Virus record (IMG/VR): IMGVR_UViG_3300048687_000113
Location: 45,244 to 109,243 of that record
Direction: 5' to 3' (one strand)
Source: a virus
Length of the DNA stretch: 64,000 bases
Both the position numbers and the translations under genes were made by a program. Below are positions 1 through 64,000 of this stretch, in pieces. The number at the start of each line of letters is the position of its first letter. Within the stretch, counting starts at the first letter, position 1. The notes under the pieces are model-generated. The model was given only the letters and a program-made list of their open reading frames with translations, made no database searches and had not been told where the DNA came from.

Positions 1-2038
1 CACGATGGGACGGGAAACTGGCAACCAAGACCGTAGAGGCTTAAATGAGGCTCTCTCCCCTGTGCGAGCAAGAGAGGGCTTTAGCCACGGTCACGCGTGG
101 CGAGGAAATGAAACGCCACGTGTGCCAGGAATACCGGGATAGGACCGGCGTCACACCCGCTAGACGCACGGGTGCCATAGGGCACGGCGAGGGAATTCCC
201 CTCGCTCTGATCACCCCCCTTTCGCGCCCCCCGCCCGCCGGATTGGCGAGCTGCGGTGGGGACAGACACGTTTCTACGGCATCACGAGGGTGTTGTGATG
301 CCCTATTTTGTAATCACTCAACTGCGTTCCGTGGTAACACCAGGTCAGAGGTGGCGCCAGAGGGCTAAAGAATCTTGAAAATAGGGGGGACATCTCAGCA
401 TGCGGACGATCAAGCTGTCGCGATTGCCCGGGTGAATCTGGACAAGCTACGCGTTGTCGCCTAGTTCCTTACGAATACCCCTGTGTCCGTATTCAGGAGG
501 GCAAAATTTCATGATCGCTCCCCATGGGGCGTCAAGCCCCTAGAGGTGCCGAAAACAGCCCCTGACCTGCGAAAACACAATTTTTCCGCGATCATGGAAA
601 ACGGCCGTTCGGAGGGGCCGCCCGCGCCGACGTGGGTACCAAAACGGCACAACCGGGACAAAAAAATCCCGCGCCCCTGTACGCCTCCCTACGGCGCTCC
701 CCTCCCTTGGGGGCCCGACGGTCCGACCGTGGCGTTTCAGGCCGGTACAGGGCCGCTGACAGGGGCTCTTGCCACTGCCCGCGCGCCGACGGGGGGTGCG
801 TAAGGGGGCGCCCGTGGCTCTGTATGCCTCTGTCGTGGCCTAACTCGGCGTCGGGGTCCCCTTGCCTCCCCACGGGGTCCGACGCGTCAGGACGGCGCTC
901 AGCGACTCGCGCCTACCTGTGGGTAAGGAATTGCCCGCTTGTGATTTAAGCGGAGGTCGGCATCCGTTTAATTCACAAGGGGGCAGGATCTTTCCGTGGG
1001 GTAAGGTGACGGCGCCTCATATGGATTACCTGAATCCATATTCAAAAACTGACGGCGCGTCATGAGGACTGGCACGCTCCACATGACAGGGCGTCAGGAA
1101 ATACGGGCTAATCCGACACGCCCCGGAAAATGCACGGGCGCGAAAATTCGGGGGTTCTCATGCGGTGTGCCCCCACTTGCGGCAGTACGACAGGGTATGA
1201 GGTAGAGGATCACGACACGCCCGCGCTTGCCCGGCTATGAGGTAGCAACTCCCCTATGCCGGTGAAATGGCTAATGCCAGGGGTGCGGCTTAGGTCCGCA
1301 TACGTGCATTTTAGGCAGTACCTCACACTCGCCCCGTTACCTGTTGATACGTGCAGACATGAGGCGGATAGGCATTATGCCGGTATTTGCAATGCAAAGC
1401 GGAGCGCAGGTTCCGCTAGCATTGCGGTACGCGCTGGTAACGTCACGATGCGCTCAACATTACGCAAGGTAGCTGGAACTACCGTGCGTAACATGGGGCA
1501 TAGGGCATGTTACCGGGAGTACGGGGCGCATGGGTGCCTTTCGGGGCAGACCCGGGGGTACGTGATTTCCAGCCCTATAAGCCTCACGAGTGCCGCAACC
1601 CCTCGAAACCGGACAAATAGGTGACGAATCCCTGCAAACCCGGACCCCCCACCATTAAACGCCCAAAATGGACAATTGGGTGCCTGGGCCTCCACACGCT
1701 TCTCAGCGGTAGGCCGGCGGGCAGTGTCCTCGCTGCCGGCAGTGGCCGGACGCCAATATTCCGTTTTATTGCGGGTGGCCGAGGGCTCAGGGAACCGCCC
1801 GGGGCCCTCGGCCCGGATTCGGACCCACCAGGTGCCGAACTCCAGGCCACGAAGGTATCAAACGGCATACAGGGGCTGTCTGTTGCTCGTCCCGCGAATT
1901 GGGTGCGGGGCCGCCGGAGTCTCAACGTCACGCGATGGTCTGCCGTAAGGGTCACCCCTCGTGGACGCCCACCAGACGCGCGCCAGAGCAGCGGACGCGG
2001 CCCCGCAGGACGAGGATAGCGATCGGCCTGCGGAGCTT

Positions 2039-2365
2039 CTACGGCGCCGGCAGCACATCCGTTTCGACGTTCTCGACGAGCCGCACGATGTCGGCCGGCC
2101 GGATCGGGCGTTTCTCGCCAGTGGCTTCCCAGCGAGTGCGCGGGCCGTGGAGGACCAGGAGCGGGGACATCTCCTCGCCGTCGTCGTACACCGGGAACTC
2201 CCGCTTGCGCACATCGCCCAGGGCAAGTGACAGGGCGTATGCCGTGATGGTGGACAGCGGGAGGCCGTTCGGTCCTCTTACGGGCTCGTGCCGCCGACCG
2301 GCCCACCGGCAGATGGCGTCGGCTTCGGCCTGCGTGACGCGCTTAAGTGTGAGATCCGGGCTCAT
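2039..2365 (-). CDS. hypothetical protein
   Basis: 108-aa ORF, ATG preceded by GAGG, protein-like composition. Confidence 0.6.
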   Translation of the reverse strand: MSPDLTLKRVTQAEADAICRWAGRRHEPVRGPNGLPLSTITAYALSLALGDVRKREFPVYDDGEEMSPLLVLHGPRTRWEATGEKRPIRPADIVRLVENVETDVLPAP

Positions 2366-2563
2366 GCCTCAACGGTAGGCCGGAGAGGCGCCGTTCAAGT
2401 GCGGTTCGTTCGACCCCAGCTCGACCGCAGAAAGGCCGGCGACCCTCGACGGGGGTGGCAAGGGCCGCCGGTGTGTGAGGGCCGGCCGCCCAGCCCCGAA
2501 GGGCCCCCACGAGCAGCCGACAGCTCCGACGGTACAGCGTCACGAGTGGGTCAGGATGGCCGT

Positions 2564-2836
2564 ATGAACTCAGAACCCGGCCCCAAGCCCGAGGGCCTGC
2601 TGCTCTCCCCGAGCGACGCCGCCATGCTCGCCTGGTTCGTTATCGACGACGTCGAGCGGCTCACGATCGAGGAGGCCGCCGGCAAGCTGGGCGTGAGCCC
2701 TGAGACGGCTCGGGTGATCATTTCCAGGGCAAAATCGAAGCTGCGCCGCTACGCGGGCACGCACTGGCCGCTCCCGGCGGGTGACCCCACAGAGGTGGTC
2801 GGGGATTTCTCGACCGATGCGGGGCCTACGCCTTAA
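2564..2836 (+). CDS. small sigma70 region-4-like HTH DNA-binding protein
   Basis: LTIEEAAGKLGVSPETARVIISRAKSKLR matches the sigma r4 HTH pattern. CAGGAT -10-like box 6 nt before the ATG suggests a leaderless mRNA. Confidence 0.75.
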   Translation: MNSEPGPKPEGLLLSPSDAAMLAWFVIDDVERLTIEEAAGKLGVSPETARVIISRAKSKLRRYAGTHWPLPAGDPTEVVGDFSTDAGPTP

Positions 2837-3021
2837 GCCTTCTTGTTCTTCGCCCTGGCGGCCTCAAGCTTGGCGGCGCAGACGTTGCACAGCGGGCTGG
2901 ACGGCCGGCCGGCGGCTCCGTACTTCGGCGCCATGTTTTCGCACCGGGCGCTCGCGCAGGGGCCGGCGCCCTCGCTGGGGCGGACATAGAGGACGACCGG
3001 GTCGGGGGCAGGGGTGCTCAA
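2833..3021 (-). CDS. small Cys-rich (putative Zn-finger) protein
   Basis: CASARC...CNVC motifs; TTG start; converges on the HTH gene. Confidence 0.55.
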   Translation of the reverse strand: MSTPAPDPVVLYVRPSEGAGPCASARCENMAPKYGAAGRPSSPLCNVCAAKLEAARAKNKKA

Positions 3022-3135
3022 GGCGGTGCTTCCTGTTCAGTTCGGGATTCAACAGGAAGGGTACGTCGGCCGGCGCCTTAGCCGGCGAAGCCCAGCTCGG
3101 TGTCCGTGCCGCGAGCAGCGCCCACGCCGACCAGC

Positions 3136-3305
3136 AGCTCCAAGAAAGCACCGAGGAGCTACAGCCGGCGTGGGCCTCCACACAGCTCCAAGAAAGCAGC
3201 GAGGAGCTGCTGCCGGTGGTGACCGCCATGGGTAGCTCCAGGTTCCAGTCAAGGAGCTAGCGGTCCCGCCGACGGAACCTCCAAGGATCAGCCGAGGAGG
3301 TTCCG
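3136..3305. repeat. array of four CTCC-N13-GGAG hairpin/palindrome units
   Basis: Units start at 3136, 3184, 3234 and 3277. All have a 13-nt interior. Compensatory change AGCTCC/GGAGCT to ACCTCC/GGAGGT. Confidence 0.85.
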
Positions 3306-3314
3306 CTGGGGAGG

Positions 3315-3701
3315 TTAGCGCGTGCCCTCTGCTGCGGGCAGGGCCGGTGTCTGGGCGACGCGGCCCTTGCGGACGCGGCGGCGGTGCCGGCGCTCGGCTC
3401 GACGGTTTTCCTTCGGGTTCCATCCGAGAGGGTGGTGCCACGGCTTGCGGACGTTCACGCACTCGTCCGGGGCGTAGTAGCGCGGGTCGTCGGGCCGGGT
3501 GCGGGGACGTCGTGTGAGGCAGAGGCGGCAGGCGCTGAGGTTCTGGTCGTCGAGGTGGGTGCGGGCCCTGTCGAAGAAGTGGGCCAGGATCTCCGCGTCC
3601 CGCTGGGCCTGCTGTTCGGGGGTGAGCGGGGGGTGGGCGGCTCGGTATGCCTCGCCCCAGCGGGTGAGTAACTCGCCGACGGTGATGGTGTGTTGGCTCA
3701 T
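3315..3701 (-). CDS. hypothetical basic protein, probably leaderless
   Basis: MSQHTITVGELL... with a CxxC motif; TACATT -10 box 6 nt upstream of the ATG. Confidence 0.65.
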   Translation of the reverse strand: MSQHTITVGELLTRWGEAYRAAHPPLTPEQQAQRDAEILAHFFDRARTHLDDQNLSACRLCLTRRPRTRPDDPRYYAPDECVNVRKPWHHPLGWNPKENRRAERRHRRRVRKGRVAQTPALPAAEGTR

Positions 3702-3705
3702 GGCG

Positions 3706-3745
3706 GCAATGTAGTGCGCACGCAGTTGCGTACGCACTACATTGC
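3706..3745. promoter_or_regulatory. 40-bp near-perfect palindromic operator/promoter containing TGCGYACGCA-GT-TGCGTACGCA
   Basis: gcaatgtagtgcgcacgca-gt-tgcgtacgcactacattgc (1 mismatch); GTGCGY-N18-TACATT on both strands. Confidence 0.8.
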
Positions 3746-3768
3746 GTTGAAGTTGGCCTGTTGCGGGT

Positions 3769-4095
3769 TCAGGCGGAGCGTTGGGAGCTGGCGCGGAGCT
3801 GGGCGACGACCAGCTCGTGGGCGGCTTCGGCCTCGATGACGGTGCAGGGGTGATGGCCGGCCCACTCGTCTCGCCAGCGGTTGTTGCGGCAGACGCCGGT
3901 GTGGAACATGCTGCCGGCGCCTACCACGCCGGAGTCGATTCCTTCCCACATGGTGCGCACGAGGAGGTCGTCGACTTCGGTCTCGGCCACCAGGCGGTAC
4001 TCGATGTCGGCGAAGAGAACGGCCCACTCCATCACGGCCAGGGGCCGGCCCTCCTTGTCACGGTGGCAGATTCGGTCGGTGGTCTGCTCGTGCAC
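3769..4095 (-). CDS. hypothetical actinophage protein (paralog of 6964-7404)
   Basis: GTG start with AGGAGGAG RBS; shares GRP...LxADIExR...VRT...H motif pattern with the 6964 protein. Confidence 0.75.
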   Translation of the reverse strand: MHEQTTDRICHRDKEGRPLAVMEWAVLFADIEYRLVAETEVDDLLVRTMWEGIDSGVVGAGSMFHTGVCRNNRWRDEWAGHHPCTVIEAEAAHELVVAQLRASSQRSA

Positions 4096-4180
4096 TGCTC
4101 CTCCTGGCTGGGATTTTGCGTCGCGTCGCCTGCCGGGGCGCAGGCTCCGCCGGCCCCATGTTGGGTGAAGTGCCTGCCCG

Positions 4181-4203
4181 TTGTCAGTCGTGCGTGCCAT
4201 AGT
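4181..4203 (+). promoter_or_regulatory. RecA-NDp-type (LexA-independent, DNA-damage) promoter
   Basis: TTGTCAGTC-N8-CATAGT resembles the actinobacterial tTGTCRgtg-N8-TAnnnT consensus; 24 nt before the first repeat. Confidence 0.6.
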
Positions 4204-4227
4204 GGTTGAGCCGTCGGGAAGTTGGGC

Positions 4228-4611
4228 GGTCTCCCCGCGCGAGCGGGGGTGTACCGGTTGAAAGGCACGGCCGCGCTGTTGCCTGGATACTTTCCCCGCC
4301 GACGCGGGGGTGGTCCTTCTTTGTGTTTGATTGCAGGTAGGGATCTTGATTTGACCCCGCGCATGCGGGGATGGCTCGATTTCTAAGGGCATAGCACGAT
4401 GTTCCCCGCGCAAGCGGGGATGGCCCCGCAGTTGAGAGAGCCAGTACTTGCTCCCCGCACACGCGGGGATGGTCCTGTAGTCAAGAGGGCTGGTATTTGC
4501 TCCCCGCGCACGCGGGGATGCTCCGCTTCGGCGGAGGTGGATCGAAACGGCATCTCGTGAGAGGTCCCTGAAGATCTCAGAAAACCGCTCCGCACACGCG
4601 GAGGTACGCGG
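4228..4611 (+). CRISPR. Cas-less degenerate type I-E-like CRISPR mini-array (6 clear repeats plus 2 GGAG-type repeats)
   Basis: 29-nt repeats at 4228, 4289, 4350, 4399, 4448 and 4497 with CCCCGC-N4-GCGGGG stem; spacers 32, 32, 20, 20, 20 nt; CTCCGC-N4-GCGGAG repeats at 4516 (overlapping) and 4583. Confidence 0.88.
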
Positions 4612-4705
4612 AAGGCTCGTCTCCTGGGGAGGCGGGCCTTTCGTCTTGCCTGGGATGTCGGGGGTGTTGGGGATGCGCGGTTTGGCATATGCCAACTCGT
4701 GACTG

Positions 4706-4727
4706 TGCGTACGCAGTTGCGTGCGCA
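4706..4727. promoter_or_regulatory. TGCGTACGCA-GT-TGCGTGCGCA operator, copy 2
   Basis: Same tandem palindrome as at 3715-3736 and 12339-12360. Confidence 0.75.
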
Positions 4728-4848
4728 GCCACTACCTTCGTGATACGCGCCACATCGGCCCGGGGAGCGGTCCCGGCCAACGGGTGCGCGGCGCGGGGAC
4801 GGTCTGCCGGAGTGCGGGCAGGTCGTGACGTTCGGCAGGAGGTTCCCG

Positions 4849-5274
4849 ATGGGTTCGGTAGACCAGCTCCACAGGATGCTCGGTGAGGTCAACCGGTTGG
4901 AGGGTTACGACCCGAGAGCGCCGAAGCTGCCGGCGGTGCCTGCGCACTGCCGCCGGCACGGGACACCCTACTCGCCGCAGGACACCATCAACGGGCTGTT
5001 GTGCTGCGCCTCGTGCCTGGCGGAGTCGGATCTGAAGCGGTACGAGGAGTCGAAGCATGAGCGAGACGGTGATGAGCTGGGAGGCGGCGCGGAGGCTGCT
5101 GAAGCGGGACCCGGAGGCGGTGGTGTCGAGCCTGTCGTGGGCGCAGCCGGGCAAATGCATTTTCAGAGCCAAGGCGTTCGTGGTGGTGCCGGCGGCGGCG
5201 ATCACCAAGGAGGAGCCGGTGGGCGCGATGCCGATCAGCGAGCAGGAGAGCATTCCGGCGCTGTGGTTCCGTGA
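4849..5274 (+). CDS. hypothetical protein, Cys/His-rich N-terminal part
   Basis: ATG with CAGGAGG RBS; CRRH...CCASC. The 3' half overlaps the next gene, so the C-terminal extent is doubtful. Confidence 0.5.
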   Translation: MGSVDQLHRMLGEVNRLEGYDPRAPKLPAVPAHCRRHGTPYSPQDTINGLLCCASCLAESDLKRYEESKHERDGDELGGGAEAAEAGPGGGGVEPVVGAAGQMHFQSQGVRGGAGGGDHQGGAGGRDADQRAGEHSGAVVP

Positions 5275-5365
5275 CCAGGCGGGGCGGGTGGGCCCGTATG
5301 CCGGTTCGGCGTTCGGGGATGAGCGTGATGACTGGGTGGTGGGGCCGTCGGTCGGCGATTCCTGA
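5057..5365 (+). CDS. DUF2829 / Tad2-like anti-defence (nucleotide sponge) protein
   Basis: MSWEAARRLLK..VVSSLSW..PGKCI and PALWFRDQAGRVGPYAGS...DDWVV follow the DUF2829 pattern (FxxAxxxLKxG..V.R..W; PY....G...PW..S..D.LA.DW); GAGGAG RBS. Confidence 0.65.
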   Translation: MSETVMSWEAARRLLKRDPEAVVSSLSWAQPGKCIFRAKAFVVVPAAAITKEEPVGAMPISEQESIPALWFRDQAGRVGPYAGSAFGDERDDWVVGPSVGDS

Positions 5366-5397
5366 CGCGGTGCGGGCCGCAGCCTCTTTTGTGCTGG

Positions 5398-5448
5398 CCC
5401 CGCAGGTGTGTCGTCCTCCCCCGGCCGGCACGCCTGCGGGGTCTTTTT
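5398..5448 (+). terminator. intrinsic terminator
   Basis: cccgcaggtgtg...cacgcctgcggg stem followed by tcttttt. Confidence 0.7.
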
Positions 5449-5503
5449 GTGTCTTTTTTCGCGGTGGGACGATTGCGGTCAAATGCCTTGTAAGGAGACC
5501 GGT

Positions 5504-6397
5504 ATGGCCGTGACGAGTTCCGCGACGTTGTCCGCTGGTGAAGTGCCGGCCGAGGTTTCGGTGGAGGTTGTTTCCGATACGAGCGTTCGGGTCTCCTGGA
5601 CGAGTGCGGAGGACCCGCTGGGCTTTGTCGTGGCGTGGTCGGTCGCCGGCGCGGAAGCCTGGACGGAGCGGCAGGTGTCGGGGGGCGCGCGGAGCCTGGT
5701 GGCGACGGGGCTGCGGCCGGGGACGGGGTACGTGTTCCGGGTGCAGTCCGAGTCGGTCTGGAGTACGGAGGCCGGCGCGGAGACGACGGGCTCGACGCTC
5801 GGGGCGCCCACGCTGCTCGTGGGCGACATCCTGGACCGCAACGCGAGTGTGAGTGTGCTGTCCCCATTCCTGGTGAGCCAGGCGCGTGTCGTCGAGGCGC
5901 AGGTGCGGGACACCCGGACGGACAGTCCCTGGTATTCCGTCTCGGATGTGCCGTGGAATCTGGCGGCGGTGGGTCTGTATGAGACGGGGTTCGGGCTGAA
6001 GGGGCTGTCGACGGGAACCACGTATGCGGTGCGGGCCCGGGTCACGGCCGGCGAGGTGGTGTCGGAGTGGTCGCCGGAGACGCGGTTCACGACGACTGGG
6101 ACCAGGAGTGGGAAGCCGAGCCTGTCGGTGGTGGCGGACTCGGCGACGTACAGCTCGGTGAAGCTGACGTGGGGGACGTCGCTGAAGGCGACGGTGCGGA
6201 TTCACCGGTGGGTCAGGTCGACGTCGCCGGGCTCTCCGTTCCTGTCGCAGCAGGTCGGGTATTCCACGGACCTGGCGGGGACATTCACGGACTCGGGTCT
6301 GTCCCAGGGGACGGACTATTGGTACACGGTCGAGTGGGTGCGGGATTCGCGGACGATCAGTGTTTCGAATCCTGTTGCTGTACGAACGCGGGGCTAG
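5504..6397 (+). CDS. fibronectin type III repeat protein (about 3 domains)
   Basis: SVRVSW...GLRPGTGYVFRV, GLSTGTTYAVRAR, SVKLTW...SGLSQGTDYWYTV; AAGGAG RBS. Confidence 0.85.
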   Translation: MAVTSSATLSAGEVPAEVSVEVVSDTSVRVSWTSAEDPLGFVVAWSVAGAEAWTERQVSGGARSLVATGLRPGTGYVFRVQSESVWSTEAGAETTGSTLGAPTLLVGDILDRNASVSVLSPFLVSQARVVEAQVRDTRTDSPWYSVSDVPWNLAAVGLYETGFGLKGLSTGTTYAVRARVTAGEVVSEWSPETRFTTTGTRSGKPSLSVVADSATYSSVKLTWGTSLKATVRIHRWVRSTSPGSPFLSQQVGYSTDLAGTFTDSGLSQGTDYWYTVEWVRDSRTISVSNPVAVRTRG

Positions 6398-6963
6398 GGG
6401 AGGCTGGTTCGGGGCGGGTGCCGCACTGTTATTCAGGTGATGGGGATAACGGACGCGAAGCGCCTGGACTTTCACCTCGCGGATAAGGCATGTGCCCGCG
6501 TAGAAACTGTGCTGTATTCGTGAAGAAATACGGCAGACGACAGTTGCCGGTGATACCTGGTGGGGCGTATGAGTGTTCGCCAGCAATCACGAACCCAGGC
6601 CATACCCCTTACCGGGGGTGACCGTACTGCCGAGTAGTCTCGCTATTCGGGACACCATCTCCGGCATTTCGGATGCATTCACCGAGCGGCATATGCCGAG
6701 CACGCATCCACCCGGAGCACAAGGCCGCCGTCACTCATTCGAGTGACAGGCCAACAATTTTTCAATTCCGCCGTGACTGACCCCGGGGCGTGTGGGTTGA
6801 TAGTTCTGCGGTGGACACGGCGGGCCCCCGAGCCTCTTCCATTTGCTCTCGGGGGCTTGCTGTCCGCCAAGGCCGGTCCGGCACAGAGGCCGCGCAGCAA
6901 ACCCCCCCTGCCTGCGCCTGCCTCTGTGCCGGGCCCTTCCGTTTTGAAGGGAGAGAAACTGTC

Positions 6964-7404
6964 GTGTCAGTTAGCGAGTTGGTCTCCGCCCCTACGGGTC
7001 CTTCACGGCTTTCTTTCGCATTCGGCCTGGACGGCAGGCCGGCTTCACGCCACGAAGCCGCTCATCTGCTCGCCGATATCGAGCACAGGACCCTGCATAA
7101 GACGGACCTCAGGCTGGCGACGGGCGATTGGGTCACCGTCCGCACGGTCTGCCTGGTCTTCGACCCGGACTTGCAGGCCGGCGAGCTGGTCTCTGCCGAT
7201 TACCGGCCGCGTGTGTGGGGCACCGCCCTCTACACGCCGGCCCCGGAGAATGCGCTTCTGGAGGTGCTGTGCGGCTACGACGACGCGGACCAGGCCGTCG
7301 AGGAACACAAGCAGGCCCTGGCGATGGTCGCGGTGGGAGCCAACAGCCCTGGCAGGGAACCGAATTGGGCTGCTGGGCTGTCGTGGACGGGGCCGGGCCA
7401 GTGA
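6964..7404 (+). CDS. hypothetical actinophage protein (paralog of 3769-4095)
   Basis: GTG start after GGGAGAG; LDGRP..LLADIEHR..VRTV..EEH. Confidence 0.75.
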   Translation: MSVSELVSAPTGPSRLSFAFGLDGRPASRHEAAHLLADIEHRTLHKTDLRLATGDWVTVRTVCLVFDPDLQAGELVSADYRPRVWGTALYTPAPENALLEVLCGYDDADQAVEEHKQALAMVAVGANSPGREPNWAAGLSWTGPGQ

Positions 7405-7667
7405 CGCTGCCCACGCTGTTCGTGCCGCATGTGCCGGACGGCGACCAGGGCCTGGTCCTGCGAGTCAACGGTGTTGCGCCGGAACCGTGCGGGCGTCGCT
7501 GGTACGTCCTGACGATGGAGGGCGTCGCCTACCGCTTGCCCCGGGCGCTGTGGCCGTGGGCCATGGAGCTGGACGCGCAGATGCGCCGGCGCGAGCGGCG
7601 GATGCCGGCCTCGTTTGCTTTCCGCCGTACTGGCGAGACGCTCTCCGCCGAGTCGATCTCGGCGTGA
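7401..7667 (+). CDS. hypothetical protein (RLPRxxxPWAxE family)
   Basis: GTGA translational coupling; YRLPRALWPWAMELD. Confidence 0.7.
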   Translation: MTLPTLFVPHVPDGDQGLVLRVNGVAPEPCGRRWYVLTMEGVAYRLPRALWPWAMELDAQMRRRERRMPASFAFRRTGETLSAESISA

Positions 7668-7683
7668 GACGAGAGGAGATGGG

Positions 7684-8016
7684 ATGCAGACGCCTTTCAC
7701 CGGCGCCAACCTTCAACGGCTGCTCGCCGAGGTGCGCGCCGCGCGGGAGTTCCGCATCGACGAGGGCTACACGCGCCGACGAACGGAGCTGAAGGCGGTG
7801 TGGGCCGACGAGGCGACCGGCCTGGTGTGGATCGAGGCACACAACGGCACCTGGCGCCTGCCACGGGAGTTCCTGCCGTGGGCCCTGGAGGTCGACAGAC
7901 GCGCGTATGCGGTCCTCGGGCACGGCGAGGTGTTCCCGTGCGGTGCGGTTTTCGAGCGAATACACAATGGCTCTTGGGAAGTGGAGATTTTCCCCGATGT
8001 ACTCGCTGTTCGATGA
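7684..8016 (+). CDS. hypothetical protein (RLPRxxxPWAxE family)
   Basis: GAGGAG RBS; WRLPREFLPWALEVD. Confidence 0.7.
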   Translation: MQTPFTGANLQRLLAEVRAAREFRIDEGYTRRRTELKAVWADEATGLVWIEAHNGTWRLPREFLPWALEVDRRAYAVLGHGEVFPCGAVFERIHNGSWEVEIFPDVLAVR

Positions 8017-8020
8017 CGCA

Positions 8021-8058
8021 AGAATGCCGCACTCCAGGCACCCGGAGTGCGGCATTCT
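8021..8058. terminator. bidirectional terminator hairpin
   Basis: AGAATGCCGCACTCC / GGAGTGCGGCATTCT between convergent genes. Confidence 0.75.
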
Positions 8059-8303
8059 CATGCATGGACTTCCTCAATCCGCCAGCCAGTGTGGCACGTT
8101 GCGCGATCGGGGCCATCCGCCGTTCGAGGGAGGGCGCTGTCGATGTCCGCCGGCTGGTTGCTCCAGCGCCAGCGCGCCCCGTCCCACACGACGAGCTGGC
8201 CGTGGGACGGGCACACGCAGCACTGCCCCGGCTGGGTCTCGGGGTCCACGGCGAACACGGCCAGGGCCTCGACGATGCAGCGGCATGCCGTCAGGCCGCT
8301 CAT
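8058..8303 (-). CDS. small Cys-rich hypothetical protein
   Basis: CRC...CCVCPSH; ATGA-coupled to the upstream gene. Confidence 0.55.
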   Translation of the reverse strand: MSGLTACRCIVEALAVFAVDPETQPGQCCVCPSHGQLVVWDGARWRWSNQPADIDSALPRTADGPDRATCHTGWRIEEVHA

Positions 8304-8653
8304 GCGGCCGGTTTCCCGTCGCAGGTCGCCTTCGTCCAGTGCCAGTAGCCGCACGGGCACAGCCGCATGCCGTGGGCGTCGTCCTGGAGCTGGTAGACGC
8401 ACCGCACGCTCTCGCCGGCCGGCCACGGCGGACGGTGGTAGACGGCCCAGGCGCGAAGCGAGGCGCCGCAGCAGCGCATCCACCCCCCGCCCTTGGTCTG
8501 CGGGGGCGTGAAGGCGTCCGGGTCGGCGTCGAAGACCGCCTGAGCGGGATAGAAGTCGTGGCAGTCCCCGCAGTACCCGTACTCCATTTGGGTGGGGCTC
8601 AATTCATTGTTGCACTCGGGGCAAACGGCCCCGGTCTCGTGCCGTGAATCCAT
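8300..8653 (-). CDS. zinc-ribbon hypothetical protein
   Basis: CPEC...CGDC, CCG, CPCG motifs. Confidence 0.65.
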   Translation of the reverse strand: MDSRHETGAVCPECNNELSPTQMEYGYCGDCHDFYPAQAVFDADPDAFTPPQTKGGGWMRCCGASLRAWAVYHRPPWPAGESVRCVYQLQDDAHGMRLCPCGYWHWTKATCDGKPAA

Positions 8654-8666
8654 AGGGGGGACAGTA

Positions 8667-9167
8667 ATGGCTACGATGCCGATCATGCCGGAAGCAGTGA
8701 GTGTCGGAACTGACTGGCGTCTCCTCGGGTGCGCCTATGTTCAGTTCTTCGTCACCAAGGACAGGACCAACCAACGGCTCCTGGAATCACATCCCTTCGA
8801 CCTCTCGGCGAGTGTCGGCCGACTGGCTTATGCCATCAGTGAGGAGGTGTTCTTCCCGAAAGTGTTCGGGGTCGAGACCGACAGTTCCTACCGTGCCGTC
8901 GAAAGCCTGCGCCACCACGATCCCGCCTTCGGTGCCGCGTGGCTGCGCCGGGCGCGTTACCGACGCCAGGGCTTGGGCCTTACCCTCGCACCAAAGCGCA
9001 GGTCACGGCACGTTGCGGCCGATATTGCCCGCATGCTGTGCGCCTCCTGGGCGCACGCCCACGACCCGCAGCAGCATGCGTTCCAGGTCTGCGACATCGT
9101 GCCGGTGATGCTCGATGAAATCCGCTCGGGGCTACGCCATTCGAGTGAGTACCCAACAGATCCGTAA
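8667..9167 (+). CDS. hypothetical protein
   Basis: Protein-like ORF; start uncertain. Confidence 0.5.
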   Translation: MATMPIMPEAVSVGTDWRLLGCAYVQFFVTKDRTNQRLLESHPFDLSASVGRLAYAISEEVFFPKVFGVETDSSYRAVESLRHHDPAFGAAWLRRARYRRQGLGLTLAPKRRSRHVAADIARMLCASWAHAHDPQQHAFQVCDIVPVMLDEIRSGLRHSSEYPTDP

Positions 9168-9343
9168 CCGATCAGGAGGCCACGCGTTTATGGGTTTGTA
9201 CGGTGTCTATCTGGGCGCCCGGCCTGCCCTCGTCGGCCGGTGTGCATCCCGGATACCTGTGCACGGGAGTCCCCTGGTGCCGCATCCACACAGGGGGCTC
9301 CCTTTTTTGCCTGCTTTGACGCCGAACAAGCGAAGGGAGTGCC

Positions 9344-9592
9344 ATGACTGAGAAAATGCAAGTGCTCCAAGCACTGTCCCGTACAGCAGACGCCAATATG
9401 TGGGACATCTCCGAGTCTCTCGCCGTTCTGCCGGGCCGCGTCTTCGCCGCGCTCCAGGCGCTCATCCGGGAGGGGATGGTCACCAGTGACCGGCCGGCCG
9501 ACGACCTCCGGTACGCGCTCACCGATGCCGGCCGCGACACCGTTGTCTCCTGGGAGCCGGCCCTGCGGCGCGAGGAGGCAAGCCGTGCCTGA
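9344..9592 (+). CDS. small winged-helix DNA-binding protein
   Basis: ISESLAVLPGRVFAALQALIREGMV...RYALTDAGR resembles a PadR/MarR-like wHTH; GGGAG RBS. Confidence 0.7.
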   Translation: MTEKMQVLQALSRTADANMWDISESLAVLPGRVFAALQALIREGMVTSDRPADDLRYALTDAGRDTVVSWEPALRREEASRA

Positions 9593-10007
9593 TGAACCCA
9601 CCCTCGACCTGCGACCCGACCGGGCCGCCGAACTTCTTCAGAGCCTGATGGAAGTGCTCTACCTCTCCACGGCCTGCGCGCTGGGGCACCACTCCATGTG
9701 CCGGGGCGTGGAACCCTTCCGGGGCCTCGTGTGCTGCTGCCTCGACTGCGAGCACACCGACGTCCACAGCACCGGGCCGACCTCGGCCGGCGTCCCCCTG
9801 CTGCACAAAGTACTCGCGGAGGAAGAGCGGCTCGACAGCCACAGCTACCTCGACGGCGACGATCTCGGGGTGCGCACCGACCTCGTCGAGGCCCTGGAGA
9901 AAGACCTCGAAGAGGCCGACCCACACACGAGCCCCGAGAAGCGCCGGCTGCTGGCCGTGCAGCTCGGAGTCACCGCGTGCCTCATCTTCGCCCCCAGGGG
10001 CCTTTGA
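9585..10007 (+). CDS. hypothetical protein with Cys/His cluster
   Basis: GAGGAGG RBS, GTG start; CALGHHSMC...CCCLDCEH. Confidence 0.6.
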   Translation: MPDEPTLDLRPDRAAELLQSLMEVLYLSTACALGHHSMCRGVEPFRGLVCCCLDCEHTDVHSTGPTSAGVPLLHKVLAEEERLDSHSYLDGDDLGVRTDLVEALEKDLEEADPHTSPEKRRLLAVQLGVTACLIFAPRGL

Positions 10008-10154
10008 CACTCAGGGCTCCGCCGTTCGGGCGAGACAGAAACAGTTCCACAACTGCCGTGATTCCCCGGGAAATGCGCTTCGGAAGTGAGGCGCAGTCCT
10101 TTCACCCGTGCGGCCGTCCGTGTCGCCGGCAACAGTTGCTGGCTGCTCGTGACC

Positions 10155-10493
10155 ATGGGCGTCATGCACAGCGAGCTGGAATCCGGACTGACCGTGTACC
10201 GCGAGCGCGCCTATCTGCTGGGCGGCTATGTAGCCATGTTCGGCGGTGTGTTCTCCCACACCGACCAACAGGCCCCCGACTACCCGGTCCTGTACGTCGA
10301 GACCCCGAAGGGCCAGGTCTCCTGGCACATCCACCCCGACGACCTGGATTGCTTCGACGGGCTGAACATCCCCAGCATTGACGCCTACCCGTGGGACGGC
10401 CACTCCACGGAGGAGAAGTACTTGCGCGTCCAGGCGCTCAATCTACTGATCCCGAAAATGACCTACGCACGCCCCCGTTACGGAAACCCGTAA
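10155..10493 (+). CDS. WDGH-domain / Tad1-like anti-defence (nucleotide sponge) protein
   Basis: YRERAYL...ETPKGQVSWHI...WDGHSTEEKYLR matches the Tad1/WDGH family pattern. Confidence 0.75.
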   Translation: MGVMHSELESGLTVYRERAYLLGGYVAMFGGVFSHTDQQAPDYPVLYVETPKGQVSWHIHPDDLDCFDGLNIPSIDAYPWDGHSTEEKYLRVQALNLLIPKMTYARPRYGNP

Positions 10494-10503
10494 CCCCCGA
10501 GCT

Positions 10504-10549
10504 GAGGCCCGCGTTCTGAGACATTCCCCGAGCCAGGACGCGGGCCTCA
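10504..10549 (+). terminator. stem-loop terminator
   Basis: tgaggcccgcgttctg...caggacgcgggcctca. Confidence 0.6.
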
Positions 10550-10616
10550 CCCCAGCCACGATTACCACGCACAATTTTGCGGCGGCCACCGTGGATTACA
10601 CCCCACCCGAAACGAG

Positions 10617-10928
10617 GTGACCGTCATGCCGCTCGTCAGGCGCCCCAATCCGTCGTGGCAGGCGTTCCAGGAGGTGCTCCCCGGCACCCCCACCGGCGGC
10701 CCTCGAAGCCAGCTCGCGGCCGGCTGGCCCACCGAGCTGCCCGACCCCCGGGCCGGCGCCACCCCCGCCCTCGAAGCCGCGTCCCTGCCGCGCCCCACCG
10801 CACAGCCCGGCACCACCCCGGTACGCGGCCGGCCCACCCGCTCCCAGCTCGGCCTCGGCGCCTCCCCCACCGGAGCGCCGGCCACCACCAACGGCCGCTC
10901 CAGCATCTTCTCCGCGCCCACCTACTGA
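10617..10928 (+). CDS. Pro/Thr-rich hypothetical protein
   Basis: Follows an ATTACC-N20-CACCGT promoter; GAGGTG RBS. Confidence 0.55.
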   Translation: MTVMPLVRRPNPSWQAFQEVLPGTPTGGPRSQLAAGWPTELPDPRAGATPALEAASLPRPTAQPGTTPVRGRPTRSQLGLGASPTGAPATTNGRSSIFSAPTY

Positions 10929-10942
10929 CCCCGGAGGTCCCC

Positions 10943-11008
10943 ATGTCCGCTGTGCTCGATGCCCTCGTATCCGTGTGCGCTCACGTCGGCGTACTCGTCG
11001 GCCTGTAG
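10943..11008 (+). CDS. 21-aa hydrophobic peptide MSAVLDALVSVCAHVGVLVGL
   Basis: GGAGG RBS, ATG, TAG stop, followed by a terminator. Confidence 0.45.
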   Translation: MSAVLDALVSVCAHVGVLVGL

Positions 11009-11058
11009 CCGCGCCGAAGCCGTCCGCCGGCGGGAAGGCGAAGTCCCGCAAGCGGTCA

Positions 11059-11108
11059 TGAGAACGGCCCGCTCCCCTTGATCACGTCAGGGGAGCGGGC
11101 CGTTCTCA
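11059..11108. terminator. bidirectional terminator
   Basis: 19-bp inverted repeat tgagaacggcccgctcccc / ggggagcgggccgttctca. Confidence 0.8.
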
Positions 11109-11126
11109 GTCGGCTAGTTCAGATAC

Positions 11127-11372
11127 TCACTTCTTGGGGGTCAGGCCCTGCTGTCCGGCCTTCACACCTCCGCAGAAGGCCGTGTACTCGCCATCCGTCA
11201 GCCAGATCTTCTGGTCCTGGTTGATCGAGTGGCGCAGCACCCAGCCGCCATCGAGCTGTGCGACCTCCAGGCAGTCACCCGAGCCGCCACCACCGGAGAG
11301 TTCCGACTTGGTCCACTTGATTCCCGTGAGGTCCTGCGCCTGGAGGGCCTGGAGGGCTTGTTCCTTAGTCAC
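11127..11372 (-). CDS. DUF397 protein (Scr2/BldB-like)
   Basis: WTKSELSGGGGSGDCLEVA...VLRHS...YTAFCGGVKAG. Confidence 0.9.
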   Translation of the reverse strand: MTKEQALQALQAQDLTGIKWTKSELSGGGGSGDCLEVAQLDGGWVLRHSINQDQKIWLTDGEYTAFCGGVKAGQQGLTPKK

Positions 11373-12243
11373 GCGACAACTCTTTTCTGACTGCACGAAT
11401 TTGCTCCAACGATTCCAACGGTGAGAGAGACAACTCCTTGGATGATTCGAGGAGTCCTCGGATGCCCCGAACCTCCTTGGCTCTCTTCTCGAAGGACATC
11501 CCCGTCACGCCGTCGAACGCCGCGATCGGGCTCTCGCTTGCTCCACTGAACTCGAACAAGTGAAAGAAGTAGGTCAGCGTCGCTTCCGCGCTGAAGGGGA
11601 TGATGCGGACCTTCACGCCTCTGTCTGTGATGTCCGCGATTAGCGAGTCAAGCTGCTCCAGCATGGACGTCCTGCCGCCCACCTGTTGCAGCAGGGCCCC
11701 CTCTCCGATGATCGCTTCCACGGCAGGCGGCGTGCTCTTGTCGAACACGCGGCGCCGGTTCTTTCGCAGCTCGACGGATCGCTCAACCATCACGGTACTG
11801 AGCGAATCCTTGGAGAGGTGACTGGTGACCGCCCGACCGTAGTTGGGGGTCTGGAGGAGGCCGGGGATCAGGTTGCCGGCGCACGTGGTGATCGTCCGTG
11901 CCGCGTCCTCGTAGGCCACGAACGTGATGAGCGACTCCGGGAAATCCTCGTCGAACTCGGTCCACCAGGCGCTGGCGATCGACATGCCTTCGCGGCGCAT
12001 CGTGGTCAGCGTGACGCGCGTCTCCGTGTCGAGCTGGAGGCACTTCACTATCGCCTTCCACTCGGCGTCGGTGGGCCACGTTTCGCCCCGTTCCATCCGG
12101 GAGTAGCGGTGGTAGCTCCTCTGTCCCATCGCCTGCGCGACGTGAAGCTGCTTCACTGTGCCGCCTGGTGCGGCGATGCGCGCCCTCTTCAGCTCGTCGC
12201 CGAACCGCTTCCTCGCGAACATCGCTGCTGTGTTGACGGCCAT
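11365..12243 (-). CDS. XRE-family HTH regulator with DUF5753 domain (Scr1/WhiJ-like)
   Basis: FGDELKRAR...SRMERG; WW; YEDAA; LIPGLLQTPNY; IIGEGAL; SPLESLEQI. Confidence 0.92.
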   Translation of the reverse strand: MAVNTAAMFARKRFGDELKRARIAAPGGTVKQLHVAQAMGQRSYHRYSRMERGETWPTDAEWKAIVKCLQLDTETRVTLTTMRREGMSIASAWWTEFDEDFPESLITFVAYEDAARTITTCAGNLIPGLLQTPNYGRAVTSHLSKDSLSTVMVERSVELRKNRRRVFDKSTPPAVEAIIGEGALLQQVGGRTSMLEQLDSLIADITDRGVKVRIIPFSAEATLTYFFHLFEFSGASESPIAAFDGVTGMSFEKRAKEVRGIRGLLESSKELSLSPLESLEQIRAVRKELSRD

Positions 12244-12337
12244 CTCCACCCCTCCCTGAGCCCTGTCGGCGGTTGAGGGCAGCGTAACGCGGGGGCGCCC
12301 AATCACGGCACGTCCGAGGGGAATTCTGGCGATGGGG

Positions 12338-12367
12338 TTGCGTACGCAGTTACGTACGCACCAGACT
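12338..12367 (+). promoter_or_regulatory. TTGCGT-N18-CAGACT promoter overlapped by TGCGTACGCA-GT-TACGTACGCA operator, copy 3
   Basis: Operator lies across the -35 and spacer, in the XRE/HATPase divergent intergenic region. Confidence 0.75.
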
Positions 12368-12448
12368 CGTCGTCACGCACCGGACGATCCACGTCGCGGT
12401 GTGTGACGAAGCTATGCGGCTGGCCGCAGCCGCGTGCCGGAGGCTGCC

Positions 12449-12853
12449 ATGCCCACATTAGGGCAACTGCAAGGGCCGACATCCGTGTGCAGAACTTTCA
12501 CCACAGCTCCGAACACCGTTGAAATGGCGCGGAGTTGGGCCTGGAAGCGATGCGCTGAGTTCGGCGTCTCTGAAGAACTAGTGGACACCTACAAGCTCCT
12601 CATCAGCGAGACCGCCACGAACGCGGTCACGCACAGCGGTGGCGAGGAGTACACCGTAGTGGTCTGTCCGGATGGCTGGATCGAAGTCTGGGACGACAGT
12701 CCGAAGTTGCCCAGGCAGAAACCGCATGACCTGGACTCACTGGGAGGCCGGGGCCTGGAGCTGCTGGAGCTTTTGGCCCCTGGTTACCTGGTAGTTGAGG
12801 ACGCCAAGCGCGGCGGGAAGTGCGTGCGCTTCCTTCCGAAAGAGATCGCGTGA
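12449..12853 (+). CDS. HATPase_c anti-sigma-like ATP-binding protein; TTA at codon 4
   Basis: LLISETATNAVTH, IEVWDDSP, GGRGLELL, GKCVRF; GGAGG RBS. Confidence 0.88.
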   Translation: MPTLGQLQGPTSVCRTFTTAPNTVEMARSWAWKRCAEFGVSEELVDTYKLLISETATNAVTHSGGEEYTVVVCPDGWIEVWDDSPKLPRQKPHDLDSLGGRGLELLELLAPGYLVVEDAKRGGKCVRFLPKEIA

Positions 12854-13338
12854 GCGTTCGCCTGACCGTCTTGGACGAGCGGACGCTGGACGGCGACCTG
12901 ACCCCGGACCTTCCGGTTCGGCTGCACCTTCTGGGCCACTACTTGGCGCCGGTGGACGGTGTCGAGGTCGCGGAGATCGAGGTCCGCCTGAACCCTGCGA
13001 CCCTCACCGATCTCGTGGCCCAGGCGCGGGCGGCCCAGATGGATCTCGCACGACGTGCGCGCCGCGATGCGGACACGGTGGCCTTTGCCGCCCAAGTCGC
13101 TTTCGGCTCACGAACGTTGGCCCGCAACGACCCAGCCGTGCTTCAACGCGTCCATGACGCGCTACAGGCCATACCGCACCAGGACTTGCCGGTACGGGGC
13201 GGCCCCCGGCCGGCGAGATCGCGAACGGGGAACCCACCGGGGGGTGCCGATCGCGAGTACGGCAGGGAGACACCGCGAACCTCCGAGCCGTACAAGCCGC
13301 CCTTGCCGCGCCGCCAGCTCGGCAAGGGCGGCCCATAA
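12850..13338 (+). CDS. hypothetical protein
   Basis: GTGA-coupled to the HATPase gene. Confidence 0.6.
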   Translation: MSVRLTVLDERTLDGDLTPDLPVRLHLLGHYLAPVDGVEVAEIEVRLNPATLTDLVAQARAAQMDLARRARRDADTVAFAAQVAFGSRTLARNDPAVLQRVHDALQAIPHQDLPVRGGPRPARSRTGNPPGGADREYGRETPRTSEPYKPPLPRRQLGKGGP

Positions 13339-13488
13339 CTGCGGCGGAGGGGACAAGGCGCGACAGGAGCGCCTCGGGCCGGCTGTCCGGGAGTGCGCCC
13401 CGGCCAGTCCCCCTCCGCCGCTCTGACGGGCCCGGCCGGTGCACTGCGCCGTACCGGCCGGGCCCTCCCATCGAGGAGACCTACCGCA

Positions 13489-13689
13489 ATGAGCAAGCTG
13501 ACCGGCAGTTGCGTCACCGACATCTGCGCCCTGGCCAGCATTTTCGTCGTGACGATATTCGTCGGCCTCTTCTCGATGATGCGCGCGGTAACGCGACACC
13601 CGTCGTGGTGTCCCTGCCACGCCGAGAACGACGAACTCGACTATCTGGAACCCGACTTCGGGGCTCCCTCCAAGCGCACCGCTCCGTAA
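13489..13689 (+). CDS. small membrane protein
   Basis: GAGGAG RBS; one hydrophobic helix (ICALASIFVVTIFVGLFSMM). Confidence 0.55.
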   Translation: MSKLTGSCVTDICALASIFVVTIFVGLFSMMRAVTRHPSWCPCHAENDELDYLEPDFGAPSKRTAP

Positions 13690-13905
13690 GGGCGGTGCTG
13701 CACAGCCCGCAGCCGGCCTTCACTGGGTCCGCTGCGGAAGCGTTGCGATGGCGGGGCCGGTGCCAAACTCCCCGCGTCCCGGCCCCGCCATCTCAACGGG
13801 AACGTCACTTCGGACAGAGGAGCTCCCCGTGAGACATTCCCTTGAGTTACCGGGGCGGGCGGCAGCCTGCTGCCGCCGTATAGCGGTGCCATTGGTGCGT
13901 GCGTC

Positions 13906-14532
13906 GTGAGCGGATTCTTTTTGACGGTCGACGGTCCCAAGGGCGTCGGCAAGAGCGCTGTCGTCGACGAGGTCGCCGACCTCATCGAGGCGTCGGACGG
14001 GCAGGCCCTGGTCACGTCGGAACCGTCGAAGACCCCTCTGGGCAATCTGCTGCGCGTCAGCACCGAACGGTACCGGGGCTACAGCTTCGCGCACCTGATG
14101 GCCGGCGACCGGCTCGACCACGTCGGCACCACGGTCCTGCCGGCCGTCCAAGCCGGCATCACGGTCGTCTGCGACCGGTACGTGGCCTCCTCCCTGGTGT
14201 CCCAGCGCCTCGACGGGATGCTCCTGGAGGAGACCTGGAACATCAATCAGCCGCTTCTTCTCCCGTCCCTCTCCGTCGTCCTCACGGGCACGGCGGAGGT
14301 CATCGCGGAGCGGCTGACCAAACGCGGCTACCGGTCCGCTCGCTACGCGCTGACGGACGGCTCTACAGCCCGGGAAATCCACTTCTTCGCTGAGGCCGCC
14401 CACTTCATGCGCTGCCAGGGAGTCCACGTCGTCACGATCGACTGCACCGAGCTGACCGTGTCACAGGTCGCCGCGCATATCGTCCAGGAAATTGACTCCA
14501 TGCAAATGGCCGAAGGACTCACGCGGTCCTGA
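13906..14532 (+). CDS. tmk: thymidylate (dTMP) kinase
   Basis: TVDGPKGVGKS P-loop; TSEPS; VVCDRYVASSLVSQ. Confidence 0.9.
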   Translation: MSGFFLTVDGPKGVGKSAVVDEVADLIEASDGQALVTSEPSKTPLGNLLRVSTERYRGYSFAHLMAGDRLDHVGTTVLPAVQAGITVVCDRYVASSLVSQRLDGMLLEETWNINQPLLLPSLSVVLTGTAEVIAERLTKRGYRSARYALTDGSTAREIHFFAEAAHFMRCQGVHVVTIDCTELTVSQVAAHIVQEIDSMQMAEGLTRS

Positions 14533-14564
14533 GCGGCCTGCCCTGTTGCAGGCCCCGGCCGCTG

Positions 14565-15842
14565 CTATGCGCGGTTCCGGAGCCGCTCGGCGAGGGCCTG
14601 GGCGTCGGAGGTGTCGCCGACGAGCGGCAGGCGGGCGGTGATGTTGCTCAGGCCGTCGTCGATGCGGACGGACTGCACGCCGTCGGCGCAGTCGAGGAAT
14701 TCGTTCCAGGTGGCCAGCGCGGTCTCGATGTTGCCGCGCTTGAGCTGGACCTGGCCCAGATCGGCCAGCACGATCGCGCGTGTGCGTTTGCGGTCCAGGC
14801 CGTGGATGTCGAGGGCGAGGTGCAGGTGGTCTTCGGCGGCGGCGAGGTCACCGAGGCGCGCGTGGATCATGCCGGACTCGTGGGCCCACCGGCCGGGGCT
14901 GTAGTGCGAGGCCCAGGACTGTCCGGGCCGGGCGGGGGCACGCTCGATCGCCTGCTGGGAGCCGGCCAGCATTTTCGCCGCCGTCGCCCCGTCGCCGTCG
15001 GCAGCCGCCGCGCGGGCGAAGGTGTTGCGGTAGTACGCGAGTGCTTTGAAATTGTCCAGGCGCCGGCCGCGCTGCTCGCATGCTTCCGCGATCCGCACCG
15101 CCACCGGGATGTGCCCCAGGTCGATGGCCTGGTCCGCCAGGCCGCGCAGTGCGGTGGCGGCCAGCTCGTTCTCGCCGGCTTCGGCTGCCAGCCGGTACGA
15201 GTACAGGTGGTACTTCTGGCACAGTCCGTCCAGGCCTTCGTCGCGGGCCATCCATCCGATGAGCTGGACCAGTTCGGAGGTTGCGGCGAACAGGTCGCGC
15301 CCGACCGGGTCGGTGAAGCGGCCGTTGAGCCAGCGCTGGACGTCGACCGTGAGGTAGCGGACGGCGAGGTGTCGGGCGTGCCCTCCGCCGAGTTCGGAGG
15401 CCGCGTCGCCCAGGGTCGTGGTCATGGTGCGCACGGCGGCGACTTCGCCCCTGCCGACCGCCACGGGGCCGGGGTTGCTCACGCGGCGGGTGACGGCGCC
15501 GGCATCGGGCAGGTCGAGGGCCGCCAGGCCGACTGCGGCCGAGGCGGTCACAAGGAACTGCCTTCGGTCCACGTCGCTGCCTCCCAGTCGCATCACTGCG
15601 GTCACGGTATCGACGAACTCAGGCTTATTGTCGCCGGATAAATCGATACCCAAGACACGCTCGATGAAGGGCAGCCACTCCGTGGGAATCCGGGTACCCG
15701 CTTCCCACCGGTAGACCTGCTGCCGGCCGACGAGACCGGTTCGGCCCCAGCGCATCAGCGACAGCTCGCCGGCGAGCTTGGCCTGACTGCAATGGGGCGT
15801 ACGGGCGGTGCGTGCCGCGCGGATGCGCTCTGCGATCGTCAT
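14565..15842 (-). CDS. XRE HTH plus TPR-like helical regulator (NsdA-like Streptomyces family)
   Basis: SQAKLA...QVYRWEAG.R.P; DRRQFL; LGGGHAR; LIGWMARD. Confidence 0.85.
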   Translation of the reverse strand: MTIAERIRAARTARTPHCSQAKLAGELSLMRWGRTGLVGRQQVYRWEAGTRIPTEWLPFIERVLGIDLSGDNKPEFVDTVTAVMRLGGSDVDRRQFLVTASAAVGLAALDLPDAGAVTRRVSNPGPVAVGRGEVAAVRTMTTTLGDAASELGGGHARHLAVRYLTVDVQRWLNGRFTDPVGRDLFAATSELVQLIGWMARDEGLDGLCQKYHLYSYRLAAEAGENELAATALRGLADQAIDLGHIPVAVRIAEACEQRGRRLDNFKALAYYRNTFARAAAADGDGATAAKMLAGSQQAIERAPARPGQSWASHYSPGRWAHESGMIHARLGDLAAAEDHLHLALDIHGLDRKRTRAIVLADLGQVQLKRGNIETALATWNEFLDCADGVQSVRIDDGLSNITARLPLVGDTSDAQALAERLRNRA

Positions 15843-15871
15843 GTCGGGCCGTTCTCGGTCCTGGTTCACAA

Positions 15872-15901
15872 CTGGCAGACATCTGGCAGACATTCTGGCA
15901 G
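15872..15901. promoter_or_regulatory. direct-repeat operator CTGGCAGACAT x2 plus CTGGCAG
   Basis: 11-12 bp period repeats in the divergent intergenic region. Confidence 0.65.
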
Positions 15902-15973
15902 CTTCCCGCAGGGCAGGACAGCGCGTTCACTCAGGAACGACAGCACGCAACACCCCGTCTCCTGGAGGAAGTT

Positions 15974-16561
15974 GTGACTCTCACCCTGACCCGCCCCACC
16001 CCCGAGTCGGTCGCCGAACGCGCTCGGACCATCCACGGCGACTGGCTCGCCGACCCCGAGATGGCTGCCGTCCTCGACGGGTGCGCGAAGTACTCGTCCG
16101 ACTGGGACGACTTCTACGGCGGCCCCCTGATCAGCAACTACAGCGTGGCCCAGGACGCCGGGAACTTGCTGGCCGACGCGGTGAAGGTCATGGCCATCAA
16201 GTCGGCCGTGTACGAGGTGACCGGTGACGAACTCGCCTCCGAGCTGCCCGTGCCGGTCCCGGTCGACGTCACCTGCCACGCGCTGTGCGCGCAGATCACC
16301 GCCCTGTCGCGAATCCAGACCCGCACCGGGCACCTGTTCGTGCACTCCACCGTCAACGAGCACGTCAACGACACCCCGTGGACCAGCGGCGACTACACGC
16401 ACCAGGCGTACCGGCAGGCGTTCGGGCCGGTCGACGAGCGGTACTGGTTCGACGCTTCCGAGGCCGAGCGGCGCCGGAAGATCCTCGACGCCAAGTACGC
16501 CACGATCGGCATCACCGACCGAGGAATGACCAGCGCGATTTCCTTCGCGCCGGCTTCGTAG
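15974..16561 (+). CDS. hypothetical protein (PVDxxxH...FxH pattern, glycine-rich-domain-like)
   Basis: GGAGGA RBS, GTG start; strong GC3 bias. Confidence 0.7.
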   Translation: MTLTLTRPTPESVAERARTIHGDWLADPEMAAVLDGCAKYSSDWDDFYGGPLISNYSVAQDAGNLLADAVKVMAIKSAVYEVTGDELASELPVPVPVDVTCHALCAQITALSRIQTRTGHLFVHSTVNEHVNDTPWTSGDYTHQAYRQAFGPVDERYWFDASEAERRRKILDAKYATIGITDRGMTSAISFAPAS

Positions 16562-16826
16562 CCTCCACGGTCTCCTGAGGGGACTCCGGCACGGACTCGG
16601 GTGCTTTCCGGTCCGGCTCCAGCCCGATCTTGTGCGGGTGGACGCATGCCGGGGTCCCCTCCGCCGTATAGCGGTACCCGTCGGCCTCGTTGAACTTCGT
16701 GTCGCGGTTGGGCCGTTCGTAGATGACGAACGCTTCGCGTGGCAGCCGCTTGGACGGGCAGATCCCGCACACCGGCCGTGCCGGATCGTCTTCGTCAGGG
16801 TCGATGTAGGGCTTCGGAGAGTCCAT
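16512..16826 (-). CDS. hypothetical protein (CxxC...CxH)
   Basis: MDSPKPYID...CGICP...CVHPH. Confidence 0.6.
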   Translation of the reverse strand: MDSPKPYIDPDEDDPARPVCGICPSKRLPREAFVIYERPNRDTKFNEADGYRYTAEGTPACVHPHKIGLEPDRKAPESVPESPQETVEATKPARRKSRWSFLGR

Positions 16827-17103
16827 AGCGCCGCACCATATCGACACTCAGGGCACGCTCAGGCGGAACTTGGCCAGCTTTCACCCGGCCCGGCTGCCGC
16901 CGGTCCTGCGGGCACATGTGTGTGGGGCGCGGTGGCGCCTCCGTCGGCAAACGGAATGCAGGCAACACCGCGCCCCACGTTAGAGCCAGGCGCCCACCAC
17001 TATCAGGGGTGCTCCGTGGCGGTTTCACGGTAGAGGGCGCTGCCGGTCCGGGGCCAGCGCCGCAGGGGTTTTGGGACGGTGCCGCATCAATGGGGCGCGG
17101 GCT

Positions 17104-17322
17104 TCACGGGGCGAGGCGTTCGCGTACGGCCTGGAGGGTGGCCAGCGCCATGTCCCACTCGCCGAGGTCGTCGTCGAGGTGCTCGCCGGGGTTCTCGGCC
17201 ACGCGCATGCCGTATGCCCAGACGCTGACGGCGTACTCGCGGGCCGCGTCGGGTGCCATCTTGGCGATCCGCCGGCGGGCGTCGTTCAGGTACGGGTTGG
17301 GGGATTCTCGTCGGGTGAACAC
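17104..17322 (-). CDS. hypothetical protein
   Basis: GGAG RBS, GTG start; third gene of the KTSC operon. Confidence 0.6.
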   Translation of the reverse strand: MFTRRESPNPYLNDARRRIAKMAPDAAREYAVSVWAYGMRVAENPGEHLDDDLGEWDMALATLQAVRERLAP

Positions 17323-17591
17323 GCGGGCGTCTCCGGGGCGGTGCGGCGGTAGTTGGGCAGGAGCTGGCCGTCGGAGCCCAGGAGGGACGCTGGGCGGGCT
17401 CCCAGTGCCTGTGTGAGGGCCTGGTGCTCGTCGGGGGCGCGGGAGGTCCAGCGGCCGATGACGAGGCCGAGGGTGCCGATCCTGAAGACCGTGGCGGGAT
17501 CGGCCCGGCGGAAGGGCGGGCTGGTCTCCTGGAAGTAGGTGCGGTAGCGCCAGGGCCAGGTGCGTTGGCATCGAGTCGTTGTGATCAGCAT
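17286..17591 (-). CDS. hypothetical protein
   Basis: TAATG coupling to the KTSC gene; FQETSPPFRRA..VFRIG..GLVIGRW. Confidence 0.6.
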   Translation of the reverse strand: MLITTTRCQRTWPWRYRTYFQETSPPFRRADPATVFRIGTLGLVIGRWTSRAPDEHQALTQALGARPASLLGSDGQLLPNYRRTAPETPACSPDENPPTRT

Positions 17592-18127
17592 TACCAGGTC
17601 GCCGGTGTGTAGGGCTTTCCATTGAGGGTGGAATTGACGTAGCGGCCCGGCGACCAGTTGTCGCGGAACTTCGCCCACTCCTGCGGGGTGACGTTGTAGT
17701 ACTCGTAGCCGACCCCGTCCGCGTACTGCTCCGGCCCGGTGCGCTGTCCCCGGAAACGTACGAACAGCGTCTGGGACTCGGAGTCGTAGCCGGCCGCGAG
17801 GGTGCGCGGGCGCGGCGGGTAGCTCGTGTTGGTGGGGCGGGTGGTCAGGAGCTGCTCGTCGTCCCACAGCCAGTGCGCCCGGCGCAGCGCTTCGCGCCGC
17901 TCGGGGCTGAGGTTCTGGGAAGCCTCGTCGATCGCGGTGTTGATCTGATCGCGGGGGTAGGCCGGCTGGGTGTTGATCTGCCGGGCCCGGTTCGCGATCG
18001 GCGGCTCGACGCCGGCGCCGAAGTCCCGCTGCTCCGTTATGGTCCGGTACGGAGTTGTTCCGGCCTGGCCGCGATTCTGTGCGGCGCGGGGGTTCCGGTT
18101 TCCGATTCGCCTTCGCCTGGGCGGCAT
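17591..18127 (-). CDS. KTSC-domain protein
   Basis: AGYDSESQTLFVRF...YEYYNVTPQEWAKF...SPGRYVN; GAGGAGG RBS. Confidence 0.85.
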   Translation of the reverse strand: MPPRRRRIGNRNPRAAQNRGQAGTTPYRTITEQRDFGAGVEPPIANRARQINTQPAYPRDQINTAIDEASQNLSPERREALRRAHWLWDDEQLLTTRPTNTSYPPRPRTLAAGYDSESQTLFVRFRGQRTGPEQYADGVGYEYYNVTPQEWAKFRDNWSPGRYVNSTLNGKPYTPATW

Positions 18128-18192
18128 GAGAAAACCCTCCTCTGCTCGGTATCAAGACCGTAGGCAGGGAGGGTTTTTGCGCGATATTCGCG

Positions 18193-19212
18193 TTACGGCG
18201 CCTGCGTCTTCCAGTCGACGCCGTAAGGATTGCGGTGGGAGCCGGCCGGGAGACGGTCGGCGTTGCGGTAGCCGAGGGTGACGTCCAGGTCGTGGTGGTC
18301 GTAGTACGTCATGACGCGGTCGATGGACGGCTGGTTGGGGTCGACCAGGGACAGCGTGATCGAGGTCGCGCGGCCGTCGTGCGGCGAGATGTTGAAACCG
18401 CAGCGCTCGCCGGCCTGTTTGACCATGCGCCACAGCCCGGATGAGTCGAGACGCGTGTGCTCCAGCTCGCCCGTCTCCTTGTTCCGGGTGCGCCGGAGGG
18501 TGGACATGACGAGGGGGCCGCTGGTGCGCCCGTCGATCAACGCGTCGATCAGCGGGTTCAGCGGCTCGGGGATGTCGATGTCCTGCCAGCGGGCCTTCCC
18601 CTTGCGGCGCAGGTGCAGCATCCGGCCGCGCGGGACCCGGTAGAAGTTCTCGACGTCGATGCGCTCGACCTCCTCGCAGCGCACGCCGGGCCCGAAGAAG
18701 AAGGCGGTCGCGACGGCTGCCCGGATGGATTCCTCGCGGGCCGCTGCGACGACGTCGTAGATCTCCCACGGGAGCAGGATCATGCGCTTCTTGCGGGTGC
18801 GGGGGTCGAGCTTGATGCCCTTGACGGGGTTGGTGCCCCGGAGCTGGTGGACGATGGCGTACCCGAAGTAGCTGCTGAGCGCGTCGTACTTCGCCTTGAG
18901 GCTGGGGATCTCGTAGGGCAGGGAGCTGCACTCGCTCACGCAGGGCCCGGGGTGGTTGTCCCAGTGCTCGGACTTGAGGTAGTCGAAGTAGTCCTCCAGC
19001 TCCGCCAGGCCGGCCTCCTTGAGGACGTCGATGCCGGAGTAGTCGGTGTAGCGGGCCGCCCAGTCCATGAACAGGTCGGCGTATCGGCGGTACTTGCGGG
19101 CGGTCTCCCCACTGCTGTGGGTCTTCGCCCAGCGCTCGTCGAAGGTCTTCAGGTCGATTGCTGCGGTGCGGCTGCGGCGGTTGCGGTCGGCCCAGGCCGG
19201 CGTCGTGGACAT
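18193..19212 (-). CDS. tyrosine recombinase (integrase/Xer-like)
   Basis: GVRCEEV (R), RRKG (K), PHDGRAT (HxxR), YYDH, TLGY (Y); TAGGGT -10 box 6 nt before the ATG. Confidence 0.9.
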   Translation of the reverse strand: MSTTPAWADRNRRSRTAAIDLKTFDERWAKTHSSGETARKYRRYADLFMDWAARYTDYSGIDVLKEAGLAELEDYFDYLKSEHWDNHPGPCVSECSSLPYEIPSLKAKYDALSSYFGYAIVHQLRGTNPVKGIKLDPRTRKKRMILLPWEIYDVVAAAREESIRAAVATAFFFGPGVRCEEVERIDVENFYRVPRGRMLHLRRKGKARWQDIDIPEPLNPLIDALIDGRTSGPLVMSTLRRTRNKETGELEHTRLDSSGLWRMVKQAGERCGFNISPHDGRATSITLSLVDPNQPSIDRVMTYYDHHDLDVTLGYRNADRLPAGSHRNPYGVDWKTQAP

Positions 19213-19278
19213 GGGGGCACCCTAGACACACAACGCACAGGTAGTTGGTAGCTACCTTGCATTGTTACGAACGGTGGC

Positions 19279-19310
19279 ATTATTCGCCCCTATTTGCCCG
19301 ACTTTAGCTT
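19279..19310 (+). promoter_or_regulatory. ATTATT-N20-TAGCTT promoter; leaderless terminase mRNA
   Basis: Member of the 7-copy motif; ATG 6 nt after the -10 box. Confidence 0.7.
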
Positions 19311-19316
19311 CGGCGC

Positions 19317-20870
19317 ATGGGGACCCCGCTCGATGCCACTGACCACGAACTCACCCTCGGGCTGCCCGAGGAGACCGACACCGGACCCGACACCGCCGGC
19401 GCCGACCCGGCCGTGGTCTCCGACATCATCGACAAGATCGTCATCGTCATCGACGAGCTGAGCGGCCACCCGCTGCGCCCCTACCAACTCCCGTTTGCGC
19501 GCCGCATCCTGGAGTCCCTGATCATCGAGGACTCCGCGAAGCTCACCGCCCTGTGGTCGAGGCAGTCGGGCAAGTCGGAAACCGTGGCAGACGTGGTCGC
19601 CGGCGCGGCCATCATGCTCCCCCGCCTCGCGAAAGTTTTCCCGAAGCTGCTCGGCAAATTCCGCGAGGGCCTGTGGATCGGTGTATTCGCACCCACGGAC
19701 GAAATGTCGGAGACCTTGTTCTCCCGCATCGTCGGCCGCCTCACTTCCGAACGCGCCCAGGACATTCTTGCCGACCCGGAGATCGACGAAAAGCTGGTGG
19801 CCCGGGGAAAAGTCATTCGCCTCAAGCGCTGCGGCTCCCTGATCAGGAAACAAACCGCACACCCCAAAGCCATGATCGAGGGCCAGACATACCATCTCGT
19901 TGTTGTTGACGAGGCCCAGGCTGCCGACGACAAGGTACTCAACAAGTCCATTGCTCCAATGCTTTCCAGCACTGCTGGTCTAATCGTGATGACCGGGACC
20001 CCGACCTATACGAAATCCGGGTTCTACGAGCAGATCCAGCAGAACCGGCGGAACGCCAACCGCAAGGGCCGCAAGCAGGACCACTTCCAAGTCGACTGGA
20101 AGCTGGTGTCCAAGCACGTCCCCCGGTACAAGAAATTTGTACAGAGCGAGATGGACCGGCTCGGCGAGGACAGTGACGAGTTCAAGCTCTCGTACCGGTT
20201 GGTCTGGCTCCTGGACAAGGGCATGCTCGTCACTTCCGACCGCTTCGACGCGCTCGGCGACACATCCATGCGTGTCGTCCAGGAATGGCACCGCTCCCCC
20301 GTCGTCGTCGGAATCGACCCCGCCCGCAAAACCGACTCCACCATCGTCACCGTCTGCTGGGTAAATTGGGATTATCCCGACGAGTACGGCAACTATGAGC
20401 ATCGCGTGCTGAACTGGCTGGATCTCCAGGGGATGGACTGGGAGAGCCAGTACTACCGCATCGTCGAATTCCTCAACCACTACTCCGTGTTCGCGATAGG
20501 CATCGACTCCGGCGGCCTCGGCGACGTCGTCGCAAGCCGGCTGCGGGTCCTCATGCCCTACGCCGAAATCGTCGACCTCAAGTCCGACCGCACCGCCCAG
20601 ACCAAGAGGTGGGCGCACATGATGGACCTCATGTCCAAGGGCCTCGTCGTCTGGCCGGCGCACGCGAAGACACGGCAGACGAAGACCTGGCGGAAATTTC
20701 GCCAGCAGATGGAGGACGCCGAACTCAATTACCAGGGTCCGCACATCATCGTCGCCGCTCCCGAGGTCGACGCGGCCCATGACGACTATGTCGACTCGCT
20801 CTCCAACGCGCTGTACCTGACTGCCGACCTCACCATGCCCGAGGTCGAAATGCACAACAGCCCCTGGTAG
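19317..20870 (+). CDS. terL: terminase large subunit
   Basis: SRQSGKSE Walker A, VVVDEAQ Walker B, TGTP motif III, VGIDPA nuclease, HDDYVDSL. Confidence 0.95.
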   Translation: MGTPLDATDHELTLGLPEETDTGPDTAGADPAVVSDIIDKIVIVIDELSGHPLRPYQLPFARRILESLIIEDSAKLTALWSRQSGKSETVADVVAGAAIMLPRLAKVFPKLLGKFREGLWIGVFAPTDEMSETLFSRIVGRLTSERAQDILADPEIDEKLVARGKVIRLKRCGSLIRKQTAHPKAMIEGQTYHLVVVDEAQAADDKVLNKSIAPMLSSTAGLIVMTGTPTYTKSGFYEQIQQNRRNANRKGRKQDHFQVDWKLVSKHVPRYKKFVQSEMDRLGEDSDEFKLSYRLVWLLDKGMLVTSDRFDALGDTSMRVVQEWHRSPVVVGIDPARKTDSTIVTVCWVNWDYPDEYGNYEHRVLNWLDLQGMDWESQYYRIVEFLNHYSVFAIGIDSGGLGDVVASRLRVLMPYAEIVDLKSDRTAQTKRWAHMMDLMSKGLVVWPAHAKTRQTKTWRKFRQQMEDAELNYQGPHIIVAAPEVDAAHDDYVDSLSNALYLTADLTMPEVEMHNSPW

Positions 20871-20938
20871 CCATTAACGGGCCGGAAAACCGCGCCTTTA
20901 GCGTCCTGGTGAGACGTCTCAATCATTGGAGGCACACC

Positions 20939-21334
20939 ATGGCGAACAGCCCCCTCGCTCCGGACCCTGAATTCCAGGAGTCCAGCGACCGCTTCTACGA
21001 GACGAAGCACGCGCAGAACACGTCCCGGCGCGGCCCCCTTCGCTTCCAGGAAGGCGTCAGCACGGACACCGACATCCCGACCGAGTTCGGGACCGGCATC
21101 ATGCAGGGCTACCGCACGCCGGCCGGCCGGATGAATCACAACAGCAACGTCTTCGAAAAGAGCGCTGAGGAGACGATGCGCGAGCGCGCCCACGTCGGGA
21201 GCGCGAGCTGGCCCGAGGCGCCGACTTTCATCTCCGCAATGGCCCAGGGCGCGTCCGAGCCCGAGCAGTCCTACGCCCAGGTCGACCGGGGCGAGGGCCG
21301 CTCCCAGCGCCGGAACTACGCCCGGGTGGACTGA
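20939..21334 (+). CDS. conserved head-region hypothetical protein
   Basis: GGAGG RBS; follows ATTAAC-N20-TAGCGT. Confidence 0.75.
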   Translation: MANSPLAPDPEFQESSDRFYETKHAQNTSRRGPLRFQEGVSTDTDIPTEFGTGIMQGYRTPAGRMNHNSNVFEKSAEETMRERAHVGSASWPEAPTFISAMAQGASEPEQSYAQVDRGEGRSQRRNYARVD

Positions 21335-21337
21335 GCT

Positions 21338-22042
21338 TTGACCAATCCCGGACAGTCCACACCCTGGGGAAAGATCCCCATCCCCAGCGAGGGGAAGTCC
21401 CCGGACGTCCCCGTGGACCTGGCGGCCATCGCCGACCCGATCGACACCCTGCTCAGGAATGTCATCGGCGGGGCGACGGCTCCGACCGGGCCGCTCAGCC
21501 CCACCCTCACCGAGGCGTCCGCATCCATCGGCGGGCTGAACTCCACGCAGTCCAGCCAGCAAGCGGCCATCACCACCATGCAGGGCCAGATCGCGGCCCT
21601 GAGCGCCGCGCCCTGGGCGGTGGGCACCTCCCGAACGAGCGCGTTCTCTCTGGCCGGCAACGTGAAGACGCCGACCCTCGTGCACTCCTACCAGGTGCCG
21701 GCGTTCACCCAGCGCCGGCTCCTGATCGCCTGGGCCAACATCGCGGTCGGCTGGAAAGACAGCACGACGTCCGCCGTGCGCGCCCGCCTCCAGGTCCAGG
21801 CCGACGGCGCGAGCACCTACGTCGACCGCAACCAGCACATCCAGACCGGTGTCGAGCAGTCCCACACCCTCTTTTTCACCGAGACCGTCGAGGCCGGCAA
21901 GTCGGTGCGCGTGGGCCTGTCGATCGACGTCTACGGCGCGGCCACCTCCTCCAAAACAGTCCAGACCCAGGAGGTCGACCCCCGCATCTACCTCATCGCC
22001 CTGCCCTGGTCCGGGTCCGCCGTGTCTTCCCTCGCCGTCTGA
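21338..22042 (+). CDS. putative virion structural protein
   Basis: Beta-rich ORF between terminase and portal; TTG start. Confidence 0.65.
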   Translation: MTNPGQSTPWGKIPIPSEGKSPDVPVDLAAIADPIDTLLRNVIGGATAPTGPLSPTLTEASASIGGLNSTQSSQQAAITTMQGQIAALSAAPWAVGTSRTSAFSLAGNVKTPTLVHSYQVPAFTQRRLLIAWANIAVGWKDSTTSAVRARLQVQADGASTYVDRNQHIQTGVEQSHTLFFTETVEAGKSVRVGLSIDVYGAATSSKTVQTQEVDPRIYLIALPWSGSAVSSLAV

Positions 22043-22078
22043 CCCCACTACCCCGAGCTGCCGATTGGAGGTGATGCC

Positions 22079-23793
22079 ATGTCGATCGCCTTTGCTTCCC
22101 CCAGCATGCGAGCTGCCGCCAGTGACCTGACCATCTCGGTCAGTCCGCTCGGCCTCGTCGAGCTGGCGGACGAGGAGTTCGAATTAGCGAGGTCCACGGT
22201 CCTCGTCTGACCCGCTATTCGAACCACTGGGCCTGGTACCTCGGCTACCACTGGGCCTATAAGCGTGAGGCCGGCGAGCCCAACGTCACCATCAACTACA
22301 CCGGAGCATTGAGCCGGTACATCACCAACTTCACGTTCGGCAGAGGCGTTCACTTCCAGACCGAGAAGAAGTACGAGCACATCGTGCCCGCACTCCTGGA
22401 GCGGGTCTGGAGCGTCGACAATGACAAGAAGAACACCCTCTGGCAGATGGGCGAGAACGGTTCCGTAGCCGGGGACTGTTTCGTGAAGGTGGCCTACGAA
22501 CCCGCCTGGAGCGATACGGCTGGCAACACGCACCCCGGGCGCGTGCGCATTTTGCCGCTCAACGCTGCACAGTGCTTTCCGGAATACCATCCGCACGACC
22601 GTGATCGTTTGCTCAGGTTCAAGATCCGCTACAAATTCTGGGGCACCTCCCTAGAAGGGACGCGTGCCGTATACACGTACACGGAGATCATTACCGATGA
22701 ATACATTGAAGAATATGTAAATGATGAACTCCTCGACGCGCGAGAGAACCCCCTGGGAACCATCCCGGTGGTGCACATCCGGAACATCTCCATATCCGGC
22801 TCCCCCTGGGGCCTGTCGGACATCGCCGACCTGATCCCGCTGAATCGCGAGTACAACGAGAAGTGCACCGAGATCAGCGACATCGTGAATTATCACGCGG
22901 CGCCCGTCACGATTATCACCGGTGCGAAAGCGAGTCACCTTGAGAAGGGGGCCCGGAAAATCTGGGGCGGCCTCCCCAAGGATGCGAACGTTTTCAATCT
23001 GGAGAACGGCGTCGACCTCAACGGTCCGCTGCAATACCTGGAGCTGATCAAGCGCTCCATGCACGAGCTGACCGGCGTCCCCGAGACGGCCCTGGGCCAA
23101 GCCCAACCGATCTCGAATACGTCAGGAGTGGCTCTGGCAATTCTCTACCAGCCACTCATGTCCAGGTACTCCCTGAAGCAGACCAACTACACGGCCGGCC
23201 TGCGCCGGATCAACGAACTTGTACTGCGCACACTCTTCCTCTACGAGCCCGAGTGCCGCATCTACGACCCCAGCACCCAGGGAATTCGGGTATCCGACGA
23301 ACAGCCCCTCGTCATCGACCCGCGCGACCCCGAGGTGTACGACACCACCGTGGACTGGCCCCCGCCGCTCCCGGTGGACGTCCTGGTCAAGCTGAATGAA
23401 GTCCAAGCGAAGCTCGCCCTGGGCCTGGAGTCCAAGCGGGGAGCCCTGCGCGATCTCGGGGAGACCTTCCCCGGAGAAAAAATGCAGGAAATCTTCGACG
23501 AGCGACTCACCGAGGCCAAGGAAGACGGCGCGCTCGAATATATCAAGGCACAAATCGCCAGCACTATCTTGCGAACTACGGGATTGCCGCCGGAAGGCGT
23601 GGAAAGCCCACCCCCTGCACCGGCCGCTTCCGGCTCCAAGGAGTCCGGAAATACCGGAGCGACAAGCGCCGGCCCCTTTCCCGGAGTACCGGGAGTGGGG
23701 CAGGGCAAAGACACCGACTCGGTCCTCAGTGAACTCGTGACGCTGTCGCAGGGCACGAAATTGGCCCAGCGACGGAACCCGGAAAACGACTGA
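22079..23793 (+). CDS. portal protein (SPP1 gp6-like), reading frame interrupted at 22181-22191 (candidate translational bypass)
   Basis: GGAGGTG RBS and ATG at 22079. Frame 0 stops at TGA 22208-22210. The -1 frame from GAG 22189 runs to 23793 with NPLGTIPVVH, WGLSDI and NTSGVAL portal motifs. Confidence 0.9.
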
Positions 23794-23853
23794 ACCGTCC
23801 GCCGCTCATCCCTACTCGCATCCGGCGGCCCCACCAGCCTGGAGTGAACCACC

Positions 23854-24693
23854 GTGGCAACAAACCCCGCGCCCAACGGCCCGACAGAGACCGACCCCGG
23901 CACGCCGGCCGGCCCCGCCACCGGCACCGCCGTCACCCCCGAGGGGACGGTCACCGTCCAGGACCCGCCCAAGCAGCCCGAGCAGCAGTCGCAGGCCGGC
24001 CAGGAGTCCCGCTTCACAGCGGCCGACCTGGAGCGTGTCCGCCAGGAGGAGAAGGACAAGCTCTACGGCCGCCTCTCCAAGGTGGACGAGCGGTCGGAAG
24101 CCCTGGAGGCGGAGCTGAAGGAGCTTCGCGAGGAGCGCCAGGCCCGCGAAGCCGAGGAGGCCCAGCGCCAGCAGTCCGAGGCGGACGAGGCCAAGCAGAA
24201 GGCCGAGGCCGAGATGAGCGCGAAGAAGCTCCTCCAGGAACGCTCTTCGGAGTGGGAGAAGCGCTTCGAGCAGATCGAGCGGGAGCGGGAGCAGGAGCGG
24301 GCAGCGCTCGCGAAGGAGAGCGAGTACAACCGGCTGCGCGCCTACATTCAGGAGCGTGCCGGCGCGGAGCGCGACAGCATTGCTCCGGAACTTGTGGACC
24401 TCATTGCCGGGAACTCTCCGGAAGAGGTCGACGCGTCCATTGAGATGCTCAAGGACAAGACGCAGGCAATCTTCCAGTCCGTTCAGTCGGCCCAGGAGAC
24501 TGCGCGTTCGCAGATGCGCGGTGTGGCCGCCACCGGGTACACCGGGAACGGCCCGACTGACGGCGACGGCGGCTCTCGTCAGCTTTCTGCGGACGACATC
24601 AAGAACATGCCGATGGCCGAGTTTGCGAAGTATCGGAACCAGCTTCTCGGCGCCGCCGCACAGAAGACGAACAATCGCGGCCTCTTCGACTGA
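23854..24693 (+). CDS. capsid scaffolding protein
   Basis: Acidic coiled coil between portal and capsid; C-terminal IKNMPMAEFAKYRNQLL. Confidence 0.85.
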   Translation: MATNPAPNGPTETDPGTPAGPATGTAVTPEGTVTVQDPPKQPEQQSQAGQESRFTAADLERVRQEEKDKLYGRLSKVDERSEALEAELKELREERQAREAEEAQRQQSEADEAKQKAEAEMSAKKLLQERSSEWEKRFEQIEREREQERAALAKESEYNRLRAYIQERAGAERDSIAPELVDLIAGNSPEEVDASIEMLKDKTQAIFQSVQSAQETARSQMRGVAATGYTGNGPTDGDGGSRQLSADDIKNMPMAEFAKYRNQLLGAAAQKTNNRGLFD

Positions 24694-24775
24694 CCGCGTC
24701 CACCCTGAAAAGTAGCCATACCGCCTCTCGTTCCCATTCATCTCGGCGGGCCCGTCACGGGATGAGAGGTACAAC

Positions 24776-25918
24776 GTGGCAAGCGGAATCACCGGTACTC
24801 CGGTTCTGTCCCCCACTCCGACCGCCTACCAGGCGGCCAACTCCAGCATGCTCACGCCGGCCATTCAGCATATCTGGAGCAAAGAAATCCTGTTTCAGGC
24901 GATGCCGGTGCTTCGCTTCGAACAATTCATGGTCAAGAAGACCGAGCTTGGTACTGCTCCCGGCCTTTCGGTGTCGTTTATGCGGTACCGCTCGCTGGAC
25001 GGAGCGCAGCAGCTCGTCGAGGGCGTCCGCATGGAAACTCATGCGCTTTCCGCCGAGCAGATCACCATTACCGTGGCGGAGCACGGCTTTGCCATTGCAG
25101 TGACGGAACTCCTGCTCAATGCGAGCTTCGACGACGTGATGGCGTCCGGCGCGCGCCTCCTCGGCCGCAACATGGCCACCTACCTGGACTCGATGTGCCG
25201 GGACACGCTGCTCGGGGCTCCGTCGGTTCTGTATGGGTATGACAAGCTCGCGTCGTGGTCGGCTGGTGCCGCGCGGACGCCGCTGTCGCCGTACGACCGT
25301 GGCATGTTTGCAGACAGCGAGGCCACGATGGCTGCAAACGGCGGCTTTCACTTCACGTCTGCGCTGGTCAAGGACGCAGTCGAGACCCTGGCGACGAAGA
25401 ACGTGCCCCGATTGGGTGAAACGTACGTTGCATTCGTACATCCTCACCAAAGCCGCCGGCTCCGCGATGATCCCGAGTTCATCGAGGTGACAAAGTATGC
25501 GGCTCCCGGCAACTTTATGCTGGGAGAAATCGGACGTCTGAACGATGTCGTCTTCATCGAGACAACTCAGGTCTTCCAGGGCAATACGAACCAGCCGGCG
25601 ACCCCGCAGCTCGGCACGAACATCGCCCAGGGCGGCGCCCAGAGCTGGGGCGGACAGCCGGCCCGCAGCGCTTCCGGATCGGCTCCGGCAATTCCTGCCG
25701 TGAACGCTCAGCCGTCGAATCCGAGCGCCCCGTCCAACCCGATCTACCGTGCGCTCGTAATTGGCGACAATGCGGCCGGCCACGCCATTTCCCTCCCTGT
25801 CGAACTAAGGGATGGGGGTGTGCTCGATTTCGGCCGCGAGCATGCGCTTGCATGGTACAGCATTTGGGGACTCGGGCTGATCACGGACTACGCCGTGGTC
25901 CAGTGCGCGACGAACTGA
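24776..25918 (+). CDS. major capsid protein (N4-gp56-like)
   Basis: WSKEILFQAMPVLRFEQF, EHGFA, YVAFVHP, GEIGRL..V.FIET, DFGREHALAWY. Confidence 0.92.
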   Translation: MASGITGTPVLSPTPTAYQAANSSMLTPAIQHIWSKEILFQAMPVLRFEQFMVKKTELGTAPGLSVSFMRYRSLDGAQQLVEGVRMETHALSAEQITITVAEHGFAIAVTELLLNASFDDVMASGARLLGRNMATYLDSMCRDTLLGAPSVLYGYDKLASWSAGAARTPLSPYDRGMFADSEATMAANGGFHFTSALVKDAVETLATKNVPRLGETYVAFVHPHQSRRLRDDPEFIEVTKYAAPGNFMLGEIGRLNDVVFIETTQVFQGNTNQPATPQLGTNIAQGGAQSWGGQPARSASGSAPAIPAVNAQPSNPSAPSNPIYRALVIGDNAAGHAISLPVELRDGGVLDFGREHALAWYSIWGLGLITDYAVVQCATN

Positions 25919-25932
25919 CCCACCCGCAGAAA

Positions 25933-25963
25933 AGGGCGGTGGCGTCATTTTCGTCACCGCCCC
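25933..25963 (+). terminator. stem-loop after the capsid gene
   Basis: gggcggtggcg-tcatttt-cgtcaccgccc. Confidence 0.65.
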
Positions 25964-25996
25964 GAATTCAGTATCCGATTCGCTAGGAGAACACTC

Positions 25997-26383
25997 ATGC
26001 CCGCCAATCCGCGCACCAAGCGGAACCCGAAGGATCACACCGGGAACAAGAAGGCAGCCCTCGCCGAGCAGCACGCCGAAGACCTTGCCAAGCGCAAGGA
26101 CGAACTGGCGATGGACCACCAGGCGCAGAAGGCCGGCTTGGACGAGCCGATCGCCCTCGACGACAAGGGCCGGACGCTTCAGAACGTGTCCGAGGAAGCG
26201 GCCGAGGAAGGCCCGGTCGAGATCCCCCCGGAGACCGTGAATATCCGTATCGCGTGCGATCTGGAGAAAGTCACGATCGGGCAGGGCACTGCATTCGATT
26301 TCAAGGAGGGCCAGGTGTACACCGTGCCGCTTCACGTGGCTCAGCACCTGGACCGCCTCGGCTACGTGTGGCAGTGGCTCTGA
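25997..26383 (+). CDS. hypothetical head-associated protein
   Basis: AGGAG RBS; FKEGQVYTVP..VAQHL..LGY. Confidence 0.7.
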   Translation: MPANPRTKRNPKDHTGNKKAALAEQHAEDLAKRKDELAMDHQAQKAGLDEPIALDDKGRTLQNVSEEAAEEGPVEIPPETVNIRIACDLEKVTIGQGTAFDFKEGQVYTVPLHVAQHLDRLGYVWQWL

Positions 26384-26400
26384 CGGAAGGGAAGTGCCCG

Positions 26401-26778
26401 ATGGAGGCGCCCACGAGTCTCAAGGACTCCGGCATTGCCCCTGAGAAGGGCAACTGGTACGCCCTGCTTTCCGACCACGGCGACGGCGTCGGGATGCTCA
26501 CGCGCTCCTACCACTACACGAGCCCGAGCGGCGAGGAGTACCCGGACAGTGTCCGGCAGCTCTACGTCCTGGAGGTCGTCGAGCCGGCGACGTACGGCGT
26601 CGGCTACAGCACCGAGGATTCGGTGCTGTGCATGTGGCTGGCCTCTCCGACCCCGGGACGGATCGCGGTCCACCATCTGTCGCTCCCCGTCAGCCAGTTC
26701 ACCGAGCTGGTCACCGAGGGCGCTGAGCCACCCGAGTACGAAGACCTCCGGGTGCAACAGGCCGGCGGTGACCTCTGA
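26401..26778 (+). CDS. hypothetical protein
   Basis: GGAAGGGAAG upstream; coupled to the next gene. Confidence 0.65.
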   Translation: MEAPTSLKDSGIAPEKGNWYALLSDHGDGVGMLTRSYHYTSPSGEEYPDSVRQLYVLEVVEPATYGVGYSTEDSVLCMWLASPTPGRIAVHHLSLPVSQFTELVTEGAEPPEYEDLRVQQAGGDL

Positions 26779-27269
26779 TGGCGGCCAACGGGTTCATCGC
26801 CGTCCAGGGCGCCGTGTCTGCACTGGACCACCTCGCGGGGCGTTCCACGGCGCTGGAGGCAGAGTGGCTGGCCAAAACGCAGGCCGGTGATCCGCTGCCC
26901 CGGGCCACGTACCTGATGCTCCTGACCCAGGTCGTGACCGATGCCCAGACGGACATGACGACGCTGGTCGGCGCCGAGGCCGCCGGCACCGGCTACGCGC
27001 GCCAGCCCGTCCCCTGGCTGGCCGCCGCGACCGGTACCAGGACCGCGACGACCTCAGACTTGGTGCAGTTCGGCCCGTTTTCCGACCCGACGGGGCTCGC
27101 GGCCCCGGTCACGGGTGCGGCCCTGGTGACCCGGATGACGTCCTCGGCGGGGCAGCCCTCCGGGCTGTGCCTGATGGCCTGGAACCTCGCGACGGCGATT
27201 ACCACCAGCCAGAACCAGGCGTTGCAGTTGGCCGCCGGCAGTCTCCAGATGACGTTGGCGGTGACCTGA
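26778..27269 (+). CDS. virion structural protein (GYARQ family)
   Basis: TGYARQPVPW...VQFGP...LQLAAGSL. Confidence 0.7.
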   Translation: MAANGFIAVQGAVSALDHLAGRSTALEAEWLAKTQAGDPLPRATYLMLLTQVVTDAQTDMTTLVGAEAAGTGYARQPVPWLAAATGTRTATTSDLVQFGPFSDPTGLAAPVTGAALVTRMTSSAGQPSGLCLMAWNLATAITTSQNQALQLAAGSLQMTLAVT

Positions 27270-27360
27270 TGCGCTAGCACCGGCAACGACACCCAGCAAG
27301 ATCACTTAGCTAGCCAGCACTCATTCCCACTCGGTTCCGCTGGCGGGACCGGAGGCGGGA

Positions 27361-28203
27361 ATGGCTGCTCCAGCGGACATCGTCCGCAGGATTCGATCCG
27401 AGATCGGGGACCTTGAGTCACCCTTCCTCGACACGTACCTCGGCGCGGACGAGCTGTCGTCATACGACCTCTCCGAGACCGGCGTCTCCGAGGTCACCGC
27501 GAGGGTCACGACAGTGGACCCGCCGGCCACCGTCGACCTGGTCCCCGACGTCGACTACGTCCTGGACTCCGCCCAGGGACGCATCGTCCTGATCAACCCG
27601 GACTACTCGCCCCTGCACCACGGCCAGACCCTGATCGTGCGGGGGACGGCCGAGGGCCTGTTCACCGACGCCGACCTCCAGACCTATATCGGCGACGCGG
27701 TCGAGCAGCACGCATACGGCCGGAGCCTGACGACCCGCTACCGGGACGCCCACGGCTTCATCCGCTATGACCACGCCCCCATCACCCTGGAAAACCTGCC
27801 GGCCGTCGAGGAGCCGCTGGTCGCCTACCTCGCGGCCATCAACTGCCTGTGGACGCTCGCCACCGACGCGGCCACCGACATCGACATCTCCACGGCCGAG
27901 GGCACCTTCGTTCCCCGCACCCAGCGCTACCGGCAGCTCATGCAGCACATCGGGGACGCCACCACCGGACTCCAGGGCCGCTACAACACCCTCGCCCAGC
28001 AGCTCAACGTGGGCCTCGGCCGGATCGAAATGTTCACCGCCCGCCGGGTCTCGCGCACCACCAACCGGCTCGTGCCCGTCTTCAAGGAGCGCGAGTACGA
28101 CGACTCCTCGAAGCCCCAGCGGCTGCTCCCGCCGATCGACGGTGACGCGTACGACGACGAGTCGGGCGTGCCCTCCCCCGCCTACCCGGGCCTGTGGGGG
28201 TGA
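27361..28203 (+). CDS. head-to-tail adaptor
   Basis: IRSEIGD..., FTDADL, position in the neck module. Confidence 0.7.
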   Translation: MAAPADIVRRIRSEIGDLESPFLDTYLGADELSSYDLSETGVSEVTARVTTVDPPATVDLVPDVDYVLDSAQGRIVLINPDYSPLHHGQTLIVRGTAEGLFTDADLQTYIGDAVEQHAYGRSLTTRYRDAHGFIRYDHAPITLENLPAVEEPLVAYLAAINCLWTLATDAATDIDISTAEGTFVPRTQRYRQLMQHIGDATTGLQGRYNTLAQQLNVGLGRIEMFTARRVSRTTNRLVPVFKEREYDDSSKPQRLLPPIDGDAYDDESGVPSPAYPGLWG

Positions 28204-28209
28204 GCGGCA

Positions 28210-28803
28210 GTGCGTGGACGACTTGACTGGAAGCGGGGCCGGTGGAACATCAACGCGGAGACGACGCTGATCCACCGGGGCCTGCGCGGGTGGCAGCGCG
28301 CCACCGGCGACTCCTTCACGTACTTCCGCTGGCAGTACGACGAGTCGGAAATGCACCCCGTCTACGACGAGGCCACCGGCTCAGGAAAGCACTTCTACGG
28401 CCGCTTCCAGCTCCCCGCGCTGCACGTGAACCACACCGAGGCGGCAAATACGGAGCCGCGTGACAGTGGCCTGTACATCGTCGACTCGCTGCACGTCACG
28501 GCCGAGTTCGACCAGCTCGCCAAGACCGGTCTGCGGGACATCAACATCCGGCACGGCGCCTACCAGCGCGACCGCATCGCCTACGACAACTTGCTCTTCG
28601 CGGTGAAGCACGTCGACATCCGGGGGCAGATCCGCCGCCGGGACATCCTCGTCACGATCGACGCCGAGCAGCTCCGCGACGACGAGCTGGTCAACGACCC
28701 GACGTTCGCCGCGTATCTGCGGGACTTCAGCCGCAACCCCGATCCGGTGCAGCCGAAGCCTTCTCCCACACCACTGGAGGGCGGCGATGATCCCTACGCC
28801 TGA
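28210..28803 (+). CDS. head closure / neck protein
   Basis: HPVYDEA, RDRIAYD; synteny. Confidence 0.65.
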   Translation: MRGRLDWKRGRWNINAETTLIHRGLRGWQRATGDSFTYFRWQYDESEMHPVYDEATGSGKHFYGRFQLPALHVNHTEAANTEPRDSGLYIVDSLHVTAEFDQLAKTGLRDINIRHGAYQRDRIAYDNLLFAVKHVDIRGQIRRRDILVTIDAEQLRDDELVNDPTFAAYLRDFSRNPDPVQPKPSPTPLEGGDDPYA

Positions 28804-29470
28804 GATTGCCATGCCCGCGCTGCCCTCCGGGGTGCCCCTGGTGCGTCTGACCGGCCGCTTCATCGCGCCGGACGGAACGCCGCTGACCGGCAAGCTCACG
28901 TTCGCACCGCCGATGGTGATCACCCTGCCGGGCGCCGACACCATCTCTCCCATCCCCGCCACCGTGGAGATCGGCAAGGAGGACCAGGGGAGCTTCGCGG
29001 TGAACCTGATCGCCAGCGACGCCCCGGGAATGTCGCCGAGCGGCTGGACGTACCGGGTTACCGAGAAGATCACGGGCGCGCAGATGCGCGAGTACCACAT
29101 CCTGCTGCCCTGGCGGGAGGACAGCGCGTCCGTCGACCTCGCCGACCTGGCGCCCGCCTCGCCCTACACCGGCCGTTACCTGCCCGTCGTCGGAGCCACC
29201 GGACCCCAGGGTCCACAGGGCATTCCCGGGGAGGTCCAGCACACCGAGCTTCAGGCCCTGGAGGAACGCGTCGCGCCGCGACCGGTGTCGTGGACACAGA
29301 CCGTGGCGAGCACTGAATGGAACATCACCCACGCCTTCCCGTACCGGCCCGGGGTGCGCACGTACGACAACAGCGGCCGGGAGATCGGCGGCCTTGTCTC
29401 CCACCTCACCGACACCAGCGTGACCGTCCAGTTCGCCCATGCGGAGACCGGATCGGCGATTTTGAGCTAG
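28787..29470 (+). CDS. virion structural protein with short collagen-like segment
   Basis: DGTPLTG, GWTYRVTE, GATGPQGPQGIPG, WNITH...P.V. Confidence 0.75.
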   Translation: MIPTPEIAMPALPSGVPLVRLTGRFIAPDGTPLTGKLTFAPPMVITLPGADTISPIPATVEIGKEDQGSFAVNLIASDAPGMSPSGWTYRVTEKITGAQMREYHILLPWREDSASVDLADLAPASPYTGRYLPVVGATGPQGPQGIPGEVQHTELQALEERVAPRPVSWTQTVASTEWNITHAFPYRPGVRTYDNSGREIGGLVSHLTDTSVTVQFAHAETGSAILS

Positions 29471-29480
29471 GAGCCTTTTT

Positions 29481-30593
29481 ATGGCAGTGACCGATTTCCG
29501 TGAGTCCCTCCGGCTGAATTCTCTGCCCGTGCACGGGCTGGTGCCGGAGACGTCCTCCGCCCCGCCGGCCACGCCGGTGGAGGGCCAACTGTGGGCCGAT
29601 TCCGTCAACCATGTCGTGAAGTTCTGGAACCTGACGACGTGGAAGAACGCGCTCGACCGCAGTGACCACACCGGCGCGCAGCCGGCCGCCACGATCTCCG
29701 ATCTCGCCGCCACGGTGAAGGGCTACCGGCTCGACGAATTCACGGCCCCGACCGCTGCGGTTTCGCTGAACGGGCAACGGGCCACCAACGGCGCCGACCC
29801 GGTGGCCGCGACCGACCTGGCCACACGGCAGTACGTGGACAACGCCCGCGCGGGCATCGCCGGGGTGAAGGACCCCGTACGAGCAGTCGCCACTACGAAC
29901 ATCAACCTGGCCTCGCTGCCCGCCACCATCGGCGGCGTCACCATGGCCAGCGGCGACGGCTTCCTGGCGGCGGGGCAGACGACCGGCACCCAGAACGGCA
30001 TCTACGTCTACGGCTCGTCCGGCGGCTCTGCCACCCGCCGTTCGGACGCCGACCTCCTCGGGGACATCCGCGACGGCACGATGGTGGCAGTGGCCGAGGG
30101 CACGGACGCCGGCACCCAGTACATCCAGACCGCCACTGCCTCCGGTGCTCCGGGTGCCTGGACGCAGACGTGGGTCAAATTCAGCACCGGCGGTCAGACC
30201 TACACCGCCGACGGCCAGGGCCTGGAGCTGTCCTCCACGACGTTCTCCCTGGAGCTGGCCGACGCCACCCTCTCGAAGTCGGCGGCCGGTCTCACCATCG
30301 GCATGGTGCCCATCTCCAAGGGCGGCACAGGTGCGACGACGGCCGCAGGAGCACGCAGTGCTCTGAGCGCGGTGGGCAAGTACGCGGCCAATGTGCCTGC
30401 CATTACCGGCGGGACGCCCCTTCAGATCACGCACGGGCTCAACACGATGGACGTCCAGGAGCCGACACTGCGCGAGATAGCCACCGGTGAACTCGTGGGC
30501 GTAAAGCCCGTCGTGGTCGACGCCAACACCATCTCAATCACCACGGCATCGTCGTATCCCGCCGGCACCTTCTCGATTGTGGTGATCGGCTGA
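29481..30593 (+). CDS. fiber / head-decoration-like structural protein
   Basis: DRSDHTGAQ, ADPVAATDLATRQYVD, QTTGTQNGIYV, ITHGLNT. Confidence 0.8.
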   Translation: MAVTDFRESLRLNSLPVHGLVPETSSAPPATPVEGQLWADSVNHVVKFWNLTTWKNALDRSDHTGAQPAATISDLAATVKGYRLDEFTAPTAAVSLNGQRATNGADPVAATDLATRQYVDNARAGIAGVKDPVRAVATTNINLASLPATIGGVTMASGDGFLAAGQTTGTQNGIYVYGSSGGSATRRSDADLLGDIRDGTMVAVAEGTDAGTQYIQTATASGAPGAWTQTWVKFSTGGQTYTADGQGLELSSTTFSLELADATLSKSAAGLTIGMVPISKGGTGATTAAGARSALSAVGKYAANVPAITGGTPLQITHGLNTMDVQEPTLREIATGELVGVKPVVVDANTISITTASSYPAGTFSIVVIG

Positions 30594-30802
30594 TGGCCGG
30601 CCGTCAACTCGCCTCGCAGACAGTGCCCACCACCGGCGGCAACGTGCTCACCACCGACAAGGTCGGCGCAGTCTCGGGGGTCGCCGGCCTCGACACCGGC
30701 GGCAAGGTCCCCCAGAGTCAGCTCCCCACCCCGAAGATCACCGTCGGCACCACGGCGCCCGTGTCCCCCGCTGTCGGGGACGTGTGGATCGACACGAACT
30801 GA
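30593..30802 (+). CDS. small structural protein
   Basis: GVAGLDTGGKVP..QLP; VGTTAP..PAVGDVWIDT. Confidence 0.75.
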   Translation: MAGRQLASQTVPTTGGNVLTTDKVGAVSGVAGLDTGGKVPQSQLPTPKITVGTTAPVSPAVGDVWIDTN

Positions 30803-31539
30803 TGGCACGGCTCGTCACATGCGGGTTCGAAGCGAAGTCGGCCTCGGAGTGGGGCGGTACCGAGGGCACCGCCCCCGTCTTCTCGACGACGGTGAAGAAC
30901 AGCGGCACCGCGTCGGCCCGCTTCCAGAACACGACCGCGTCGGCCCGCTCGATCCGCTTCGCTGCCTACGCGGACGACGAAACAGGCAAGCTGAAAAACG
31001 TCTTCATCCGCGCCTACGTCCGGCTGGACACGGCGCCGGCCGCGCAGACCGCGATCCTCGCGTGGGATGACACGACCGGGATCGGGACAGCGTCCTTCTA
31101 CGGCATCAAGATCAACACGAACCGGACGCTGATCTGCACCTCGTCCACCGGGACTACCGGGACCGCGTCGGCCGCGCTGACGCTCGGTACCTGGTACCGG
31201 CTGGAGATGAACTACAACGAGGTGGCGAAGCAGGCGACGCCGTACCTCAATGGCACTGCGTGGGCGTCGCCGATTTCCGCTGACCTGGGTGGTGGCCACT
31301 GGGCGCGCTTCGGGATTATCAACTCCACCACGGCCGACATCTATTTCGACGATATCGCGGTCAATGACTCCACGGGGACTATCGACAACGGTTTGCCCGG
31401 GGCGATCAGTACTTCCACCGGAGTCCCGGCGAAAGTGTGGACAGGCAGTGCCTGGGCCACGAAGCCGGTCAAGGTGTGGACGGGCAGTGCCTGGGCCCCG
31501 AAAACGGTGCGGGTACGCACGTCCACAGCCTGGCGATAG
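30802..31539 (+). CDS. ConA/LamG-like virion protein
   Basis: GTWYRLEM, IYFDDIAVND, KVWTGSAW repeats. Confidence 0.7.
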   Translation: MARLVTCGFEAKSASEWGGTEGTAPVFSTTVKNSGTASARFQNTTASARSIRFAAYADDETGKLKNVFIRAYVRLDTAPAAQTAILAWDDTTGIGTASFYGIKINTNRTLICTSSTGTTGTASAALTLGTWYRLEMNYNEVAKQATPYLNGTAWASPISADLGGGHWARFGIINSTTADIYFDDIAVNDSTGTIDNGLPGAISTSTGVPAKVWTGSAWATKPVKVWTGSAWAPKTVRVRTSTAWR

Positions 31540-31618
31540 CGGACGGAATTATCAGGCGGTGAAAAAGGCGTGCCACGCTCACATTCCACCTCTTGCCGTT
31601 CCTAGCCGAGGAGTTTTC

Positions 31619-31882
31619 ATGGCTCGCTACGTTGCTGTCAGCATCTACGACTACGACAAGCTGATCAAGGACGGGCCGTTCGAGATCAACGACCCGTCCG
31701 AGCAGATCGTCGAGGAGGGGCAGCGCCTCATGCTGGAGGAAGTGGCCCTGGCCGCCGGCTACCACTACGCCGAGGGCGCCGCCTTCTCCGAGGCCGAGGG
31801 GCATGACCACGGAAAGCACCGTGGGCACGAGAAGCGCGACGGCGACAAGCACGGAAACCGCAAGCGCGACCACGACAAGTAG
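31619..31882 (+). CDS. small protein with His/Lys/Asp-rich tail
   Basis: GAGGAG RBS; own ATTATC-N20-CACGCT promoter. Confidence 0.65.
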   Translation: MARYVAVSIYDYDKLIKDGPFEINDPSEQIVEEGQRLMLEEVALAAGYHYAEGAAFSEAEGHDHGKHRGHEKRDGDKHGNRKRDHDK

Positions 31883-31913
31883 TTCCCGCATCTGCGCGAG
31901 AAGGGAGCGGGCT

Positions 31914-31994
31914 ATGTCCGTGGGGCAGATCGTCGGCCTGGTAGTCGTCGTCCTCCTGGTGATCGTCGTCCTGAAGATCATCGGCACATTCTGA
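31914..31994 (+). CDS. 26-aa single-TM peptide
   Basis: GGGAG RBS; MSVGQIVGLVVVVLLVIVVLKIIGTF. Confidence 0.6.
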   Translation: MSVGQIVGLVVVVLLVIVVLKIIGTF

Positions 31995-32085
31995 CCTGCA
32001 CACGAACTGGCAGCCATTAACCGCTGCCAAATAGCCGGAAGCATTCTGGTGGGGCGATCCACATACGCCCATACCGGAGAGTTCC

Positions 32086-33036
32086 GTGCCGTTTCTTCTG
32101 AACGAAGACCGGGCCCTGAAGCAGAAGTTCCAGGGCCTGATGGTGCATGACTCGACCTCCGGTATGGGTCGCAAGGTAACCGTCCGCTACAAAAACCCCG
32201 AGTACGAGCTGGCCGACGCTACGTACCCGATGACGCTGATATCCCACACGCGCATTTCGCGTGACCCGGAGCGGGAAAGCCGGGGCTTCGTCAATCTGCA
32301 CTACGCGCCCGAGGGCTACGAGCCCTGGGCGGACATGACGGACCCGAGCCAGTCGCCGTACATGTCACAGATGCCCATTCCGCTGAATGTGGACTACCAG
32401 ATTGACGTCTTCGCACGCAAAGAGCTGCACATCATCGAGCTGACCGGCAGCATGATGCAGTTCGACGTCCTCCCCCAGCGATTCGGCTACCTGCCGATCG
32501 GCGAGGACGGAACTGTGCGGCGTCTCGACCTCCTCGGTGGGCCGGACTACACCGAGACCAAGGACGAGCAGGGAAAGCGCCTCTTCTGTGCCTCCTGGGC
32601 GATCCGGGTTTCGAGTGAGATTTTCCCCGACGAGATCCGCGACCTCACGCCGGTACAGCGCGTCCTTATCGATCTTCTCGACAAGCAGGCGTGGGACGAG
32701 GGCGTAAAACGCCCCTGGGAGCCCCCGCACGAGGTCACCAAGACCCGCCTGTCGATCACTCCCGAGGTGCTGCCGGCCGCAACCGCAGACCAGACCTACC
32801 GGCAGGCGCTGACCAGCACGGGCGGCCACGGCGACATCCGCTGGTCCCTGCCCGAGGGCTCCCGCCTGCCCACCGGCCTCGCGCTCTCCCACAAGGGCGT
32901 CGTCTTCGGCACGCCCACGGCCCCCACGAGTTCGCCGGCCCGGTTCACGGTCTCCGCCCGCGACTCCGACCTCGTCCCGCAGGTCACCTCGGCCCCTTTG
33001 ACGCTCACCGTCTCGCCCGCACCCCCTGGGAGCTGA
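32086..33036 (+). CDS. tail terminator / neck protein with C-terminal Ig-like (He_PIG) domain
   Basis: Precedes the sheath; YQIDVFAR; LPAAT..Y..ALT..GG...W...LPTGL.L...G...GTPT. Confidence 0.75.
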   Translation: MPFLLNEDRALKQKFQGLMVHDSTSGMGRKVTVRYKNPEYELADATYPMTLISHTRISRDPERESRGFVNLHYAPEGYEPWADMTDPSQSPYMSQMPIPLNVDYQIDVFARKELHIIELTGSMMQFDVLPQRFGYLPIGEDGTVRRLDLLGGPDYTETKDEQGKRLFCASWAIRVSSEIFPDEIRDLTPVQRVLIDLLDKQAWDEGVKRPWEPPHEVTKTRLSITPEVLPAATADQTYRQALTSTGGHGDIRWSLPEGSRLPTGLALSHKGVVFGTPTAPTSSPARFTVSARDSDLVPQVTSAPLTLTVSPAPPGS

Positions 33037-35036
33037 TGCCGATGACCACACCGACGACTTTCGCCTACAAGCGCCCGGGTGTGTACATCACCGAGAGCTT
33101 GAACCCCCTGCCGCAGCCGGTTTCCCCGCCCGGCCTCGCCATAGCAACCTTCGTCGGCACCCATGACGCCGGCCCCTCCAATCCCGTGAAGGTCACGAGC
33201 TGGGAGCAGTTCGTCAGCCTCTACGGCGGCTTCGGGAACGGCCTCAACTACCTGCCTTTTCAGGTCTATTCCTACTTCGCGAACGGCGGTTCTCAGGCGT
33301 GGATTCTGCGGGCCACTCCCACTGATTCCGTCGCCGCGCGTCTGGTCGTGAAGAACCAGCCGCTGCCGCCGCCGGAGAACATCGTCGCGACACCCGACGG
33401 GGCGGCGCCCAGCGGATCGGGCACCAAGCCCTCCAGCAAGGTCACCAACGTGACGCTCAGCGCTCCCTCGGGGAACGTCACCGCGAATCCGGAGCAGACC
33501 GGCTTCCAGATCGAATGGGACGCTGTCACCCCGGCGGCTTCGGTCGACGCCTACGAGGTCGTCGTCACCCGGCCCGACGAAGGGTCCTTCTCGAAGTCGA
33601 TCTGGGTCGCCCAGCCTGCCGAGGGCAAGCCCACGGCGGCGTTCACGGCCCTGGCGCCGGACACCACGTACTCCGTGCAGATCACGCCGTACAAGGGCGC
33701 CACGGCCGGCGACCCGATGACGGCGGCAGCCACATTCAACACGGCCGCCGGATACACCTCTGTCGATGCCCTCCAGGTCACGGCACGCGGCCGGGGCGCG
33801 TACGGCAACAAGATCTTCATCAGCACCACGCCGAGCTGGACAACGGGCCGCTTCCATCTCTTCGTCAAGTACGGCTCGACCAACCAGTCTTCGCTCGTCG
33901 AGACCTGGCAGGACGTCTCCCTCAACCCCGGTGACCCGCGCTACGTCGTCGGGCTCATCAATTCCTCCACGGGCGGCTCCACCTACATCGCCGTGCAGAA
34001 CCAGCTCCCCCCGACCTCGACGGCGCCGGGCACGGGCCCCACCCCGGACGCCTCCTGGCAGCCGGAGTACCTCGCCGACGCCCCGCTGGAGACCGGCACC
34101 GACGGCGTCCTGGCCGTGAACCTGGCCGAGCAGCTCAGCACGCAGTTCGGCTCCGTCTCGGACGTGCTCCTGATCAATCTGTGCGGCAACACCTCGATGC
34201 CGGACCACATCCCGGCGCAGACCCAGATCAACTCCGTGCTGTCCTGGGTCGAGCAGCGGCGCGGTGCCTTCCTCGTTCTCGACGCTCCGCGCCAGCCGGC
34301 CCCGATCACTTCGGACGTGGCCGCGACCAAGTACACGGAGACGATCGGCGGTTATGCGCCGCAGTCTTCCTACGCGGCGTTTTACGGCCCGTGGATTCAG
34401 GTGGCCGACCCCGCCGGCGCCTCGGTGTCCTCGACGCGGATGCTCCCGCCGGCCGGTGCGGTGATGGGCCAGTACGCGCAGGCGGACGCGGCTGTCGGCC
34501 CCAACCGGAGCCCGGCTGGTGTCGCCTACAGCCTGGTCGGGGCGGTGGGAGTAGAGAACCAGTTCACCCTGGACCAGCTCGACGCGCTCAACCAGCTCGG
34601 CTGCAATGTGATCCGCCCGGTGCCCCAGAGCGGCTTTTGCATCATGGGCGCCCGGACGCTTCGACAGGGAATGCCGGACCGCTACATCGCCATCCGGCGC
34701 ATGCTCACGTACCTGGAAAATCTCCTGGAGAACGCGACCCGGTTTGCCGTTTTCGAGCCCAATGGACCGGCGCTGTGGCAGACCCTCGACGCGCTGGTGA
34801 CGCAGCAGCTCCTCACTCTGACGCAGGCAGACCAGCTTCAGTCGTCGGTTCCCGACCAGGCTTTCTTCGTGGTTTGCGACGAAACGAACAACACCGCGCA
34901 GACCATCGCCAACGGTGAAATCCACATTTCGGTCGGTGTCGCGCTGGCGAGCCCGGCAGAGTTTATCGTCATTGAGATCAGCCAGTATCAGGGCGGCCTC
35001 TCGGCGAGCACTTCGTCGGTCGAGTCCTCCATCTGA
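33036..35036 (+). CDS. contractile tail sheath protein with FN3 insertion
   Basis: YKRPGVYITE, VTSWEQF..LYG, YGPWIQV, LPPAG, GARTL, YIAIRR, FEPN..LW, PAEFIVI. Confidence 0.95.
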   Translation: MPMTTPTTFAYKRPGVYITESLNPLPQPVSPPGLAIATFVGTHDAGPSNPVKVTSWEQFVSLYGGFGNGLNYLPFQVYSYFANGGSQAWILRATPTDSVAARLVVKNQPLPPPENIVATPDGAAPSGSGTKPSSKVTNVTLSAPSGNVTANPEQTGFQIEWDAVTPAASVDAYEVVVTRPDEGSFSKSIWVAQPAEGKPTAAFTALAPDTTYSVQITPYKGATAGDPMTAAATFNTAAGYTSVDALQVTARGRGAYGNKIFISTTPSWTTGRFHLFVKYGSTNQSSLVETWQDVSLNPGDPRYVVGLINSSTGGSTYIAVQNQLPPTSTAPGTGPTPDASWQPEYLADAPLETGTDGVLAVNLAEQLSTQFGSVSDVLLINLCGNTSMPDHIPAQTQINSVLSWVEQRRGAFLVLDAPRQPAPITSDVAATKYTETIGGYAPQSSYAAFYGPWIQVADPAGASVSSTRMLPPAGAVMGQYAQADAAVGPNRSPAGVAYSLVGAVGVENQFTLDQLDALNQLGCNVIRPVPQSGFCIMGARTLRQGMPDRYIAIRRMLTYLENLLENATRFAVFEPNGPALWQTLDALVTQQLLTLTQADQLQSSVPDQAFFVVCDETNNTAQTIANGEIHISVGVALASPAEFIVIEISQYQGGLSASTSSVESSI

Positions 35037-35113
35037 CCGACACCAACCAGCTTTACCGCCTCTCATTCCCACTCGTTTTCGGCGGCCCTCCGACCGGGAT
35101 TGAGAGGTGACCA

Positions 35114-35698
35114 GTGGGAGCCACGACCACAACGCAGAAGCCTTCGCTCGCACAGCTCCAGACGGACCCCCTGAGGAATTTCAAATTTCAGGTGATGATT
35201 CACCTGGCGAATTCCACGCTGGACTCCAGCAAGCGGTCCAACCAACTGGGCTTCATGTCCGTTTCCGGCCTGTCGATCACCACGGACGTGGTGGTCTACC
35301 GGCAGGGCGGCATGAACACAACAACGCAGAAAATGCCTGGTCAGAGCGATTTTGCCCCCATCACGCTCTCGCGTGGGCTCATCTGTGGCGACTCCGACAT
35401 CTACGCCTGGCTGAAGCAGCTCTTCATGGTCATGCAGGGCACCGGCGGAAATGACGGCTCCTACAATTTCCGCGCCACGATGGACATCTTCCTCCTCGAC
35501 CACCCGGTGACCACGTCGAGTGTCACCTATAAGGCCGGTTGGCGCGTCTACAACTGCTGGCCGACCTCAATTGCATTCGGCGATCTCGACAGTGGCGCGA
35601 ACGGAGTTGAACTCCAGCAGATCACCCTCGCGCACGAAGGTTGGGATTTCAAGATCGCCAGCAAGTACGGGCCGGGCTCCGGCATTTCCCTGCCGTAA
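35114..35698 (+). CDS. tail tube protein (T4 gp19-like)
   Basis: DPLRNFKF, GFMSVSGL, YRQGG, ITLSRG, NCWP, TLAHEG. Confidence 0.93.
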   Translation: MGATTTTQKPSLAQLQTDPLRNFKFQVMIHLANSTLDSSKRSNQLGFMSVSGLSITTDVVVYRQGGMNTTTQKMPGQSDFAPITLSRGLICGDSDIYAWLKQLFMVMQGTGGNDGSYNFRATMDIFLLDHPVTTSSVTYKAGWRVYNCWPTSIAFGDLDSGANGVELQQITLAHEGWDFKIASKYGPGSGISLP

Positions 35699-35728
35699 TT
35701 CCGACCCCATTCAAAGGACGACACGATC

Positions 35729-36586
35729 ATGACTGAACCCATTGCGCTCCCCGACTTCGACGCCTTCGGCGACCAGGCCATCAAGGGGCTCGACAACCCT
35801 GACCAGGCCACCGCAGCCACCCAGGCCCTCCTCAAGGAGGACCGGAATTCCGGCGAGCCCCAGATCAGCGAGCCCGCCGAAAACTGCCTCACCCTGGAGC
35901 GCGGCATCTGCCGCGAAGGAACCTGGTCCCGCGACGCAGAGGTGAAGGAACTCACCGGGGCCGACGAAGAAGCAATCGCCGCCGCCGGCAGCAACTCGTA
36001 CAAGGTCTTCGAGACCCTGCTGCTGCGCGGCACCGTCTCCGTCGGCAACGAACCCATGACGCGGGCCCTGGCCAGCGAACTCCTCATCGGGGACCGCGAG
36101 TACCTCGTCATGGCCATCCGCCGCGCGACGTTCGGCGACGACCTCGAATTCGTCGAACTCCCCTGCCCCCACTGCAACGAACTCGTCGACCTCACCGTCC
36201 CGCTCGACGCAGTGCCGTTCACCCGCCTCGACGACCCCGAGCAGACCGAGTTCGAGGTCCCCCTGCGGCACGGTGACAGCGCGGTGGTCCGCCTCCCCAC
36301 GGGCGAGGACCAGGCGGCCGTCTTCGCCGTCAGGGACGGCAACACCGCCAAGCAGGACAGCGTCGTCCTCGACCGCTGCGTACTGCGCCTCCGGCACGCC
36401 GACGGGACCGAGACCAAGCGCCCGCCGGCCGCCTCCCTGGCCATGAGCGCCCGCAAGGAAATCCTCGCGTTCCTCACGAAGACCCAGCCGGGCCCCCGCT
36501 ACGCGGACTTCTCCTTCACGCACGACCCGTGCGGAAAGGAGGTCCCGCTGCCCATCTCGCTGGCTGTGCTGTTTCGCGGAATGTGA
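35729..36586 (+). CDS. tail assembly chaperone (T4 gp26-like)
   Basis: ELTGADEE, LLIGDR..L..IRRATFG, CPHC, RLPTGEDQ; between tube and tape measure. Confidence 0.8.
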   Translation: MTEPIALPDFDAFGDQAIKGLDNPDQATAATQALLKEDRNSGEPQISEPAENCLTLERGICREGTWSRDAEVKELTGADEEAIAAAGSNSYKVFETLLLRGTVSVGNEPMTRALASELLIGDREYLVMAIRRATFGDDLEFVELPCPHCNELVDLTVPLDAVPFTRLDDPEQTEFEVPLRHGDSAVVRLPTGEDQAAVFAVRDGNTAKQDSVVLDRCVLRLRHADGTETKRPPAASLAMSARKEILAFLTKTQPGPRYADFSFTHDPCGKEVPLPISLAVLFRGM

Positions 36587-36728
36587 CTACCGCCGCGCAT
36601 TCAGCGAGATCGAAATCCTCACCCTCGTCCACCCCGCCTGGCAACTGACGGAAATCAAGAGCCTCTCCATCCGTGAACGGCGCCACTGGATCAGCCGAGC
36701 CGCCTGGGAAGTAGAAAGGAGGGCGTAA
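36573..36728 (+). CDS. startless +1-frame extension of the tail assembly chaperone
   Basis: DYRRAFSEIEILTLVHPAWQLTEIKSLSIRERRHWI; no start codon; stop abuts the tape measure GTG. Confidence 0.65.
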   Translation, partial: FAECDYRRAFSEIEILTLVHPAWQLTEIKSLSIRERRHWISRAAWEVERRA

Positions 36729-39629
36729 GTGGCCACCCCACCCCCGCCGCCCAATCCGCCCCCCGCCCCGACGAACCAACTCGGCAACCAGATCGACGCC
36801 TTGACCAGGGCGTTCACCAGTTTCACCAACCGGTTCGCGAGTTCGGCCGGCCTCGGCACGCTGAGCATGGGGGCCTATGGCCCCATGGGCGGACAGACCC
36901 GCCAGGATCACCAGCTCGGCAATCTCCAGCAGCAGTACCTCCAGACGAACCAGGCGCACATCGTCGCCCGCCAGCGCATGGAGGACGACGTCCAGCAGCA
37001 GCAGATCCGCTGGGCACAGCAGCGGCGCACGCAACTGGGCATCATCAACAATCCGAGGTCCACGCTCGCCCAGGAGACCGAGGCCCGCCAGCGCCTCGGA
37101 GAGGGCTCGCAGCTCAACCGGATTCGCACGGACGCCATCGACCGCGACTGGCAACTGCGGGAGAACAACTTCTCCGGGTCGATGGTCCGCATGAACTCCG
37201 ACATGGACCGGCTGCGCCAGCAGTCCGCCCAGACGACCACCATGAACCGGCTCGCGTTCGCCGGCCAGGTCACCGGCTCCGTCGTCGGGGCCGCGAGGAG
37301 CTACTACAGCGGCGACATCGAAGAACAGCTCGGCCAGTTCGAGCGGCGCCTGTCACTCCAGCGTCCCTCGTGGAAGGGCACCTCCGGCGAGCGAGCGCGC
37401 AGCCTCGGCTACGAGATGAAGCGCAACGGCTCGCTGCTCTGGGCCACCTCGAACGAGGACGCCATCGGCGGGCAGACGGACATCCTCAACCAGAACCCCT
37501 ACGACCAGTACACGCGTCAGACCCGCCGGGCCACCGGAGCCGCCTACGTCACCCCCGGCCTGGGCGTTCAGGGCGGCGCGCAGATGCAGCAGGAACTCGG
37601 CACCGGTCAAGCCTTCTACGCGTCCCAAATGTTCGGCCTGGCGCCGACGCGGTTCGGCGGCGGTGAGCAGAATTCCCCGGCCGCGATGGCGCTGTCGCTC
37701 GCGCAGAGGGTGAATGGCGGTGACTTCAAGAACCTGACTGGCTCCGAGCTGCATGCCCAGCTCGCCCAGGGCGGCTCGCTGTCCATGTCGATGGCCAACT
37801 GGGGCAAGGCTGCCGGGGTTTCCGGCCAGTCGCTCGAAGCCATGCGCAACCAGACCGAGCTTCTGCGCGACTTGGTCAACCCGGAGAAGAAGGGCCTGAA
37901 GGGGGTTTCGGAGAAGCGTGCTCTGAAGCTGATCGAAAACGCGGGCCGGCACGACGACACCGGCGAAGAGTCCCGCGAGGAGATTCAGAAGTACTCCGAC
38001 AGCGTCGGCAAGAGCTACCAGGACTCCCAGCGCTTCCTCGCCGGCACCAGCCGCGAGGGGCATCTGCCCGCCAGCGCCAGCTTCCTCGACGCCGCGCGGG
38101 CCAGCGCCGACACCCTCGCCGACATCAAGACGATTCTGCAAAAGGCCCTCGAACCGATGGCCGACGCGATCGGCTCCGTGGCCGGCAGCTCCAAGGGAGG
38201 CGGGTTCTGGGGGTCGTTGGGGTCCGGCCTGAAGTCCGGGTGGAACTGGGGCGACAACCTCGTCTTCGGCGACGCCGGCGAGGGGACCGAACAGGACTCC
38301 CTCGCCAAGAAGGCATGGCGGGGCATCAGCGGGATCTTCGGCGGTGATTCCGGTACGCCGGAGTCCAAGCAGGGCAGCTCGGGGAAGAAGAAGTCGGACT
38401 CGGCCGGCGTCGCGGGCGGCGGCGTCAGCAGCGCCATCGGATTCGCCCGCGCGCAGCTCGGCGACCGCTACGTGCTGGGCGCCACCGGCCCCAACGCCTG
38501 GGACTGCTCAAGCCTCATGCAGGCCGCCTACAAGAAGGCCGGCGTCAACCTGCCGCGAGTCACCTACGACCAGATCAAAAAGGGCGTCGAAGTCCCGATG
38601 GACGAGATCAAGCCTGGCGATCTCGTGTTCTACAAAGACCTCTCCCACGTCGGGATGTACACCGGAAGCGGCAAAGTACTCGAAGCCGCGAATCCCGGGC
38701 GAGGCGTCGTCGAAGGCCCGATGTACTCAAAGTTCAAGAGGGCCCGGCGCGTTCTGGCCGGCGGCATGGAGGCCAAGGCCAGCCTTTCCGGAGAGAACGA
38801 AGATCCGACCTCTTCGCAGTCCGGAGGCGGCGGACTCAAGATATCGGGCGCCTACGGGTCCGTAGAAGAGGTCGACGCGCTTGCCGCAGCATTGTCGGGC
38901 GGCGGCGGTGACCAGGCCGTCAGCCGCACCCCGAGTGCCTCGCAGAACGAAGAGGCCGAGGACGAGGGGAGCAGCGACGCCGGCAAGGATGCCCCGCACA
39001 ACGTGCAGAAGAACGTCGCACTCGGCAAGAAGATGGCCGCCTCCTACGGCTGGACGGGCAGTAACTGGACCGCGCTCTACAAGCTGTGGATGGGCGAGTC
39101 CGGGTGGCGGCACTGGGCCGACAACCCCAACTCCGACGCGTACGGCATCCCGCAGGCGATGTCGAACATCCATAAGGAGACCGCGACTGCCGCCTGGCGC
39201 AACTCCCCCGAGAAGCAGATCGCTTGGGGTCTGAAATACATCAAGGGCCGCTACGGCAGCCCCTCCCGGGCGTGGTCGTTCTGGAACTCCAAGAGTCCCC
39301 ACTGGTATGCCGACGGCGCATGGGAAGTGCCGGGACAGTCCGGTGAAGGCATCGACGCGAAATTGCACGGCGGCGAAATGGTGCTGGAGCGCAATGCCGC
39401 TCACACCGTCCGCCAGGCGCTCCTCAACCAGGGACTGACACCGTCACCGAACCAGGGCTCTGGCGCCTCCGGCGGCTCCACGGGGTCGGTCACGCTCCAG
39501 TTCGGCGCCGGCTCCGTCGTCGTGCAGATGCCGGCCGCCACCGCCGAGGGCGCGAAGTCGGCCGCCAGCTCCTTCGTCAGCTACGTCGCCGCCGACGACC
39601 GCATCAAGTCCCTGATGGGGGGCTGGTAG
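36729..39629 (+). CDS. tape measure protein with NlpC/P60 and lytic transglycosylase domains
   Basis: QLGDRYVLGATGPNAWDCSSL...SHVGMY (NlpC/P60); LWMGESGW...AYGIPQA...QIAWGLKYIKGRYGSP (SLT); LHGGEMVL. Confidence 0.9.
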   Translation: MATPPPPPNPPPAPTNQLGNQIDALTRAFTSFTNRFASSAGLGTLSMGAYGPMGGQTRQDHQLGNLQQQYLQTNQAHIVARQRMEDDVQQQQIRWAQQRRTQLGIINNPRSTLAQETEARQRLGEGSQLNRIRTDAIDRDWQLRENNFSGSMVRMNSDMDRLRQQSAQTTTMNRLAFAGQVTGSVVGAARSYYSGDIEEQLGQFERRLSLQRPSWKGTSGERARSLGYEMKRNGSLLWATSNEDAIGGQTDILNQNPYDQYTRQTRRATGAAYVTPGLGVQGGAQMQQELGTGQAFYASQMFGLAPTRFGGGEQNSPAAMALSLAQRVNGGDFKNLTGSELHAQLAQGGSLSMSMANWGKAAGVSGQSLEAMRNQTELLRDLVNPEKKGLKGVSEKRALKLIENAGRHDDTGEESREEIQKYSDSVGKSYQDSQRFLAGTSREGHLPASASFLDAARASADTLADIKTILQKALEPMADAIGSVAGSSKGGGFWGSLGSGLKSGWNWGDNLVFGDAGEGTEQDSLAKKAWRGISGIFGGDSGTPESKQGSSGKKKSDSAGVAGGGVSSAIGFARAQLGDRYVLGATGPNAWDCSSLMQAAYKKAGVNLPRVTYDQIKKGVEVPMDEIKPGDLVFYKDLSHVGMYTGSGKVLEAANPGRGVVEGPMYSKFKRARRVLAGGMEAKASLSGENEDPTSSQSGGGGLKISGAYGSVEEVDALAAALSGGGGDQAVSRTPSASQNEEAEDEGSSDAGKDAPHNVQKNVALGKKMAASYGWTGSNWTALYKLWMGESGWRHWADNPNSDAYGIPQAMSNIHKETATAAWRNSPEKQIAWGLKYIKGRYGSPSRAWSFWNSKSPHWYADGAWEVPGQSGEGIDAKLHGGEMVLERNAAHTVRQALLNQGLTPSPNQGSGASGGSTGSVTLQFGAGSVVVQMPAATAEGAKSAASSFVSYVAADDRIKSLMGGW

Positions 39630-39712
39630 CAGCCATCGCCCCGCACTGTTTCTGAGACTCATGGCCAGCCTTCATTTCTGCTCGGTTCCGCTGGCGGAAC
39701 TGGAGGCTTCAC

Positions 39713-40435
39713 ATGGCCGAGAAGAAGTCGGACGGTCCGGTCAATCTGCCAGCCAAGGGGATCTGGGAGAACACGTTCGACCGCCGAATCCAGAACATCC
39801 CTTCTTACCTTCCCGGCGAGCCGGGGACCAGCTTCGGGCTCCAGCGGGGCTACATGGTCTCCGCGTTCCCGAAGGACAGCAAGGCCAAGAAAAACCGGTT
39901 CTACATGCTGAATTTCCTGTACAACCCGTCGCAGGTCAGCGTGAACCACAGTACCGACGCAGCGAATCAGGTCATGCCGGCGTACACGCGCTCCGACTTG
40001 GACAACGGGATGCCGTTGGTAGCGGCGGGCGGCTCGCTGTCCTTCGCGCTGCTTTTCGACCGCACCTACGAGATGTCGGACCCCACCAAGTTCGACACGA
40101 TCGAGGGCACATACGGGGTGATGGCCGATGTGCACGTGCTCTACAACCTCCTCGGCATCACCGCGACGCAGAAGGTCAAGGAAACCGGCAGTGAGGGCGA
40201 CAACACCTACGACGGCAACGTGCTCGGCATTATGCAGATGAGCCCGCTGTGGTGTCGCTTCGGGCAGGCCCGCCACTCTTTCAAGGACAAGCTGCCGGCG
40301 ATCTCCAGAATGGAGTACTTCGGGTACGTCAACAACATCGGGATTACCTATAGCCATTTCACGCAGCGTATGACGCCTGTGCGGTGCGCCGTCGACATCA
40401 GCATGACGCTCATGTCGTCCTACGGATGGGTGTGA
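39713..40435 (+). CDS. tail tube initiator / baseplate protein
   Basis: FLYNP, LSFALLFDRT, YSHFT..M.P.RC. Confidence 0.75.
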   Translation: MAEKKSDGPVNLPAKGIWENTFDRRIQNIPSYLPGEPGTSFGLQRGYMVSAFPKDSKAKKNRFYMLNFLYNPSQVSVNHSTDAANQVMPAYTRSDLDNGMPLVAAGGSLSFALLFDRTYEMSDPTKFDTIEGTYGVMADVHVLYNLLGITATQKVKETGSEGDNTYDGNVLGIMQMSPLWCRFGQARHSFKDKLPAISRMEYFGYVNNIGITYSHFTQRMTPVRCAVDISMTLMSSYGWV

Positions 40436-40444
40436 GGAGAGGCA

Positions 40445-40729
40445 ATGGCCATTTCCCGGACGTCGCGATATCAGCGCAACGCGACGGCACTCGTCGCCGA
40501 CCGCAAAGGGCAGCTCCAGCTCGCCGTGATGCAGCGCTCGCCCACCGACCAGTCGCTGCGTGTGTCGGACTACCGGTGGCGCAGCGGCGAGCGTGTCGAC
40601 TCCGTCGCCAGCGAGTACTACGGCAGCGAGACGAGCTGGTGGATGTACGCCGAGGCGAACCCGCAGGTGCTCGACTGGACGAATCCGCCGGCCGGCCTTC
40701 AGATCATGGTGCCCCGTGGCGTGGCGTAA
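40445..40729 (+). CDS. LysM-like baseplate protein (gpX/gp53-like)
   Basis: SRY, GERVDSVASEYYG...WW..AEANP. Confidence 0.85.
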   Translation: MAISRTSRYQRNATALVADRKGQLQLAVMQRSPTDQSLRVSDYRWRSGERVDSVASEYYGSETSWWMYAEANPQVLDWTNPPAGLQIMVPRGVA

Positions 40730-41915
40730 CACGTACAAGCCCCATCTGACGGCCTCGCAGCCCGCGTTGGAGAGCGGCGCGTGGCTGTCGAGCTTCGAGC
40801 TGTATCAGGCCGAGCAGGCGCACCAGGTCGCCGAGCTGACGGTGATGCACACCTACAACCCCGCGCTGCCCTCCCAGCAGTGGCGGACCCCGGCCGGGTC
40901 GGTGTGGGCGGAGAACACGCCGGTTCATCTGAAGTTCGGGTGGTGGGCGGACGACAGCGCCGACTGGTACGGGTACGTGGCCTCCTCCCGGGTGCTCGCC
41001 TCGGAGAGCGATCCCCGTTATGGGCACGCGGTGCAGATACCCGTGGTCTACACGCTCACCGGCACCAGCATGCTGACGCAGACCCGCCGCAACCGGACCT
41101 GGCGCGACACCTCGGCGTCCGCCATTGCGAGGACAGTGGCCTCCGAGTACAACCTTCAGCCGCGAGTCGACGGCTCCAGCGTGGTCTTCGCGCAGCAGAT
41201 GCAGTCCATGAGCGACTGGCAGTTCCTGTGCGACATCTCCGACCAGATCGGCTACCGCGTCTACGTGGACGGCACCGTGATGTGGTTCGTGGACCGCGAG
41301 ACGGTCATGCCGGCCTCCGACGGGAGCGTGCCTACGTTCCGGATGACTAAGGCGCCCGGGGCCATCGACACCTTGCGCGAGTTCTCGGCCGTCCTGGGCG
41401 ACACGGACCCCGCAGGAGGCGTCCGGGCGCGGTACCAGGCAGTGGCCTACAACCGCACCTCCAGCGTCCTCACACCGGCCACGTACTCCCAGAGCCGGAC
41501 CACTTTGCACGGGCAGCAGGTCGCGGCCCTCCTGGACCGGCAGTACGGCGACCGGCCGGCCGCGTCCTACAACCAGGCGAACCGGCTGCTGGCCGCCGAG
41601 TCGGACTGGCTGTGGGTCGAGGCCCGCGCGGAATCCAACGGGGACCCGCGCCTGAGGCCGGGCACACTCGTGGACCTCCAGGGCAACGCGGTCGGCGAGA
41701 GCAATCTGGGCCTGTGGATGGTGCGTTCCGCCGTCCACAAGATCAACATCAACCTGGTGTACCCGCAGAAGACGACGTACACCTCCACCCTCGTGCTCGG
41801 CCGCAACGACGCCCGCAAGTTGGACCTTCGGGTGCAGCAGCCGCCCGTGCATCCCGCGCCGACCGTCCTCGTCAACGGCCGCTGGCGGGCCGCGTACACG
41901 GGAGGGCTGACATGA
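40716..41915 (+). CDS. baseplate hub (gpD/gp27/VgrG-like)
   Basis: SASAIA..VA, SDWQFL, GDPRLRPG..V, G.WMVRSAVH. Confidence 0.85.
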   Translation: MAWRNTYKPHLTASQPALESGAWLSSFELYQAEQAHQVAELTVMHTYNPALPSQQWRTPAGSVWAENTPVHLKFGWWADDSADWYGYVASSRVLASESDPRYGHAVQIPVVYTLTGTSMLTQTRRNRTWRDTSASAIARTVASEYNLQPRVDGSSVVFAQQMQSMSDWQFLCDISDQIGYRVYVDGTVMWFVDRETVMPASDGSVPTFRMTKAPGAIDTLREFSAVLGDTDPAGGVRARYQAVAYNRTSSVLTPATYSQSRTTLHGQQVAALLDRQYGDRPAASYNQANRLLAAESDWLWVEARAESNGDPRLRPGTLVDLQGNAVGESNLGLWMVRSAVHKININLVYPQKTTYTSTLVLGRNDARKLDLRVQQPPVHPAPTVLVNGRWRAAYTGGLT

Positions 41916-42883
41916 CGGCTCTGTACGGGACCTACAGCGCCATCGTGGTCTCCGCCCAGGACCCGCAGCATCGCGGCCGGGCGCAACTGCGCATCCCCCA
42001 GATCATGGGGACGGCGGTGAGCGGCTGGGCAGTGCCGGTCACCCTCGGCGCGGTCCTGCCCGGCGACCAGGTGTACGTGATGTTCGACGGCGGCGACCGC
42101 TCGGTGCCGCTGTTTTGGCCTCAGCCGCGCGGCGGCGCACAGGGCTGGGTTCCACTGTCGCTGTCGGCCGGCTGGGCTCCTGGCATCAACGGGACGCCGT
42201 CGGCCCGCCTCGGCCAGGACGGCATGATCGAGCTGGCAGGGTCGATCACCACCGACACCCTCAGCGTCGGCGTCTCCACGAAGTTCTCGGCACTGCCCGG
42301 CGGCCTCGGCCGGCCGGTGCACCGGGTTATCCAGCCGGTCGCCACCGACTACCGCACCGCCTTCCGCTCCACGGTCGCGTTCGCCGAGTACCGCATCTCG
42401 CATTCGGTGACCTCCACGAGCTACGGCCCCGATGCCAACGGGCCCGTCGCCACGTTCGTCGCCCCCGGCAGCGGCGCCGCCGCCATCGTCTTCGGCGCAC
42501 ACGTACAGAACACGGTCAGCACAGGGCGTGCCGTAATGAGCCTCCAGGTCTCGGGAACCACCGGCGTGGTCGCCCCGGCCGACGACAACCACGCGGCGGA
42601 AGGCCAGAGCGCCAACAACGCCACCGTCGCCGGCTCCTACTTCCTGACCGGGCTCACCCCCGGCTCGACGTACACCGTCACCGCGATGTACCGCTCCGAC
42701 GGCACCAACAACTCGGCCACCTTCGACAACAAATGGATCACCGTGACGCCCACCGTCATGGACAACTCGCCGATGGCCCGCATCGCCGTCGAGACCAGCG
42801 GAGAGCTGCGCGCGCTCTTCGCCGCCTCGCACTATCCGCCGTACGCGGCCTCGCTGGACGGCGTGCGCGTGCGCGCCGTGTAA
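41912..42883 (+). CDS. baseplate spike (gpV/gp5 OB-fold) with C-terminal extension
   Basis: YGTYSAIV...DPQHRGR..L.IPQ, SGWA.P, PGDQVYVMFDGGD..PLFW. Confidence 0.85.
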   Translation: MTALYGTYSAIVVSAQDPQHRGRAQLRIPQIMGTAVSGWAVPVTLGAVLPGDQVYVMFDGGDRSVPLFWPQPRGGAQGWVPLSLSAGWAPGINGTPSARLGQDGMIELAGSITTDTLSVGVSTKFSALPGGLGRPVHRVIQPVATDYRTAFRSTVAFAEYRISHSVTSTSYGPDANGPVATFVAPGSGAAAIVFGAHVQNTVSTGRAVMSLQVSGTTGVVAPADDNHAAEGQSANNATVAGSYFLTGLTPGSTYTVTAMYRSDGTNNSATFDNKWITVTPTVMDNSPMARIAVETSGELRALFAASHYPPYAASLDGVRVRAV

Positions 42884-42896
42884 AGGAGAGAAGGCA

Positions 42897-43988
42897 GTGG
42901 CCTACCCGAACTTCCGCCACCTGGCAGCCGACAAGATCCTCGGCATCGACTACGACATCAAGAACCGCTACGGGTCGGGCACCTACCTGCTGCATGCCGC
43001 GATCCACGGCGGCGGCATCGAGCCGCCCACCTCCCAGCTCGCGGCCTACTGCGCCGGCGACGGCGCCTGGTACTCCTTCGAGGCCCTCAACGACCTCACC
43101 GCCCAGACCGTCAAACTGCCGGCCGTAGCCTTCGACGAGCCGTTCTGCGTCGTGAACGCCGGCAACTCCAGCCGGACCGTGGTGTGGCACGGCGTGGACG
43201 ACCAGCGCGAGGCCGAGCAGGTCACGTACATCAGCGGCGCCGACTCCGTGCTGGCCTCGCTGATCGTCCAGGAACTCGTCGCCGCCGGCTTCCAGACCGA
43301 CCGCGCCCCGGTCACGTTCGAGGGCGAGACCCCGCAGAACATCTGCAACCGCAACAAGGCTCGGGCAGGTGTCCAGCTCGACCTCTCCTACACCCTGCGC
43401 AAGTCGTTCTACGCGAGCGGGGACCTCTCCACGGCCGCCCTCTCCCAGCCCGACAACCGGCTGCCGGCCTTCTTCGCCTACGGCGACGCCATCCGCCGGG
43501 CCTGCGCCCAAGTCCCCCTGGCGAGCGACACCGACGACGTCCCGCCGGTCATCACCCAGCCGCGCACGCCCGCCAGCCAGGACGTCAGCACCGCCATGCG
43601 CACCCCCTTCGCCATCGACCACTCCGGCGGTGTCTCGGCCACCACCGACGAGCGCGAGCAGCTCGTGGACCGGGTGCACGCCCTGGTGGGCACGCTGCCC
43701 GGTGAGCGCGTCATGCGCGCCACCTACGGTGTGCCGACCTCGGCCTCCCTGTTCGCGATCAACCCGGAGATCGCCAATGATCAGTTGCAGCGGGCCGTCA
43801 TCGACGCCGTCGCGCAGTTCGAGCCGTCCGCCGTGGTCTCCGCCATCGTCGCCGACGTGAACGAGAACCTGGGCTCGGTCAACGTCAACGTCCAGGTGAG
43901 CCGCGCCGACGTGCCCGGCGCCGAGCGCGACAACACGCGGTCGGTCGGCGTCCTGGTGGGCGGCACCGTCATTTCCACTCCGGAGTAA
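42897..43988 (+). CDS. poly-gamma-glutamate hydrolase (PghP-like) fused to gp25/gpW baseplate wedge domain
   Basis: AIHGGGIE.PTS, YSFEAL, FDEP, WHG, NICNR, GVQLDL; C-terminal PFAID...TLPGERVMRATYG...AVAQFEP. Confidence 0.85.
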   Translation: MAYPNFRHLAADKILGIDYDIKNRYGSGTYLLHAAIHGGGIEPPTSQLAAYCAGDGAWYSFEALNDLTAQTVKLPAVAFDEPFCVVNAGNSSRTVVWHGVDDQREAEQVTYISGADSVLASLIVQELVAAGFQTDRAPVTFEGETPQNICNRNKARAGVQLDLSYTLRKSFYASGDLSTAALSQPDNRLPAFFAYGDAIRRACAQVPLASDTDDVPPVITQPRTPASQDVSTAMRTPFAIDHSGGVSATTDEREQLVDRVHALVGTLPGERVMRATYGVPTSASLFAINPEIANDQLQRAVIDAVAQFEPSAVVSAIVADVNENLGSVNVNVQVSRADVPGAERDNTRSVGVLVGGTVISTPE

Positions 43989-44078
43989 TTAACGGGCATT
44001 CCGCCTGCCTCCGTAGAATCCCCTTATCAGGCCAGCACTCATTTCTCATTCGGTTCCGCTGGAGGAAACCGAGAGGAA

Positions 44079-45611
44079 GTGTGTGCCGTGGCAGTCGACA
44101 GCGGGTCCGTTGCGCAGATCGACTACACCTCCCGCGATTTCACGGGCTATCGCGACTCGCTGCTCCAGTACGCAACGCAGATCCTGCCGGAATGGACGAG
44201 CCGCTCACCCGCCGATTTCGGCGTGGTGATGGTGGAACTTTTCTCCTACGTCGGCGACATCATCAGCTTCTATCAGGACAGGATCGCCGACGAATCCTTC
44301 CTCGCCACCGCCACCCAGCGCTCCAGCGTGGTGGCCATCTCCCAGCAGCTCGGATACCAGCCGCACCCCGCGATCCCCGCGACCGGACAGGTGGCCTTCT
44401 CGCCCGCTCCCGGCCTGGTCTCCCCGGTCACGCTCGACGCCGGCACCCAGGTGATCACGGAATACCTACCGAGCCTGGACCGGCCCATCGTCTACGAGCT
44501 GACCTCTCCCGTCGTCGTGCCGGCCTACACCACTCCCGTGCCGCAGGTCGTCGGTCTGGTCGCCGAGGGGGCCACCCAGGGCGACCGCAGTCTGGTGCTG
44601 TACCCCTCGACGTCGGGTGAGGCCGGCTCCACGGTCCGCGTCGAGGACATCGGCACCTCGGACGGCACCAAGTCGCAGACCTTCGCCCTGGCCCAGTCCC
44701 AGGCGCTGCTCGACACGGTGCGCATCTTCCTCGATGACGGGGTGGGCGGCACCGAGTGGACACGAGTCTCCGACTTCCTCCTGGTGCGCGACAGCGACCT
44801 CGTTTTCACCGCCGAGACCGACGACCAGGGCGTCACTCACGTGACGTTCGGCGACGGGACCAACGGAGCGCTGCCGGCCACCGGCATCAAGCTCACGGCG
44901 GCATACCGGACCGGGGGCGGCTCGTACGGCAACATCCCGCAGGGTTCGATCATCGATCTCGCCGATGCGCTGCCCGGCGTCGTGGTGGCCGGCTCCGCCC
45001 CGATGGCCGGCGGCGCGGACGAGGAGCCGACCGACCAGGTCCGGGAGAACGCCCCGCGCTTGTTCCGCACGCAGGGCCGGGCGGTCTCCGCCCAGGACTA
45101 CGCGGACCTGGCCCTGGCCGTGCCCGGCATCGCCGACGCCCGTGCCGTGGTCCGCTCGTCCAGCGCCGTGACCATCTATGTCGTCGGCCCGAACAACATC
45201 CTCCCGAGCGAAGGCCAGAGAGACTCCGTCGCCCAGTACGTGCAGGACCGCGCCCTGTCGGGGGTCGTGGTCAACGTGGTCAACGGCTCGCTGATCCCGG
45301 TGAACATCGGCTCCAGCACCGCGCCCGTGCTCCTGTCGGTACTGCCGCGCTATCGCCGCGACACGGTGAAGCTCGCGGTGCAGCAGGCCGTTCAGAAGGT
45401 CTTCACGCCTCCCGAGACCACGCTTTCCTCCCGTATCTCGATTTCGCACCTCTACAAGGCCATTCAGCAGGTCGCGGGCGTCGACTGGGCCGTCATTCAG
45501 CTCATGGCCCGCTCCGATCTCCCGCAGTCCGGCACCGCCGATGTCGTCTGCCGCGACAACGAAATCCCGATCGTCGGCAACGTCGTGATCACCGCCAGCG
45601 GCGGAGTATAG
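44079..45611 (+). CDS. baseplate J / gp6-like wedge protein
   Basis: IDYTSRDF, ADFGVV.VELFSY.GD, FGDGTNG, GGADEE, RAVSAQDY. Confidence 0.92.
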   Translation: MCAVAVDSGSVAQIDYTSRDFTGYRDSLLQYATQILPEWTSRSPADFGVVMVELFSYVGDIISFYQDRIADESFLATATQRSSVVAISQQLGYQPHPAIPATGQVAFSPAPGLVSPVTLDAGTQVITEYLPSLDRPIVYELTSPVVVPAYTTPVPQVVGLVAEGATQGDRSLVLYPSTSGEAGSTVRVEDIGTSDGTKSQTFALAQSQALLDTVRIFLDDGVGGTEWTRVSDFLLVRDSDLVFTAETDDQGVTHVTFGDGTNGALPATGIKLTAAYRTGGGSYGNIPQGSIIDLADALPGVVVAGSAPMAGGADEEPTDQVRENAPRLFRTQGRAVSAQDYADLALAVPGIADARAVVRSSSAVTIYVVGPNNILPSEGQRDSVAQYVQDRALSGVVVNVVNGSLIPVNIGSSTAPVLLSVLPRYRRDTVKLAVQQAVQKVFTPPETTLSSRISISHLYKAIQQVAGVDWAVIQLMARSDLPQSGTADVVCRDNEIPIVGNVVITASGGV

Positions 45612-45622
45612 GAGCCCAGGCC

Positions 45623-46399
45623 ATGCCCGCTGTCTACCCCCTGAATGTGCGCGCCTTCACGCCGAAGACCGACAATGTCGACGTCATCTGGGCCGCCCAC
45701 GTCAATGACCTCCAAAACGAGGTGTCCGCCGTCGAGCGCACCGTGGGCGCGAATCCCCATGCGTGGGGCGGCTGGTGGCCGAGCGGAAATACGAGCTGGC
45801 CGCCGAAGACCGGCACTTTCACGGTGAAGACACCCGCACCGGTACCCAACTTCGGTGCGGGAAAGATCTATTCGTCGGTGTCCGACCGCCTCAAGGCCGT
45901 GCAGCAGCAGACGACCTGGCTGACCTTGATGACATCGCTGCTGGCGGGGCAGTCCGGGCAGAAGCCCGCCCCGCCGCCGGCCGCCGTGATCCGGGCGCCG
46001 GGACTCAAGGTCCCCACAGGCGAGGGCGCGTGGACCCCCATGCGATGGGGTGCGGCCGATTACGACCCGAACAAGATGTACCACGGGGGCAGTTCCATTT
46101 ACGCGCCGCAGAGCGGCTTTTGGGACATCACCGTGAATATCTGGGGCGACTCCACGGTGAGGAAGGCCAACGATCTGCACTTCTTCCATGTGCGGCTCAT
46201 GCGCGGAAATGATGAGGTGGCCGGCCAGGACTCGATGGTGGAAACCCAGACGTGGATTCGCCATCGCATCAACCTGGCCTGGCAGGGCCGTTGGAATGCG
46301 GGGGTGCCGATGCAGGTCCAGGTGAGCCAGCACGGCGCCGTCGATAAGACGGTCGACGCCAACGCCAGCATTTCGCTGTCGTTCGTGCGCTCGTACTGA
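45623..46399 (+). CDS. tail fiber-like structural protein
   Basis: AAHVNDLQNEVSAVE..VG; C-terminal C1q-like beta domain. Confidence 0.7.
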   Translation: MPAVYPLNVRAFTPKTDNVDVIWAAHVNDLQNEVSAVERTVGANPHAWGGWWPSGNTSWPPKTGTFTVKTPAPVPNFGAGKIYSSVSDRLKAVQQQTTWLTLMTSLLAGQSGQKPAPPPAAVIRAPGLKVPTGEGAWTPMRWGAADYDPNKMYHGGSSIYAPQSGFWDITVNIWGDSTVRKANDLHFFHVRLMRGNDEVAGQDSMVETQTWIRHRINLAWQGRWNAGVPMQVQVSQHGAVDKTVDANASISLSFVRSY

Positions 46400-46409
46400 G
46401 GGGGCCGGC

Positions 46410-49325
46410 ATGGGCGTCTACGAACTCGACATTTACGCGAAGACCCTCTACGGGGCGCCACTCTTCTTGGCGTTCGATTCCAACGTCACGGTGGAGCAGC
46501 GTGGTTACGGCGCTCTGGAGGTCGCATGGGACACCCCGGTCCAGGCTGCCGCGTCGCAGATTCTCGCCGGGGTGAAGCCCTGGACCAAGCTCCGCCTGGT
46601 GCGCAACTCCTACGGAATTCCCGACGCCGAGGATGACGGTTGGGTCATCCTGGAGACTTCTGCCGGATCGGATGCCAACACTTTCCTGGACGACACCACG
46701 GTTCCCGGACGGGTCTACTACTACGGGGTCTTCGTCTCGACCGCGCCGGACACGTGGAACTCGACGGTCACCTATTACCCGGGGGACCTCGTCTCCTACA
46801 ACTCCAGCATTTACACGGCGATCCAGGTCGGCCCGAGCGGCGCCCCCGACCTCAGTCCGACGTACTGGAGCCTGTCGCCCGTCACCGAGCAGTGGATGCG
46901 TTGCGGCGGCGGAGTCGGGCTCGCTGTGAGGGACTTCGGCAACAGCCTCCTTCTGTACGACCACATTCCTCGGCCCTACAAGGTGGAGACGGTCGAGTCG
47001 ACCGCGTCGACCATTCCCGTCAACGACCAACTCAAGCGTTTCTGCACGCTGTTCGGCTATTTCTTCGACGTCATGAAGACCGAGAACGACCAACTCCTGC
47101 GCCTGAACGATGTGCAGCGGTGTACGGACCGCCAAATCGGCCTGATAGCGCAGCAGATGGGGATTGCGGACCGCCTTCCGTCACTGCCGGAGCTTCGCCG
47201 CACCTATGTCCGGGACGCGGCCCTCATTCAGCGCGACCGGGGCAGTACCTCCTCAACGGCCGATCTGGTGAAGGCAGTTACCGGCTGGGACGCAGACGTA
47301 TCCATTGGCTACAACGAACTGCACGACCTGGACGAAGCGTCCTTCTCCAGCCCCACCTATCCCACCTGGGCGCGCGACACCGTCTACTCCACGACGGCCG
47401 GCAGCCAGCTCTATTCGGACATCGTCCAGTACAACGGCGACCTGTACGCCGCGATCGGGACGCCTCGCCGCGAGTCGGCCTACCTCTCCTACACCGCGTC
47501 CAACCCCACACGGACCGGCAGTGGCGTCATCGTGCGCGACCCCGACCGTGTCGCCGATCCCTACCCCGGCTACGTCCATCTCGACAACGCCGCGATCGGG
47601 GACACTCTCACCTTCATGTTCACCGCTGCCAGCGGCGGTGCCGGCGCGTACAACGTGCTCCTGGTGGCCGTCGCCGATCCGGCCGGCGGCATCATCACGG
47701 CGAAGGTCAACGGGGTCTCCGCGACCATGGCGCCGCTGGACCTGTACAGCCCGGCGCGGCAGCTCATCCCCATCCAACTCGTGGGGAACTTCAACCTGAC
47801 CGCGACCGGCAACACCCTGACCCTCACCGTGACCGGGAAGAACGCGCTCTCGACCGGGTACGGGATCACCGCCAGCCATTGGATGCTCCAGGGCAGTGGG
47901 ATCAACCTGAACGTCCCCCCGACAGGCCACGCGCAGTCCGCCACTTATTGGCAGGCCCTGACGCCCAACACGCTCCAGGACACTCTCACTGAGCAGAATC
48001 CGCTCACCGGCGGATACGGGAGCTGGAACCTGAGCCTGCCCACCGGGGTCGTCAATCCCGATGTCTCGTCCGGAGTGAACCCGGACTGGTGGATCTCTCC
48101 GCAGGGGGCCCGTTCCGGGACCAGCAGCCCCGGCACCGGCAACTCCCTCAACTACACAGCGAAGACCACCTCAGGCACCCGCGAGGTCTACCTGGCCGGC
48201 CTGATCCGAGCCGGTGCATGGGACTCCACGAACACGTACGCCCCCGGCCAGGCAGTGACCTGGAACCCCTTGGGCTGGAGCAAGCCACCCGTCTACGTGG
48301 CCAAGGCCCAGTCCGTGGGCAAGCAGCCGGACCTCAACCCCTCGAAGTGGGAGTTCACCTCCTACACACCGAACACGTCGCCCGAGCCGAGCCGGATCAT
48401 CACCGACTGCGTCCACACGCCGAAGGTCGTCTCCTGGTCCTCGACCCGGACATACGCCAAGGGAGACCGGGTGGCCTGGCGCGGCCACCTGTACGAGGCC
48501 GCGCTTCCCTCACTCGGGATCTTTCCCAGCGGCTACAACACGGACAGCCGGTGGTGGCGGTGGTGCGGGCTGAATTCGCAGCGCTACACCTTCACGCTCT
48601 ACCACAACCGGAGCGCCACGGCGGCAGGAGCCGACGTCCGCCTCTTCGCGAACTTCTACGACTCCAACGGCGGTTTCGGCGGCAGCGGCTTCCTCACCTC
48701 GGACGCCCAACTCCTCTACGACCGCTTCGAGTTGCCGGACCAGACCTACCCCAGTGGCACCGGCAGCCCGCCGGCCGGCTACGTGAAACCCGCCCTCGGA
48801 CAGATGGGTGTCCCCATCCCGTGGAACGTCTCGCGGGGGAACTGGACCAATGCGCGCGGTGTCGTGCGCCCGACGAGCTGGAGTTCTGCGGCCACGCTGG
48901 AGCGCAAGGTGGGGCGCGCCCTGTGGTTCAACCGGAGCTGGGTCTACGACCCCGTCCCCGCCGGACAGACGGGCGAGCAGGCGCACGTGACGTTCATGTC
49001 CGCCCCCGACGACAGCGCCGGCGTCCTGGAGCACGGCATCGTCTTCCGCTACGGCGCGAACGCGTACTGGCTCGCCTCTCGCGACCGGCTGACCTACACC
49101 ACGTTCACCGTGGTCTCCGGAGCCGTCACCGACGTCACGACCACGGTCCTCGCCACCTGGACACCGGTGAAGTCCGGCGAGCGCTTCCGCGTCGCCAACC
49201 GCACCGGCGACATGGTCGTGACAGCCCGTATCCCCGGCCAGCCGTGGCGCACGCTCGCGGCCGTCAGCGACACACGCAACAACACCGCCGTCGGCTGGGG
49301 TCTTCTGGAAAGGGTCCGCCCATGA
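46410..49325 (+). CDS. baseplate wedge / tail protein I-like with CBM5/12-type repeats
   Basis: LKRFC..FG, RG....L...TGWD; W...TY..GD.V repeats. Confidence 0.8.
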   Translation: MGVYELDIYAKTLYGAPLFLAFDSNVTVEQRGYGALEVAWDTPVQAAASQILAGVKPWTKLRLVRNSYGIPDAEDDGWVILETSAGSDANTFLDDTTVPGRVYYYGVFVSTAPDTWNSTVTYYPGDLVSYNSSIYTAIQVGPSGAPDLSPTYWSLSPVTEQWMRCGGGVGLAVRDFGNSLLLYDHIPRPYKVETVESTASTIPVNDQLKRFCTLFGYFFDVMKTENDQLLRLNDVQRCTDRQIGLIAQQMGIADRLPSLPELRRTYVRDAALIQRDRGSTSSTADLVKAVTGWDADVSIGYNELHDLDEASFSSPTYPTWARDTVYSTTAGSQLYSDIVQYNGDLYAAIGTPRRESAYLSYTASNPTRTGSGVIVRDPDRVADPYPGYVHLDNAAIGDTLTFMFTAASGGAGAYNVLLVAVADPAGGIITAKVNGVSATMAPLDLYSPARQLIPIQLVGNFNLTATGNTLTLTVTGKNALSTGYGITASHWMLQGSGINLNVPPTGHAQSATYWQALTPNTLQDTLTEQNPLTGGYGSWNLSLPTGVVNPDVSSGVNPDWWISPQGARSGTSSPGTGNSLNYTAKTTSGTREVYLAGLIRAGAWDSTNTYAPGQAVTWNPLGWSKPPVYVAKAQSVGKQPDLNPSKWEFTSYTPNTSPEPSRIITDCVHTPKVVSWSSTRTYAKGDRVAWRGHLYEAALPSLGIFPSGYNTDSRWWRWCGLNSQRYTFTLYHNRSATAAGADVRLFANFYDSNGGFGGSGFLTSDAQLLYDRFELPDQTYPSGTGSPPAGYVKPALGQMGVPIPWNVSRGNWTNARGVVRPTSWSSAATLERKVGRALWFNRSWVYDPVPAGQTGEQAHVTFMSAPDDSAGVLEHGIVFRYGANAYWLASRDRLTYTTFTVVSGAVTDVTTTVLATWTPVKSGERFRVANRTGDMVVTARIPGQPWRTLAAVSDTRNNTAVGWGLLERVRP

Positions 49326-51403
49326 CTGTCGCGATCCCCCTCGCATTCACGGGAACGAGCACGTCGCGCGGGGCCTTCACCCCGGCGCTGCGGCTCATCA
49401 CACGGATATCCCTCGCCGGGACCAGCGTCGGCAACGGCGACCTCGCCCTGACCCAGTCCATGGTGCCCGGGGCCTTCGCCGACTTCGCCTTGATCCCGCT
49501 CAGCTCACCGGTGTACGCGGACCCGGCCTTCACGCACGTCACCTCGGCCGTGTACCGGCCCGGCGGCAGCGGTGACACCCCCAACCAGTGGCGGCGCCTG
49601 TCCCTGTCGCTGACCGTGCCCAACAGTGAGTACAGCCCCGGCCCCCTGGGACGCATCTACGGCATCTTCGACCAGGCCCGGCTCGGCATCGGCTCCACCA
49701 ACATGGCCCTCAACGAGACGCACCAGATCGCCTACGCGCAATTCGAGAAGACGCCGCCCGGCACCGACCCGGACACCAACCAGTTCGGCAGCAACCTGTT
49801 CACGCTGGAGCAGGCGTCGTACGAGGGCCGCATGCTCTACGCCCCCACCGGTAGCGCGGGCGAGACGAACTACATGACGTTCGCCCGCAGCACCGAGCGC
49901 GCCTCCTGCGGCGCCTACGCCGGCAAGTTCGTGTACCAGGCGCCGCCTCCGACGAACGCCTACACGGCCGTGCAGAACTTCGGGTCGTACCCGAACCTGC
50001 GCGCCCGCCGGCAGACCTACGCCGACGTCAAGTACCGCGCGTTCACCACCGACGACGCCCTGCCCGGCACCACCCCGAGCACCGACGCCGGCGGCACCCC
50101 GATCGCCGCACCGGCCGTGCTCACGCTCAACCCGCTCCAGGCCGCGTTCGTGCGCGTCGAGCCGGGCGTCACCTACCAGGCACAGATCTCGGTGGCCACC
50201 GAGGTGGCAGGGCAACAGTTCACGTGCGCGATCCTGCGCTACGACGCCAACTTCAACCTCATCGGCACCTACGCGACGGGGGCGACGGCGGTGACAACGG
50301 CCGGCGGCTTCAAATGGCAGCAGGCCAGCGCTCAGCTCCAGATGGAGGACACCGCCGTGTGGGCGGCCGTCGTGCCGCGAGTGACCAGCGGCGGCGCGAG
50401 CCGGTTCGTGTTCTACGTGGACGAGCACCGCATATGGGTGCCCTCGACCCTGGCGACGAAAAAGGCCAGCGCATCGCCGTCGCGCACCTGGCAGCCGCCC
50501 CGCCAGCTCACCCTCAAGCTCCGCGCGACGCGCGTGAACTACGTTACGAACCCCAGCTTCCAGAACAGCGTCGCGGGCTGGAGCCAGGTCAAGGACCCGA
50601 GCCTGACGTCCACGGTCAGCCTGGTGACGGGCGGCGGCATCGTCGGGAACGCCGGATCGTTCAGCATGGCCACCGCCCCGTCCGCCACCCTGATCAGCGG
50701 CCTGTCGCCGCGCACCGGCGTCACCAGTGTGGTCGGACAGAGCGCACTCATCAGCCGCCTGAAGCCGTCCACGGTCTACACCGCCTCGCTGTACGTGAAG
50801 CCGGTCGCCTGCCCGGCTCCGATCACTCTGTGGGCGCACGACGGGGACCAGCTCGTGCGCGGCACGAGCAGCCCGCTTGCCGACCCGTCGCTGAACGAGA
50901 CCTGGTACCGGCTCAGCGTCACCGTCAAGACGAGCCCCACCTTCGGCGGTGACGGGTCGCTCAGCCTCGGCTACGCCGCCGATGACATCGCGTCCGTGTT
51001 CCAGGCCGTCGTACCCGACAGCAACGACAGCGTGTGGGAGCAGCTCGACGACGACCCCTCGGGCTATGCCGGCTGGAGCCAGAGTGCGACGTACGCCGCC
51101 GGGGACCGAGCCGTCTACAACGGAGTGCTTTACCAGGCGCGCGTACTGAACGGCCCGTACGCAAACGTCGGCCCGCTCACATTCTCCTGGGACCAGATCC
51201 TGGTCGAGGAGGCGGACAAGGTCGCCCCGTATTTCGACGGCAATAACCCGAGCGCCGACTACGTGTGGGAAGGCGCCCCCGGGGATTCCCGCTCGCACTA
51301 TTACCGGGGAAAAAGGGTCAATCAGTACCGTCTCGATCAGCTGATAAAGCGGCAACTCGGCGTGGGCGCCTCGTACCGGATCGTGTATGCGAGCGCCCCC
51401 TGA
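49322..51403 (+). CDS. tail/baseplate protein with carbohydrate-binding modules
   Basis: NYVTNPSFQ..GW, TWYRLSVT, PYFDG, WEGAPGDSRS. Confidence 0.8.
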   Translation: MTVAIPLAFTGTSTSRGAFTPALRLITRISLAGTSVGNGDLALTQSMVPGAFADFALIPLSSPVYADPAFTHVTSAVYRPGGSGDTPNQWRRLSLSLTVPNSEYSPGPLGRIYGIFDQARLGIGSTNMALNETHQIAYAQFEKTPPGTDPDTNQFGSNLFTLEQASYEGRMLYAPTGSAGETNYMTFARSTERASCGAYAGKFVYQAPPPTNAYTAVQNFGSYPNLRARRQTYADVKYRAFTTDDALPGTTPSTDAGGTPIAAPAVLTLNPLQAAFVRVEPGVTYQAQISVATEVAGQQFTCAILRYDANFNLIGTYATGATAVTTAGGFKWQQASAQLQMEDTAVWAAVVPRVTSGGASRFVFYVDEHRIWVPSTLATKKASASPSRTWQPPRQLTLKLRATRVNYVTNPSFQNSVAGWSQVKDPSLTSTVSLVTGGGIVGNAGSFSMATAPSATLISGLSPRTGVTSVVGQSALISRLKPSTVYTASLYVKPVACPAPITLWAHDGDQLVRGTSSPLADPSLNETWYRLSVTVKTSPTFGGDGSLSLGYAADDIASVFQAVVPDSNDSVWEQLDDDPSGYAGWSQSATYAAGDRAVYNGVLYQARVLNGPYANVGPLTFSWDQILVEEADKVAPYFDGNNPSADYVWEGAPGDSRSHYYRGKRVNQYRLDQLIKRQLGVGASYRIVYASAP

Positions 51404-51415
51404 CAAGGGGCCCTC

Positions 51416-51724
51416 ATGACATATCTGATCGTGCTCGCACTGGCCACTTTTTTCGCCTGGGACTGCCTGTTGCGCCCCCTTGTCGGGGCGGTGTGTGACG
51501 GGCTCGGCATGCCCGATGTCGTGGCCGCCTATCTGAAGTCGCTGACCGCGCTGGCCGCTGCCGGGGTCCTCGACCATTGGGTGGACAGGGACTTCCTTCT
51601 GCCTATTGCGGCAGCTTCCCTCGCCGGAACACTCGCCATGTTGCGTCGTTCGGGTGAGACACAAAACATTTCCGCGATCGTGCGCGGCAGGGCCAGACGA
51701 GGTATGCCAATGCCGGGTCCTTAG
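51416..51724 (+). CDS. holin-like membrane protein
   Basis: 2-3 hydrophobic segments and a basic C-terminus; end of the structural operon. Confidence 0.55.
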   Translation: MTYLIVLALATFFAWDCLLRPLVGAVCDGLGMPDVVAAYLKSLTALAAAGVLDHWVDRDFLLPIAAASLAGTLAMLRRSGETQNISAIVRGRARRGMPMPGP

Positions 51725-51870
51725 AGGTCAGAGGGGGTGTCTCACTCTCCCGGGCGCATTTGCGCCGCCAGAGTGGATTCAACAGAAACGGTCACGACAC
51801 CCCTATTTTCCGACAGGCACGGAAGGCAATATCACTGCCAGTCCGGCACATCTACTCATGTGAGGAAAAT

Positions 51871-52755
51871 ATGGCTGACAAGCGCCCGGTAACTCTCGGC
51901 ATCTTCGGCTCCGGAGATGTGTCGCCCACCCTGGTCTGTGACTCCCTCAACGACCAGTTCTCCGTCGGCCCCGAGGACGCCGAGGGCTACTTCGCCCCGT
52001 CCGAGGAGTACGACCTTTTCGTGCTGCTGCCGGCCGGCGGCAGCGCCACATCCGAGGGCGTGCACCGGGTGTGGGAGTGGGCGGTGCGCTGCGAGCTGCC
52101 CTACAAGGTCATCTGGGACGAGACCGGCAACCAGCGCACGGTCGACGTCCTGGGCAATGTCGAGGACGCCGAGAGCGACATCACGATCGTCGACGACATC
52201 GCCGGCGCCCTCATCGAGCAGCTCGGCAAGGGCGAGAACCCGATGCTGCTGGTCATCTCCGGCGGGGAGGACGCCGAGTTCGACGACGCCACCGCCGACG
52301 TCGCCGCCGCAGCCCTGCGCGCCGAGATCCCCGTCTACGACCTCTCCCGCGCGCTCCTGGAGATCACGTGGCGGCACCTGCCGGACCACGAGCCTCCGCA
52401 GACGCCGGCCGCCGAACCGGGCACGGAGGGGCAGACCTCCCTCTCGGTGGTCGCCGACGGCCCGGACGTGAGCCTCAGCGCCCACGAGGCCGCCCTGCTC
52501 GTCACCGCGTTCGCCAAGGCCGAGGAGCTGCTGGACCACATCGGCGACGGCCTGCTGACGCGGATCTCCGAGACGCGCGAGTCGCTGATCCACGGCCGTT
52601 CGCTTCTCGCGCCCAAGCCGGAGACACCCGTCGAGGACGGCGAGCAGCCGAAGAAGACCCGTTTGGAGATCTTCGACCCGGAGCGGAACGAGTGGGTGCC
52701 CGCCGGCCGGGGCCGCCCGCCGAAGGGCGTCCAGAAGCGCCGCGTTCCCGCATAA
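51871..52755 (+). CDS. acidic hypothetical protein with C-terminal AT-hook-like GRGRPPKG
   Basis: GAGG RBS; WVPAGRGRPPKG. Confidence 0.75.
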   Translation: MADKRPVTLGIFGSGDVSPTLVCDSLNDQFSVGPEDAEGYFAPSEEYDLFVLLPAGGSATSEGVHRVWEWAVRCELPYKVIWDETGNQRTVDVLGNVEDAESDITIVDDIAGALIEQLGKGENPMLLVISGGEDAEFDDATADVAAAALRAEIPVYDLSRALLEITWRHLPDHEPPQTPAAEPGTEGQTSLSVVADGPDVSLSAHEAALLVTAFAKAEELLDHIGDGLLTRISETRESLIHGRSLLAPKPETPVEDGEQPKKTRLEIFDPERNEWVPAGRGRPPKGVQKRRVPA

Positions 52756-52854
52756 GACATGAAACGGCCCCGGCGGACGCTGCTCAATTCCCGCCGGGGC
52801 CCCGTTTCCGGATGGCCGCCACGCCATTTCAACTGCATTCCCCGGGAGAATAGC

Positions 52855-53298
52855 ATGTCGGATCACGCTTTTTTTGGTACGGGAAATGGGAGCGAACTCC
52901 CGGTATCCGTAGAGGACATCCTCAGCCGGCTTCCCCAGCGCGCGCGGCTCGCTTACACGAATCTCGTCACGAGTGCGGAGTCACGCTACGACGCGGATTC
53001 CGGCTGGTCCTGCGCCTACGTCACACAGCAGGGCCTCGCGGATGAAATGTACGTGTGCCTGCGCACGGCGACGCGCGCCATCAGGGATCTGCGAACCCAC
53101 GGCCTGGTGCGCGTACTTGCGTGGCCTGGCTCCCGCACGGAGACGCAGGTGCGCATCGCTTCCGTCGATATTTCCTCGCCCTTCGGCCCTATCCAGGCCG
53201 CACTCAACCGTGCACCCAAGCAACAGCTCGTCGACACGGCGATTGCCCAACTCGTGGCACAGAACCGCGAGTTGGAGGCTCTCGCCTCCGACATGTGA
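52855..53298 (+). CDS. winged-HTH putative replication initiator
   Basis: TQQGLADEMYVCLRTATRAIRDLRTHGLV. Confidence 0.7.
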   Translation: MSDHAFFGTGNGSELPVSVEDILSRLPQRARLAYTNLVTSAESRYDADSGWSCAYVTQQGLADEMYVCLRTATRAIRDLRTHGLVRVLAWPGSRTETQVRIASVDISSPFGPIQAALNRAPKQQLVDTAIAQLVAQNRELEALASDM

Positions 53299-53472
53299 CG
53301 GAGTAACTCCGGTGACGCAGCAACTGACACATCGAGCGCATGCATGCGCACTAAAGCACCAGCTCTAGCTCAAGCAAATTGCTTGGTGAATAGAAACCTA
53401 CGGTTTCTATTAACTGCCCACGAACATTCGTTCGCGTGCAGTTCTGGCCCGCCACACAGCCAGGAGAACCAC

Positions 53473-54009
53473 ATGGCCCGCAAACGCATTCACGACCCCG
53501 ACGCCGAACTCGACGCCACAGCCGTCGTCCAGAACATGCTCCATGGCCACCAGGAGCCCGTCTCAGCCCCTCGGACCGCCTGGACCCCACCCGAGCACGG
53601 CGAGCGCCGCACAAGGCGCTCCAGGGGCCGCCAGTACGGTCCGGACAGCATCCCGGGCCTGTGCGATTACTTCACCAACTCCTGCCCGCCCCTGAGCTGG
53701 GCCGGCGGGCTGGAGATCGGCAACCGCCAGGCCCTCATGCAGGTTTTCTCCGAGCTGCGACGCGACGCCGGCCTAAGCCCTGACGACTGCCGCGCCGTGG
53801 TCGACCTGTACATCACCCGTCTCGCCGGCCGGGCCCCCAACAAGCCCTTCGTCTGGGACTTCAAGTGGCGCCGCTTCCAGCTCATCCGGGACCTGCGCAA
53901 CACCGGCATCGCCGTCTCGGCGGACGACTACCGCACCTGGGAGCAGACAGCCCAGAACGATCCGGCCGCCGACGCGGACTTCGCGGCCTCCTGGGAGAAC
54001 GTCTCGTGA
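53473..54009 (+). CDS. hypothetical replication-region protein
   Basis: CAGGAG RBS; GTGA-coupled to the DnaC-like gene. Confidence 0.7.
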   Translation: MARKRIHDPDAELDATAVVQNMLHGHQEPVSAPRTAWTPPEHGERRTRRSRGRQYGPDSIPGLCDYFTNSCPPLSWAGGLEIGNRQALMQVFSELRRDAGLSPDDCRAVVDLYITRLAGRAPNKPFVWDFKWRRFQLIRDLRNTGIAVSADDYRTWEQTAQNDPAADADFAASWENVS

Positions 54010-54668
54010 TCACCACACGCATGGACCCCGAAAAGGCCCGGTGGGTGGGGACCGGAATTCCGCCCCGGCTTCGCGGAATGACCCTCGGCGACATCGAAGA
54101 CCTCGGTGGACAGAGCGACACCGTCACCAAGGCCCGCCACTACGTGGGCGGATACGGGGCGCAGCAGTCCAGGAACCGGCGCGGCCTGCCGGTGAACCCG
54201 GCCGACTTCGGGCGCGGGCTGCTCCTCGCCGGCCCGCCCGGCACCGGCAAGACGACGCTGGCCGCCGCGATCCTGTGCGAGCTGCGGCGCCGCTACGGAA
54301 TCAGCGTGTATGCCTCCCGCTACGCCGAGCACATCGAGCGCGAACGCAAGCTCATGCGCGCGGATCAAAACACCGACCTGGAAGAAATCTCGCGCTGGCA
54401 GTACGCCGTCGAGCGCGTCCAGTGGGCCGACGCGATCCTGCTCGACGACGTCGGCCACGAGCACCGCACCGACTCGAAGTTCGCCGAGGACACCCTGGAG
54501 CGGCTCCTTCGCCAGCGCTACGACGAGGGGCGGCCGTCGTTCATCACCACGAACCTGACCGGTGGCGACTGGGCGGCCACTTACTCCAAGCCGCTGCGCA
54601 GCTTCATGGACCAGTGCACCCGCCGGTTCATTTTCAGCGGCGAATCGTTCCGCCGGGGCGAGCTGTGA
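54006..54668 (+). CDS. DnaC/IstB-like helicase loader ATPase
   Basis: GPPGTGKT, LLDDVG.E, RY...RPSFITTN, GESFR. Confidence 0.9.
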   Translation: MITTRMDPEKARWVGTGIPPRLRGMTLGDIEDLGGQSDTVTKARHYVGGYGAQQSRNRRGLPVNPADFGRGLLLAGPPGTGKTTLAAAILCELRRRYGISVYASRYAEHIERERKLMRADQNTDLEEISRWQYAVERVQWADAILLDDVGHEHRTDSKFAEDTLERLLRQRYDEGRPSFITTNLTGGDWAATYSKPLRSFMDQCTRRFIFSGESFRRGEL

Positions 54669-55114
54669 TCGGCGCCGACCTCGACGCCGAGCCGACGCCG
54701 GCAGAGGTCTACGTCGTCTGGGAAGACCTCCTGGCCGTCCCCGGCCCGCGCTACAGCCTCAAGCGCTTCGCCCGCCGCACGCGCTGGCGCCGCCGCTCGG
54801 CCCTGGACCTCTACACCACCAACGGCCGGGCGGTGGGCGTCCTGTGGGACCTGTGGGCCCAGGGCCGCCCCGTCACCGTCGTCACCTATCTGCCCCCGGC
54901 CATCGCCGCGCACCTGCCCGCCCGGCTGGAGCACGACAACGTCCCGCACACCCGGTTCCTGGTCGACACCCCGCTGCTCATGAGCCGGTCCATCGCCCTC
55001 CTGGACGGCGTCGGGCGGATCTTCCACTCCAACCCGACCCACAACCTGCTCTACGGCCCCAAGGGCTTCCTCGTCCCCCCACAGTCACCCGAACTCATGC
55101 GAGAGGTCCTGTAA
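54665..55114 (+). CDS. hypothetical protein (degenerate HAD-like fold possible)
   Basis: Translationally coupled on both sides. Confidence 0.65.
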   Translation: MIGADLDAEPTPAEVYVVWEDLLAVPGPRYSLKRFARRTRWRRRSALDLYTTNGRAVGVLWDLWAQGRPVTVVTYLPPAIAAHLPARLEHDNVPHTRFLVDTPLLMSRSIALLDGVGRIFHSNPTHNLLYGPKGFLVPPQSPELMREVL

Positions 55115-55947
55115 TGGCCCACGACGTCATCCCGCTGGTATTTCCCGAGACAAATAAAAGGGTCCGGGTCCTCATGGTCGACGGCGCCCCCTGGTGGGTC
55201 GCCCGCGACGTGTGCCAGGTACTCGAAATGGAACGCCCCGACGCCGCGCTGCGCGGCCTCGACGACGACGAGAAGGGTGCTCAGACTGTGAGCACCCCCG
55301 GCGGCGACCAGCGCATGTCGGTCATCTCCGAGTCCGGCCTGTACTCCATGATCCTGCGCAGCCGTAAGGCCGAGGCCAGGGCGTTCAAGCGGTGGATCAC
55401 CGGCGAGGTTCTCCCGGAGATCCGGCGCACCGGCGGCTACGGCGCCGACCGGCCGGCCTTCGACACCCCCAAGACGTTCGGCGACGCGCTGCTCCTGGCC
55501 GCGCAGCAGTGGGAGGAACTCGAAGCCGCGAAAAAGGAGTTGGAGGCCGCCGCCCCGAAGGTCGAGGCCGCTGACGCGTATTTCGCCAGCGACAAGTTCC
55601 TTCTCGTCCGCGAGGCCGCCAAGCTGCTCGGCCTCAAGGAGAAGCAGTTGCGGAGCCTGCTGCTGGAGAAGGGCTGGATTTTCCGGCACCGGAACGCCTA
55701 CGGCGACATGTACTACGACGTCGCCGCGAAAATCGCCGACTCCGGGCTGCTCGTCACCCGCGTCTTTTCACGGATGGGAAATGACGGCGGCGCACGGACC
55801 ACCTACACCGTGTACGTCACCCCCAAGGGCGTCGAGGCCATCCGCAAGATCCTTCGCAATCTGGCCGACAGAGGAAACGTTCCTGCACTCCGTCACGGCC
55901 CGGCCACCTACGTCGCCCGGCCGCTCGTCAAGGACGGCGCCGCCTGA
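55114..55947 (+). CDS. BRO-N / KilAC phage antirepressor
   Basis: PWWVARDVC, ISESGLYSMILRSRK..A..FKRWIT.EVLP.IR.TGGY, VREAAKLL, VTPKG. Confidence 0.93.
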   Translation: MAHDVIPLVFPETNKRVRVLMVDGAPWWVARDVCQVLEMERPDAALRGLDDDEKGAQTVSTPGGDQRMSVISESGLYSMILRSRKAEARAFKRWITGEVLPEIRRTGGYGADRPAFDTPKTFGDALLLAAQQWEELEAAKKELEAAAPKVEAADAYFASDKFLLVREAAKLLGLKEKQLRSLLLEKGWIFRHRNAYGDMYYDVAAKIADSGLLVTRVFSRMGNDGGARTTYTVYVTPKGVEAIRKILRNLADRGNVPALRHGPATYVARPLVKDGAA

Positions 55948-56222
55948 TGTCCGACTACCTCCCGGCCGGCGCCTACCGCCGCGAAACCGTGCAGCTCATC
56001 CCCGACACGGTCGGCAAAACCGCCCGCTTCACGTCCGAGATCGGGGTGGAAGGCTACGACTGCCTCCCCCTGGTGGGCTGGGCCGTCGTCGCGACCTTCA
56101 CCGAGGGCGAGCTGCCGCGCCTCACCGTCGAGCCCGTCGTGGACGACGACTGCATGGGGCCCGTCGCGCTCGGCGACCTCGAAGAAGAGGCGGGGCCGCT
56201 CACGCTCCAGGAGATCGTGTGA
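55947..56222 (+). CDS. hypothetical protein
   Basis: Coupled ORF; PLVGWAVV. Confidence 0.7.
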   Translation: MSDYLPAGAYRRETVQLIPDTVGKTARFTSEIGVEGYDCLPLVGWAVVATFTEGELPRLTVEPVVDDDCMGPVALGDLEEEAGPLTLQEIV

Positions 56223-57454
56223 GCGGCATCGAAGAGGAGGTCATCAACTATGTCGCCCTGACCGGAGACCTGGAGACGGTCGTCGCTCAGGGCGGCATCA
56301 CCGCCGACCACTTCCTCGACCCCGAAACGCGCAAGGTCTTCGCCTCTATCCTCGAATTCCGGGCCGATTTCGGCGAGTCACCCACGCCGGACGTCATCGC
56401 CCGCGACCACCCCAACTTTGCTTTCTCCGAGGAGAGTTCGGGGCCGATCGATTACCTGCTGCGCGAGCTGCACGAACAGCGGCGCCGGACCATCATCGAC
56501 CTGGGCATGGGCGCCGTCGGCGACGCCCTGGACAAGGGCGGCTCCGAGGCCGCCCTGCCCCTGCTGCGCACGATGCTTGCGCAGGCCACCACCGCGACCG
56601 CCAGCTCCCGGGAAATCGACTACGCCAGCACCGGCGCTCAGCGCCTGGACGTCTACCGCCAGGCTCGCGACAACCCCGGCGAGTTGTTGGGAATCCCGAC
56701 CGGATTCCAGTTCCTGGACCAGGTGACGCTCGGTATTCAGCCGCAGCAGATGATCGTCCTCACCGGGCTGGCCAAGTCCTGCAAAACCACCGTCATGTTG
56801 GGGATGACCAGGTCGGCCTACGACTACGGCGCCAAGCCGTTGCTCGTCTCCTTCGAGATGCCGTATCAGGAGATCGCCCGAAGGCTCGATGGATTCCTCG
56901 CTCGGGTCAACCCCCGCAATCTCCAGACCGGACAGCTCTCCGCGAAGGAATGGCGCCAGCTCGAAGAGGCCCTGAACGGGCCGCTGGGTGAGCAGCCCTA
57001 CATCGTCACCGAGGACCGCGCCGGCGCCATGACGATCAGCGGCATCCAGACGAAGATCGACCAGCTTTCCCCGTCCGTCGTCTTCATCGACGGCGCCTAC
57101 TTCCTCTACGACGAGATCAGCCGGGAATCCCAGACGCCGATCGCGATGACGAACATCTCCCGGGGCCTCAAGAAACTCGCCCTGACCAACGACCTGCCGG
57201 TGGTGGTCACCACGCAGTCGCTGTCGCACAAGGTCGGCGCGAAGGGCTTGACCGTGAATTCCCTCGGCTACACGAGTGCGTGGGGCCAGGACGCGGACCT
57301 GGTCGTCGGCATGGAAGCCTGCGACGAGGATCTGTTCTACCGGCTCAAGGTTCTCGCCTCCCGCAACGCGGCGCCCCAGGAACACCTCATCTCCATCTCC
57401 TGGGACCCCCCGATGTTCGAGGAGGCGGAAATTGAAGCCGACCTCCCCTACTGA
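56219..57454 (+). CDS. dnaB: DnaB-like replicative helicase
   Basis: IPTGFQFLD, GLAKSCKTT, SFEMP, VFIDG, ISRGLKKLA...PVVVTTQ, QDAD. Confidence 0.9.
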   Translation: MSGIEEEVINYVALTGDLETVVAQGGITADHFLDPETRKVFASILEFRADFGESPTPDVIARDHPNFAFSEESSGPIDYLLRELHEQRRRTIIDLGMGAVGDALDKGGSEAALPLLRTMLAQATTATASSREIDYASTGAQRLDVYRQARDNPGELLGIPTGFQFLDQVTLGIQPQQMIVLTGLAKSCKTTVMLGMTRSAYDYGAKPLLVSFEMPYQEIARRLDGFLARVNPRNLQTGQLSAKEWRQLEEALNGPLGEQPYIVTEDRAGAMTISGIQTKIDQLSPSVVFIDGAYFLYDEISRESQTPIAMTNISRGLKKLALTNDLPVVVTTQSLSHKVGAKGLTVNSLGYTSAWGQDADLVVGMEACDEDLFYRLKVLASRNAAPQEHLISISWDPPMFEEAEIEADLPY

Positions 57455-58409
57455 CTTCTGGGACGACCTGTCCGCGTACGCCAACCCCGTGCCGGCCGAC
57501 GTCCCCGGCACCCTGCGCGCCCTCGGCATCGACGTACTGCGGGAGTTGAGCAAGGAAGACTCAACGGAGTATCTCGCTCACTGTCCCGCCCACCTCGCGC
57601 TCACCGGCAAACGGGACCGCACGCCGTCGTTCTCGGTCAACGGCACCAGCGGCCTGTTCCACTGCTTCTCCTGCGGGTACGCCGGCCCGTTCGTCCAGCT
57701 CGTGGAGGACGAGCGCGGGTACAGCCGCATCGACGCCTTCCGCTGGATTGCCCGTCGCGGGACGTACCGGACGGCCGAGGCCGGCGCCCCCGCCGCCGCG
57801 CCCGCCGAAAACAGCATCCGCATTAACGAAGCCTCCCTGGCCCTGTTCACGGCCCCGCCCTCCAAGGCGTGCGCACGACGCGGCATCACCCCCCAGGCGT
57901 GCGCCGACTTCGGCGTCCTGTGGAACCCCGAGAAGCGCCGGTGGATTCTCCCCATCCGCGACCCGCACACAGCAGAGCTGTGGGGCTGGCAGGAGAAGGG
58001 CAAGCGGTTCTTCCGCAACTACCCGCCCGGCGTCCACAAGTCGCTCACGCTCTTCGGCGACCTGTCCTGGAGCGGCGACACCGCGCTGCTGCTGGAGTCC
58101 CCCCTGGACGCGGTACGCGCCCACAGCCTGGGGATAACCGGTGCCTTCGCGAGCTTCGGCGCGCACGTCTCCGAGGCGCAGATGCGCCTCCTGAAGGCCC
58201 GCTGCCGCTGCCTCGTCATCGGCCTCGACAACGACACGGCCGGCCACACCGCCCGCGACAAGATCCACAGCCGCTGGAGGCCGCGCGGCCTGGCCATGAA
58301 ATTCCTCGACTACAGCCACACCCCGGCCAAAGACCTGGGCGACATGAGCGACGCCGACGCACTGCGTGCGTACCAGGGCGCGCACCACCCCTGGCGCAGG
58401 AGGCGTTGA
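57432..58409 (+). CDS. DNA primase (CHC2 Zn finger plus TOPRIM)
   Basis: CPAH...D.TPSFSVN...FHCFSCG; LLESPLDA; GLDNDTAG; KDLGDM. Confidence 0.9.
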   Translation: MKPTSPTDFWDDLSAYANPVPADVPGTLRALGIDVLRELSKEDSTEYLAHCPAHLALTGKRDRTPSFSVNGTSGLFHCFSCGYAGPFVQLVEDERGYSRIDAFRWIARRGTYRTAEAGAPAAAPAENSIRINEASLALFTAPPSKACARRGITPQACADFGVLWNPEKRRWILPIRDPHTAELWGWQEKGKRFFRNYPPGVHKSLTLFGDLSWSGDTALLLESPLDAVRAHSLGITGAFASFGAHVSEAQMRLLKARCRCLVIGLDNDTAGHTARDKIHSRWRPRGLAMKFLDYSHTPAKDLGDMSDADALRAYQGAHHPWRRRR

Positions 58410-59995
58410 TGTTCACCGGCACCCTCTTCCCCTACCAGCACGAGGCCGTCGACCGCGTCCTGCTCGACCGCTGTCTCCTCGTCGCGTACTCGATGGGCAC
58501 GGGAAAAACGGTTCTGACTCTCGCGGCGTTGGAGGAGCTGTTCGGCGAGGGTGACATCAGCCGCTGCGTGATCATGGTTCCGTCCAGCCTCAAATGGCAG
58601 TGGGCCCAAGCCGTGGCCGCGTTCACGGACGTCCCCACCCGCACCATCACGCTGCGCGGCGTAGACCTTGTCGTTCCGACCGAGGACATCTGCACCGTCA
58701 TCAACGGCACCCCGAAGAAGCGCCGCAAACAGTGGGAGACGGCGCAGCACGCGGACTACGTACTCGTCTCCTACGGCGCCGTCCTGCACGACTGGAAGCA
58801 GTTGTGCGCGCTGCCCGCCGACGCCCTGGTCCTCGACGAGGCCAGCGCGATCAAGAACTTCGCGGCCCGGACCACCAAGCGCGTCAAGAAACTGCGCCCG
58901 CCCGTGCGCATCGCGCTGACCGGCACACCGGTCGAAAACCGGCCCGAGGAGGCGTTCTCCATCATGGAGTGGGTCGACGCGAAAATCCTCGGGCGCTGGG
59001 ACCTCTTCGAGAAGAGCTACATCAACCGCAACTTCTTTGGCGGGGTGTCCAGTTACAAGAATCTCGGGCTCCTGCACGAAAACCTGTCGCGGGCCATGAT
59101 CCGCAAATCCAGACTTGATCCCGAGGTCGCGAAGTATCTGCCCGAGGTCACCGAGACGACCCGGCACGTGCAGCTCGACACGACGACCCGCTCCATCTAC
59201 AAGGCCATCCTCGCCGACGTCCAGGCGGCGATGGACGAACTGGCCGAGGGCGGCCAGGACTTCGATCTGGCGGCGTACTACGCGGGCATCAAGCAGGACG
59301 GCGCGTTCGGCGCCCAGGGCAAGCTCATGGCCCGCCTCCAGGCCGCCCGCCTCCTGCTCGACCACCCGCAGCTCCTGATGGACTCCGCCGTGGCGTTCCA
59401 CGAGGGCACCGGCGGCTCGCAGTACGCGGCCGACTTCGCCGCCTCGCGCTACGACCTCCCCGACCTGCATGCCGCCCCCAAACTGGGCGCTCTGGACGAC
59501 CTGGTCGCCACGATGCTCGCCGAGCCCGGCGCCAAAGCCGCGATCTTCACCGACTACCGCCGGATGCTGCCCTACCTGGCCGAGCGCCTCGACAAGCACG
59601 GGGACCTGGCGCTGTTCCACGGCCAGCTCAACTCCGACGAGAAGGCCGGCGTCCTCGCCCGCTTCAAGACGGACCCGGAGTGCCGACTGTTCATCTCGAC
59701 AAATGCCGGCGGATACGGGCTCGACCTTCCCGAGGCCCAGTACCTCGTGAATTACGACCTCCCGTACTCGAACGGGGTTCTGTCCCAGCGCAATACCCGC
59801 CACGTTCGCGCCTCATCGACATTCGAGCGTGTTCACGTGACGAACCTGGTCGTCGAGAACACCGTGGAAGAGCGTGTGCAGGCCACTCTCCGCCTGCGCC
59901 AGAAACTGTCGCAGGCCGTGGTCGACGGTCGCGGCGCCGGCGCCCTGGACATGGACGTCGAGTCCCTCGCGGAGCACATCGAAAATGTCATGTGA
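58409..59995 (+). CDS. SNF2-family helicase
   Basis: MGTGKT, LDEA, LTGTPVEN, STNAGGYGLDL, NYDLP. Confidence 0.92.
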   Translation: MFTGTLFPYQHEAVDRVLLDRCLLVAYSMGTGKTVLTLAALEELFGEGDISRCVIMVPSSLKWQWAQAVAAFTDVPTRTITLRGVDLVVPTEDICTVINGTPKKRRKQWETAQHADYVLVSYGAVLHDWKQLCALPADALVLDEASAIKNFAARTTKRVKKLRPPVRIALTGTPVENRPEEAFSIMEWVDAKILGRWDLFEKSYINRNFFGGVSSYKNLGLLHENLSRAMIRKSRLDPEVAKYLPEVTETTRHVQLDTTTRSIYKAILADVQAAMDELAEGGQDFDLAAYYAGIKQDGAFGAQGKLMARLQAARLLLDHPQLLMDSAVAFHEGTGGSQYAADFAASRYDLPDLHAAPKLGALDDLVATMLAEPGAKAAIFTDYRRMLPYLAERLDKHGDLALFHGQLNSDEKAGVLARFKTDPECRLFISTNAGGYGLDLPEAQYLVNYDLPYSNGVLSQRNTRHVRASSTFERVHVTNLVVENTVEERVQATLRLRQKLSQAVVDGRGAGALDMDVESLAEHIENVM

Positions 59996-60099
59996 GGCAC
60001 TCGTTTGGCCGATTGGCCGCAATTTTTCAGACTCGTAGGGTTTTCGGACCGGAGCATTCCGAGTAGCTCCTTCCCGTAAGCACTCCCTGGGAGCAATAC

Positions 60100-60576
60100 G
60101 TGCCCGAAGACAACGTCGACAGCACGGCACCAGAAAGCGAGTCCCGCCCCCTCCCATTCGACCCGGTCATCCCGACCTTCCGGGAATGGGCAATGCTCAA
60201 GGCGCAGCAGACGGAACTCACCACGCGGATGAACAAACTCCGCGACAAGGTCGCAACCGCTGTCGAGGCTCGCGGATACGCCGACCACAAAGGCAGTCAA
60301 TACATTGACCTGCCCTTCCCCATCCCGGTCGGCGACAGCGAGTACGTCCGCATCAAGCGCGAACGCCGCGTCTCCGTCGTCGCCGACCTGGAGGCCGCCG
60401 AACGCATCACCCGCGCACGCGGCGAGAACATCTACCGCCGCGCCTTCCCTCCGGTCCCCACCCTGGACGCCGACGAGCTGTACGTCCTGCTCCAGGAAGG
60501 TCAGCTCACCGAGGCAGACATGGACCAGATCATGGTCCAGAAGGAGACCTTCGCATTCCGGGGCCTGGTGTCGTGA
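60100..60576 (+). CDS. hypothetical coiled-coil protein
   Basis: GGGAG RBS, GTG start. Confidence 0.7.
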   Translation: MPEDNVDSTAPESESRPLPFDPVIPTFREWAMLKAQQTELTTRMNKLRDKVATAVEARGYADHKGSQYIDLPFPIPVGDSEYVRIKRERRVSVVADLEAAERITRARGENIYRRAFPPVPTLDADELYVLLQEGQLTEADMDQIMVQKETFAFRGLVS

Positions 60577-61031
60577 GCGGCATCATCCCGCAGCGCCAGC
60601 CCCTGGACGTCTACCCGGGCACATCCCGCCCGCTCGGCACCGCCCACCCCACACGGGGCTACCCGGGCGGCGAGATCCCGACCTGGGACGACGACCCGGT
60701 CTACAAGAAGATCTCCGGCTTCTACCGCGAATTCTTCGCCATCTCGCACCTGGCCGGCGCGCTCGGCCGCGCCCCGAAAACCATTTACAAGTGGGAGGCC
60801 AACGGCCTTTTCCCCGGGGCGACTTGGATCTACAACTCGGACTCCAAGAACGGCCGCCGGCGCCTCTACACCAGGGCGCAGATCGAAGGCGTGGTGCTCA
60901 TCGCCCACGACGAAGGCGTGCTGTCCGGGACCAGCCGCTTCATCTCGCAGACCAATTTCCCCGAGCGCTGCCGCGAGCTGTTCGTCAAGACACGCGCCGC
61001 ACTTCCCGAACCAATTCAGAACTGGAGCTGA
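60573..61031 (+). CDS. MerR-like HTH DNA-binding protein
   Basis: FAISHLAGALGRAPKTIYKWEANG.FP...RRLYTRAQIE. Confidence 0.8.
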   Translation: MSGIIPQRQPLDVYPGTSRPLGTAHPTRGYPGGEIPTWDDDPVYKKISGFYREFFAISHLAGALGRAPKTIYKWEANGLFPGATWIYNSDSKNGRRRLYTRAQIEGVVLIAHDEGVLSGTSRFISQTNFPERCRELFVKTRAALPEPIQNWS

Positions 61032-61034
61032 CCC

Positions 61035-61754
61035 ATGCCCGAAACCCGTACCTACGGCCGCCGTCGTCGCCAACTCCCCACCACCACCGCCTCCGGTGAC
61101 ACCGCGCCCGCCAAGCGGGAGGCCGTGTCCGGCCGCGTCGTCTCCACGGGTGCCGGCGGAGAGACCCAGATGGCCGGCTGGGACGCCATGGAGAAGGCAG
61201 CCTCGGCCTCCGGCTCCGACATGTACCTCAAGGTCGACGACAAGCCTCAGGTGATCAAGGTCGTCGGGGACGGACCGTTCGACGTCTACAACTCCCACTG
61301 GATCGACGAGATCGAGGACGGCTCCAAGTCGGTGCGCTGCTGGGGCACACCCGACTGCCCGCTGTGCAAGATCGGCGACAAGGCGAAGCGTTTCTCCGCG
61401 TGCTTCGACGTGATCTCCCTGGACGACCCCGACACCCCCGTCATGAAGGTGTGGGAAGCCGGAATCAAGGTGGCCCGCCAGCTCAAGGAGATCGCCACCG
61501 ACGACAAGCGCGGCCCCCTCAATCGCGAGGACATCTACTTCACGATCAAGAAGGAGCAGAAGAAGAAGTCGGTCGAATACACCTTGGAGCGCGTCAAGAG
61601 CCGCGACCTCTACGAGGAGTACGACGTCGAGCCGCTGACCGACGAGACCCTCCAGGCGTTCGCCGACGAAGCCCATCAGTGGGGCGACGTCGTCAAGGAA
61701 AAGCTGGACGACGACGCCATGAGCGAAGTCGTCGACCTGGTCATGGAGAGCTGA
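61035..61754 (+). CDS. gp32-like single-stranded DNA-binding protein
   Basis: SHWI...C...CPLC Zn site, OB-like, acidic C-terminus, precedes the polymerase. Confidence 0.65.
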   Translation: MPETRTYGRRRRQLPTTTASGDTAPAKREAVSGRVVSTGAGGETQMAGWDAMEKAASASGSDMYLKVDDKPQVIKVVGDGPFDVYNSHWIDEIEDGSKSVRCWGTPDCPLCKIGDKAKRFSACFDVISLDDPDTPVMKVWEAGIKVARQLKEIATDDKRGPLNREDIYFTIKKEQKKKSVEYTLERVKSRDLYEEYDVEPLTDETLQAFADEAHQWGDVVKEKLDDDAMSEVVDLVMES

Positions 61755-61831
61755 CCCACTCTCCCGCCGACCGCCCGCCCCGGGTGACGCTCACACCCCG
61801 GGGCGGGCTGCTTTTCGAACCAGGGGCGCTC

Positions 61832-63718
61832 GTGCACCAGCTCGTCACCACCACCGACCAACTCCACGAAGTTGTCGAGTACTTCGAGGCGCGCGACGCC
61901 TTCGCATTCGACGTCGAAACCGTCGGCACCCACCGTGGCGTGCCGGCCGTCAACGAAGTCACCTGGCTGTCCCTGTCCACAGACGGCGCCTGCTCCGTCA
62001 TTCCACTCGGCCACCCCAACGGCTACAACCTTCTGCGGAAGGCCACCTGGCGCAAGAACAAGAGCACCGACGAGCGCGAGGCACTCCCCGCTCTTTTCGA
62101 CGAGCCGCCCAAGCAGCTACGGCCGTCCCAGGTATTCGGCGCGCTGGAGAACCTGTTCTACTCCGACCGCACCAAGGTCGCCCACAACGCCCCTTTCGAC
62201 CTCCTCAGCGTCTCGAAATATTTCCCGGACCGGGACTTCCCGCCCCCGCCCTACGGGGACACCATCGTCGCCGCGTGGCTGCTCAACGAAAACCGGCTCC
62301 TGGGCCTCAAGCCCTTGGACCGCGAGCGGTACAACCTCGACTACGACCACGACAACACCGGCAAGTGCGTCGAGAAATGGCCGTTCGGCCAGGTCCACGA
62401 ATACGCCTGGCTCGACGGGCGCACCACGTGGCTCCAGTGGAAGGACATGCGGCCGAAGCTGACGGCCGAGGGCCTGGACGACGTATGGGCCCTGGAAATG
62501 GATGTCCTGCACTGCCTGCTCCACATGGGCAAGGGCGTCCCGATCGACATCGCCGCCCTCAAGGAACTGCGCACCCGGCTGCGCGGGGAGATGGAGCACG
62601 CCGAGGCCGAGGTCTACCGGGCCGCCGGCAAGGTCTTCAACCTCAACTCCACGCCGCAGAAACAGCAAATCCTCTACACCGAACAGGGCCTGAAGCCGCG
62701 CAAGTTGACGAAGAAGGGCGCGCCCAGCACGGACGCCGAGGCCCTGGAGCCGTACAAGGGCCGCAATGAGGTCGTCAACGCACTCCTCAACTTCCAGGAC
62801 GTCAACAAAATCCTGTCCACCTACGTGGAGGGCTACCTGGGCAACGAGGAGGAGGGAAAGCCCACCCAGATCTTCAACGGCCGCATCTACCCGCTGCTGA
62901 AGCAATTCGGCACGGTCACCGGCCGGTTCAGCTCCTCGAAGCCGAACGTCCAGAACTGGCCCAGGGCTGAAACGGAGTGGGGCAAGGCCATCCGTGACCT
63001 CATCAACCCGCCGCCCGGACACGTCCTCCTGGTCGCCGACTACGGGCAGATCGAGCAGCGCATCCTCGCTCACTACGCCGGCAAGGGCGCACTGTGGCAG
63101 GGCTTCTGGGACGGCGTGGACGCCCACACCGCCACCGCGAGCGCCGTGTTCGGGGTCGCCCCCGAGGACGTCACCAAGCAGATGCGCCAGGTGGCCAAGG
63201 CCATTGCCTTCGCGATCAACTACGGGGCGGGCCCCGGCAAGGTCGCCGACATGTCGCACACCACGCTGCGCCGCGCCAAGCAGATCCTCGCCGAGCACGA
63301 GCGCCAGTTCCCCGAGGTGTACGCCTACAAGCGCAAACTGCTGCGCACCGTGCGCTCGCGGCACCCCGAGCCGTATCTGCGCACCCTGCTGGGCCGCAAG
63401 CGCCGCCTGACCGACCTCCACTCCTACGACAAGGGCCGCCGCGCGAAGGCGGAACGCCAGGTCGTCAACAGTCATATCCAGGGCTCCAGCGCCGACATGA
63501 CGAAGCTCGCCATGGTCCGTCTGCACAAGGGGCTGATGGACGGCATGCAGATCCTGCTCTCCGTCCACGACGAGATCGCCGTCATGTGTCCCGCTGACAT
63601 CGCGGACCAGGGCGCGAAGATCCTGCACAACGCCATGGCCGGCGAGGAAATGCAGCTCCTTTCCGTCCCCGTCACCACGGACGTAAAAATCTGCAATCGC
63701 TGGTCTGAAGCGAAATAA
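61832..63718 (+). CDS. polA: family A DNA polymerase (3'-5' exonuclease plus polymerase; no 5' nuclease)
   Basis: FDVET, HNAPFD, YAWLD; TVTGRFSS..PNVQN, ADYGQIE.R, KAIAFAINYG, VHDE. Confidence 0.95.
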   Translation: MHQLVTTTDQLHEVVEYFEARDAFAFDVETVGTHRGVPAVNEVTWLSLSTDGACSVIPLGHPNGYNLLRKATWRKNKSTDEREALPALFDEPPKQLRPSQVFGALENLFYSDRTKVAHNAPFDLLSVSKYFPDRDFPPPPYGDTIVAAWLLNENRLLGLKPLDRERYNLDYDHDNTGKCVEKWPFGQVHEYAWLDGRTTWLQWKDMRPKLTAEGLDDVWALEMDVLHCLLHMGKGVPIDIAALKELRTRLRGEMEHAEAEVYRAAGKVFNLNSTPQKQQILYTEQGLKPRKLTKKGAPSTDAEALEPYKGRNEVVNALLNFQDVNKILSTYVEGYLGNEEEGKPTQIFNGRIYPLLKQFGTVTGRFSSSKPNVQNWPRAETEWGKAIRDLINPPPGHVLLVADYGQIEQRILAHYAGKGALWQGFWDGVDAHTATASAVFGVAPEDVTKQMRQVAKAIAFAINYGAGPGKVADMSHTTLRRAKQILAEHERQFPEVYAYKRKLLRTVRSRHPEPYLRTLLGRKRRLTDLHSYDKGRRAKAERQVVNSHIQGSSADMTKLAMVRLHKGLMDGMQILLSVHDEIAVMCPADIADQGAKILHNAMAGEEMQLLSVPVTTDVKICNRWSEAK

Positions 63719-64000
63719 TTCCCCGACCTAGGCTGGGAGTATGCCTGATATCGAGTCCACAGCACCCGCCATCTTCCGAGGAATGCTCCGGGACATTGTC
63801 GCGTGCAGCGATTACGACGAAGTGTGCGTGCGGCTCGGACTGGTGCCGGCCGGACCTGACGTAGACGAAGTCGAACACCTCGCGTCACACAACAGGATCG
63901 AACGCTTCATGCCGGTCGCCGATCAGGCTCTCGCGCATGCCGACGTCGCCGCGAATGCCCTGTGCCGGCTGACGCATCTGACAGACGAAGAGGAGGACAT

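Follow-up and report, generated by a model that had tools for sequence, protein, structure and literature searches.

An array of four hairpins between two minus-strand phage genes as a possible transcript end without a U-tract

One hairpin motif returns four times in a short gap between two minus-strand genes of the phage analyzed here. We asked whether this array is more than a chance or coding palindrome, whether it would act as DNA or as RNA, and what it could do for the genes on either side.

The hairpin array and its neighborhood

The window, that is the whole stretch of 64,000 nt analyzed, corresponds to positions 45,244–109,243 of IMG/VR record IMGVR_UViG_3300048687_000113 (full record 109,243 bp, 66.5% G+C), and all coordinates below are window positions. 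The major capsid protein is ∼60–62% identical to those of Streptomyces phages BRock, LuckySocke, GiJojo, and pSt2308, and we thus regard the phage as a distant member of the large-genome BRock-group actinophages. The first 19 kb of the window hold small genes without known function and Streptomyces-type regulators; encoded there are an XRE-type regulator with DUF5753, DUF397, a HATPase fragment, a TPR protein, and thymidylate kinase. CRISPR-like repeats are found at 4228–4611 with no cas genes nearby, in agreement with a preliminary description of this DNA that had placed a CRISPR mimic ∼1 kb from the hairpins. The 329-aa plus-strand ORF 5408–6397 encodes a fibronectin type III domain (Pfam E 1e-13); the codon-based caller preferred an overlapping ORF on the minus strand, and the gene call is ambiguous at this position.

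The array occupies the 293-nt gap between the stop codon of gene D and the start codon of gene C, both on the minus strand. The motif CTCC-ARG-N7-CRA-GGAG occurs four times on the plus strand, with CTCC starting at 3138, 3186, 3236, and 3279. The four CTCC-N13-GGAG hairpins reported in the preliminary description, with periods of 48, 50, and 43 nt, are thus present and have exactly the interiors quoted there; only their positions needed correction, having been counted from an AG or AC two bases upstream of CTCC. The degenerate unit pattern is expected 0.41 times in the window, and the observed count was reached by 0 of 100 shuffles. The whole 109,243-bp genome contains exactly four matches, all at this locus, and the reversed control gave 0. 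Hairpins that combine a 13-nt interior with a stem of 6 bp or more are likewise concentrated here, 5 of the genome's 69 falling in 3029–3305 where ∼0.17 would be expected. We conclude that the four-hairpin array is real and exclude a chance origin.

Read along the minus strand, unit 4 (3273–3305) is the first hairpin past the gene D stop and begins 9 nt downstream of it. It has a 10-bp stem (arms 3273–3282/3296–3305), a 2x2 mismatch, two G-C pairs, and a 5-nt loop. Unit 3 (3233–3259) has a 7-bp stem, TAGCTCC/GGAGCTA, and the core variant AGG...CAA, and unit 2 (3183–3209) a 7-bp stem with an extra G·U pair on the minus strand only. Unit 1 is nested, as had been noticed before, in an outer stem (GCCCACGCCG/CGGCGTGGGC, 3120–3129/3166–3175), and the whole (3120–3175) folds as one 21-bp minus-strand helix with three G·U pairs and one bulge. 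A fifth hairpin, CTTCCTGTT-N13-AACAGGAAG, previously placed at about 3030–3060, is located at 3029–3059, and its minus-strand 3' arm contains the gene C ribosome-binding site AGGAAG. A small hairpin, GCCGGC-N6-GCCGGC (3069–3086), spans the stop codon of a DUF6233 relic described below. The 33-nt units are separated by gaps of 10–17 nt. Units 1 and 2 are a 46-nt tandem duplicate with 83% identity, and units 3 and 4 have only the core in common with them; this 14-nt core does not vary among the four units, whereas divergence has brought units 3 and 4 down to near-random identity in their spacers and outer stems.

As a separate observation, the 11-mer GGTTCCGCTGG occurs four times in the window (3299–3309, 27333–27343, 39684–39694, and 44052–44062). 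The copy at 3299–3309 makes up the 3' arm of unit 4 together with its flank, and each of the others stands at the end of one of the stem-loops found ahead of late structural genes. A GGAGG-like ribosome-binding site follows in each case, and we estimate the probability of such sharing by chance at ∼0.01.

We called the genes around the array by a codon-usage log-likelihood test trained on the long genes of the phage, which recovered five genes, including minus-strand genes A (2039–2365) and E (3769–4095). Gene B (2564–2836, plus strand) codes for a 90-aa protein with a sigma-70 region-4-type HTH. Gene C (2833–3021, minus strand; 62 aa, four Cys, TTG start) lies downstream of the array and has its own conserved leader. 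It is a real gene, 57–58% identical to proteins of two other viral contigs with all four Cys kept, and its product gave no family match. Genes B and C converge, their stop codons overlapping at 2833–2836. As there is no hairpin between them, B transcripts must run antisense through C into the array, and a gene B read-through transcript would carry the plus-sense array.

Gene D (3315–3701, minus strand; 128 aa) has conserved Cys/His residues and a basic tail, RRHRRRVRKGR. It is real and conserved, with homologues in Streptomyces genomes and in a 108-kb provirus. Searches for its function in Pfam, PHROGs, PDB sequences, and the ESM Atlas returned nothing firm, and a profile scan of genome contigs with the D alignment gave no match. 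A -10-like box, TACATT, stands 6 nt before the ATG with no evident ribosome-binding site, and gene D thus looks like a separate transcription unit, probably leaderless and probably with its own promoter. Its homologues have the same upstream layout beside a conserved palindrome. In our phage a palindrome of the type GCGTACGCA-GT-TGCGTGCGC at 3704–3748 overlaps the putative gene D promoter and recurs near 4700–4740, and a similar palindrome with a TAnnnT box is found upstream of D homologues in the provirus (L136, 5950–5995) and in three Streptomyces genomes (L325–L327). The palindrome at the D promoter looks like a conserved, putative operator.

Base pairing and strand of the units

The preliminary description drew each unit as a stem, two purine-purine mismatches, a G-C pair, and a 7-nt loop. 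The two mismatches followed by the G-C pair are found in every unit when read on the plus strand, and the 7-nt loop in units 2 and 3; in units 1 and 4 one further pair reduces the loop to 5 nt. In 4 of 4 units both mismatches juxtapose two purines on the plus strand and two pyrimidines on the minus strand, with the A·G pair swapped to G·A in unit 3. Positions 5, 6, 16, and 17 are conserved but not dyad-symmetric, and their asymmetry points the same way in every unit. The left and right halves read AAG versus CGA in three units and AGG versus CAA in the fourth, which is not the layout of a symmetric operator. Because the asymmetry is kept in one orientation, a single-stranded structure, most likely RNA, is favored over the four operators that had been offered as an alternative.

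In the alignment of the units, pair 4-30 differs from unit to unit (AU, CG, UA, and UG) and pair 6-28 takes two forms, GC in three units and CG in the remaining one. The inner G-C pair and all four pairs of CUCC with GGAG are invariant. Compensatory stem changes, as claimed earlier, are present, with both sides of the stem changing and pairing kept. The covariation score was reached by 36 of 500 shuffles, a thin statistic for an alignment of four units that includes a recent duplicate pair. Compensatory change can also be imitated, in the absence of selection, when quasi-palindromes are repaired by template switching. The outer stem positions appear to covary around the fixed core, which we take as good evidence, albeit from four units only, that pairing is maintained and the structure constrained.

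Folding of the whole region yielded −158 kcal/mol (z −6.3) for the minus strand and −149 (z −4.3) for the plus strand. For unit 1, the values are −44.2 versus −31.7 kcal/mol, because three G·U pairs on the minus strand, which join the inner and outer stems in the 21-bp helix, are A·C mismatches on the plus strand. Units 2 and 4 each gain one G·U pair on the minus strand. Unit 4 folds about equally on both strands (−25 kcal/mol, z about −4.3 to −4.6) and for unit 3 the plus strand has a slight advantage (−10 to −14 kcal/mol, z about −2.7). Taken singly, units 1 and 4 form strong hairpins (z −4.3 to −5.5) and units 2 and 3 weak ones (z −0.9 to −2.8). With moderate confidence, resting mainly on unit 1, we take the minus strand to be the relevant sense of the array.

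Coding capacity, relatives, and origin

The region had been described as non-coding, an assignment that a conserved translated protein repeat would contradict. We find that the units neither share one frame nor have homologues. By the position of their CTC, units 1, 2, and 4 are in plus frame 0, whereas unit 3 is in frame 2. Plus frame 0 is closed by TAG at 3258, offers no ATG, GTG, or TTG between 2817 and 3207, contains the rare codons TTA, CTA, CAA, and TCA, and is junk by codon statistics where it overlaps gene C. The searches made with the array region found no protein homologue and no DNA homologue. Judged by open frame, start codon, coding statistics, and homologues, the array is not a protein-coding repeat. 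It does have gene-like traits: plus frame 0 reaches a log-likelihood ratio of 0.34 over 3099–3227, attained by only 1.7% of wrong-frame windows, and the units translate as LQxxx(E/K)E(L/V), each in its own frame. Derivation of the hairpin units from coding sequence is possible, but it accounts neither for the six additional base pairs in unit 4 nor for the 10-bp stem enclosing unit 1 nor for the periods of 48, 50, and 43 nt. Two further reading frames were rejected. The only ATG-led minus-strand ORF of the array region (from ATG 3229; 121 aa, Ser/Cys/Trp-rich) runs out of frame through C and has non-coding statistics, and a plus-strand 51-aa ORF at 3322 behind GGAGG is an antisense artifact.

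The same codons create a pattern artifact. A two-unit pattern scan of genome and metagenome contigs returned ∼140 loci, which we read as coding repeats and rejected as relatives of the array. They are mostly E-L-Q-x-x-N-E-E-L (LQxxNEEL) coiled-coil heptads with periods of 21, 42, or 63 nt, a few loci having other periods, and none has the stem-and-spacing layout of the array. In high-G+C DNA, LQxxxEEL codons automatically give rise to the word CTCCARG-N7-CRAGGAG and an AGCTCC/GGAGCT hairpin. CTCCAGG-N7-CGAGGAG at 21, 42, and 63 nt is a very common heptad word of high-G+C bacteria (loci L142–L283). Matches to such patterns or covariance models thus need a check of reading frame and period; as a practical warning, coding heptads produce hairpin-like palindromes inside genes, a general trap for motif and covariance-model searches.

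The family of the hairpins had not been recognized in the preliminary description, and an Rfam scan of 1–8000 with permissive filters likewise returned nothing, a chance microRNA match scoring 24 bits against a threshold of 92. The covariance-model search proposed there yielded no second array in the genomes searched, and hence no family for comparison. Our covariance model (R1) scores its own units at 37–42 bits and finds a best match of about 22 bits elsewhere in the phage genome. In 151 Streptomyces genomes it returned scattered single matches of at most 33 bits and no array, the 11 matches inspected all lying inside long ORFs. Motif and model searches of BRock, LuckySocke, GiJojo, pSt2308, and the closer relatives G001–G003 found no array, and blastn of 2000–5000 and of the array alone against phages and plasmids gave nothing relevant. 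In IMG/VR, a single-unit pattern scan produced only chance single matches and a two-unit scan one match, a coding repeat of an A+T-rich giant virus (L141); in the 18 loci of a relaxed two-unit scan, no two adjacent stems of at least 6 bp were found except in that repeat. The array thus appears to be lineage-specific, being absent from all other sequences searched.

Relatives carrying D or C lack the array, and no protein co-occurs with it; those of C also lack the fifth hairpin. Downstream of D, its relatives have overlapping small genes or a gene after a short gap, and in one Streptomyces genome the D homologue is followed by a single 16-bp hairpin without a U-tract that faces a putative convergent ORF. 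On the C side, blastn homology to the two contigs carrying C relatives spans 3111 down to 2867 only and comprises the last ∼10 codons of a DUF6233 gene, the conserved leader, and gene C. The DUF6233 relic (3078–3111, minus strand; ...TDTELGFAG, stop TAA at 3080–3078) marks the homology junction. In one of the loci compared (L284), the DUF6233 gene is intact at 3606–3941, upstream of the C homologue (Pfam E 1.3e-15). We rejected the array as a decayed part of this gene: the minus frame, translated through the stop with X, lacks a Pfam match, and the DNA homology ends at 3111. Since the homology starts there and includes the C leader, gene C is a separate module. Judged by these alignments, positions 3112–3314 are an apparent orphan module inserted at a mosaic recombination junction. 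A low-G+C, apparently non-coding stretch near the start of the window (1500–1700) is conserved in the 108-kb provirus G001 (L136, 7500–7800), one shared segment containing TTTAATGGTGGGGGGTCC; phage and provirus are thus syntenic on both sides of a ∼1.5-kb variable segment that holds the array.

Possible roles of the array and comparison with known systems

We tentatively read the array as a minus-strand RNA hairpin cluster in the 3' UTR of gene D that serves as a terminator without a U-tract or as a 3'-end/exonuclease barrier, and consider this the most likely of the readings weighed, albeit plausible rather than probable. Its transcription, its relevant strand, and its action as a terminator or barrier are what we infer from the following features. 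Unit 4 lies 9 nt past the D stop and both flanking genes are on the minus strand, overall folding is better on that strand (by a large amount for unit 1), pairs 4-30 and 6-28 covary, one Streptomyces D homologue is likewise followed by a hairpin without a U-tract, and gene C looks like a separate module with its own leader. On the minus strand, unit 4 would be met directly after the D stop and the very stable unit 1 would close the array ahead of the C leader. The hairpins would close the D transcription unit by stopping or slowing RNA polymerase without a U-tract, in the manner of many Streptomyces 3' ends, and would block 3'-to-5' exonucleases. Being palindromic, they would also stop antisense transcripts arriving from the convergent gene B and so insulate against B read-through, and gene C would be expressed from its own conserved leader, with its ribosome-binding site masked by the fifth hairpin. 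If the terminator reading is true, the array would be useful mainly as a compact two-way insulator candidate.

Tail-less terminators were reportedly described in the actinophage phiC31 by Ingham et al. in 1995. Terminators and 3' ends in Streptomyces are typically long stable hairpins with few U residues (PMC12207403), and for hairpins clustered next to stop codons a role as termination units has been put forward (PMC8355165). That mycobacterial RNA polymerase requires a U-tract in vitro (PMC3993855) counts against the terminator reading. Very low U content does so as well: only 1–2 U residues are found in the 10 nt after each hairpin on either strand, fewer than the 3–4 typical of Streptomyces terminators. 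Unit 4 is a G+C-rich hairpin after a stop codon, as in a canonical intrinsic terminator, and has no U-rich tract; a terminator consensus scan found none in 3000–3320. Further points against are that units 2 and 3 are weak, that the strand preference comes mainly from unit 1 and is slightly reversed in unit 3, that the covariation statistics are thin and could be imitated by template-switch repair, and that neither the invariant core nor the conserved internal mismatch is needed by a terminator. The fixed 14-nt core (CUCC, 2x2 mismatch, G-C pair) suggests recognition by a factor, or duplication and repair that keep the units alike.

Recognition of the core is the basis of a different account, in which the array is a multivalent protein-binding RNA whose four recognition hairpins titrate or recruit a phage or host protein, as a decoy, sponge, or processing signal. 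We consider this somewhat unlikely, there being no partner to name, no array in relatives that carry D or C, no second instance in IMG/VR, and no array found by the model in 151 Streptomyces genomes; the conserved bases, moreover, lie mostly within the stem and are not exposed in the loop. Speaking for it are the invariance of the core despite the near-random divergence of the spacers and outer stems of units 3 and 4, the mismatch asymmetry shared by the four units (with A·G swapped to G·A in unit 3), the location in an accessory/regulatory arm with CRISPR-like repeats and no cas genes nearby, and the arginine-rich tail that ends gene D. The multivalent structured RNA proposed in the preliminary description thus stands as far as structure goes, pairing being maintained in a non-coding region, and nothing shows the sponge, processing, or antitermination role suggested for it. 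Should the fixed core serve to bind a protein, the array would represent a new RNA element of phages, set in an accessory-gene-rich region. That it is a phage RNA decoy or recruitment platform capturing a host defense or RNA-processing protein, or an arginine-rich protein such as D, we judge quite unlikely; in that case one phage would have a second, unrelated RNA-based counter-defense element. The least likely of the roles weighed here is translational control of C in cis, by which the unit 1 interior would pair with the C ribosome-binding region in competition with the fifth hairpin, which already masks this site. On the minus strand, the 11-nt CGGUGCUUUCU (3153–3143) is indeed complementary to AGGAAGCACCG (3034–3024) with one G·U pair, but several equally good 11-nt complementarities arise by chance within the same 600 nt, units 2–4 lack this one, the relatives of C have neither array nor fifth hairpin, and unit 1 is locked in a −44 kcal/mol helix. 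The complementarity may be due to chance.

Outside RNA function, the array could be a functionless relic of a duplicated coding segment, later frameshifted, its palindromy a by-product of L-Q-x-x-x-E-E-L codons. The LQxxx(E/K)E(L/V) reading of each unit, the frame shared by units 1, 2, and 4, the gene-like score over 3099–3227, the ∼140 loci in which coiled-coil heptads alone create the same DNA pattern, the 11 inspected Streptomyces matches inside long ORFs, and the mosaic junction beside a gene relic all point this way. A relic is nevertheless unlikely, as the frame has no in-frame start over 2817–3207, is junk over gene C, contains rare codons, and has no protein or DNA homologue, and coding leaves unexplained both the six additional pairs in unit 4 and the 10-bp stem that encloses unit 1. 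We consider it very unlikely that a DNA-binding protein, for example the HTH protein B, uses the four units as dsDNA operators or as iteron- or centromere-like sites. The 21-bp units with inverted CTCC/GGAG stand four in a row, 200–470 bp from the HTH gene, and resemble in size the 20-bp sites used by LuxR/GerE-type dimers. A homodimer site would, however, not keep positions 5, 6, 16, and 17 asymmetric in one orientation; complementarity rather than sequence is conserved outside the core, the spacings of 48, 50, and 43 bp are out of helical phase, and the motif occurs nowhere else in the genome, promoters included.

Among known systems, the E-L-Q-x-x-N-E-E-L heptad linkers of high-G+C bacteria share with the array the word CTCCAGG-N7-CGAGGAG and its AGCTCC/GGAGCT hairpin potential. 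Their periods are 21, 42, and 63 nt within long ORFs, in contrast to the 48, 50, and 43 nt of the array, its two frames, its lack of an ORF, and its extra stem pairs. The ToxI type III antitoxin, CRISPR repeats, and phage repeat mimics are, like the array, built from short structured head-to-tail units, and as in protein-binding tandem RNA arrays the setting is a phage accessory region, here next to a CRISPR-like repeat array. Unlike in those systems, our units are not near-identical and their periods vary from 43 to 50 nt. Only the 14-nt core is common to them and the gaps are 10–17 nt, which is not the layout of a CRISPR array; the adjacent genes include no toxin, Cas, or other partner, resemblance beyond the core is limited to units 1 and 2 (83%), and the downstream gene is the 62-aa, four-Cys C, which does not match a type III toxin-antitoxin locus.

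Enterobacterial REP/BIME elements resemble the array as imperfect palindromes with conserved mismatches clustered between genes; their presumed role is protection of the upstream mRNA. A genome contains hundreds of REP elements, whose orientation often alternates, whereas the four copies of the array motif all lie at one locus and point the same way, and the search of Streptomyces genomes found none; the motif is not dispersed in the phage or in those genomes as a REP/BIME would be.

U-tract-poor terminators of Streptomyces and actinophages and the proposed hairpin-cluster termination units (PMC12207403, PMC8355165) differ from the array in that its four hairpins share a 14-nt core and a 2x2 mismatch, two of them are weak, and termination is a prediction. 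They have in common with it stable G+C-rich hairpins that start a few nucleotides from a stop codon and are followed by few U residues, and a series of several hairpins separating transcription units. If ending the D transcript is all that the hairpins do, the array would be another multi-hairpin 3' end without a U-tract in Streptomyces phages.

Follow-up and report, generated by a model that had tools for sequence, protein, structure and literature searches.

An array of type I-E-like CRISPR repeats on a phage genome, with every repeat different and no cas gene beside it, raises the question of whether it is the decaying remnant of a host CRISPR array or a selected element that acts through the Cas proteins of the host. 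The array considered here lies in a 64-kb stretch of DNA (hereafter the window), which is the right-hand part of a 109,243-bp IMG/VR virus record, complete according to CheckV. The TerL of this record is 55% identical to those of the Streptomyces phages BRock, GiJojo and LuckySocke (each ~113 kb) and, judged by the sequence of its phage-like terminase, the array-bearing element is a phage.

Genomic setting and anatomy of the array

A preliminary description, made from the letters of the window, had found no cas gene there. This now extends to the whole 109-kb record, where hidden Markov models of Cas6e, Cas7e, Cas1, Cse1 and Cas3-HD have no match. The array is therefore located outside any CRISPR-cas locus, and a cognate cas operon elsewhere on the element, of which the array might have been a degenerate trailer, was not found in the record with these five models. 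The array sits in a 753-bp stretch that displays no codon bias in a GC3 frame plot and is non-coding. It is flanked by divergent genes, one leftward (3769-4095) and one rightward (4849-5274). The region 3000-6500 has no blastn match among GenBank phages, IMG/VR holds no relative of the flanking 108-aa protein, and the open reading frames beside the array have no Pfam, PHROG or PDB sequence match. An Acr/Aca neighbour or a 'Tad2-like' operon beside the array was also considered and found no support in the Pfam, PHROG and PDB searches.

Six exact CCCCGC-N4-GCGGGG stems are present on the + strand between 4228 and 4611 (Table 1). There is no seventh in the window or in the whole 109,243-bp record, and shuffled windows contain a mean of 0.12 such matches. 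The six 29-nt repeats built on these stems have pairwise identities of 62-90% (mean 73%) and no two are alike; the columns that never vary are those of both stem halves, of the handle TG and of a single C. The handles begin with RTG, and the order of hairpin and then handle corresponds to the crRNA sense on the + strand. Two additional hairpins have CTCCGC-N4-GCGGAG stems, and between them is a guide of 38 nt. In all, eight hairpins enclose six different tandem guides within 384 nt. The preliminary description had listed the six CCCCGC repeats and the two CTCCGC stems, all repeats different, with RTG-initiated handles and the first five spacer lengths; these hold at the same positions, and the sixth guide is added here.

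Table 1. Features of the array locus; positions are those of the window
Feature	Position	Strand	Remarks
Leader, non-coding, candidate promoter	4096-4227	+	GC3 frame plot, alignment A1
Repeat mimic 1	4228-4256	+	CCCCGC stem 4233-4248, 8-nt handle 4249-4256
Guide 1, 32 nt	4257-4288	+	
Repeat mimic 2	4289-4317	+	CCCCGC stem from 4294
Guide 2, 32 nt	4318-4349	+	
Repeat mimic 3	4350-4378	+	CCCCGC stem from 4355
Guide 3, 20 nt	4379-4398	+	
Repeat mimic 4	4399-4427	+	CCCCGC stem from 4404
Guide 4, 20 nt	4428-4447	+	
Repeat mimic 5	4448-4476	+	CCCCGC stem from 4453
Guide 5, 20 nt	4477-4496	+	13/20 identical to guide 4
Repeat mimic 6	4497-4525	+	CCCCGC stem from 4502; of all mimics nearest to real actinobacterial I-E repeats
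Repeat mimic 7	4521-4544	+	CTCCGC stem 4521-4536, overlapping the handle of mimic 6; handle 4537-4544; spacer absent after mimic 6
Guide 6, 38 nt (32 + 6)	4545-4582	+	
Repeat mimic 8	4583-4611	+	CTCCGC stem 4588-4603
Terminator-like hairpin, then T-rich sequence	4608-4652	+	Fold -42.2 kcal/mol, z -5.0

Guides 4 and 5 resemble one another, and the 49-nt units to which they belong are 76% identical, which points to tandem duplication as the origin of these units. A 25-nt core of repeat mimic 6 is found exactly in 19 genome stretches. The spacerless juxtaposition of mimics 6 and 7 recurs in three homologous arrays (L016, L107 and G207, see below). RNA folding shows that the 3′ end of the array is formed by a strong hairpin followed by T-rich sequence, a structure that a terminator scan had missed. 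With repeats only 62-90% identical, spacers of 20-38 nt and no cas genes, the locus is not a canonical type I-E array. In Rfam, no family reaches its gathering score over the array, and there are only weak matches to CRISPR-DR28 (E 0.016 and 2.3).

A scan of 3600-5200 for the sigma-70 consensus found nothing, and a canonical promoter was not found. An open reading frame at 2288-2836 has a weak match to sigma-70 region 4, slightly under the Pfam cut-offs; a phage sigma factor encoded there could be the reason for a non-canonical leader promoter. A 23-bp near-palindromic motif lies within a 40-bp perfect palindrome (3706-3745) to the left of the array, and is repeated at 4705-4727, just right of the array terminator. 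The motif precedes the leader in the G207 prophage as well (L458, about 6195-6215). By its appearance the motif may be the operator of a single repressor, with copies on both sides of this early region. To the right, within 4825-5365, codon bias switches frame near 5000-5057, where the GC3 signal is lost in the open reading frame 4849-5274 and gained in 5057-5365. A frameshift, an overlap or a first gene of short length may underlie this.

Relatives of the locus and arrays of the same build

Among 391 Streptomyces genomes scanned by pattern for 49-nt units, G207 has a unit whose first 12 guide letters are those of guide 3 (12/12; L458 6420-6439). The site lies in a Streptomyces prophage that shares synteny with the array phage along 14 kb or more (70-84% nucleotide identity). 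The prophage locus keeps the leader, the hairpins, the terminal CTCCGC module and the terminator (alignment A1). A leader block of 27 nt (4182-4208) is identical in the two, and part of this block also stands before another Streptomyces array (L454). Two of the G207 stems stay paired via U.G wobbles, which are possible in the + strand RNA only, and the G207 terminator differs from that of the array phage by one compensatory pair change.

The guides display a mixture of constancy and replacement. Relative to G207, the array phage has one additional unit at the 5′ end and an additional tandem duplicate (unit 5), and the position of guide 4 is occupied in G207 by a different guide. Guide 6 agrees with its counterpart at 27 of 38 positions, among them all of the first 6. 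Guide 2, with its 32 nt, corresponds to the 20-nt first guide of G207 plus a clean 12-nt insertion near the far end; four of the first nine seed positions differ, so some units may have drifted. As a side observation, the G207 prophage has a 2.8-kb insertion directly after the array terminator (L458 6650-9423), which is absent from the array phage and encodes a DUF7873 protein and one or two family-less open reading frames.

The whole array is also present in a soil relative (run X3, a 15.7-kb contig) that is ~92% identical. Every listed change in guides 1 and 2 of X3 is at position 15 or beyond, a pattern (0 earlier changes seen, ~2.3 expected) of small statistical weight. No RNA run is listed among the sequencing runs with the array stretch, and the contigs signify presence only. 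L016 and L107, viral contigs of 156 kb each, have unit 1 and the terminal module in common with the array phage, as well as counterparts of the terminator, and are not otherwise related to it. Guide 1 and the 32-nt guides of these contigs agree at 11-12 of the first 14 positions, and at 6 of the remaining 18, which is chance level. The array that the preliminary description proposed to look for in related phages thus exists in G207 and X3, with homologous units in L016 and L107.

Arrays of the same build are found in other viruses. A scan of IMG/VR for two CCCCGC-type stems 49 nt apart gave 35 contigs; in many of them the repeats are heterogeneous, and periods of 49 nt are mixed with periods of 61 nt. 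When periods of 36-60 nt were scanned, counts in the sample of matches listed peak at 43, 49-50, 54-55 and 60 nt. Among the matches listed, spacer lengths of the viral I-E-like arrays cluster at 14, 20-21, 25-26 and 31 nt, and taken modulo 6 they are not uniformly distributed (p = 5e-6). Real host I-E arrays are uniform, with a 61-nt period. Between its genes 53 and 54, the cultured Streptomyces phage Piccadilly (OL455886.1; L157 1440-1740) has six heterogeneous I-E hairpins that are not annotated; their periods are about 61, 60, 58, 49 and 51 nt, and ~10 related phages also carry such an array. Similar arrays with terminators are present in several Streptomyces genomes. Additional heterogeneous arrays, of 4-10 hairpins with 14-25-nt spacers and a terminator-like hairpin after each, were seen in Streptomycetaceae genomes (L466 1147-1560, G634:C7; L454; L464; L445) and are probably prophage-borne. 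Single 20-nt spacers were observed within or at the edge of regular host I-E arrays (L446 1489-1553, L452 1488-1553).

In type I-E systems, 12 nt correspond to two Cas7 steps, as known from work on shortened E. coli crRNAs. Perhaps guide length is a selected and switchable type I-E trait. This speculation, which we consider doubtful as a whole, builds on orthologous units that switch between 20 and 32 nt by clean 12-nt indels and on the clustering of lengths at 14, 20, 26, 32 and 38 nt in viral I-E mimic arrays. Each unit would then build a Cascade of set size. That size could determine which complexes escape a putative protein partner, much as short Csy complexes of type I-F are spared by AcrIF24, or which class of host regulator, cas-repressing or safeguard, is impersonated.

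Host regulators and the guides of viral arrays

In Salmonella, the type I-E CreR RNA forms 15 nt of pairing with a site that lies upstream of casA and is flanked by AAG (bioRxiv 10.1101/2023.03.10.532045). Streptomyces equivalents of CreR/CreA were identified in cse1 loci, at least 12 of 113 of which carry mini-arrays with a guide that pairs with a nearby site over its first 14-17 nt. Mismatches between guide and site occur only at positions 6 and 12, which are flipped out by Cascade. One class of these mini-arrays (L191, L194, L195, L245, L248, L256, L258, L265) has a CTCCGC stem, a GTG-type handle and guides of 31-38 nt, and its sites have an AAG PAM and lie 235-410 nt before cse1; this class might guard a small toxin gene in the manner of CreTA. 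A second class (L160, L186/L443, L444, L448, L467) has a CCCCGC stem, 20-21-nt guides and sites with an AAC PAM; the site of the L186 regulator overlaps a -10-like hexamer. Like the phage array, the host mini-arrays have a degenerate repeat-guide-repeat structure. They differ in being single, self-regulating units within cas loci, whereas the array is multi-unit and resides on a phage.

Each of these host classes has its equivalent among the stem types of the phage array. The preliminary description had proposed that the two repeat families serve to titrate several Cascade variants. From the sequences, they are better read as copies of the two classes of host self-regulating mini-arrays.

By its motif, guide 3 is of one family with the regulator guides of host loci L186 and L160. 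When at least 9 PAM-proximal matches with a host regulator guide are considered, the homologous viral array of L016 has them with host L186: its unit 1 is 17/20 identical to that regulator and is followed by the same downstream repeat. Among the six guides of the array phage, guide 3 is nearest, with 12/12, but the match is to the prophage copy. Pairing with a PAM-flanked site in a cas promoter is found for related viral guides. L216, L221, L222 and L227 have at the cse1 promoter an AAG-flanked site that is matched by the 20-nt guide of L010 and, with one mismatch, by the first guide of G207. A separate observation concerns the 32-nt guide of L016 and L107, which belongs to the guide 1 family. 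Its seed matches, in antisense, a conserved site within the cse1 coding region (12/12 in L174, about 2326 on the minus strand; also in L167, L180, L181, L184 and L187), with CAG or GAG as PAM. This could be a chance match (roughly p 0.1) or an intragenic roadblock site.

The array's own six guides were searched by seed and PAM in the 113 Streptomyces cse1 loci and gave no match above shuffled controls, nor do they have a host-regulator twin among the regulators with 49-nt units in ~790 genomes (792 scanned). The guide 6 seed preceded by AAG occurs once in 391 genomes, in an unrelated secreted-protein gene. The guide 3 seed preceded by AAN occurs three times in 121 genomes, never near cas genes and in one case in a genome without Cse1. 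Scans for the guide 3 seed in metagenomes and for the guide 5 seed in IMG/VR revealed chance matches in unrelated DNA only. The I-E locus of G207 itself has no site for the guides of its prophage or for the six guides of the array phage, and there is no guide match in the array phage's own genome. The two 32-nt guides have no match beyond chance in 50,697 GenBank phage records. Thus cas promoters (113 cse1 loci, six guides) and phages (two 32-nt guides), which the preliminary description had named among the candidate targets, yielded none. Three weak look-alikes were set aside as not being evidence: guide 5 with the cse1 ribosome-binding region of L214, guide 4 with that of L222/L227, and guide 2 with the promoter site of L221.

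Proposed mechanism, competing readings and significance

The data support the view that this is a selected cas-less array that would use host type I-E proteins, and not a decaying remnant, because the leader, hairpins and terminator are conserved in synteny, stems are kept by wobble and compensatory changes, spacer length changes by a clean 12-nt indel while guide starts are conserved and ends drift, and a homologous array copies host regulator RNAs. The preliminary description had also favoured selection over decay, and on this point the comparison supports it.

The anatomy of the array, its pattern of conservation and its homology to arrays whose units match host circuits argue for a mechanism of the Cracr type. 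On comparative grounds, it appears reasonably probable that the locus is a phage-borne 'Cracr array' of crRNA-like RNAs working with host Streptomyces type I-E Cas proteins; transcription, processing, loading and the targets of the six guides are what we infer. The + strand would be transcribed from the conserved leader to the terminator, and host Cas6e would cut after each hairpin. The released units, of 61, 61, 49, 49, 49 and 67 nt, would consist of an 8-nt handle at the 5′ end, the guide, and a hairpin at the 3′ end. On these units host Cascade would assemble, with an expected ~4 Cas7 subunits on the 20-nt guides, 6 on the 32-nt guides and 7 on the 38-nt guide, and the loaded complexes would compete with the host's own crRNAs. 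By partial pairing near the PAM (about 12-17 nt), complexes may sit on cas-locus promoters without triggering Cas3. The predicted result is a shutdown of cas genes and possibly of a linked safeguard gene. With its several unlike units, the array would serve against a range of host I-E locus variants.

Cracrs are viral crRNA-like regulatory anti-CRISPR RNAs, often arrayed, that repress cas or creT promoters and compete for Cas proteins. The I-E arrays reported comprise 16 with two guides and 4 with three. Viral guides of type I-F are mostly 17-21 nt. Cryo-EM reveals complexes with fewer backbone subunits (Liu et al., bioRxiv 10.1101/2024.10.29.618823). The present array resembles CracrIE of the Salmonella Se29 prophage in being phage-borne, outside a cas locus and formed of degenerate I-E repeat mimics. 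Other likenesses are several different short guides in tandem on what would be one transcript (those in the preprint have 21 and 24 nt), shorter guides with, as predicted here, fewer backbone subunits, and a predicted action of host Cascade on cas promoters together with competition for Cas proteins. Unlike the reported arrays, with their maximum of three guides, this one has six; guides of 20, 32 and 38 nt and two stem types are mixed, and the host is Streptomyces. The match with host CreR/CreA or a cas promoter that defines Cracrs is seen here only in homologous arrays (L016, L010 and the first guide of G207). Viral pairs and triplets of repeat-like sequences, with spacers in which partial matches to intergenic regions of cas loci are enriched, are described by Shmakov et al. 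(2023; PMC10120712). Actinobacterial viral mini-arrays are mentioned there; the Streptomyces lineage of the array and length classes in 6-nt steps were not found in the passages drawn on here.

The alternative that survives best is a pure repeat decoy, in which only the hairpins would matter, trapping Cas6e and Cas7 in dead-end complexes, with the spacers serving as linkers. Such RNAs exist as Racrs, solitary repeats without a guide, type I-E examples of which have been tested experimentally (Camara-Wilpert et al., 2023; PMC10651486). The array shares with Racrs that it consists of phage-borne CRISPR-repeat mimics thought to act through host Cas proteins, and the stems are all preserved between variable flanks, no spacer separates mimics 6 and 7, and the searches made found no target for any guide. 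Linkers are nevertheless difficult to reconcile with guide starts that are conserved between relatives while ends drift, with lengths that shift by a clean 12-nt step and cluster in 6-nt steps, and with the copying of host regulator guides by homologous arrays. Racrs are, moreover, defined as solitary, and SRUFinder, the program that finds them, discards repeats clustered within 100 bp (PMC10651486). Here eight repeats lie within 384 nt around six guides with conserved starts, and the array does not belong to the Racrs. A pure decoy therefore seems unlikely to us. The preliminary description had left open a decoy or an array that redirects Cascade; the guide function is the part that fits better, and a pure Racr-type decoy fits less well.

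Less likely again is a working mini-CRISPR array with which host Cas proteins would destroy rival phages or plasmids (superinfection exclusion), at least via the 32-nt spacers. Two spacers do have this canonical length, and viral mini-arrays with such a role are known (cited in PMC10120712). The absence of matches beyond chance for these spacers in the phage records, and of any match in the phage's own genome, does not favour interference, and neither does conservation of guide 1 that is limited to its first 14 nt, nor the heterogeneous repeats and the non-canonical length of four of the six guides. That the array is a functionless, decaying remnant of a host CRISPR array acquired by the phage is very improbable, since its degenerate repeats, irregular spacer lengths and a repeat 6 core identical to real host repeats are outweighed by a locus kept in the same place, with leader and terminator, in a prophage only 70-84% identical, by hairpins that can all still fold (in G207 via wobble pairs), and by recurrence of the architecture in unrelated phages, including cultured ones.

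Returning to the Cracr-type array, it most likely borrows host CRISPR proteins to blunt host immunity, and represents a large new example and not a new principle, as the trick was described between 2023 and 2026 (viral regulatory mini-arrays, short-spacer Cracr arrays and fewer backbone subunits). To the published kind it adds an unusually long array of six guides and the copying of both host regulator classes on what is presumed to be one transcript. It also adds syntenic relatives that reveal how such an array evolves: by unit gain, duplication, replacement and 12-nt length steps. Bench tests of the idea are within reach, since arrays built in this way, though not annotated, occur in cultured and publicly available Streptomyces phages (the Piccadilly group). 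If it is true, one short phage transcript would disarm, by RNA alone, several variants of the commonest CRISPR type of Streptomyces. This would bear on phage host range in an antibiotic-producing genus, and on the use of native I-E systems in Streptomyces engineering.

Follow-up and report, generated by a model that had tools for sequence, protein, structure and literature searches.

The portal gene of this virus very probably carries a programmed translational bypass, or "hop", cassette of the form GAA-TTAGC-GAG, in which ribosomes would leave the message at one glutamate codon and resume at a second one just downstream. The window analysed here is a stretch of 64,000 nucleotides taken from a 109,243-base IMG/VR record that is rated 100% complete and that assembles as a circle, as shown by a terminal repeat of 19 nt and a reading frame that continues over the junction.

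The portal gene opens at ATG 22079 on the plus strand, behind a ribosome binding site, GGAGGTGA (22067-22074), that ends 4 nt 5' of the start codon. Frame 0 reads ...GAC GAG GAG TTC GAA(22181) TTA(22184) GCG AGG... and terminates at TGA 22208-22210, giving 43 amino acids. The other 533 codons sit in the -1 frame, which is open from 22126 to 23793 and whose first ATG, GTG or TTG does not come before 22309. Residues 7-439 of the segment encoded in this frame match the Pfam model of SPP1 Gp6-like portal proteins (PF05133; E 7.2e-23), with 81.6 bits where the gathering cut-off is 25.5. When the 35 codons that end with GAA are joined to the 533 that begin with GTC 22192, the result is a protein of 568 amino acids. 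The uninterrupted homologues P0002 and P0004-P0006, the closest full-length proteins among the matches listed, also have 568 residues and read ...LGLVELADEEFEVHGPRL..., so the window portal has exactly 8 extra bases. A search with the portal protein returned thousands of relatives; more than 40 of the first 58 matches listed start M-S-I-A-F... and run ...SPLGLVELADEEFEVHGPRL... unbroken. The first-pass annotation had described the split, the 43-residue frame 0 product and the 533 residues in the -1 frame at positions that direct reading reproduces one by one, and its statement that related portals read ...DEEFE-VHGPRL... agrees with these unbroken homologues.

The elements of the putative cassette all lie on the plus strand. 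The first segment (22079..22183, codons 1-35 in frame 0) shares 34 of its 35 residues with the uninterrupted P0002 and ends with the take-off codon GAA (Glu35, 22181..22183), which direct reading and the comparison of inserts place in the P site at the proposed stall. It is followed by the coding gap TTAGC (22184..22188), missing from the uninterrupted homologues, whose zero-frame TTA (22184-22186) is the proposed A-site codon, and by the landing codon GAG (22189..22191). GAA and GAG can both be read by the same tRNA-Glu(UUC) under wobble rules. The second segment (22192..23793, 533 codons and a stop in the -1 frame) is 92-94% identical to its relatives. Three nucleotides 5' of the take-off codon lies an internal Shine-Dalgarno (SD)-like GAGGAG (22172..22177), visible on direct reading and with a presumed function in the hop. 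A hairpin is predicted at 22177..22224 (MFE -28.3 kcal/mol, z -2.74), with a 5' arm (22177-22189) that takes in the whole take-off codon and gap and reaches the first base of the landing codon, and a 3' arm at 22213-22224; in the folding prediction, one of 200 shuffled sequences was equally stable.

An assembly error can be set aside as the source of the 8-nt insert. At the level of contigs rather than raw reads, an independent Logan contig from the probable source run is identical over 21900-22500, and in a Logan contig of another isolate, X3 (depth 110), the same place is occupied by 8 inserted nucleotides that differ by two substitutions, GAA-TTACC-GAC. The late module is otherwise intact and densely packed, and the record encodes an integrase adjoining the terminase, a scaffold protein, a major head protein and a tail sheath; the sheath gene makes the earlier label "myovirus" a reasonable one. 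No tRNA genes were found in the 109-kb genome, and no Rfam family matched within the window. By rough codon-model gene calls, an in-frame TTA occurs four times among some 18,800 codons of the window, each time in an early or regulatory gene; in the late module, the cassette's own TTA 22184 is the only one. TTA as an ordinary codon is almost absent from all the portal homologues as well. No further hop cassette was found in the genome, where the other late genes have neither an in-frame TTA nor a TTA at a frame junction; an in-frame TAA-TTA at 43986 was considered and rejected as an ordinary gene boundary. As far as its relatives can tell, which are integrated in genomes of Streptomyces, Kitasatospora, Saccharothrix and Nonomuraea, the host is probably of the Streptomyces type.

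In Streptomyces, UUA is read only by the scarce and developmentally regulated bldA tRNA. According to the mechanism proposed here, ribosomes would initiate at ATG 22079, read 35 codons and pause when peptidyl-tRNA-Glu on GAA in the P site faces TTA in the A site. While the ribosome is stalled, the peptidyl-tRNA would unpair, the mRNA would move by 8 nt and the tRNA would re-pair on GAG 22189-22191, after which decoding would restart at GTC 22192 to yield the normal 568-residue portal. Ribosomes that decode TTA instead would end at TGA 22208, 8 codons past the take-off codon, with the 43-residue product. Only a hop from GAA to GAG would yield the conserved protein and at the same time offer the tRNA a cognate codon to re-pair with. 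As each virion needs no more than 12 portal subunits, even a hop of low efficiency could suffice.

The broadest evidence comes from related portals. Loci from bacterial genomes (13) and from IMG/VR (59) were compared, and 23 of them, the window included and with two pairs that are the same contig held twice, have short inserts in the portal gene: 38 inserts in all, which fall into 23 sequence types and occupy 10 codon positions (residues 29, 32, 33, 35, 38, 40, 44, 51, 55 and 174 of the full-length protein). The first-pass annotation had proposed a search of homologues for independent TTA-containing inserts flanked by matched codons, and the answer is strongly positive. Read in the upstream frame, 20 of the 23 types begin with TTA (binomial tail ~3e-44), two with TGA and one with the rare AGA. 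The landing codon is synonymous with the take-off codon in 16 types (binomial tail ~9e-16) and matches it at two of three bases in the remaining seven. The design of the inserts exceeds chance. Their lengths are 4, 5, 6, 7, 8, 10, 16, 18 and 25 nt, with 1-22 nt before the landing codon; examples are GAG-TTACC-GAG, GAA-TTAT-GAA, CTT-TTAC-CTC, CAC-TTAC-CAC, TAT-T-TAC and CGA-TTAC-CGC. Six loci carry an in-frame CGA-TTA-CGY insert, with which the frame is kept even if no hop takes place. When the gap and landing codon were deleted in silico, all 23 loci gave one reading frame of 542-548 codons encoding the conserved protein, and no other lesion was left in any of them.

The pairing of the codons is in keeping with the re-pairing of a single tRNA. 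In the synonymous pairs, GAA to GAG or GAA, CTT to CTC, CGA to CGC or CGT, TAC to TAT and the reverse, and CAC to CAC, one tRNA fits both codons, while GAG to GAA, the direction that the wobble rules forbid, was never seen among the 23 types. Re-pairing of a P-site peptidyl-tRNA predicts one-tRNA pairs without GAG to GAA, a pattern to be expected neither from a transposon footprint nor from a simple frameshift. The seven types with a two-base landing match, among whose landing sites are GAC, GAT, GGG, TAG and AGC, reflect either loose re-pairing or the decay of some copies.

At the window's own position (residue 35), relatives have five other insert types, in three IMG/VR loci and two Logan contigs, and Logan contigs from other runs also yield an allele without an insert. 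The exact TTAGC + GAG cassette occurs, within the compared set, only in the window record. A single portal gene can hold up to three inserts, and an identical type can be found in portals that are about 20% apart in protein. In the portal tree, the clade holding the Streptomyces, Kitasatospora and Saccharothrix prophages has 19 rows, 17 of them with at least one insert; GAG-TTACC-GAG is present in three subclades of the tree, and close sisters differ in the inserts that they carry. Since sisters differ and the same type recurs in three subclades, inserts seem to turn over or to be exchanged by recombination rapidly in comparison with protein change. Two relatives have ordinary in-frame TTA codons at two of the cassette positions, which hints at how cassettes arise. 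A metagenome scan for more loci yielded 10, mostly duplicates, and a pattern scan for inserts at the window's position returned 3 records, all already in the set. The cultured phages GiJojo, pSt2308, Alone3, LuckySocke and BRock have unbroken portals (~61% identity), and no cassette was found among the cultured phages in the collection.

The genes that bear inserts are also under selection. In 16 of them, codons 1-28, which run from Met1 as far as the Glu of SPLGLVE and lie 5' of every insert, have a pS of 0.50 and a pN of 0.063 (pN/pS 0.12). For the rest of the gene, dN/dS is 0.05-0.13 at a near-saturated dS of ~0.9 and is alike with and without inserts. Because purifying selection is strong on both sides of the break, insert-bearing portals are best regarded as working genes.

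What else might assist the proposed hop is less uniform. Where the insert is at the window's position, GAGGAG is present each time (four of four sequences, from the window and IMG/VR), whereas the seven clade members whose two Glu sites are uninterrupted all lack it. No SD-like element or RNA structure is common to all insert types (mononucleotide-shuffle z -2.2 to +1.2), and the hairpin of the window is not kept in the other types. Relatives have hairpins of their own: that of L062 encloses the take-off codon (GAGUUAC-AUCC-GUAACUC), and those of L011, L018 and L003 start just after it. GAGGAG and a local hairpin may both be aids to the hop, the role of the hairpin being the more uncertain.

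A different view of the function of the hop deserves some weight, even though we consider it rather less than likely. It accepts that the hop is real and sees its purpose not in sensing development but in "savior" recoding: the inserts would break the most conserved portal sequence, a target for nucleases of rival phages, homing endonucleases among them, and the hop would keep the gene functional, with TTA used simply as the slowest codon. The model for such an arrangement is the gap of T4 gene 60 with MobA. LVELADEEFE, the 10-codon stretch of the gene with the highest nucleotide conservation, contains four of the 10 positions and 12 of the 23 types (tail 2e-5), and the residue-174 site comes directly after the sixth-ranked stretch. 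The turnover of inserts, which outpaces protein divergence and leaves sisters with different sets, would also suit an arms race. The neighbouring capsid gene of relatives contains up to three group I introns, so mobile elements do invade these structural genes, and four of the five complete records searched have one HNH_3 endonuclease gene each. Against this view, no HNH, GIY-YIG or LAGLIDADG domain was detected in 10 extra ORFs beside the portal in eight relatives. The two ORFs between terminase and portal in the window have no Pfam match and hit only one PHROGs family, of unknown function, and the only HNH_3 gene of the window's genome is ~54 kb away from the portal. HNH (PF01844) and GIY-YIG domains are absent from the five complete records. 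Moreover, conservation at third codon positions is not unusual at the LVELADEEFE hot spot, and nuclease immunity leaves the choice of TTA over a stop codon in 20 of 23 types without an explanation. A temperate lifestyle does not set the cassette-bearing phages apart, as all tested relatives, with or without cassettes, have tyrosine integrases.

Frame could in principle also be restored by a -1 or +2 frameshift within the overlap 22126-22207, to give a product with one to a few extra or different residues. Such a shift is compatible with the sequence taken by itself, and frameshifting too is stimulated, as in prfB, when the A-site codon is hungry and an SD-like element precedes it, both of which hold for the window. 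Nevertheless, we judge it improbable. The overlap is devoid of a slippery heptamer and offers tRNA-Glu on GAA no cognate -1 or +2 re-pairing, and the junction lies within the most conserved stretch of the protein. The varied lengths of the inserts (4-25 nt) would demand different shifts where a single hop rule fits all, and a simple frameshift gives the matched flanking codons no role. The same question arose for the terminase of phage phiHau3, for which Antonov et al. at first could not exclude +1 frameshifting (PMC10732093).

That the insert is a plain inactivating mutation, in a defective phage or decaying prophage that makes no portal, is highly improbable. The uniqueness of the exact TTAGC + GAG insert to the window record within the compared set would fit such a reading, as would the N-terminally short portals called in relatives by the NCBI annotation and other gene callers. 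On the other hand, the assembly is a full circle, with no second lesion in the portal or other late genes. A random 8-nt insert would rarely amount to an in-frame TTA plus a synonymous landing codon, five other types sit at the same codon in relatives, and insert-bearing genes as a class show strong purifying selection flanking the break. The fallback offered by the first-pass annotation, a CGA-ATTAG-CGA footprint in a defective prophage, does not hold up either: a transposon footprint or target-site duplication was rejected in view of repeats of 2-4 nt around inserted cores of 2-22 nt, many of the repeats being merely synonymous rather than identical, and of the purifying selection on the gene. 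Least probable of all is a start of the portal at the non-canonical ATT 22183, in the portal frame 5 nt past GAGGAG, with loss of the first 35 residues and the 43-codon upstream frame as a separate leader. Translation very rarely begins at ATT, and the other nine insert positions have no comparable start. Moreover, purifying selection acts on codons 1-28 of the genes with inserts, and in genes that lack an insert these codons are continuous with the rest of the portal frame.

The programmed hop, which we continue to prefer, has a close precedent. Smith et al. 2013 proposed a UUA-triggered bypass of two 10-nt blocks in the terminase gene of phiHau3, and Antonov et al. 2023 partly tested it and counted 3 of 100 terminase genes as affected (PMC10732093). 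UUA-led gaps are present in the large terminase of phiHau3 (g6/g7/g8) and in that of the StrepC.1 and S. catenulae prophages; for phiHau3, mass spectrometry of a UAA variant in E. coli detected the junction peptide, and the authors call the UUA-bypass idea largely overlooked (PMC10732093). A 2025 paper raises a possible UUA-linked bypass in the primase gene of mycobacteriophage Bxb1 (PMC12646305). The phiHau3 precedent, which the first-pass annotation had cited, is thus genuine, and by direct reading the terminase inserts, GGC-TTACTCC-GGT and TCT-TTAACGG-TCC, are alike in design to that of the window. In both cases a short, frame-breaking insert that is missing in homologues has UUA as its first zero-frame codon and a stop soon after, the take-off and landing codons are synonymous, and a low-copy virion-assembly gene is hit. 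Since the phiHau3 inserts share this design, the portal cassette can be assigned to UUA-led translational bypassing, a published but thinly documented phenomenon.

There are also clear differences between the two. The phiHau3 inserts affect a terminase, whereas here the portal of an unrelated 109-kb contractile-tailed lineage is concerned, and the gap is 7 nt there as against 5 nt in the window and 1-22 nt in relatives. The portal series is larger (23 types at 10 positions, compared with 3 of 100 terminase genes) and includes in-frame inserts, two-base landing matches and up to three inserts per gene. Partial experiments exist for the terminase, while the portal cassettes are defined by sequence comparison. 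In the literature searched, no description of such cassettes in portal genes was found.

Comparison with other recoding systems helps to define the element. The bypass of T4 gene 60 resembles the proposed one in its take-off and its re-pairing on a matching codon downstream, in the slow or undecodable A-site codon after the take-off site and, in some relatives, in hairpins that contain the take-off codon or start just after it. The window cassette is nonetheless not a T4 gene 60-type element: its gap is 5 nt rather than 50, its A-site codon is a rare sense codon rather than UAG, it has no conserved take-off stem-loop, and no endonuclease domain was seen in the ORFs tested beside the portal, where the T4 type has a linked homing endonuclease and also a nascent-peptide signal. 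With prfB (RF2) the window shares, in GAGGAG-TTC-GAA-TTA, an SD-like element 3 nt 5' of the P-site codon. The slowly decoded A-site codon of prfB ties the yield to the level of its decoder. In prfB, however, the tRNA re-pairs on an overlapping +1 codon, while the re-pairing site in the window is non-overlapping and 8 nt downstream. A further parallel is the hungry-codon or stop-hopping bypass of E. coli, for which PMC10732093 cites Weiss et al. 1987, Gallant and Lindsley, and Kane et al. 1992 (refs 47-52). There too, starvation for the A-site tRNA lets the peptidyl-tRNA slide a few nucleotides to a matching codon, and in-frame two-codon hops are likewise known. Those events are low-level artefacts of the laboratory or of expression, unlike the portal hop, which would be selected and conserved in an essential gene.

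If the yield of the hop falls as the bldA tRNA rises, virion assembly would be confined to young vegetative hyphae. Such an "inverted bldA switch" is not a new idea, being the terminase model of Smith 2013 and Antonov 2023, in which the product would likewise be made only when the bldA tRNA is limiting. At residues 40 and 174, where the next residue is Leu, TTA might instead be decoded and tRNA-Leu(UAA) itself might hop, and the bldA logic would then be reversed. Doubtful at present is a general picture in which Streptomyces-type ribosomes follow a hop grammar that is simple and evolvable (any codon, UUA, a gap of up to ~22 nt and a landing site with at least two of three bases matching). Up to three stacked cassettes per portal gene would then gate assembly multiplicatively, tuned to the charging of one host tRNA, and their rapid turnover within the best-conserved part of the gene, close to capsid genes invaded by introns, would reflect an arms race with nucleases of competing phages. 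Each cassette would thus serve as a mark of immunity as well as a sensor of development.

The portal cassettes are of high value for the recoding field. Until now, the case for UUA bypass consisted of three terminase genes plus partial work in E. coli, and the portal adds a second essential gene. Dozens of independently built cassettes amount to strong comparative evidence for real, selected hops, and they yield testable rules on take-off and landing pairs, on gaps of 1-22 nt and on the tolerance of two-base matches. Cultivable lysogens are available by name, for instance Streptomyces sp. AD2-2 and S. mangrovi CGMCC 4.7117, and Streptomyces sp. HMX87 is another lysogen with a portal of this kind. 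Should the dependence on bldA be true, this would be a clear case of a virus sensing the developmental state of its host through one tRNA. The NCBI annotation and other gene callers render the portals of several relatives as split or N-terminally short, and because of these truncated or split calls such phages may be wrongly scored as defective. The database proteins P0003, P0007, P0008, P0011, P0013 and P0044 are N-terminally short and may be further examples.

The portal-gene cassettes, in which a TTA-led gap separates a take-off codon from a matching landing codon, may have originated from a plain TTA leucine codon, since an ordinary in-frame TTA sits exactly at two of the cassette positions in related loci, at residue 174 of the full-length portal in L062 (CGT-TTA-CTG, position 3409) and at residue 51 in L066 (TAC-TTA-GGC, position 1472). 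The A site itself also varies. TGA replaces TTA in two cassettes, TAT-T-GAC near position 3000 of L063, which differs from the TAT-T-TAC type by one base, and GGT-TG-AGC near position 2990 of L062. Either hopping takes place at a stop codon in these two, or they are copies in decay.

Two of the longer gaps contain compact hairpins. In L011 (3421-3445) the hairpin CCCC-TC-GGGG directly follows the TTA; in L062 (2955-2975) GAGTTAC-ATCC-GTAACTC includes the TTA together with the take-off codon. The two hairpins resemble the stem-loop at the take-off site of T4 gene 60. The portal gene of a distant relative, L070, carries an insertion of about 860 nt (2136-3001), within which neither an Rfam match nor an ORF of more than 90 aa was found; the protein match flanking it is partly duplicated (query residues 107-131).

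Outside the cassette, our rough gene calls place ordinary in-frame TTA codons in the window only at 15641, 3671, 5493 and 3078, all four in early or regulatory genes. The TTA at 15641 is codon 77 of a 434-aa protein encoded on the minus strand (ORF 14565-15869), for which Pfam gives weak matches, below threshold, to TPR repeats and a helix-turn-helix motif. This protein might be a bldA-dependent regulator of the conventional kind, with an effect opposite to that of the hop proposed for the portal gene.

In related phages, group I introns devoid of ORFs (Rfam RF00028, 62–72 bits) break up the major capsid gene; they were found at 5625-5866 and 6171-6423 in L005, 6334-6584 in L008, 5622-5873 in L011, 2882-3139 and 4114-4384 in L017, and 4623-4868 in L036. 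Gaps of about 285 nt in tblastn matches to the capsid genes of relatives suggest that a single gene may hold up to three. The window's own major capsid gene (24770-25918) has no group I intron.

The terminase stop and the ATG of the next gene are separated by about 90 nt of non-coding sequence (window 20871-20960), which is conserved among relatives with the core ...CCTTTAGCGTCCTGGTGAGACGTCTCAAT... and may act as a late promoter or terminator or encode a regulatory RNA. Finally, the termini of the complete 109,243-base record carry an exact 19-nt direct repeat (1-19 and 109225-109243 of the record, outside the window or at its edge) and a reading frame runs on across the end-to-end junction; the assembly is therefore circular, though IMG/VR labels the record 'linear'.

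Follow-up and report, generated by a model that had tools for sequence, protein, structure and literature searches.

A motif of about 30 nt stands in each of six intergenic gaps in the late block of a temperate Streptomyces phage, always on the same (plus) strand, and with a probability of about 0.5 we take it to be the 5′ portion of an mRNA leader that acts in cis to control how translation of late structural genes is initiated. The phage genome is 109,243 bp long in total; the window is the whole stretch of 64,000 nt that was analyzed, and all coordinates refer to it. Each copy has a 5-bp GC stem closing a C/U-rich loop of 19–21 nt (Table 1), and all six stem-loops lie where the initial annotation had placed them in front of structural genes, with CCGCC/GGCGG arms in three copies and CCAGC/GCTGG arms in the other three. 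The distance of 16–28 nt to the start codons given there is close to the 17–28 nt that we obtained, but its lower end requires that the baseplate gene begin at the first in-frame GTG (44079), 16 nt past the 3′ arm; the GTG at 44088 is likelier because one relative (G002) has an in-frame stop directly after the GTG equivalent to 44079. As for the gene names, PHROGs families confirmed the capsid, tail tube and baseplate wedge/J genes, but ‘adaptor’ and ‘tube initiator’ have no family match and are putative labels, and the first gene is a probable scaffold judging from its position and from how its equivalent in phage Alone3 is annotated. Translational coupling through an upstream ribosome was considered and rejected for the set, since a preceding stop codon is within reach (5 nt, that of the portal gene) for the scaffold copy only; the capsid, tube and baseplate copies begin 21–43 nt from the preceding stop.

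Table 1. Motif copies and the promoter-like pair in the late block (window coordinates; SD, Shine–Dalgarno sequence)
Feature	Class	Span	Strand	Stem arms or hexamers	SD	Start codon	3′ arm to start (nt)	Predicted pairing and context
Copy 1, before scaffold-position gene	A	23799–23856	+	23799–23803/23824–23828	GGAG 23841–23844	GTG 23854	25	about 6 bp to SD; fold z-score about −0.7
Copy 2, before major capsid gene	A	24721–24778	+	24721–24725/24745–24749	within 24759–24769	GTG 24776	26	24724–24734 with 24759–24769
Copy 3, before adaptor (putative)	B	27270–27363	+	27314–27318/27339–27343	GGAGG 27351–27355	ATG 27361	17	about 20 pairs, SD and ATG both in 3′ strand; insertion 27270–27360
Copy 4, before tail tube gene	A	35056–35116	+	35056–35060/35081–35085	within 35096–35109	GTG 35114	28	3′ strand 35096–35109
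Copy 5, before tube initiator (putative)	B	39630–39715	+	39665–39669/39690–39694	GGAGG 39702–39706	ATG 39713	18	insertion 39630–39712
Copy 6, before baseplate wedge/J	B	44032–44090	+	44032–44036/44058–44062	44071–44079	GTG 44088 (likely)	25	hairpin of 23–24 bp, 44030–44093; −31.6 kcal/mol
Host-type promoter-like pair		43989–44019	+	TTAACG 43989–43994; TAGAAT 44014–44019				19-nt spacer

A profile built from the copies had exactly six matches in the whole genome, all intergenic and on the plus strand, leaving no seventh copy in the 109 kb; a degenerate-pattern scan returned 9 matches against 2.67 expected, a count reached by none of 100 shuffles, and the six sites matched best. Eight relatives carrying the motif (IMG/VR contigs and two Streptomyces prophages) added 28 copies, and all 34 copies in the nine genomes are co-oriented and sit directly 5′ of start codons. 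Integrated relatives occur in the named strains Streptomyces sp. NPDC058257, whose prophage seems to be intact, and sp. AD2-2. Scanning 161 related loci (1.2 Mb) with the profile confined the motif to one close, shallow clade, and the capsid-gene surroundings of more distant relatives yielded no analogous repeats. Searches with exact words were dominated by chance: the 14-mer of the loop core gave 66 single matches in IMG/VR, all in unrelated contexts and discarded, and a 19-mer scan of 596 Gb of genomes recovered the two real Streptomyces prophages among matches that were mostly accidental (locus L316 being one such).

The restriction to a shallow clade would suit a repeat spreading through recombination among its copies, with a regulatory role that is slight or absent and an SD pairing that is simply tolerated, and so would the patchy distribution, with two copies unique to this genome and an extra pre-portal copy in just G001 and G011, neither of which is the other's closest relative. 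We consider this very unlikely, given that the element is kept at the scaffold, capsid, tube and baseplate sites in every clade genome that covers them, amid flanking intergenic DNA that cannot be aligned, that both of the helices described below are conserved, and that neither the opposite orientation nor a site away from a start codon was ever found.

The small stem is kept in 34 of 34 copies, with 170 of 170 cells (100%) paired, three pair types seen, and variation among G-C, A-U and G-U at one position and between C-G and G-C at another. Folded alone, the motif adopts this stem in 30 of the 34 cases. The loop is a tandem 8-mer repeat, and the core positions of the motif are invariant in all 34 copies; a motif this rich in pyrimidines is expected to pair to some degree with any SD. 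Both stem types are present as first described, but the change between them, which had been called compensatory, separates two paralogue subfamilies and represents one or two evolutionary events, not six independent observations.

The 5′ half of the motif is also complementary to the downstream SD/start region, a pairing between loop and ribosome-binding site that had been pointed out from the start and that proved to be real and more extensive than originally described. The RNAalifold consensus is an occluding hairpin of 12–23 bp, with 23 pairs at the baseplate site, and the small stem is not chosen. Between 87 and 96% of cells in the occluding helix are paired; in class A, where the helix has 12 pairs and loops of 24–29 nt, 96% are paired compared with 38–55% when the partner is slid. 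The sequence and register of the 3′ partner vary by site, and the gap between the two strands differs by 1–5 nt among orthologues, but the partner always covers the SD/start region, which fits selection for occlusion better than a fixed DNA palindrome. When the motif was compared with about 130 other start sites, its own ranked in the top 0–7% for complementarity in four of six copies. Of 136 start regions ranked by predicted accessibility, the lowest 17 likewise include four of the six sites, the remaining two having ordinary values. For the capsid gene, the predicted probability that the start is unpaired is 0.18–0.31 in the motif-bearing phages versus 0.40–0.68 in GC-matched relatives that lack the motif, except for L077 (0.30). 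In class B, the sense strand gives the more stable fold in 7 of 7 cases, and the baseplate site group has the most stable folds of all; this sense-strand advantage is absent from the class A and scaffold copies, and the scaffold copies have no folding advantage over shuffled sequence, copy 1 having the weakest occluding pairing of the set. One-sided substitutions are mostly wobble-compatible, and pairing the baseplate helices of G000, G011 and G012 by hand gives one U-A, U-G, C-G series.

The small stem and the occluding helix are mutually exclusive and both conserved, which, as far as predicted folds go, gives the element a two-state architecture. If the small stem is imposed, the share of the SD/start region predicted to be unpaired roughly doubles. 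The occluding fold is nevertheless favored by about 9 kcal/mol on average (range 0.4–23), and within class B (baseplate, adaptor and initiator) the margin is 15–23 kcal/mol in four of the six site groups, so that switching by simple equilibrium is unlikely unless kinetic control, cleavage or a strong binder is involved; a predicted gap of up to 23 kcal/mol would be hard for binding alone to reverse. A leader that occludes the start site at the RNA level, as proposed in the initial annotation, is still the best reading. Exchanging 5′ and 3′ halves between orthologues produced chimeras as stable as the native pairs, which indicates no fine-grained co-evolution between orthologues and, together with the few covariation events, leads us to keep a role at the DNA level among the candidates.

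Such a role, which we judge unlikely, would be that of a phage-specific late promoter or of a binding site at which a phage transcription factor recognizes the 8-mers repeated in tandem (10-bp period) together with their inverted copy, the SD complementarity being a by-product. It would agree with the chimeras, with conservation that lies mainly in the sequence itself (the invariant core), with direct repeats spaced by one helical turn, as is typical of DNA-binding sites, and with the missing strand asymmetry in class A. Moreover, sigma-70-type promoters and terminators are not above chance in the 45-kb co-directional late block, which makes internal promoters of unknown type plausible; on the plus strand, no sigma-70/HrdB-type hexamers (16–18 spacing) fall inside the motif in the late block, and no motif site has an intrinsic terminator (a GC-rich hairpin followed by a T run). 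However, no copy is found before the first late genes (the terminase region) or elsewhere in the 109 kb. The element keeps a tightly constrained distance from the start codon, and the partner stays on the SD/start region despite its differing sequence and register, whereas the spacing of the supposed ‘half-sites’ is variable and one stem variant (G-U) preserves RNA pairing but breaks DNA symmetry. The genome encodes no sigma region 2, and its sole sigma region-4-like ORF (2288–2836), examined as a cognate factor, is missing from the motif-bearing G001.

In addition, a standard promoter-like pair already exists just upstream of copy 6. Its −10 hexamer is identical in six genomes and its −35 hexamer in five (TTATCG in G012), separated by 18–19 nt of freely variable sequence. 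Because the pair ends 12 nt before copy 6, the hairpin would lie at the 5′ end of the transcript, and the motif there is probably a transcribed leader.

Two natural insertions bear on whether the leader can be moved and still allow expression. Copies 3 and 5 are inside insertions of 91 and 83 nt, respectively, that occur in this genome only. At the adaptor junction of five relatives (G001, G002, G003, G011 and G012) the genes are 1–5 nt apart, and at the initiator junction of the relatives the stop codon of the long tail gene either overlaps the following start or is no more than about 11 nt away from it. Since the genes abut at these junctions in every relative, the inserted unit is a portable start-site cassette, and since it replaced the tight junctions of two virion-module genes, it must permit expression. 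That such insertions are tolerated speaks for a start site that is regulated and not dead.

In the leader as we picture it, the transcribed C/U-rich 5′ half would be an anti-SD mimic made of the tandem 8-mer, its partner being the purine-rich SD and, for copies of class B, the start codon as well, so that the start site would be closed in a 12–24-bp hairpin and off by default. The 5-bp stem, formed by the first five bases of the motif and a segment located in the loop of the occluding hairpin, would appear first during transcription and rival the closed fold; were it held, the start site would be largely open. The choice between the folds may depend on something produced in lytic growth, the candidate triggers being either a protein on the small stem-loop or a cut that parts the two strands. 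Together, the motif, SD and start codon make a self-contained unit, copies of which have entered new gene junctions.

Cleavage is also central to a quite improbable reading in which the hairpins are cut by host RNase III or another nuclease, or protect 5′ or 3′ ends, so that the late polycistronic mRNA is split into segments of differing stability; cutting could unmask the SD as well. Being irreversible, it would resolve the large energy gap, and copy 6 would fall only a few nucleotides from a predicted 5′ end. In phage T7, paralogous RNase III processing hairpins are repeated between cistrons, preceding genes in long transcripts, as a rule without an SD and start codon. The present hairpins are likewise paralogous and intercistronic, and the irregular helices of the baseplate, adaptor and initiator copies (class B) reach 20–24 bp. 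Unlike the T7 sites, however, they contain the SD and start codon within the helix, where a double-strand cut could destroy the start site; the class A helices, with just about 12 bp and large loops, fall short of a typical site in length and would be poor RNase III substrates, and the invariant 5-bp stem is left unexplained.

If the occluding leader responds to a factor in trans, several candidates can be set aside. The KTSC protein, initially suggested as a possible binder, is also encoded by four relatives without the motif, and nothing ties it specifically to the element. No Com-type zinc ribbon (PF10122) was matched in the genome. Phylogenetic profiling for a clade-specific factor returned more than 100 candidate ORFs, many of them spurious, and did not discriminate among them; Pfam searches of ten clade-specific ORFs gave no informative domains and nothing RNA-related. 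An antisense or trans-acting RNA complementary to the loop was not found elsewhere in the genome, minus-strand matches being at noise level.

Extending the model further, and with the odds clearly against it, the anti-SD repeat, anti-occluder stem, SD and start codon might form a portable switch cassette that defines a ‘late translational regulon’ in this clade of temperate Streptomyces myophages, possibly folding as an H-type pseudoknot that accommodates both the 5-bp stem and the motif–SD helix. The cassette would silence virion genes in the lysogen, even downstream of host-type promoters, until a phage factor or nuclease opened all copies together, and would spread by replacing translational coupling.

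Several known systems resemble parts of this arrangement. In SD-sequestering platforms such as RNA thermometers and riboswitches, an upstream anti-SD strand masks the SD by pairing, and an alternative helix exposes it again. The phage element is predicted to have the same two components but, unlike those platforms, is multi-copy and portable, with no ligand-binding aptamer or known family (Rfam 15 covariance models gave no match in 19000–46000 at E up to 1). In the mom mRNA of phage Mu, a stem locks the start site, and binding of Com to a small neighboring hairpin shifts the fold to allow translation (PMC6483171). The likeness is one on paper, in that the start site of the free mRNA is predicted to be sequestered in a stem here too; Mu, however, has one target gene rather than a regulon of six, and this phage has no Com-type zinc ribbon. 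The PeSL cassettes of T4-type phages, each an early promoter with a terminator stem-loop flanking shuffled accessory genes, are also short repeated intergenic cassettes at indel boundaries between close relatives (PMC2839356; PMC4122927). Here, in contrast, the cassette alone is inserted, between conserved core genes, and carries an SD and start codon with no recognizable promoter or terminator.

The closest parallel in actinophages is the SAS/ESAS elements of Cluster K mycobacteriophages, whose function is described as still experimentally unverified in the excerpted account (PMC12699233). According to that excerpt, they are also repeated, co-oriented and tied to start codons, with an SD-containing block and an upstream inverted repeat, and the genes that carry them vary between relatives. 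The sequences are unrelated: the 13-nt SAS consensus, which in those phages is placed a few bases from start codons, has 2 matches here (≤2 mismatches) versus 2.34 expected, neither at the motif. The ESAS arms, in the same excerpt, are 17-bp imperfect inverted repeats 4–13 bp apart just upstream of the SAS, whereas the arms here are 5 bp long and 19–21 nt apart, with a longer helix reaching into the SD; the excerpt does not report the SD occlusion that is predicted here, and the present element belongs to late structural genes of a myovirus. In actinophages there is little documentation of post-transcriptional control acting on late virion genes, and the SAS/ESAS repeats have lacked a mechanism since 2011. 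A pair of conserved helices that compete around an SD offers a concrete, testable anatomy, which, if it is a true switch, would be a compact portable part for translation control in Streptomyces engineering, and the same two junctions with and without the cassette in close relatives amount to natural insertion ‘experiments’.

When all six copies of the repeated leader, an element of about 30 nt in which a 5-bp stem closes a C/U-rich loop of 19-21 nt before late-gene starts, were checked against the sequence, we found them exactly where the initial annotation had placed them. A degenerate motif pattern gave nine matches versus 2.67 expected (0 of 100 shuffles reached nine), and a profile HMM of the copies, run over both strands of the whole genome, returned exactly six matches with no seventh copy on either strand. 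The loop is a tandem 8-mer repeat with the consensus CTCATTCC and a period of 10 nt. No Rfam family matches the motif (19000-46000, E up to 1). From head to baseplate, the late block has eight large intergenic gaps, of which six carry the motif; of the two motif-free gaps, one lies before the long tail gene and the other contains a strong hairpin right after the capsid gene, which might serve as a terminator without a T tail or stabilize the capsid message at its 3' end.

Features of the late block and neighboring regions (window coordinates)
Feature	Position	Strand	Remarks
Motif, scaffold	23799-23828		class A
Motif, capsid	24721-24749		class A
Motif, adaptor	27314-27343		class B
Motif, tube	35056-35085		class A
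Motif, initiator	39665-39694		class B
Motif, baseplate	44032-44062		class B
TTAACG-N19-TAGAAT	43989-44019		directly after preceding gene's stop codon, upstream of baseplate motif copy
Perfect 11-bp GC-rich hairpin, 7-nt loop	25934-25962		begins 15 nt past capsid stop codon; no T run
182-aa ORF, weak sigma-70 region-4-type helix-turn-helix	2288-2836	+	absent from close relative G001
DUF5753 regulator-type ORF	11365-12306	-	adjoins late block
Integrase-family ORF	18193-19212	-	adjoins late block; Pfam score below cut-off
Small ORF, portal N-terminus	22079-22330		other frame than main portal ORF

The 5-bp small stem is intact in every cell (170 of 170), compared with 22-62% pairing in slid controls, with G-C, A-U or G-U at position 3 and C-G or G-C at position 4. 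The variants, among them the compensatory stem change proposed earlier, separate paralogue classes and therefore represent very few evolutionary events. The proposed loop complementarity to the ribosome-binding site (SD) was borne out, as the 5' half of the motif is complementary to the SD region. For the capsid and tube copies, the RNAalifold consensus is a 12-bp occluding helix (96% paired versus 38-55% in slid controls), while in class B the second repeat pairs too, giving predicted hairpins of 20-24 bp that include the start codon, with energies of -30 to -35 kcal/mol and z-scores of -2.3 to -4.0. Formation of the occluding hairpin places the small stem's 3' arm in a loop and its 5' arm at the hairpin base, and the two structures therefore compete. 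With the motif alone, the small stem is predicted in 30 of 34 copies; with the start region added, the closed fold is ahead by 0.4-23 kcal/mol (mean 9.2), and enforcing the small stem raises the predicted unpaired fraction at -15 to +3 from ~0.3 to ~0.6.

Several observations favor an RNA-level over a DNA-level element. The 3' partner varies in sequence and register by site, yet the SD/start region is always covered, and the strand-to-strand spacing of the occluding helix differs among orthologues. Most substitutions that affect a single strand remain compatible with wobble pairing, one stem variant can pair in RNA but not in DNA, and the sense-strand fold is the more stable in all class B cases (7 of 7). 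For four copies, cognate motif/start complementarity ranks within the top 0-7% of start sites in the genome, and the predicted accessibility of the capsid start is markedly lower in phages with the motif than in GC-matched relatives, one of these relatives excepted. Against this, we found no strand bias of fold stability in class A and scaffold copies, scaffold-copy folds no better than shuffled sequence, and two start sites of ordinary predicted accessibility; orthologue swaps of the 5' and 3' halves did not destabilize the fold, so conservation dominates over covariation. The scanner detected no sigma-70-type promoter or terminator within the late block, leaving room for the motif being a promoter of unfamiliar type. 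It missed the promoter-like pair before the baseplate copy because of the 19-nt spacer. Six genomes share the -10 hexamer of this pair unchanged and five share the -35 hexamer (TTATCG in G012, a Streptomyces prophage), with a spacer of 18-19 nt that drifts in sequence while the hexamers stay. This is likely a host-type (HrdB-type) promoter, which also counts for the RNA-level reading, since the baseplate transcript would then carry the hairpin at its 5' end.

Altogether 34 copies occur in nine genomes. At the scaffold, capsid, tube and baseplate sites the motif is present in every clade genome whose sequence covers them, within flanking intergenic DNA that is barely alignable between genomes. 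The adaptor and initiator copies are unique to this genome: in five relatives (contigs G001, G002 and G003 and prophages G011 and G012) the adaptor start is 1-5 nt past the preceding stop, and for the initiator, start and preceding stop overlap or are at most ~11 nt apart, while here insertions of 91 nt (adaptor) and 83 nt (initiator) precisely at those junctions carry motif, SD and start codon. An additional copy precedes the portal reading frame in G001 and G011 only. Since copies are patchy and relatives with capsid identity of ≤85% lack the motif entirely, the element is of recent origin, restricted to a single lineage, and comes and goes as one unit. Two motif-less relatives have other, small scaffold-capsid intergenic hairpins, one with a 5-bp stem taking in part of the SD (L077, ~3530-3577) and one with a 7-bp stem across the scaffold stop codon (L082, ~5950-6003).

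The motif itself is real; for its putative regulatory function, we favor a leader that masks the start site and includes an anti-occluder stem. The default state would keep late structural genes translationally quiet, which would be useful in a lysogen, above all downstream of the baseplate gene's likely host-type promoter, and the leader would open during lytic growth. Given the large class B energy gap, irreversible cleavage or co-transcriptional small-stem capture seems more plausible as the opener than simple equilibrium binding. Both genes with a newly acquired cassette belong to the virion assembly module, so the cassette has to allow them sufficient expression; this argues against a purely repressive or junk element. 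The KTSC protein, initially suggested as binder, belongs to the core gene set of relatives without the motif and was discarded, as was the sigma region-4-like ORF as opener, given its absence from motif-bearing G001. The genome encodes no Com-type protein, and phylogenetic profiling for a trans factor gave no usable candidate. Of the nearest described elements, the SAS/ESAS repeats of Cluster K mycobacteriophages differ in geometry and are unrelated in sequence, and their function still lacks experimental verification (PMC12699233). The Com-mom switch of Mu shares the logic but has a single target (PMC6483171), and the PeSL cassettes of T4-type phages share the mobility but contain a promoter/terminator (PMC2839356).

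The window spans the right-hand 64 kb of an IMG/VR virus record of 109,243 bp (66% G+C), and all credible genes from 19317 to its end are on the plus strand. Terminase, portal, major capsid, sheath, tube, long tail protein and baseplate wedge/J families were recognized in the late block. The capsid is ~62% identical to those of the Streptomyces myophages BRock, Alone3 and LuckySocke. Far closer are IMG/VR contigs G001-G004 and G006 and metagenome contig L203, and the close relatives include two integrated prophages, of Streptomyces sp. AD2-2 (G011) and Streptomyces sp. NPDC058257 (G012), which makes Streptomyces the host; the phage is probably temperate. Together with the integrase-family and DUF5753 ORFs, these integrated relatives suggest a temperate lifestyle for a ~109-kb BRock-like myovirus. 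In this genome, G001 and G002, a small ORF of its own encodes the portal N-terminus, with a TTA codon at its junction with the main portal ORF; G003 has an uninterrupted reading frame across the equivalent stretch. In the AD2-2 prophage (L417/L418, chromosome ~4.488-4.528 Mb), portal, capsid, adaptor, sheath, baseplate and other genes align in at least two pieces, so that it looks like a decaying prophage, and five motif copies are retained despite the fragmented genes.
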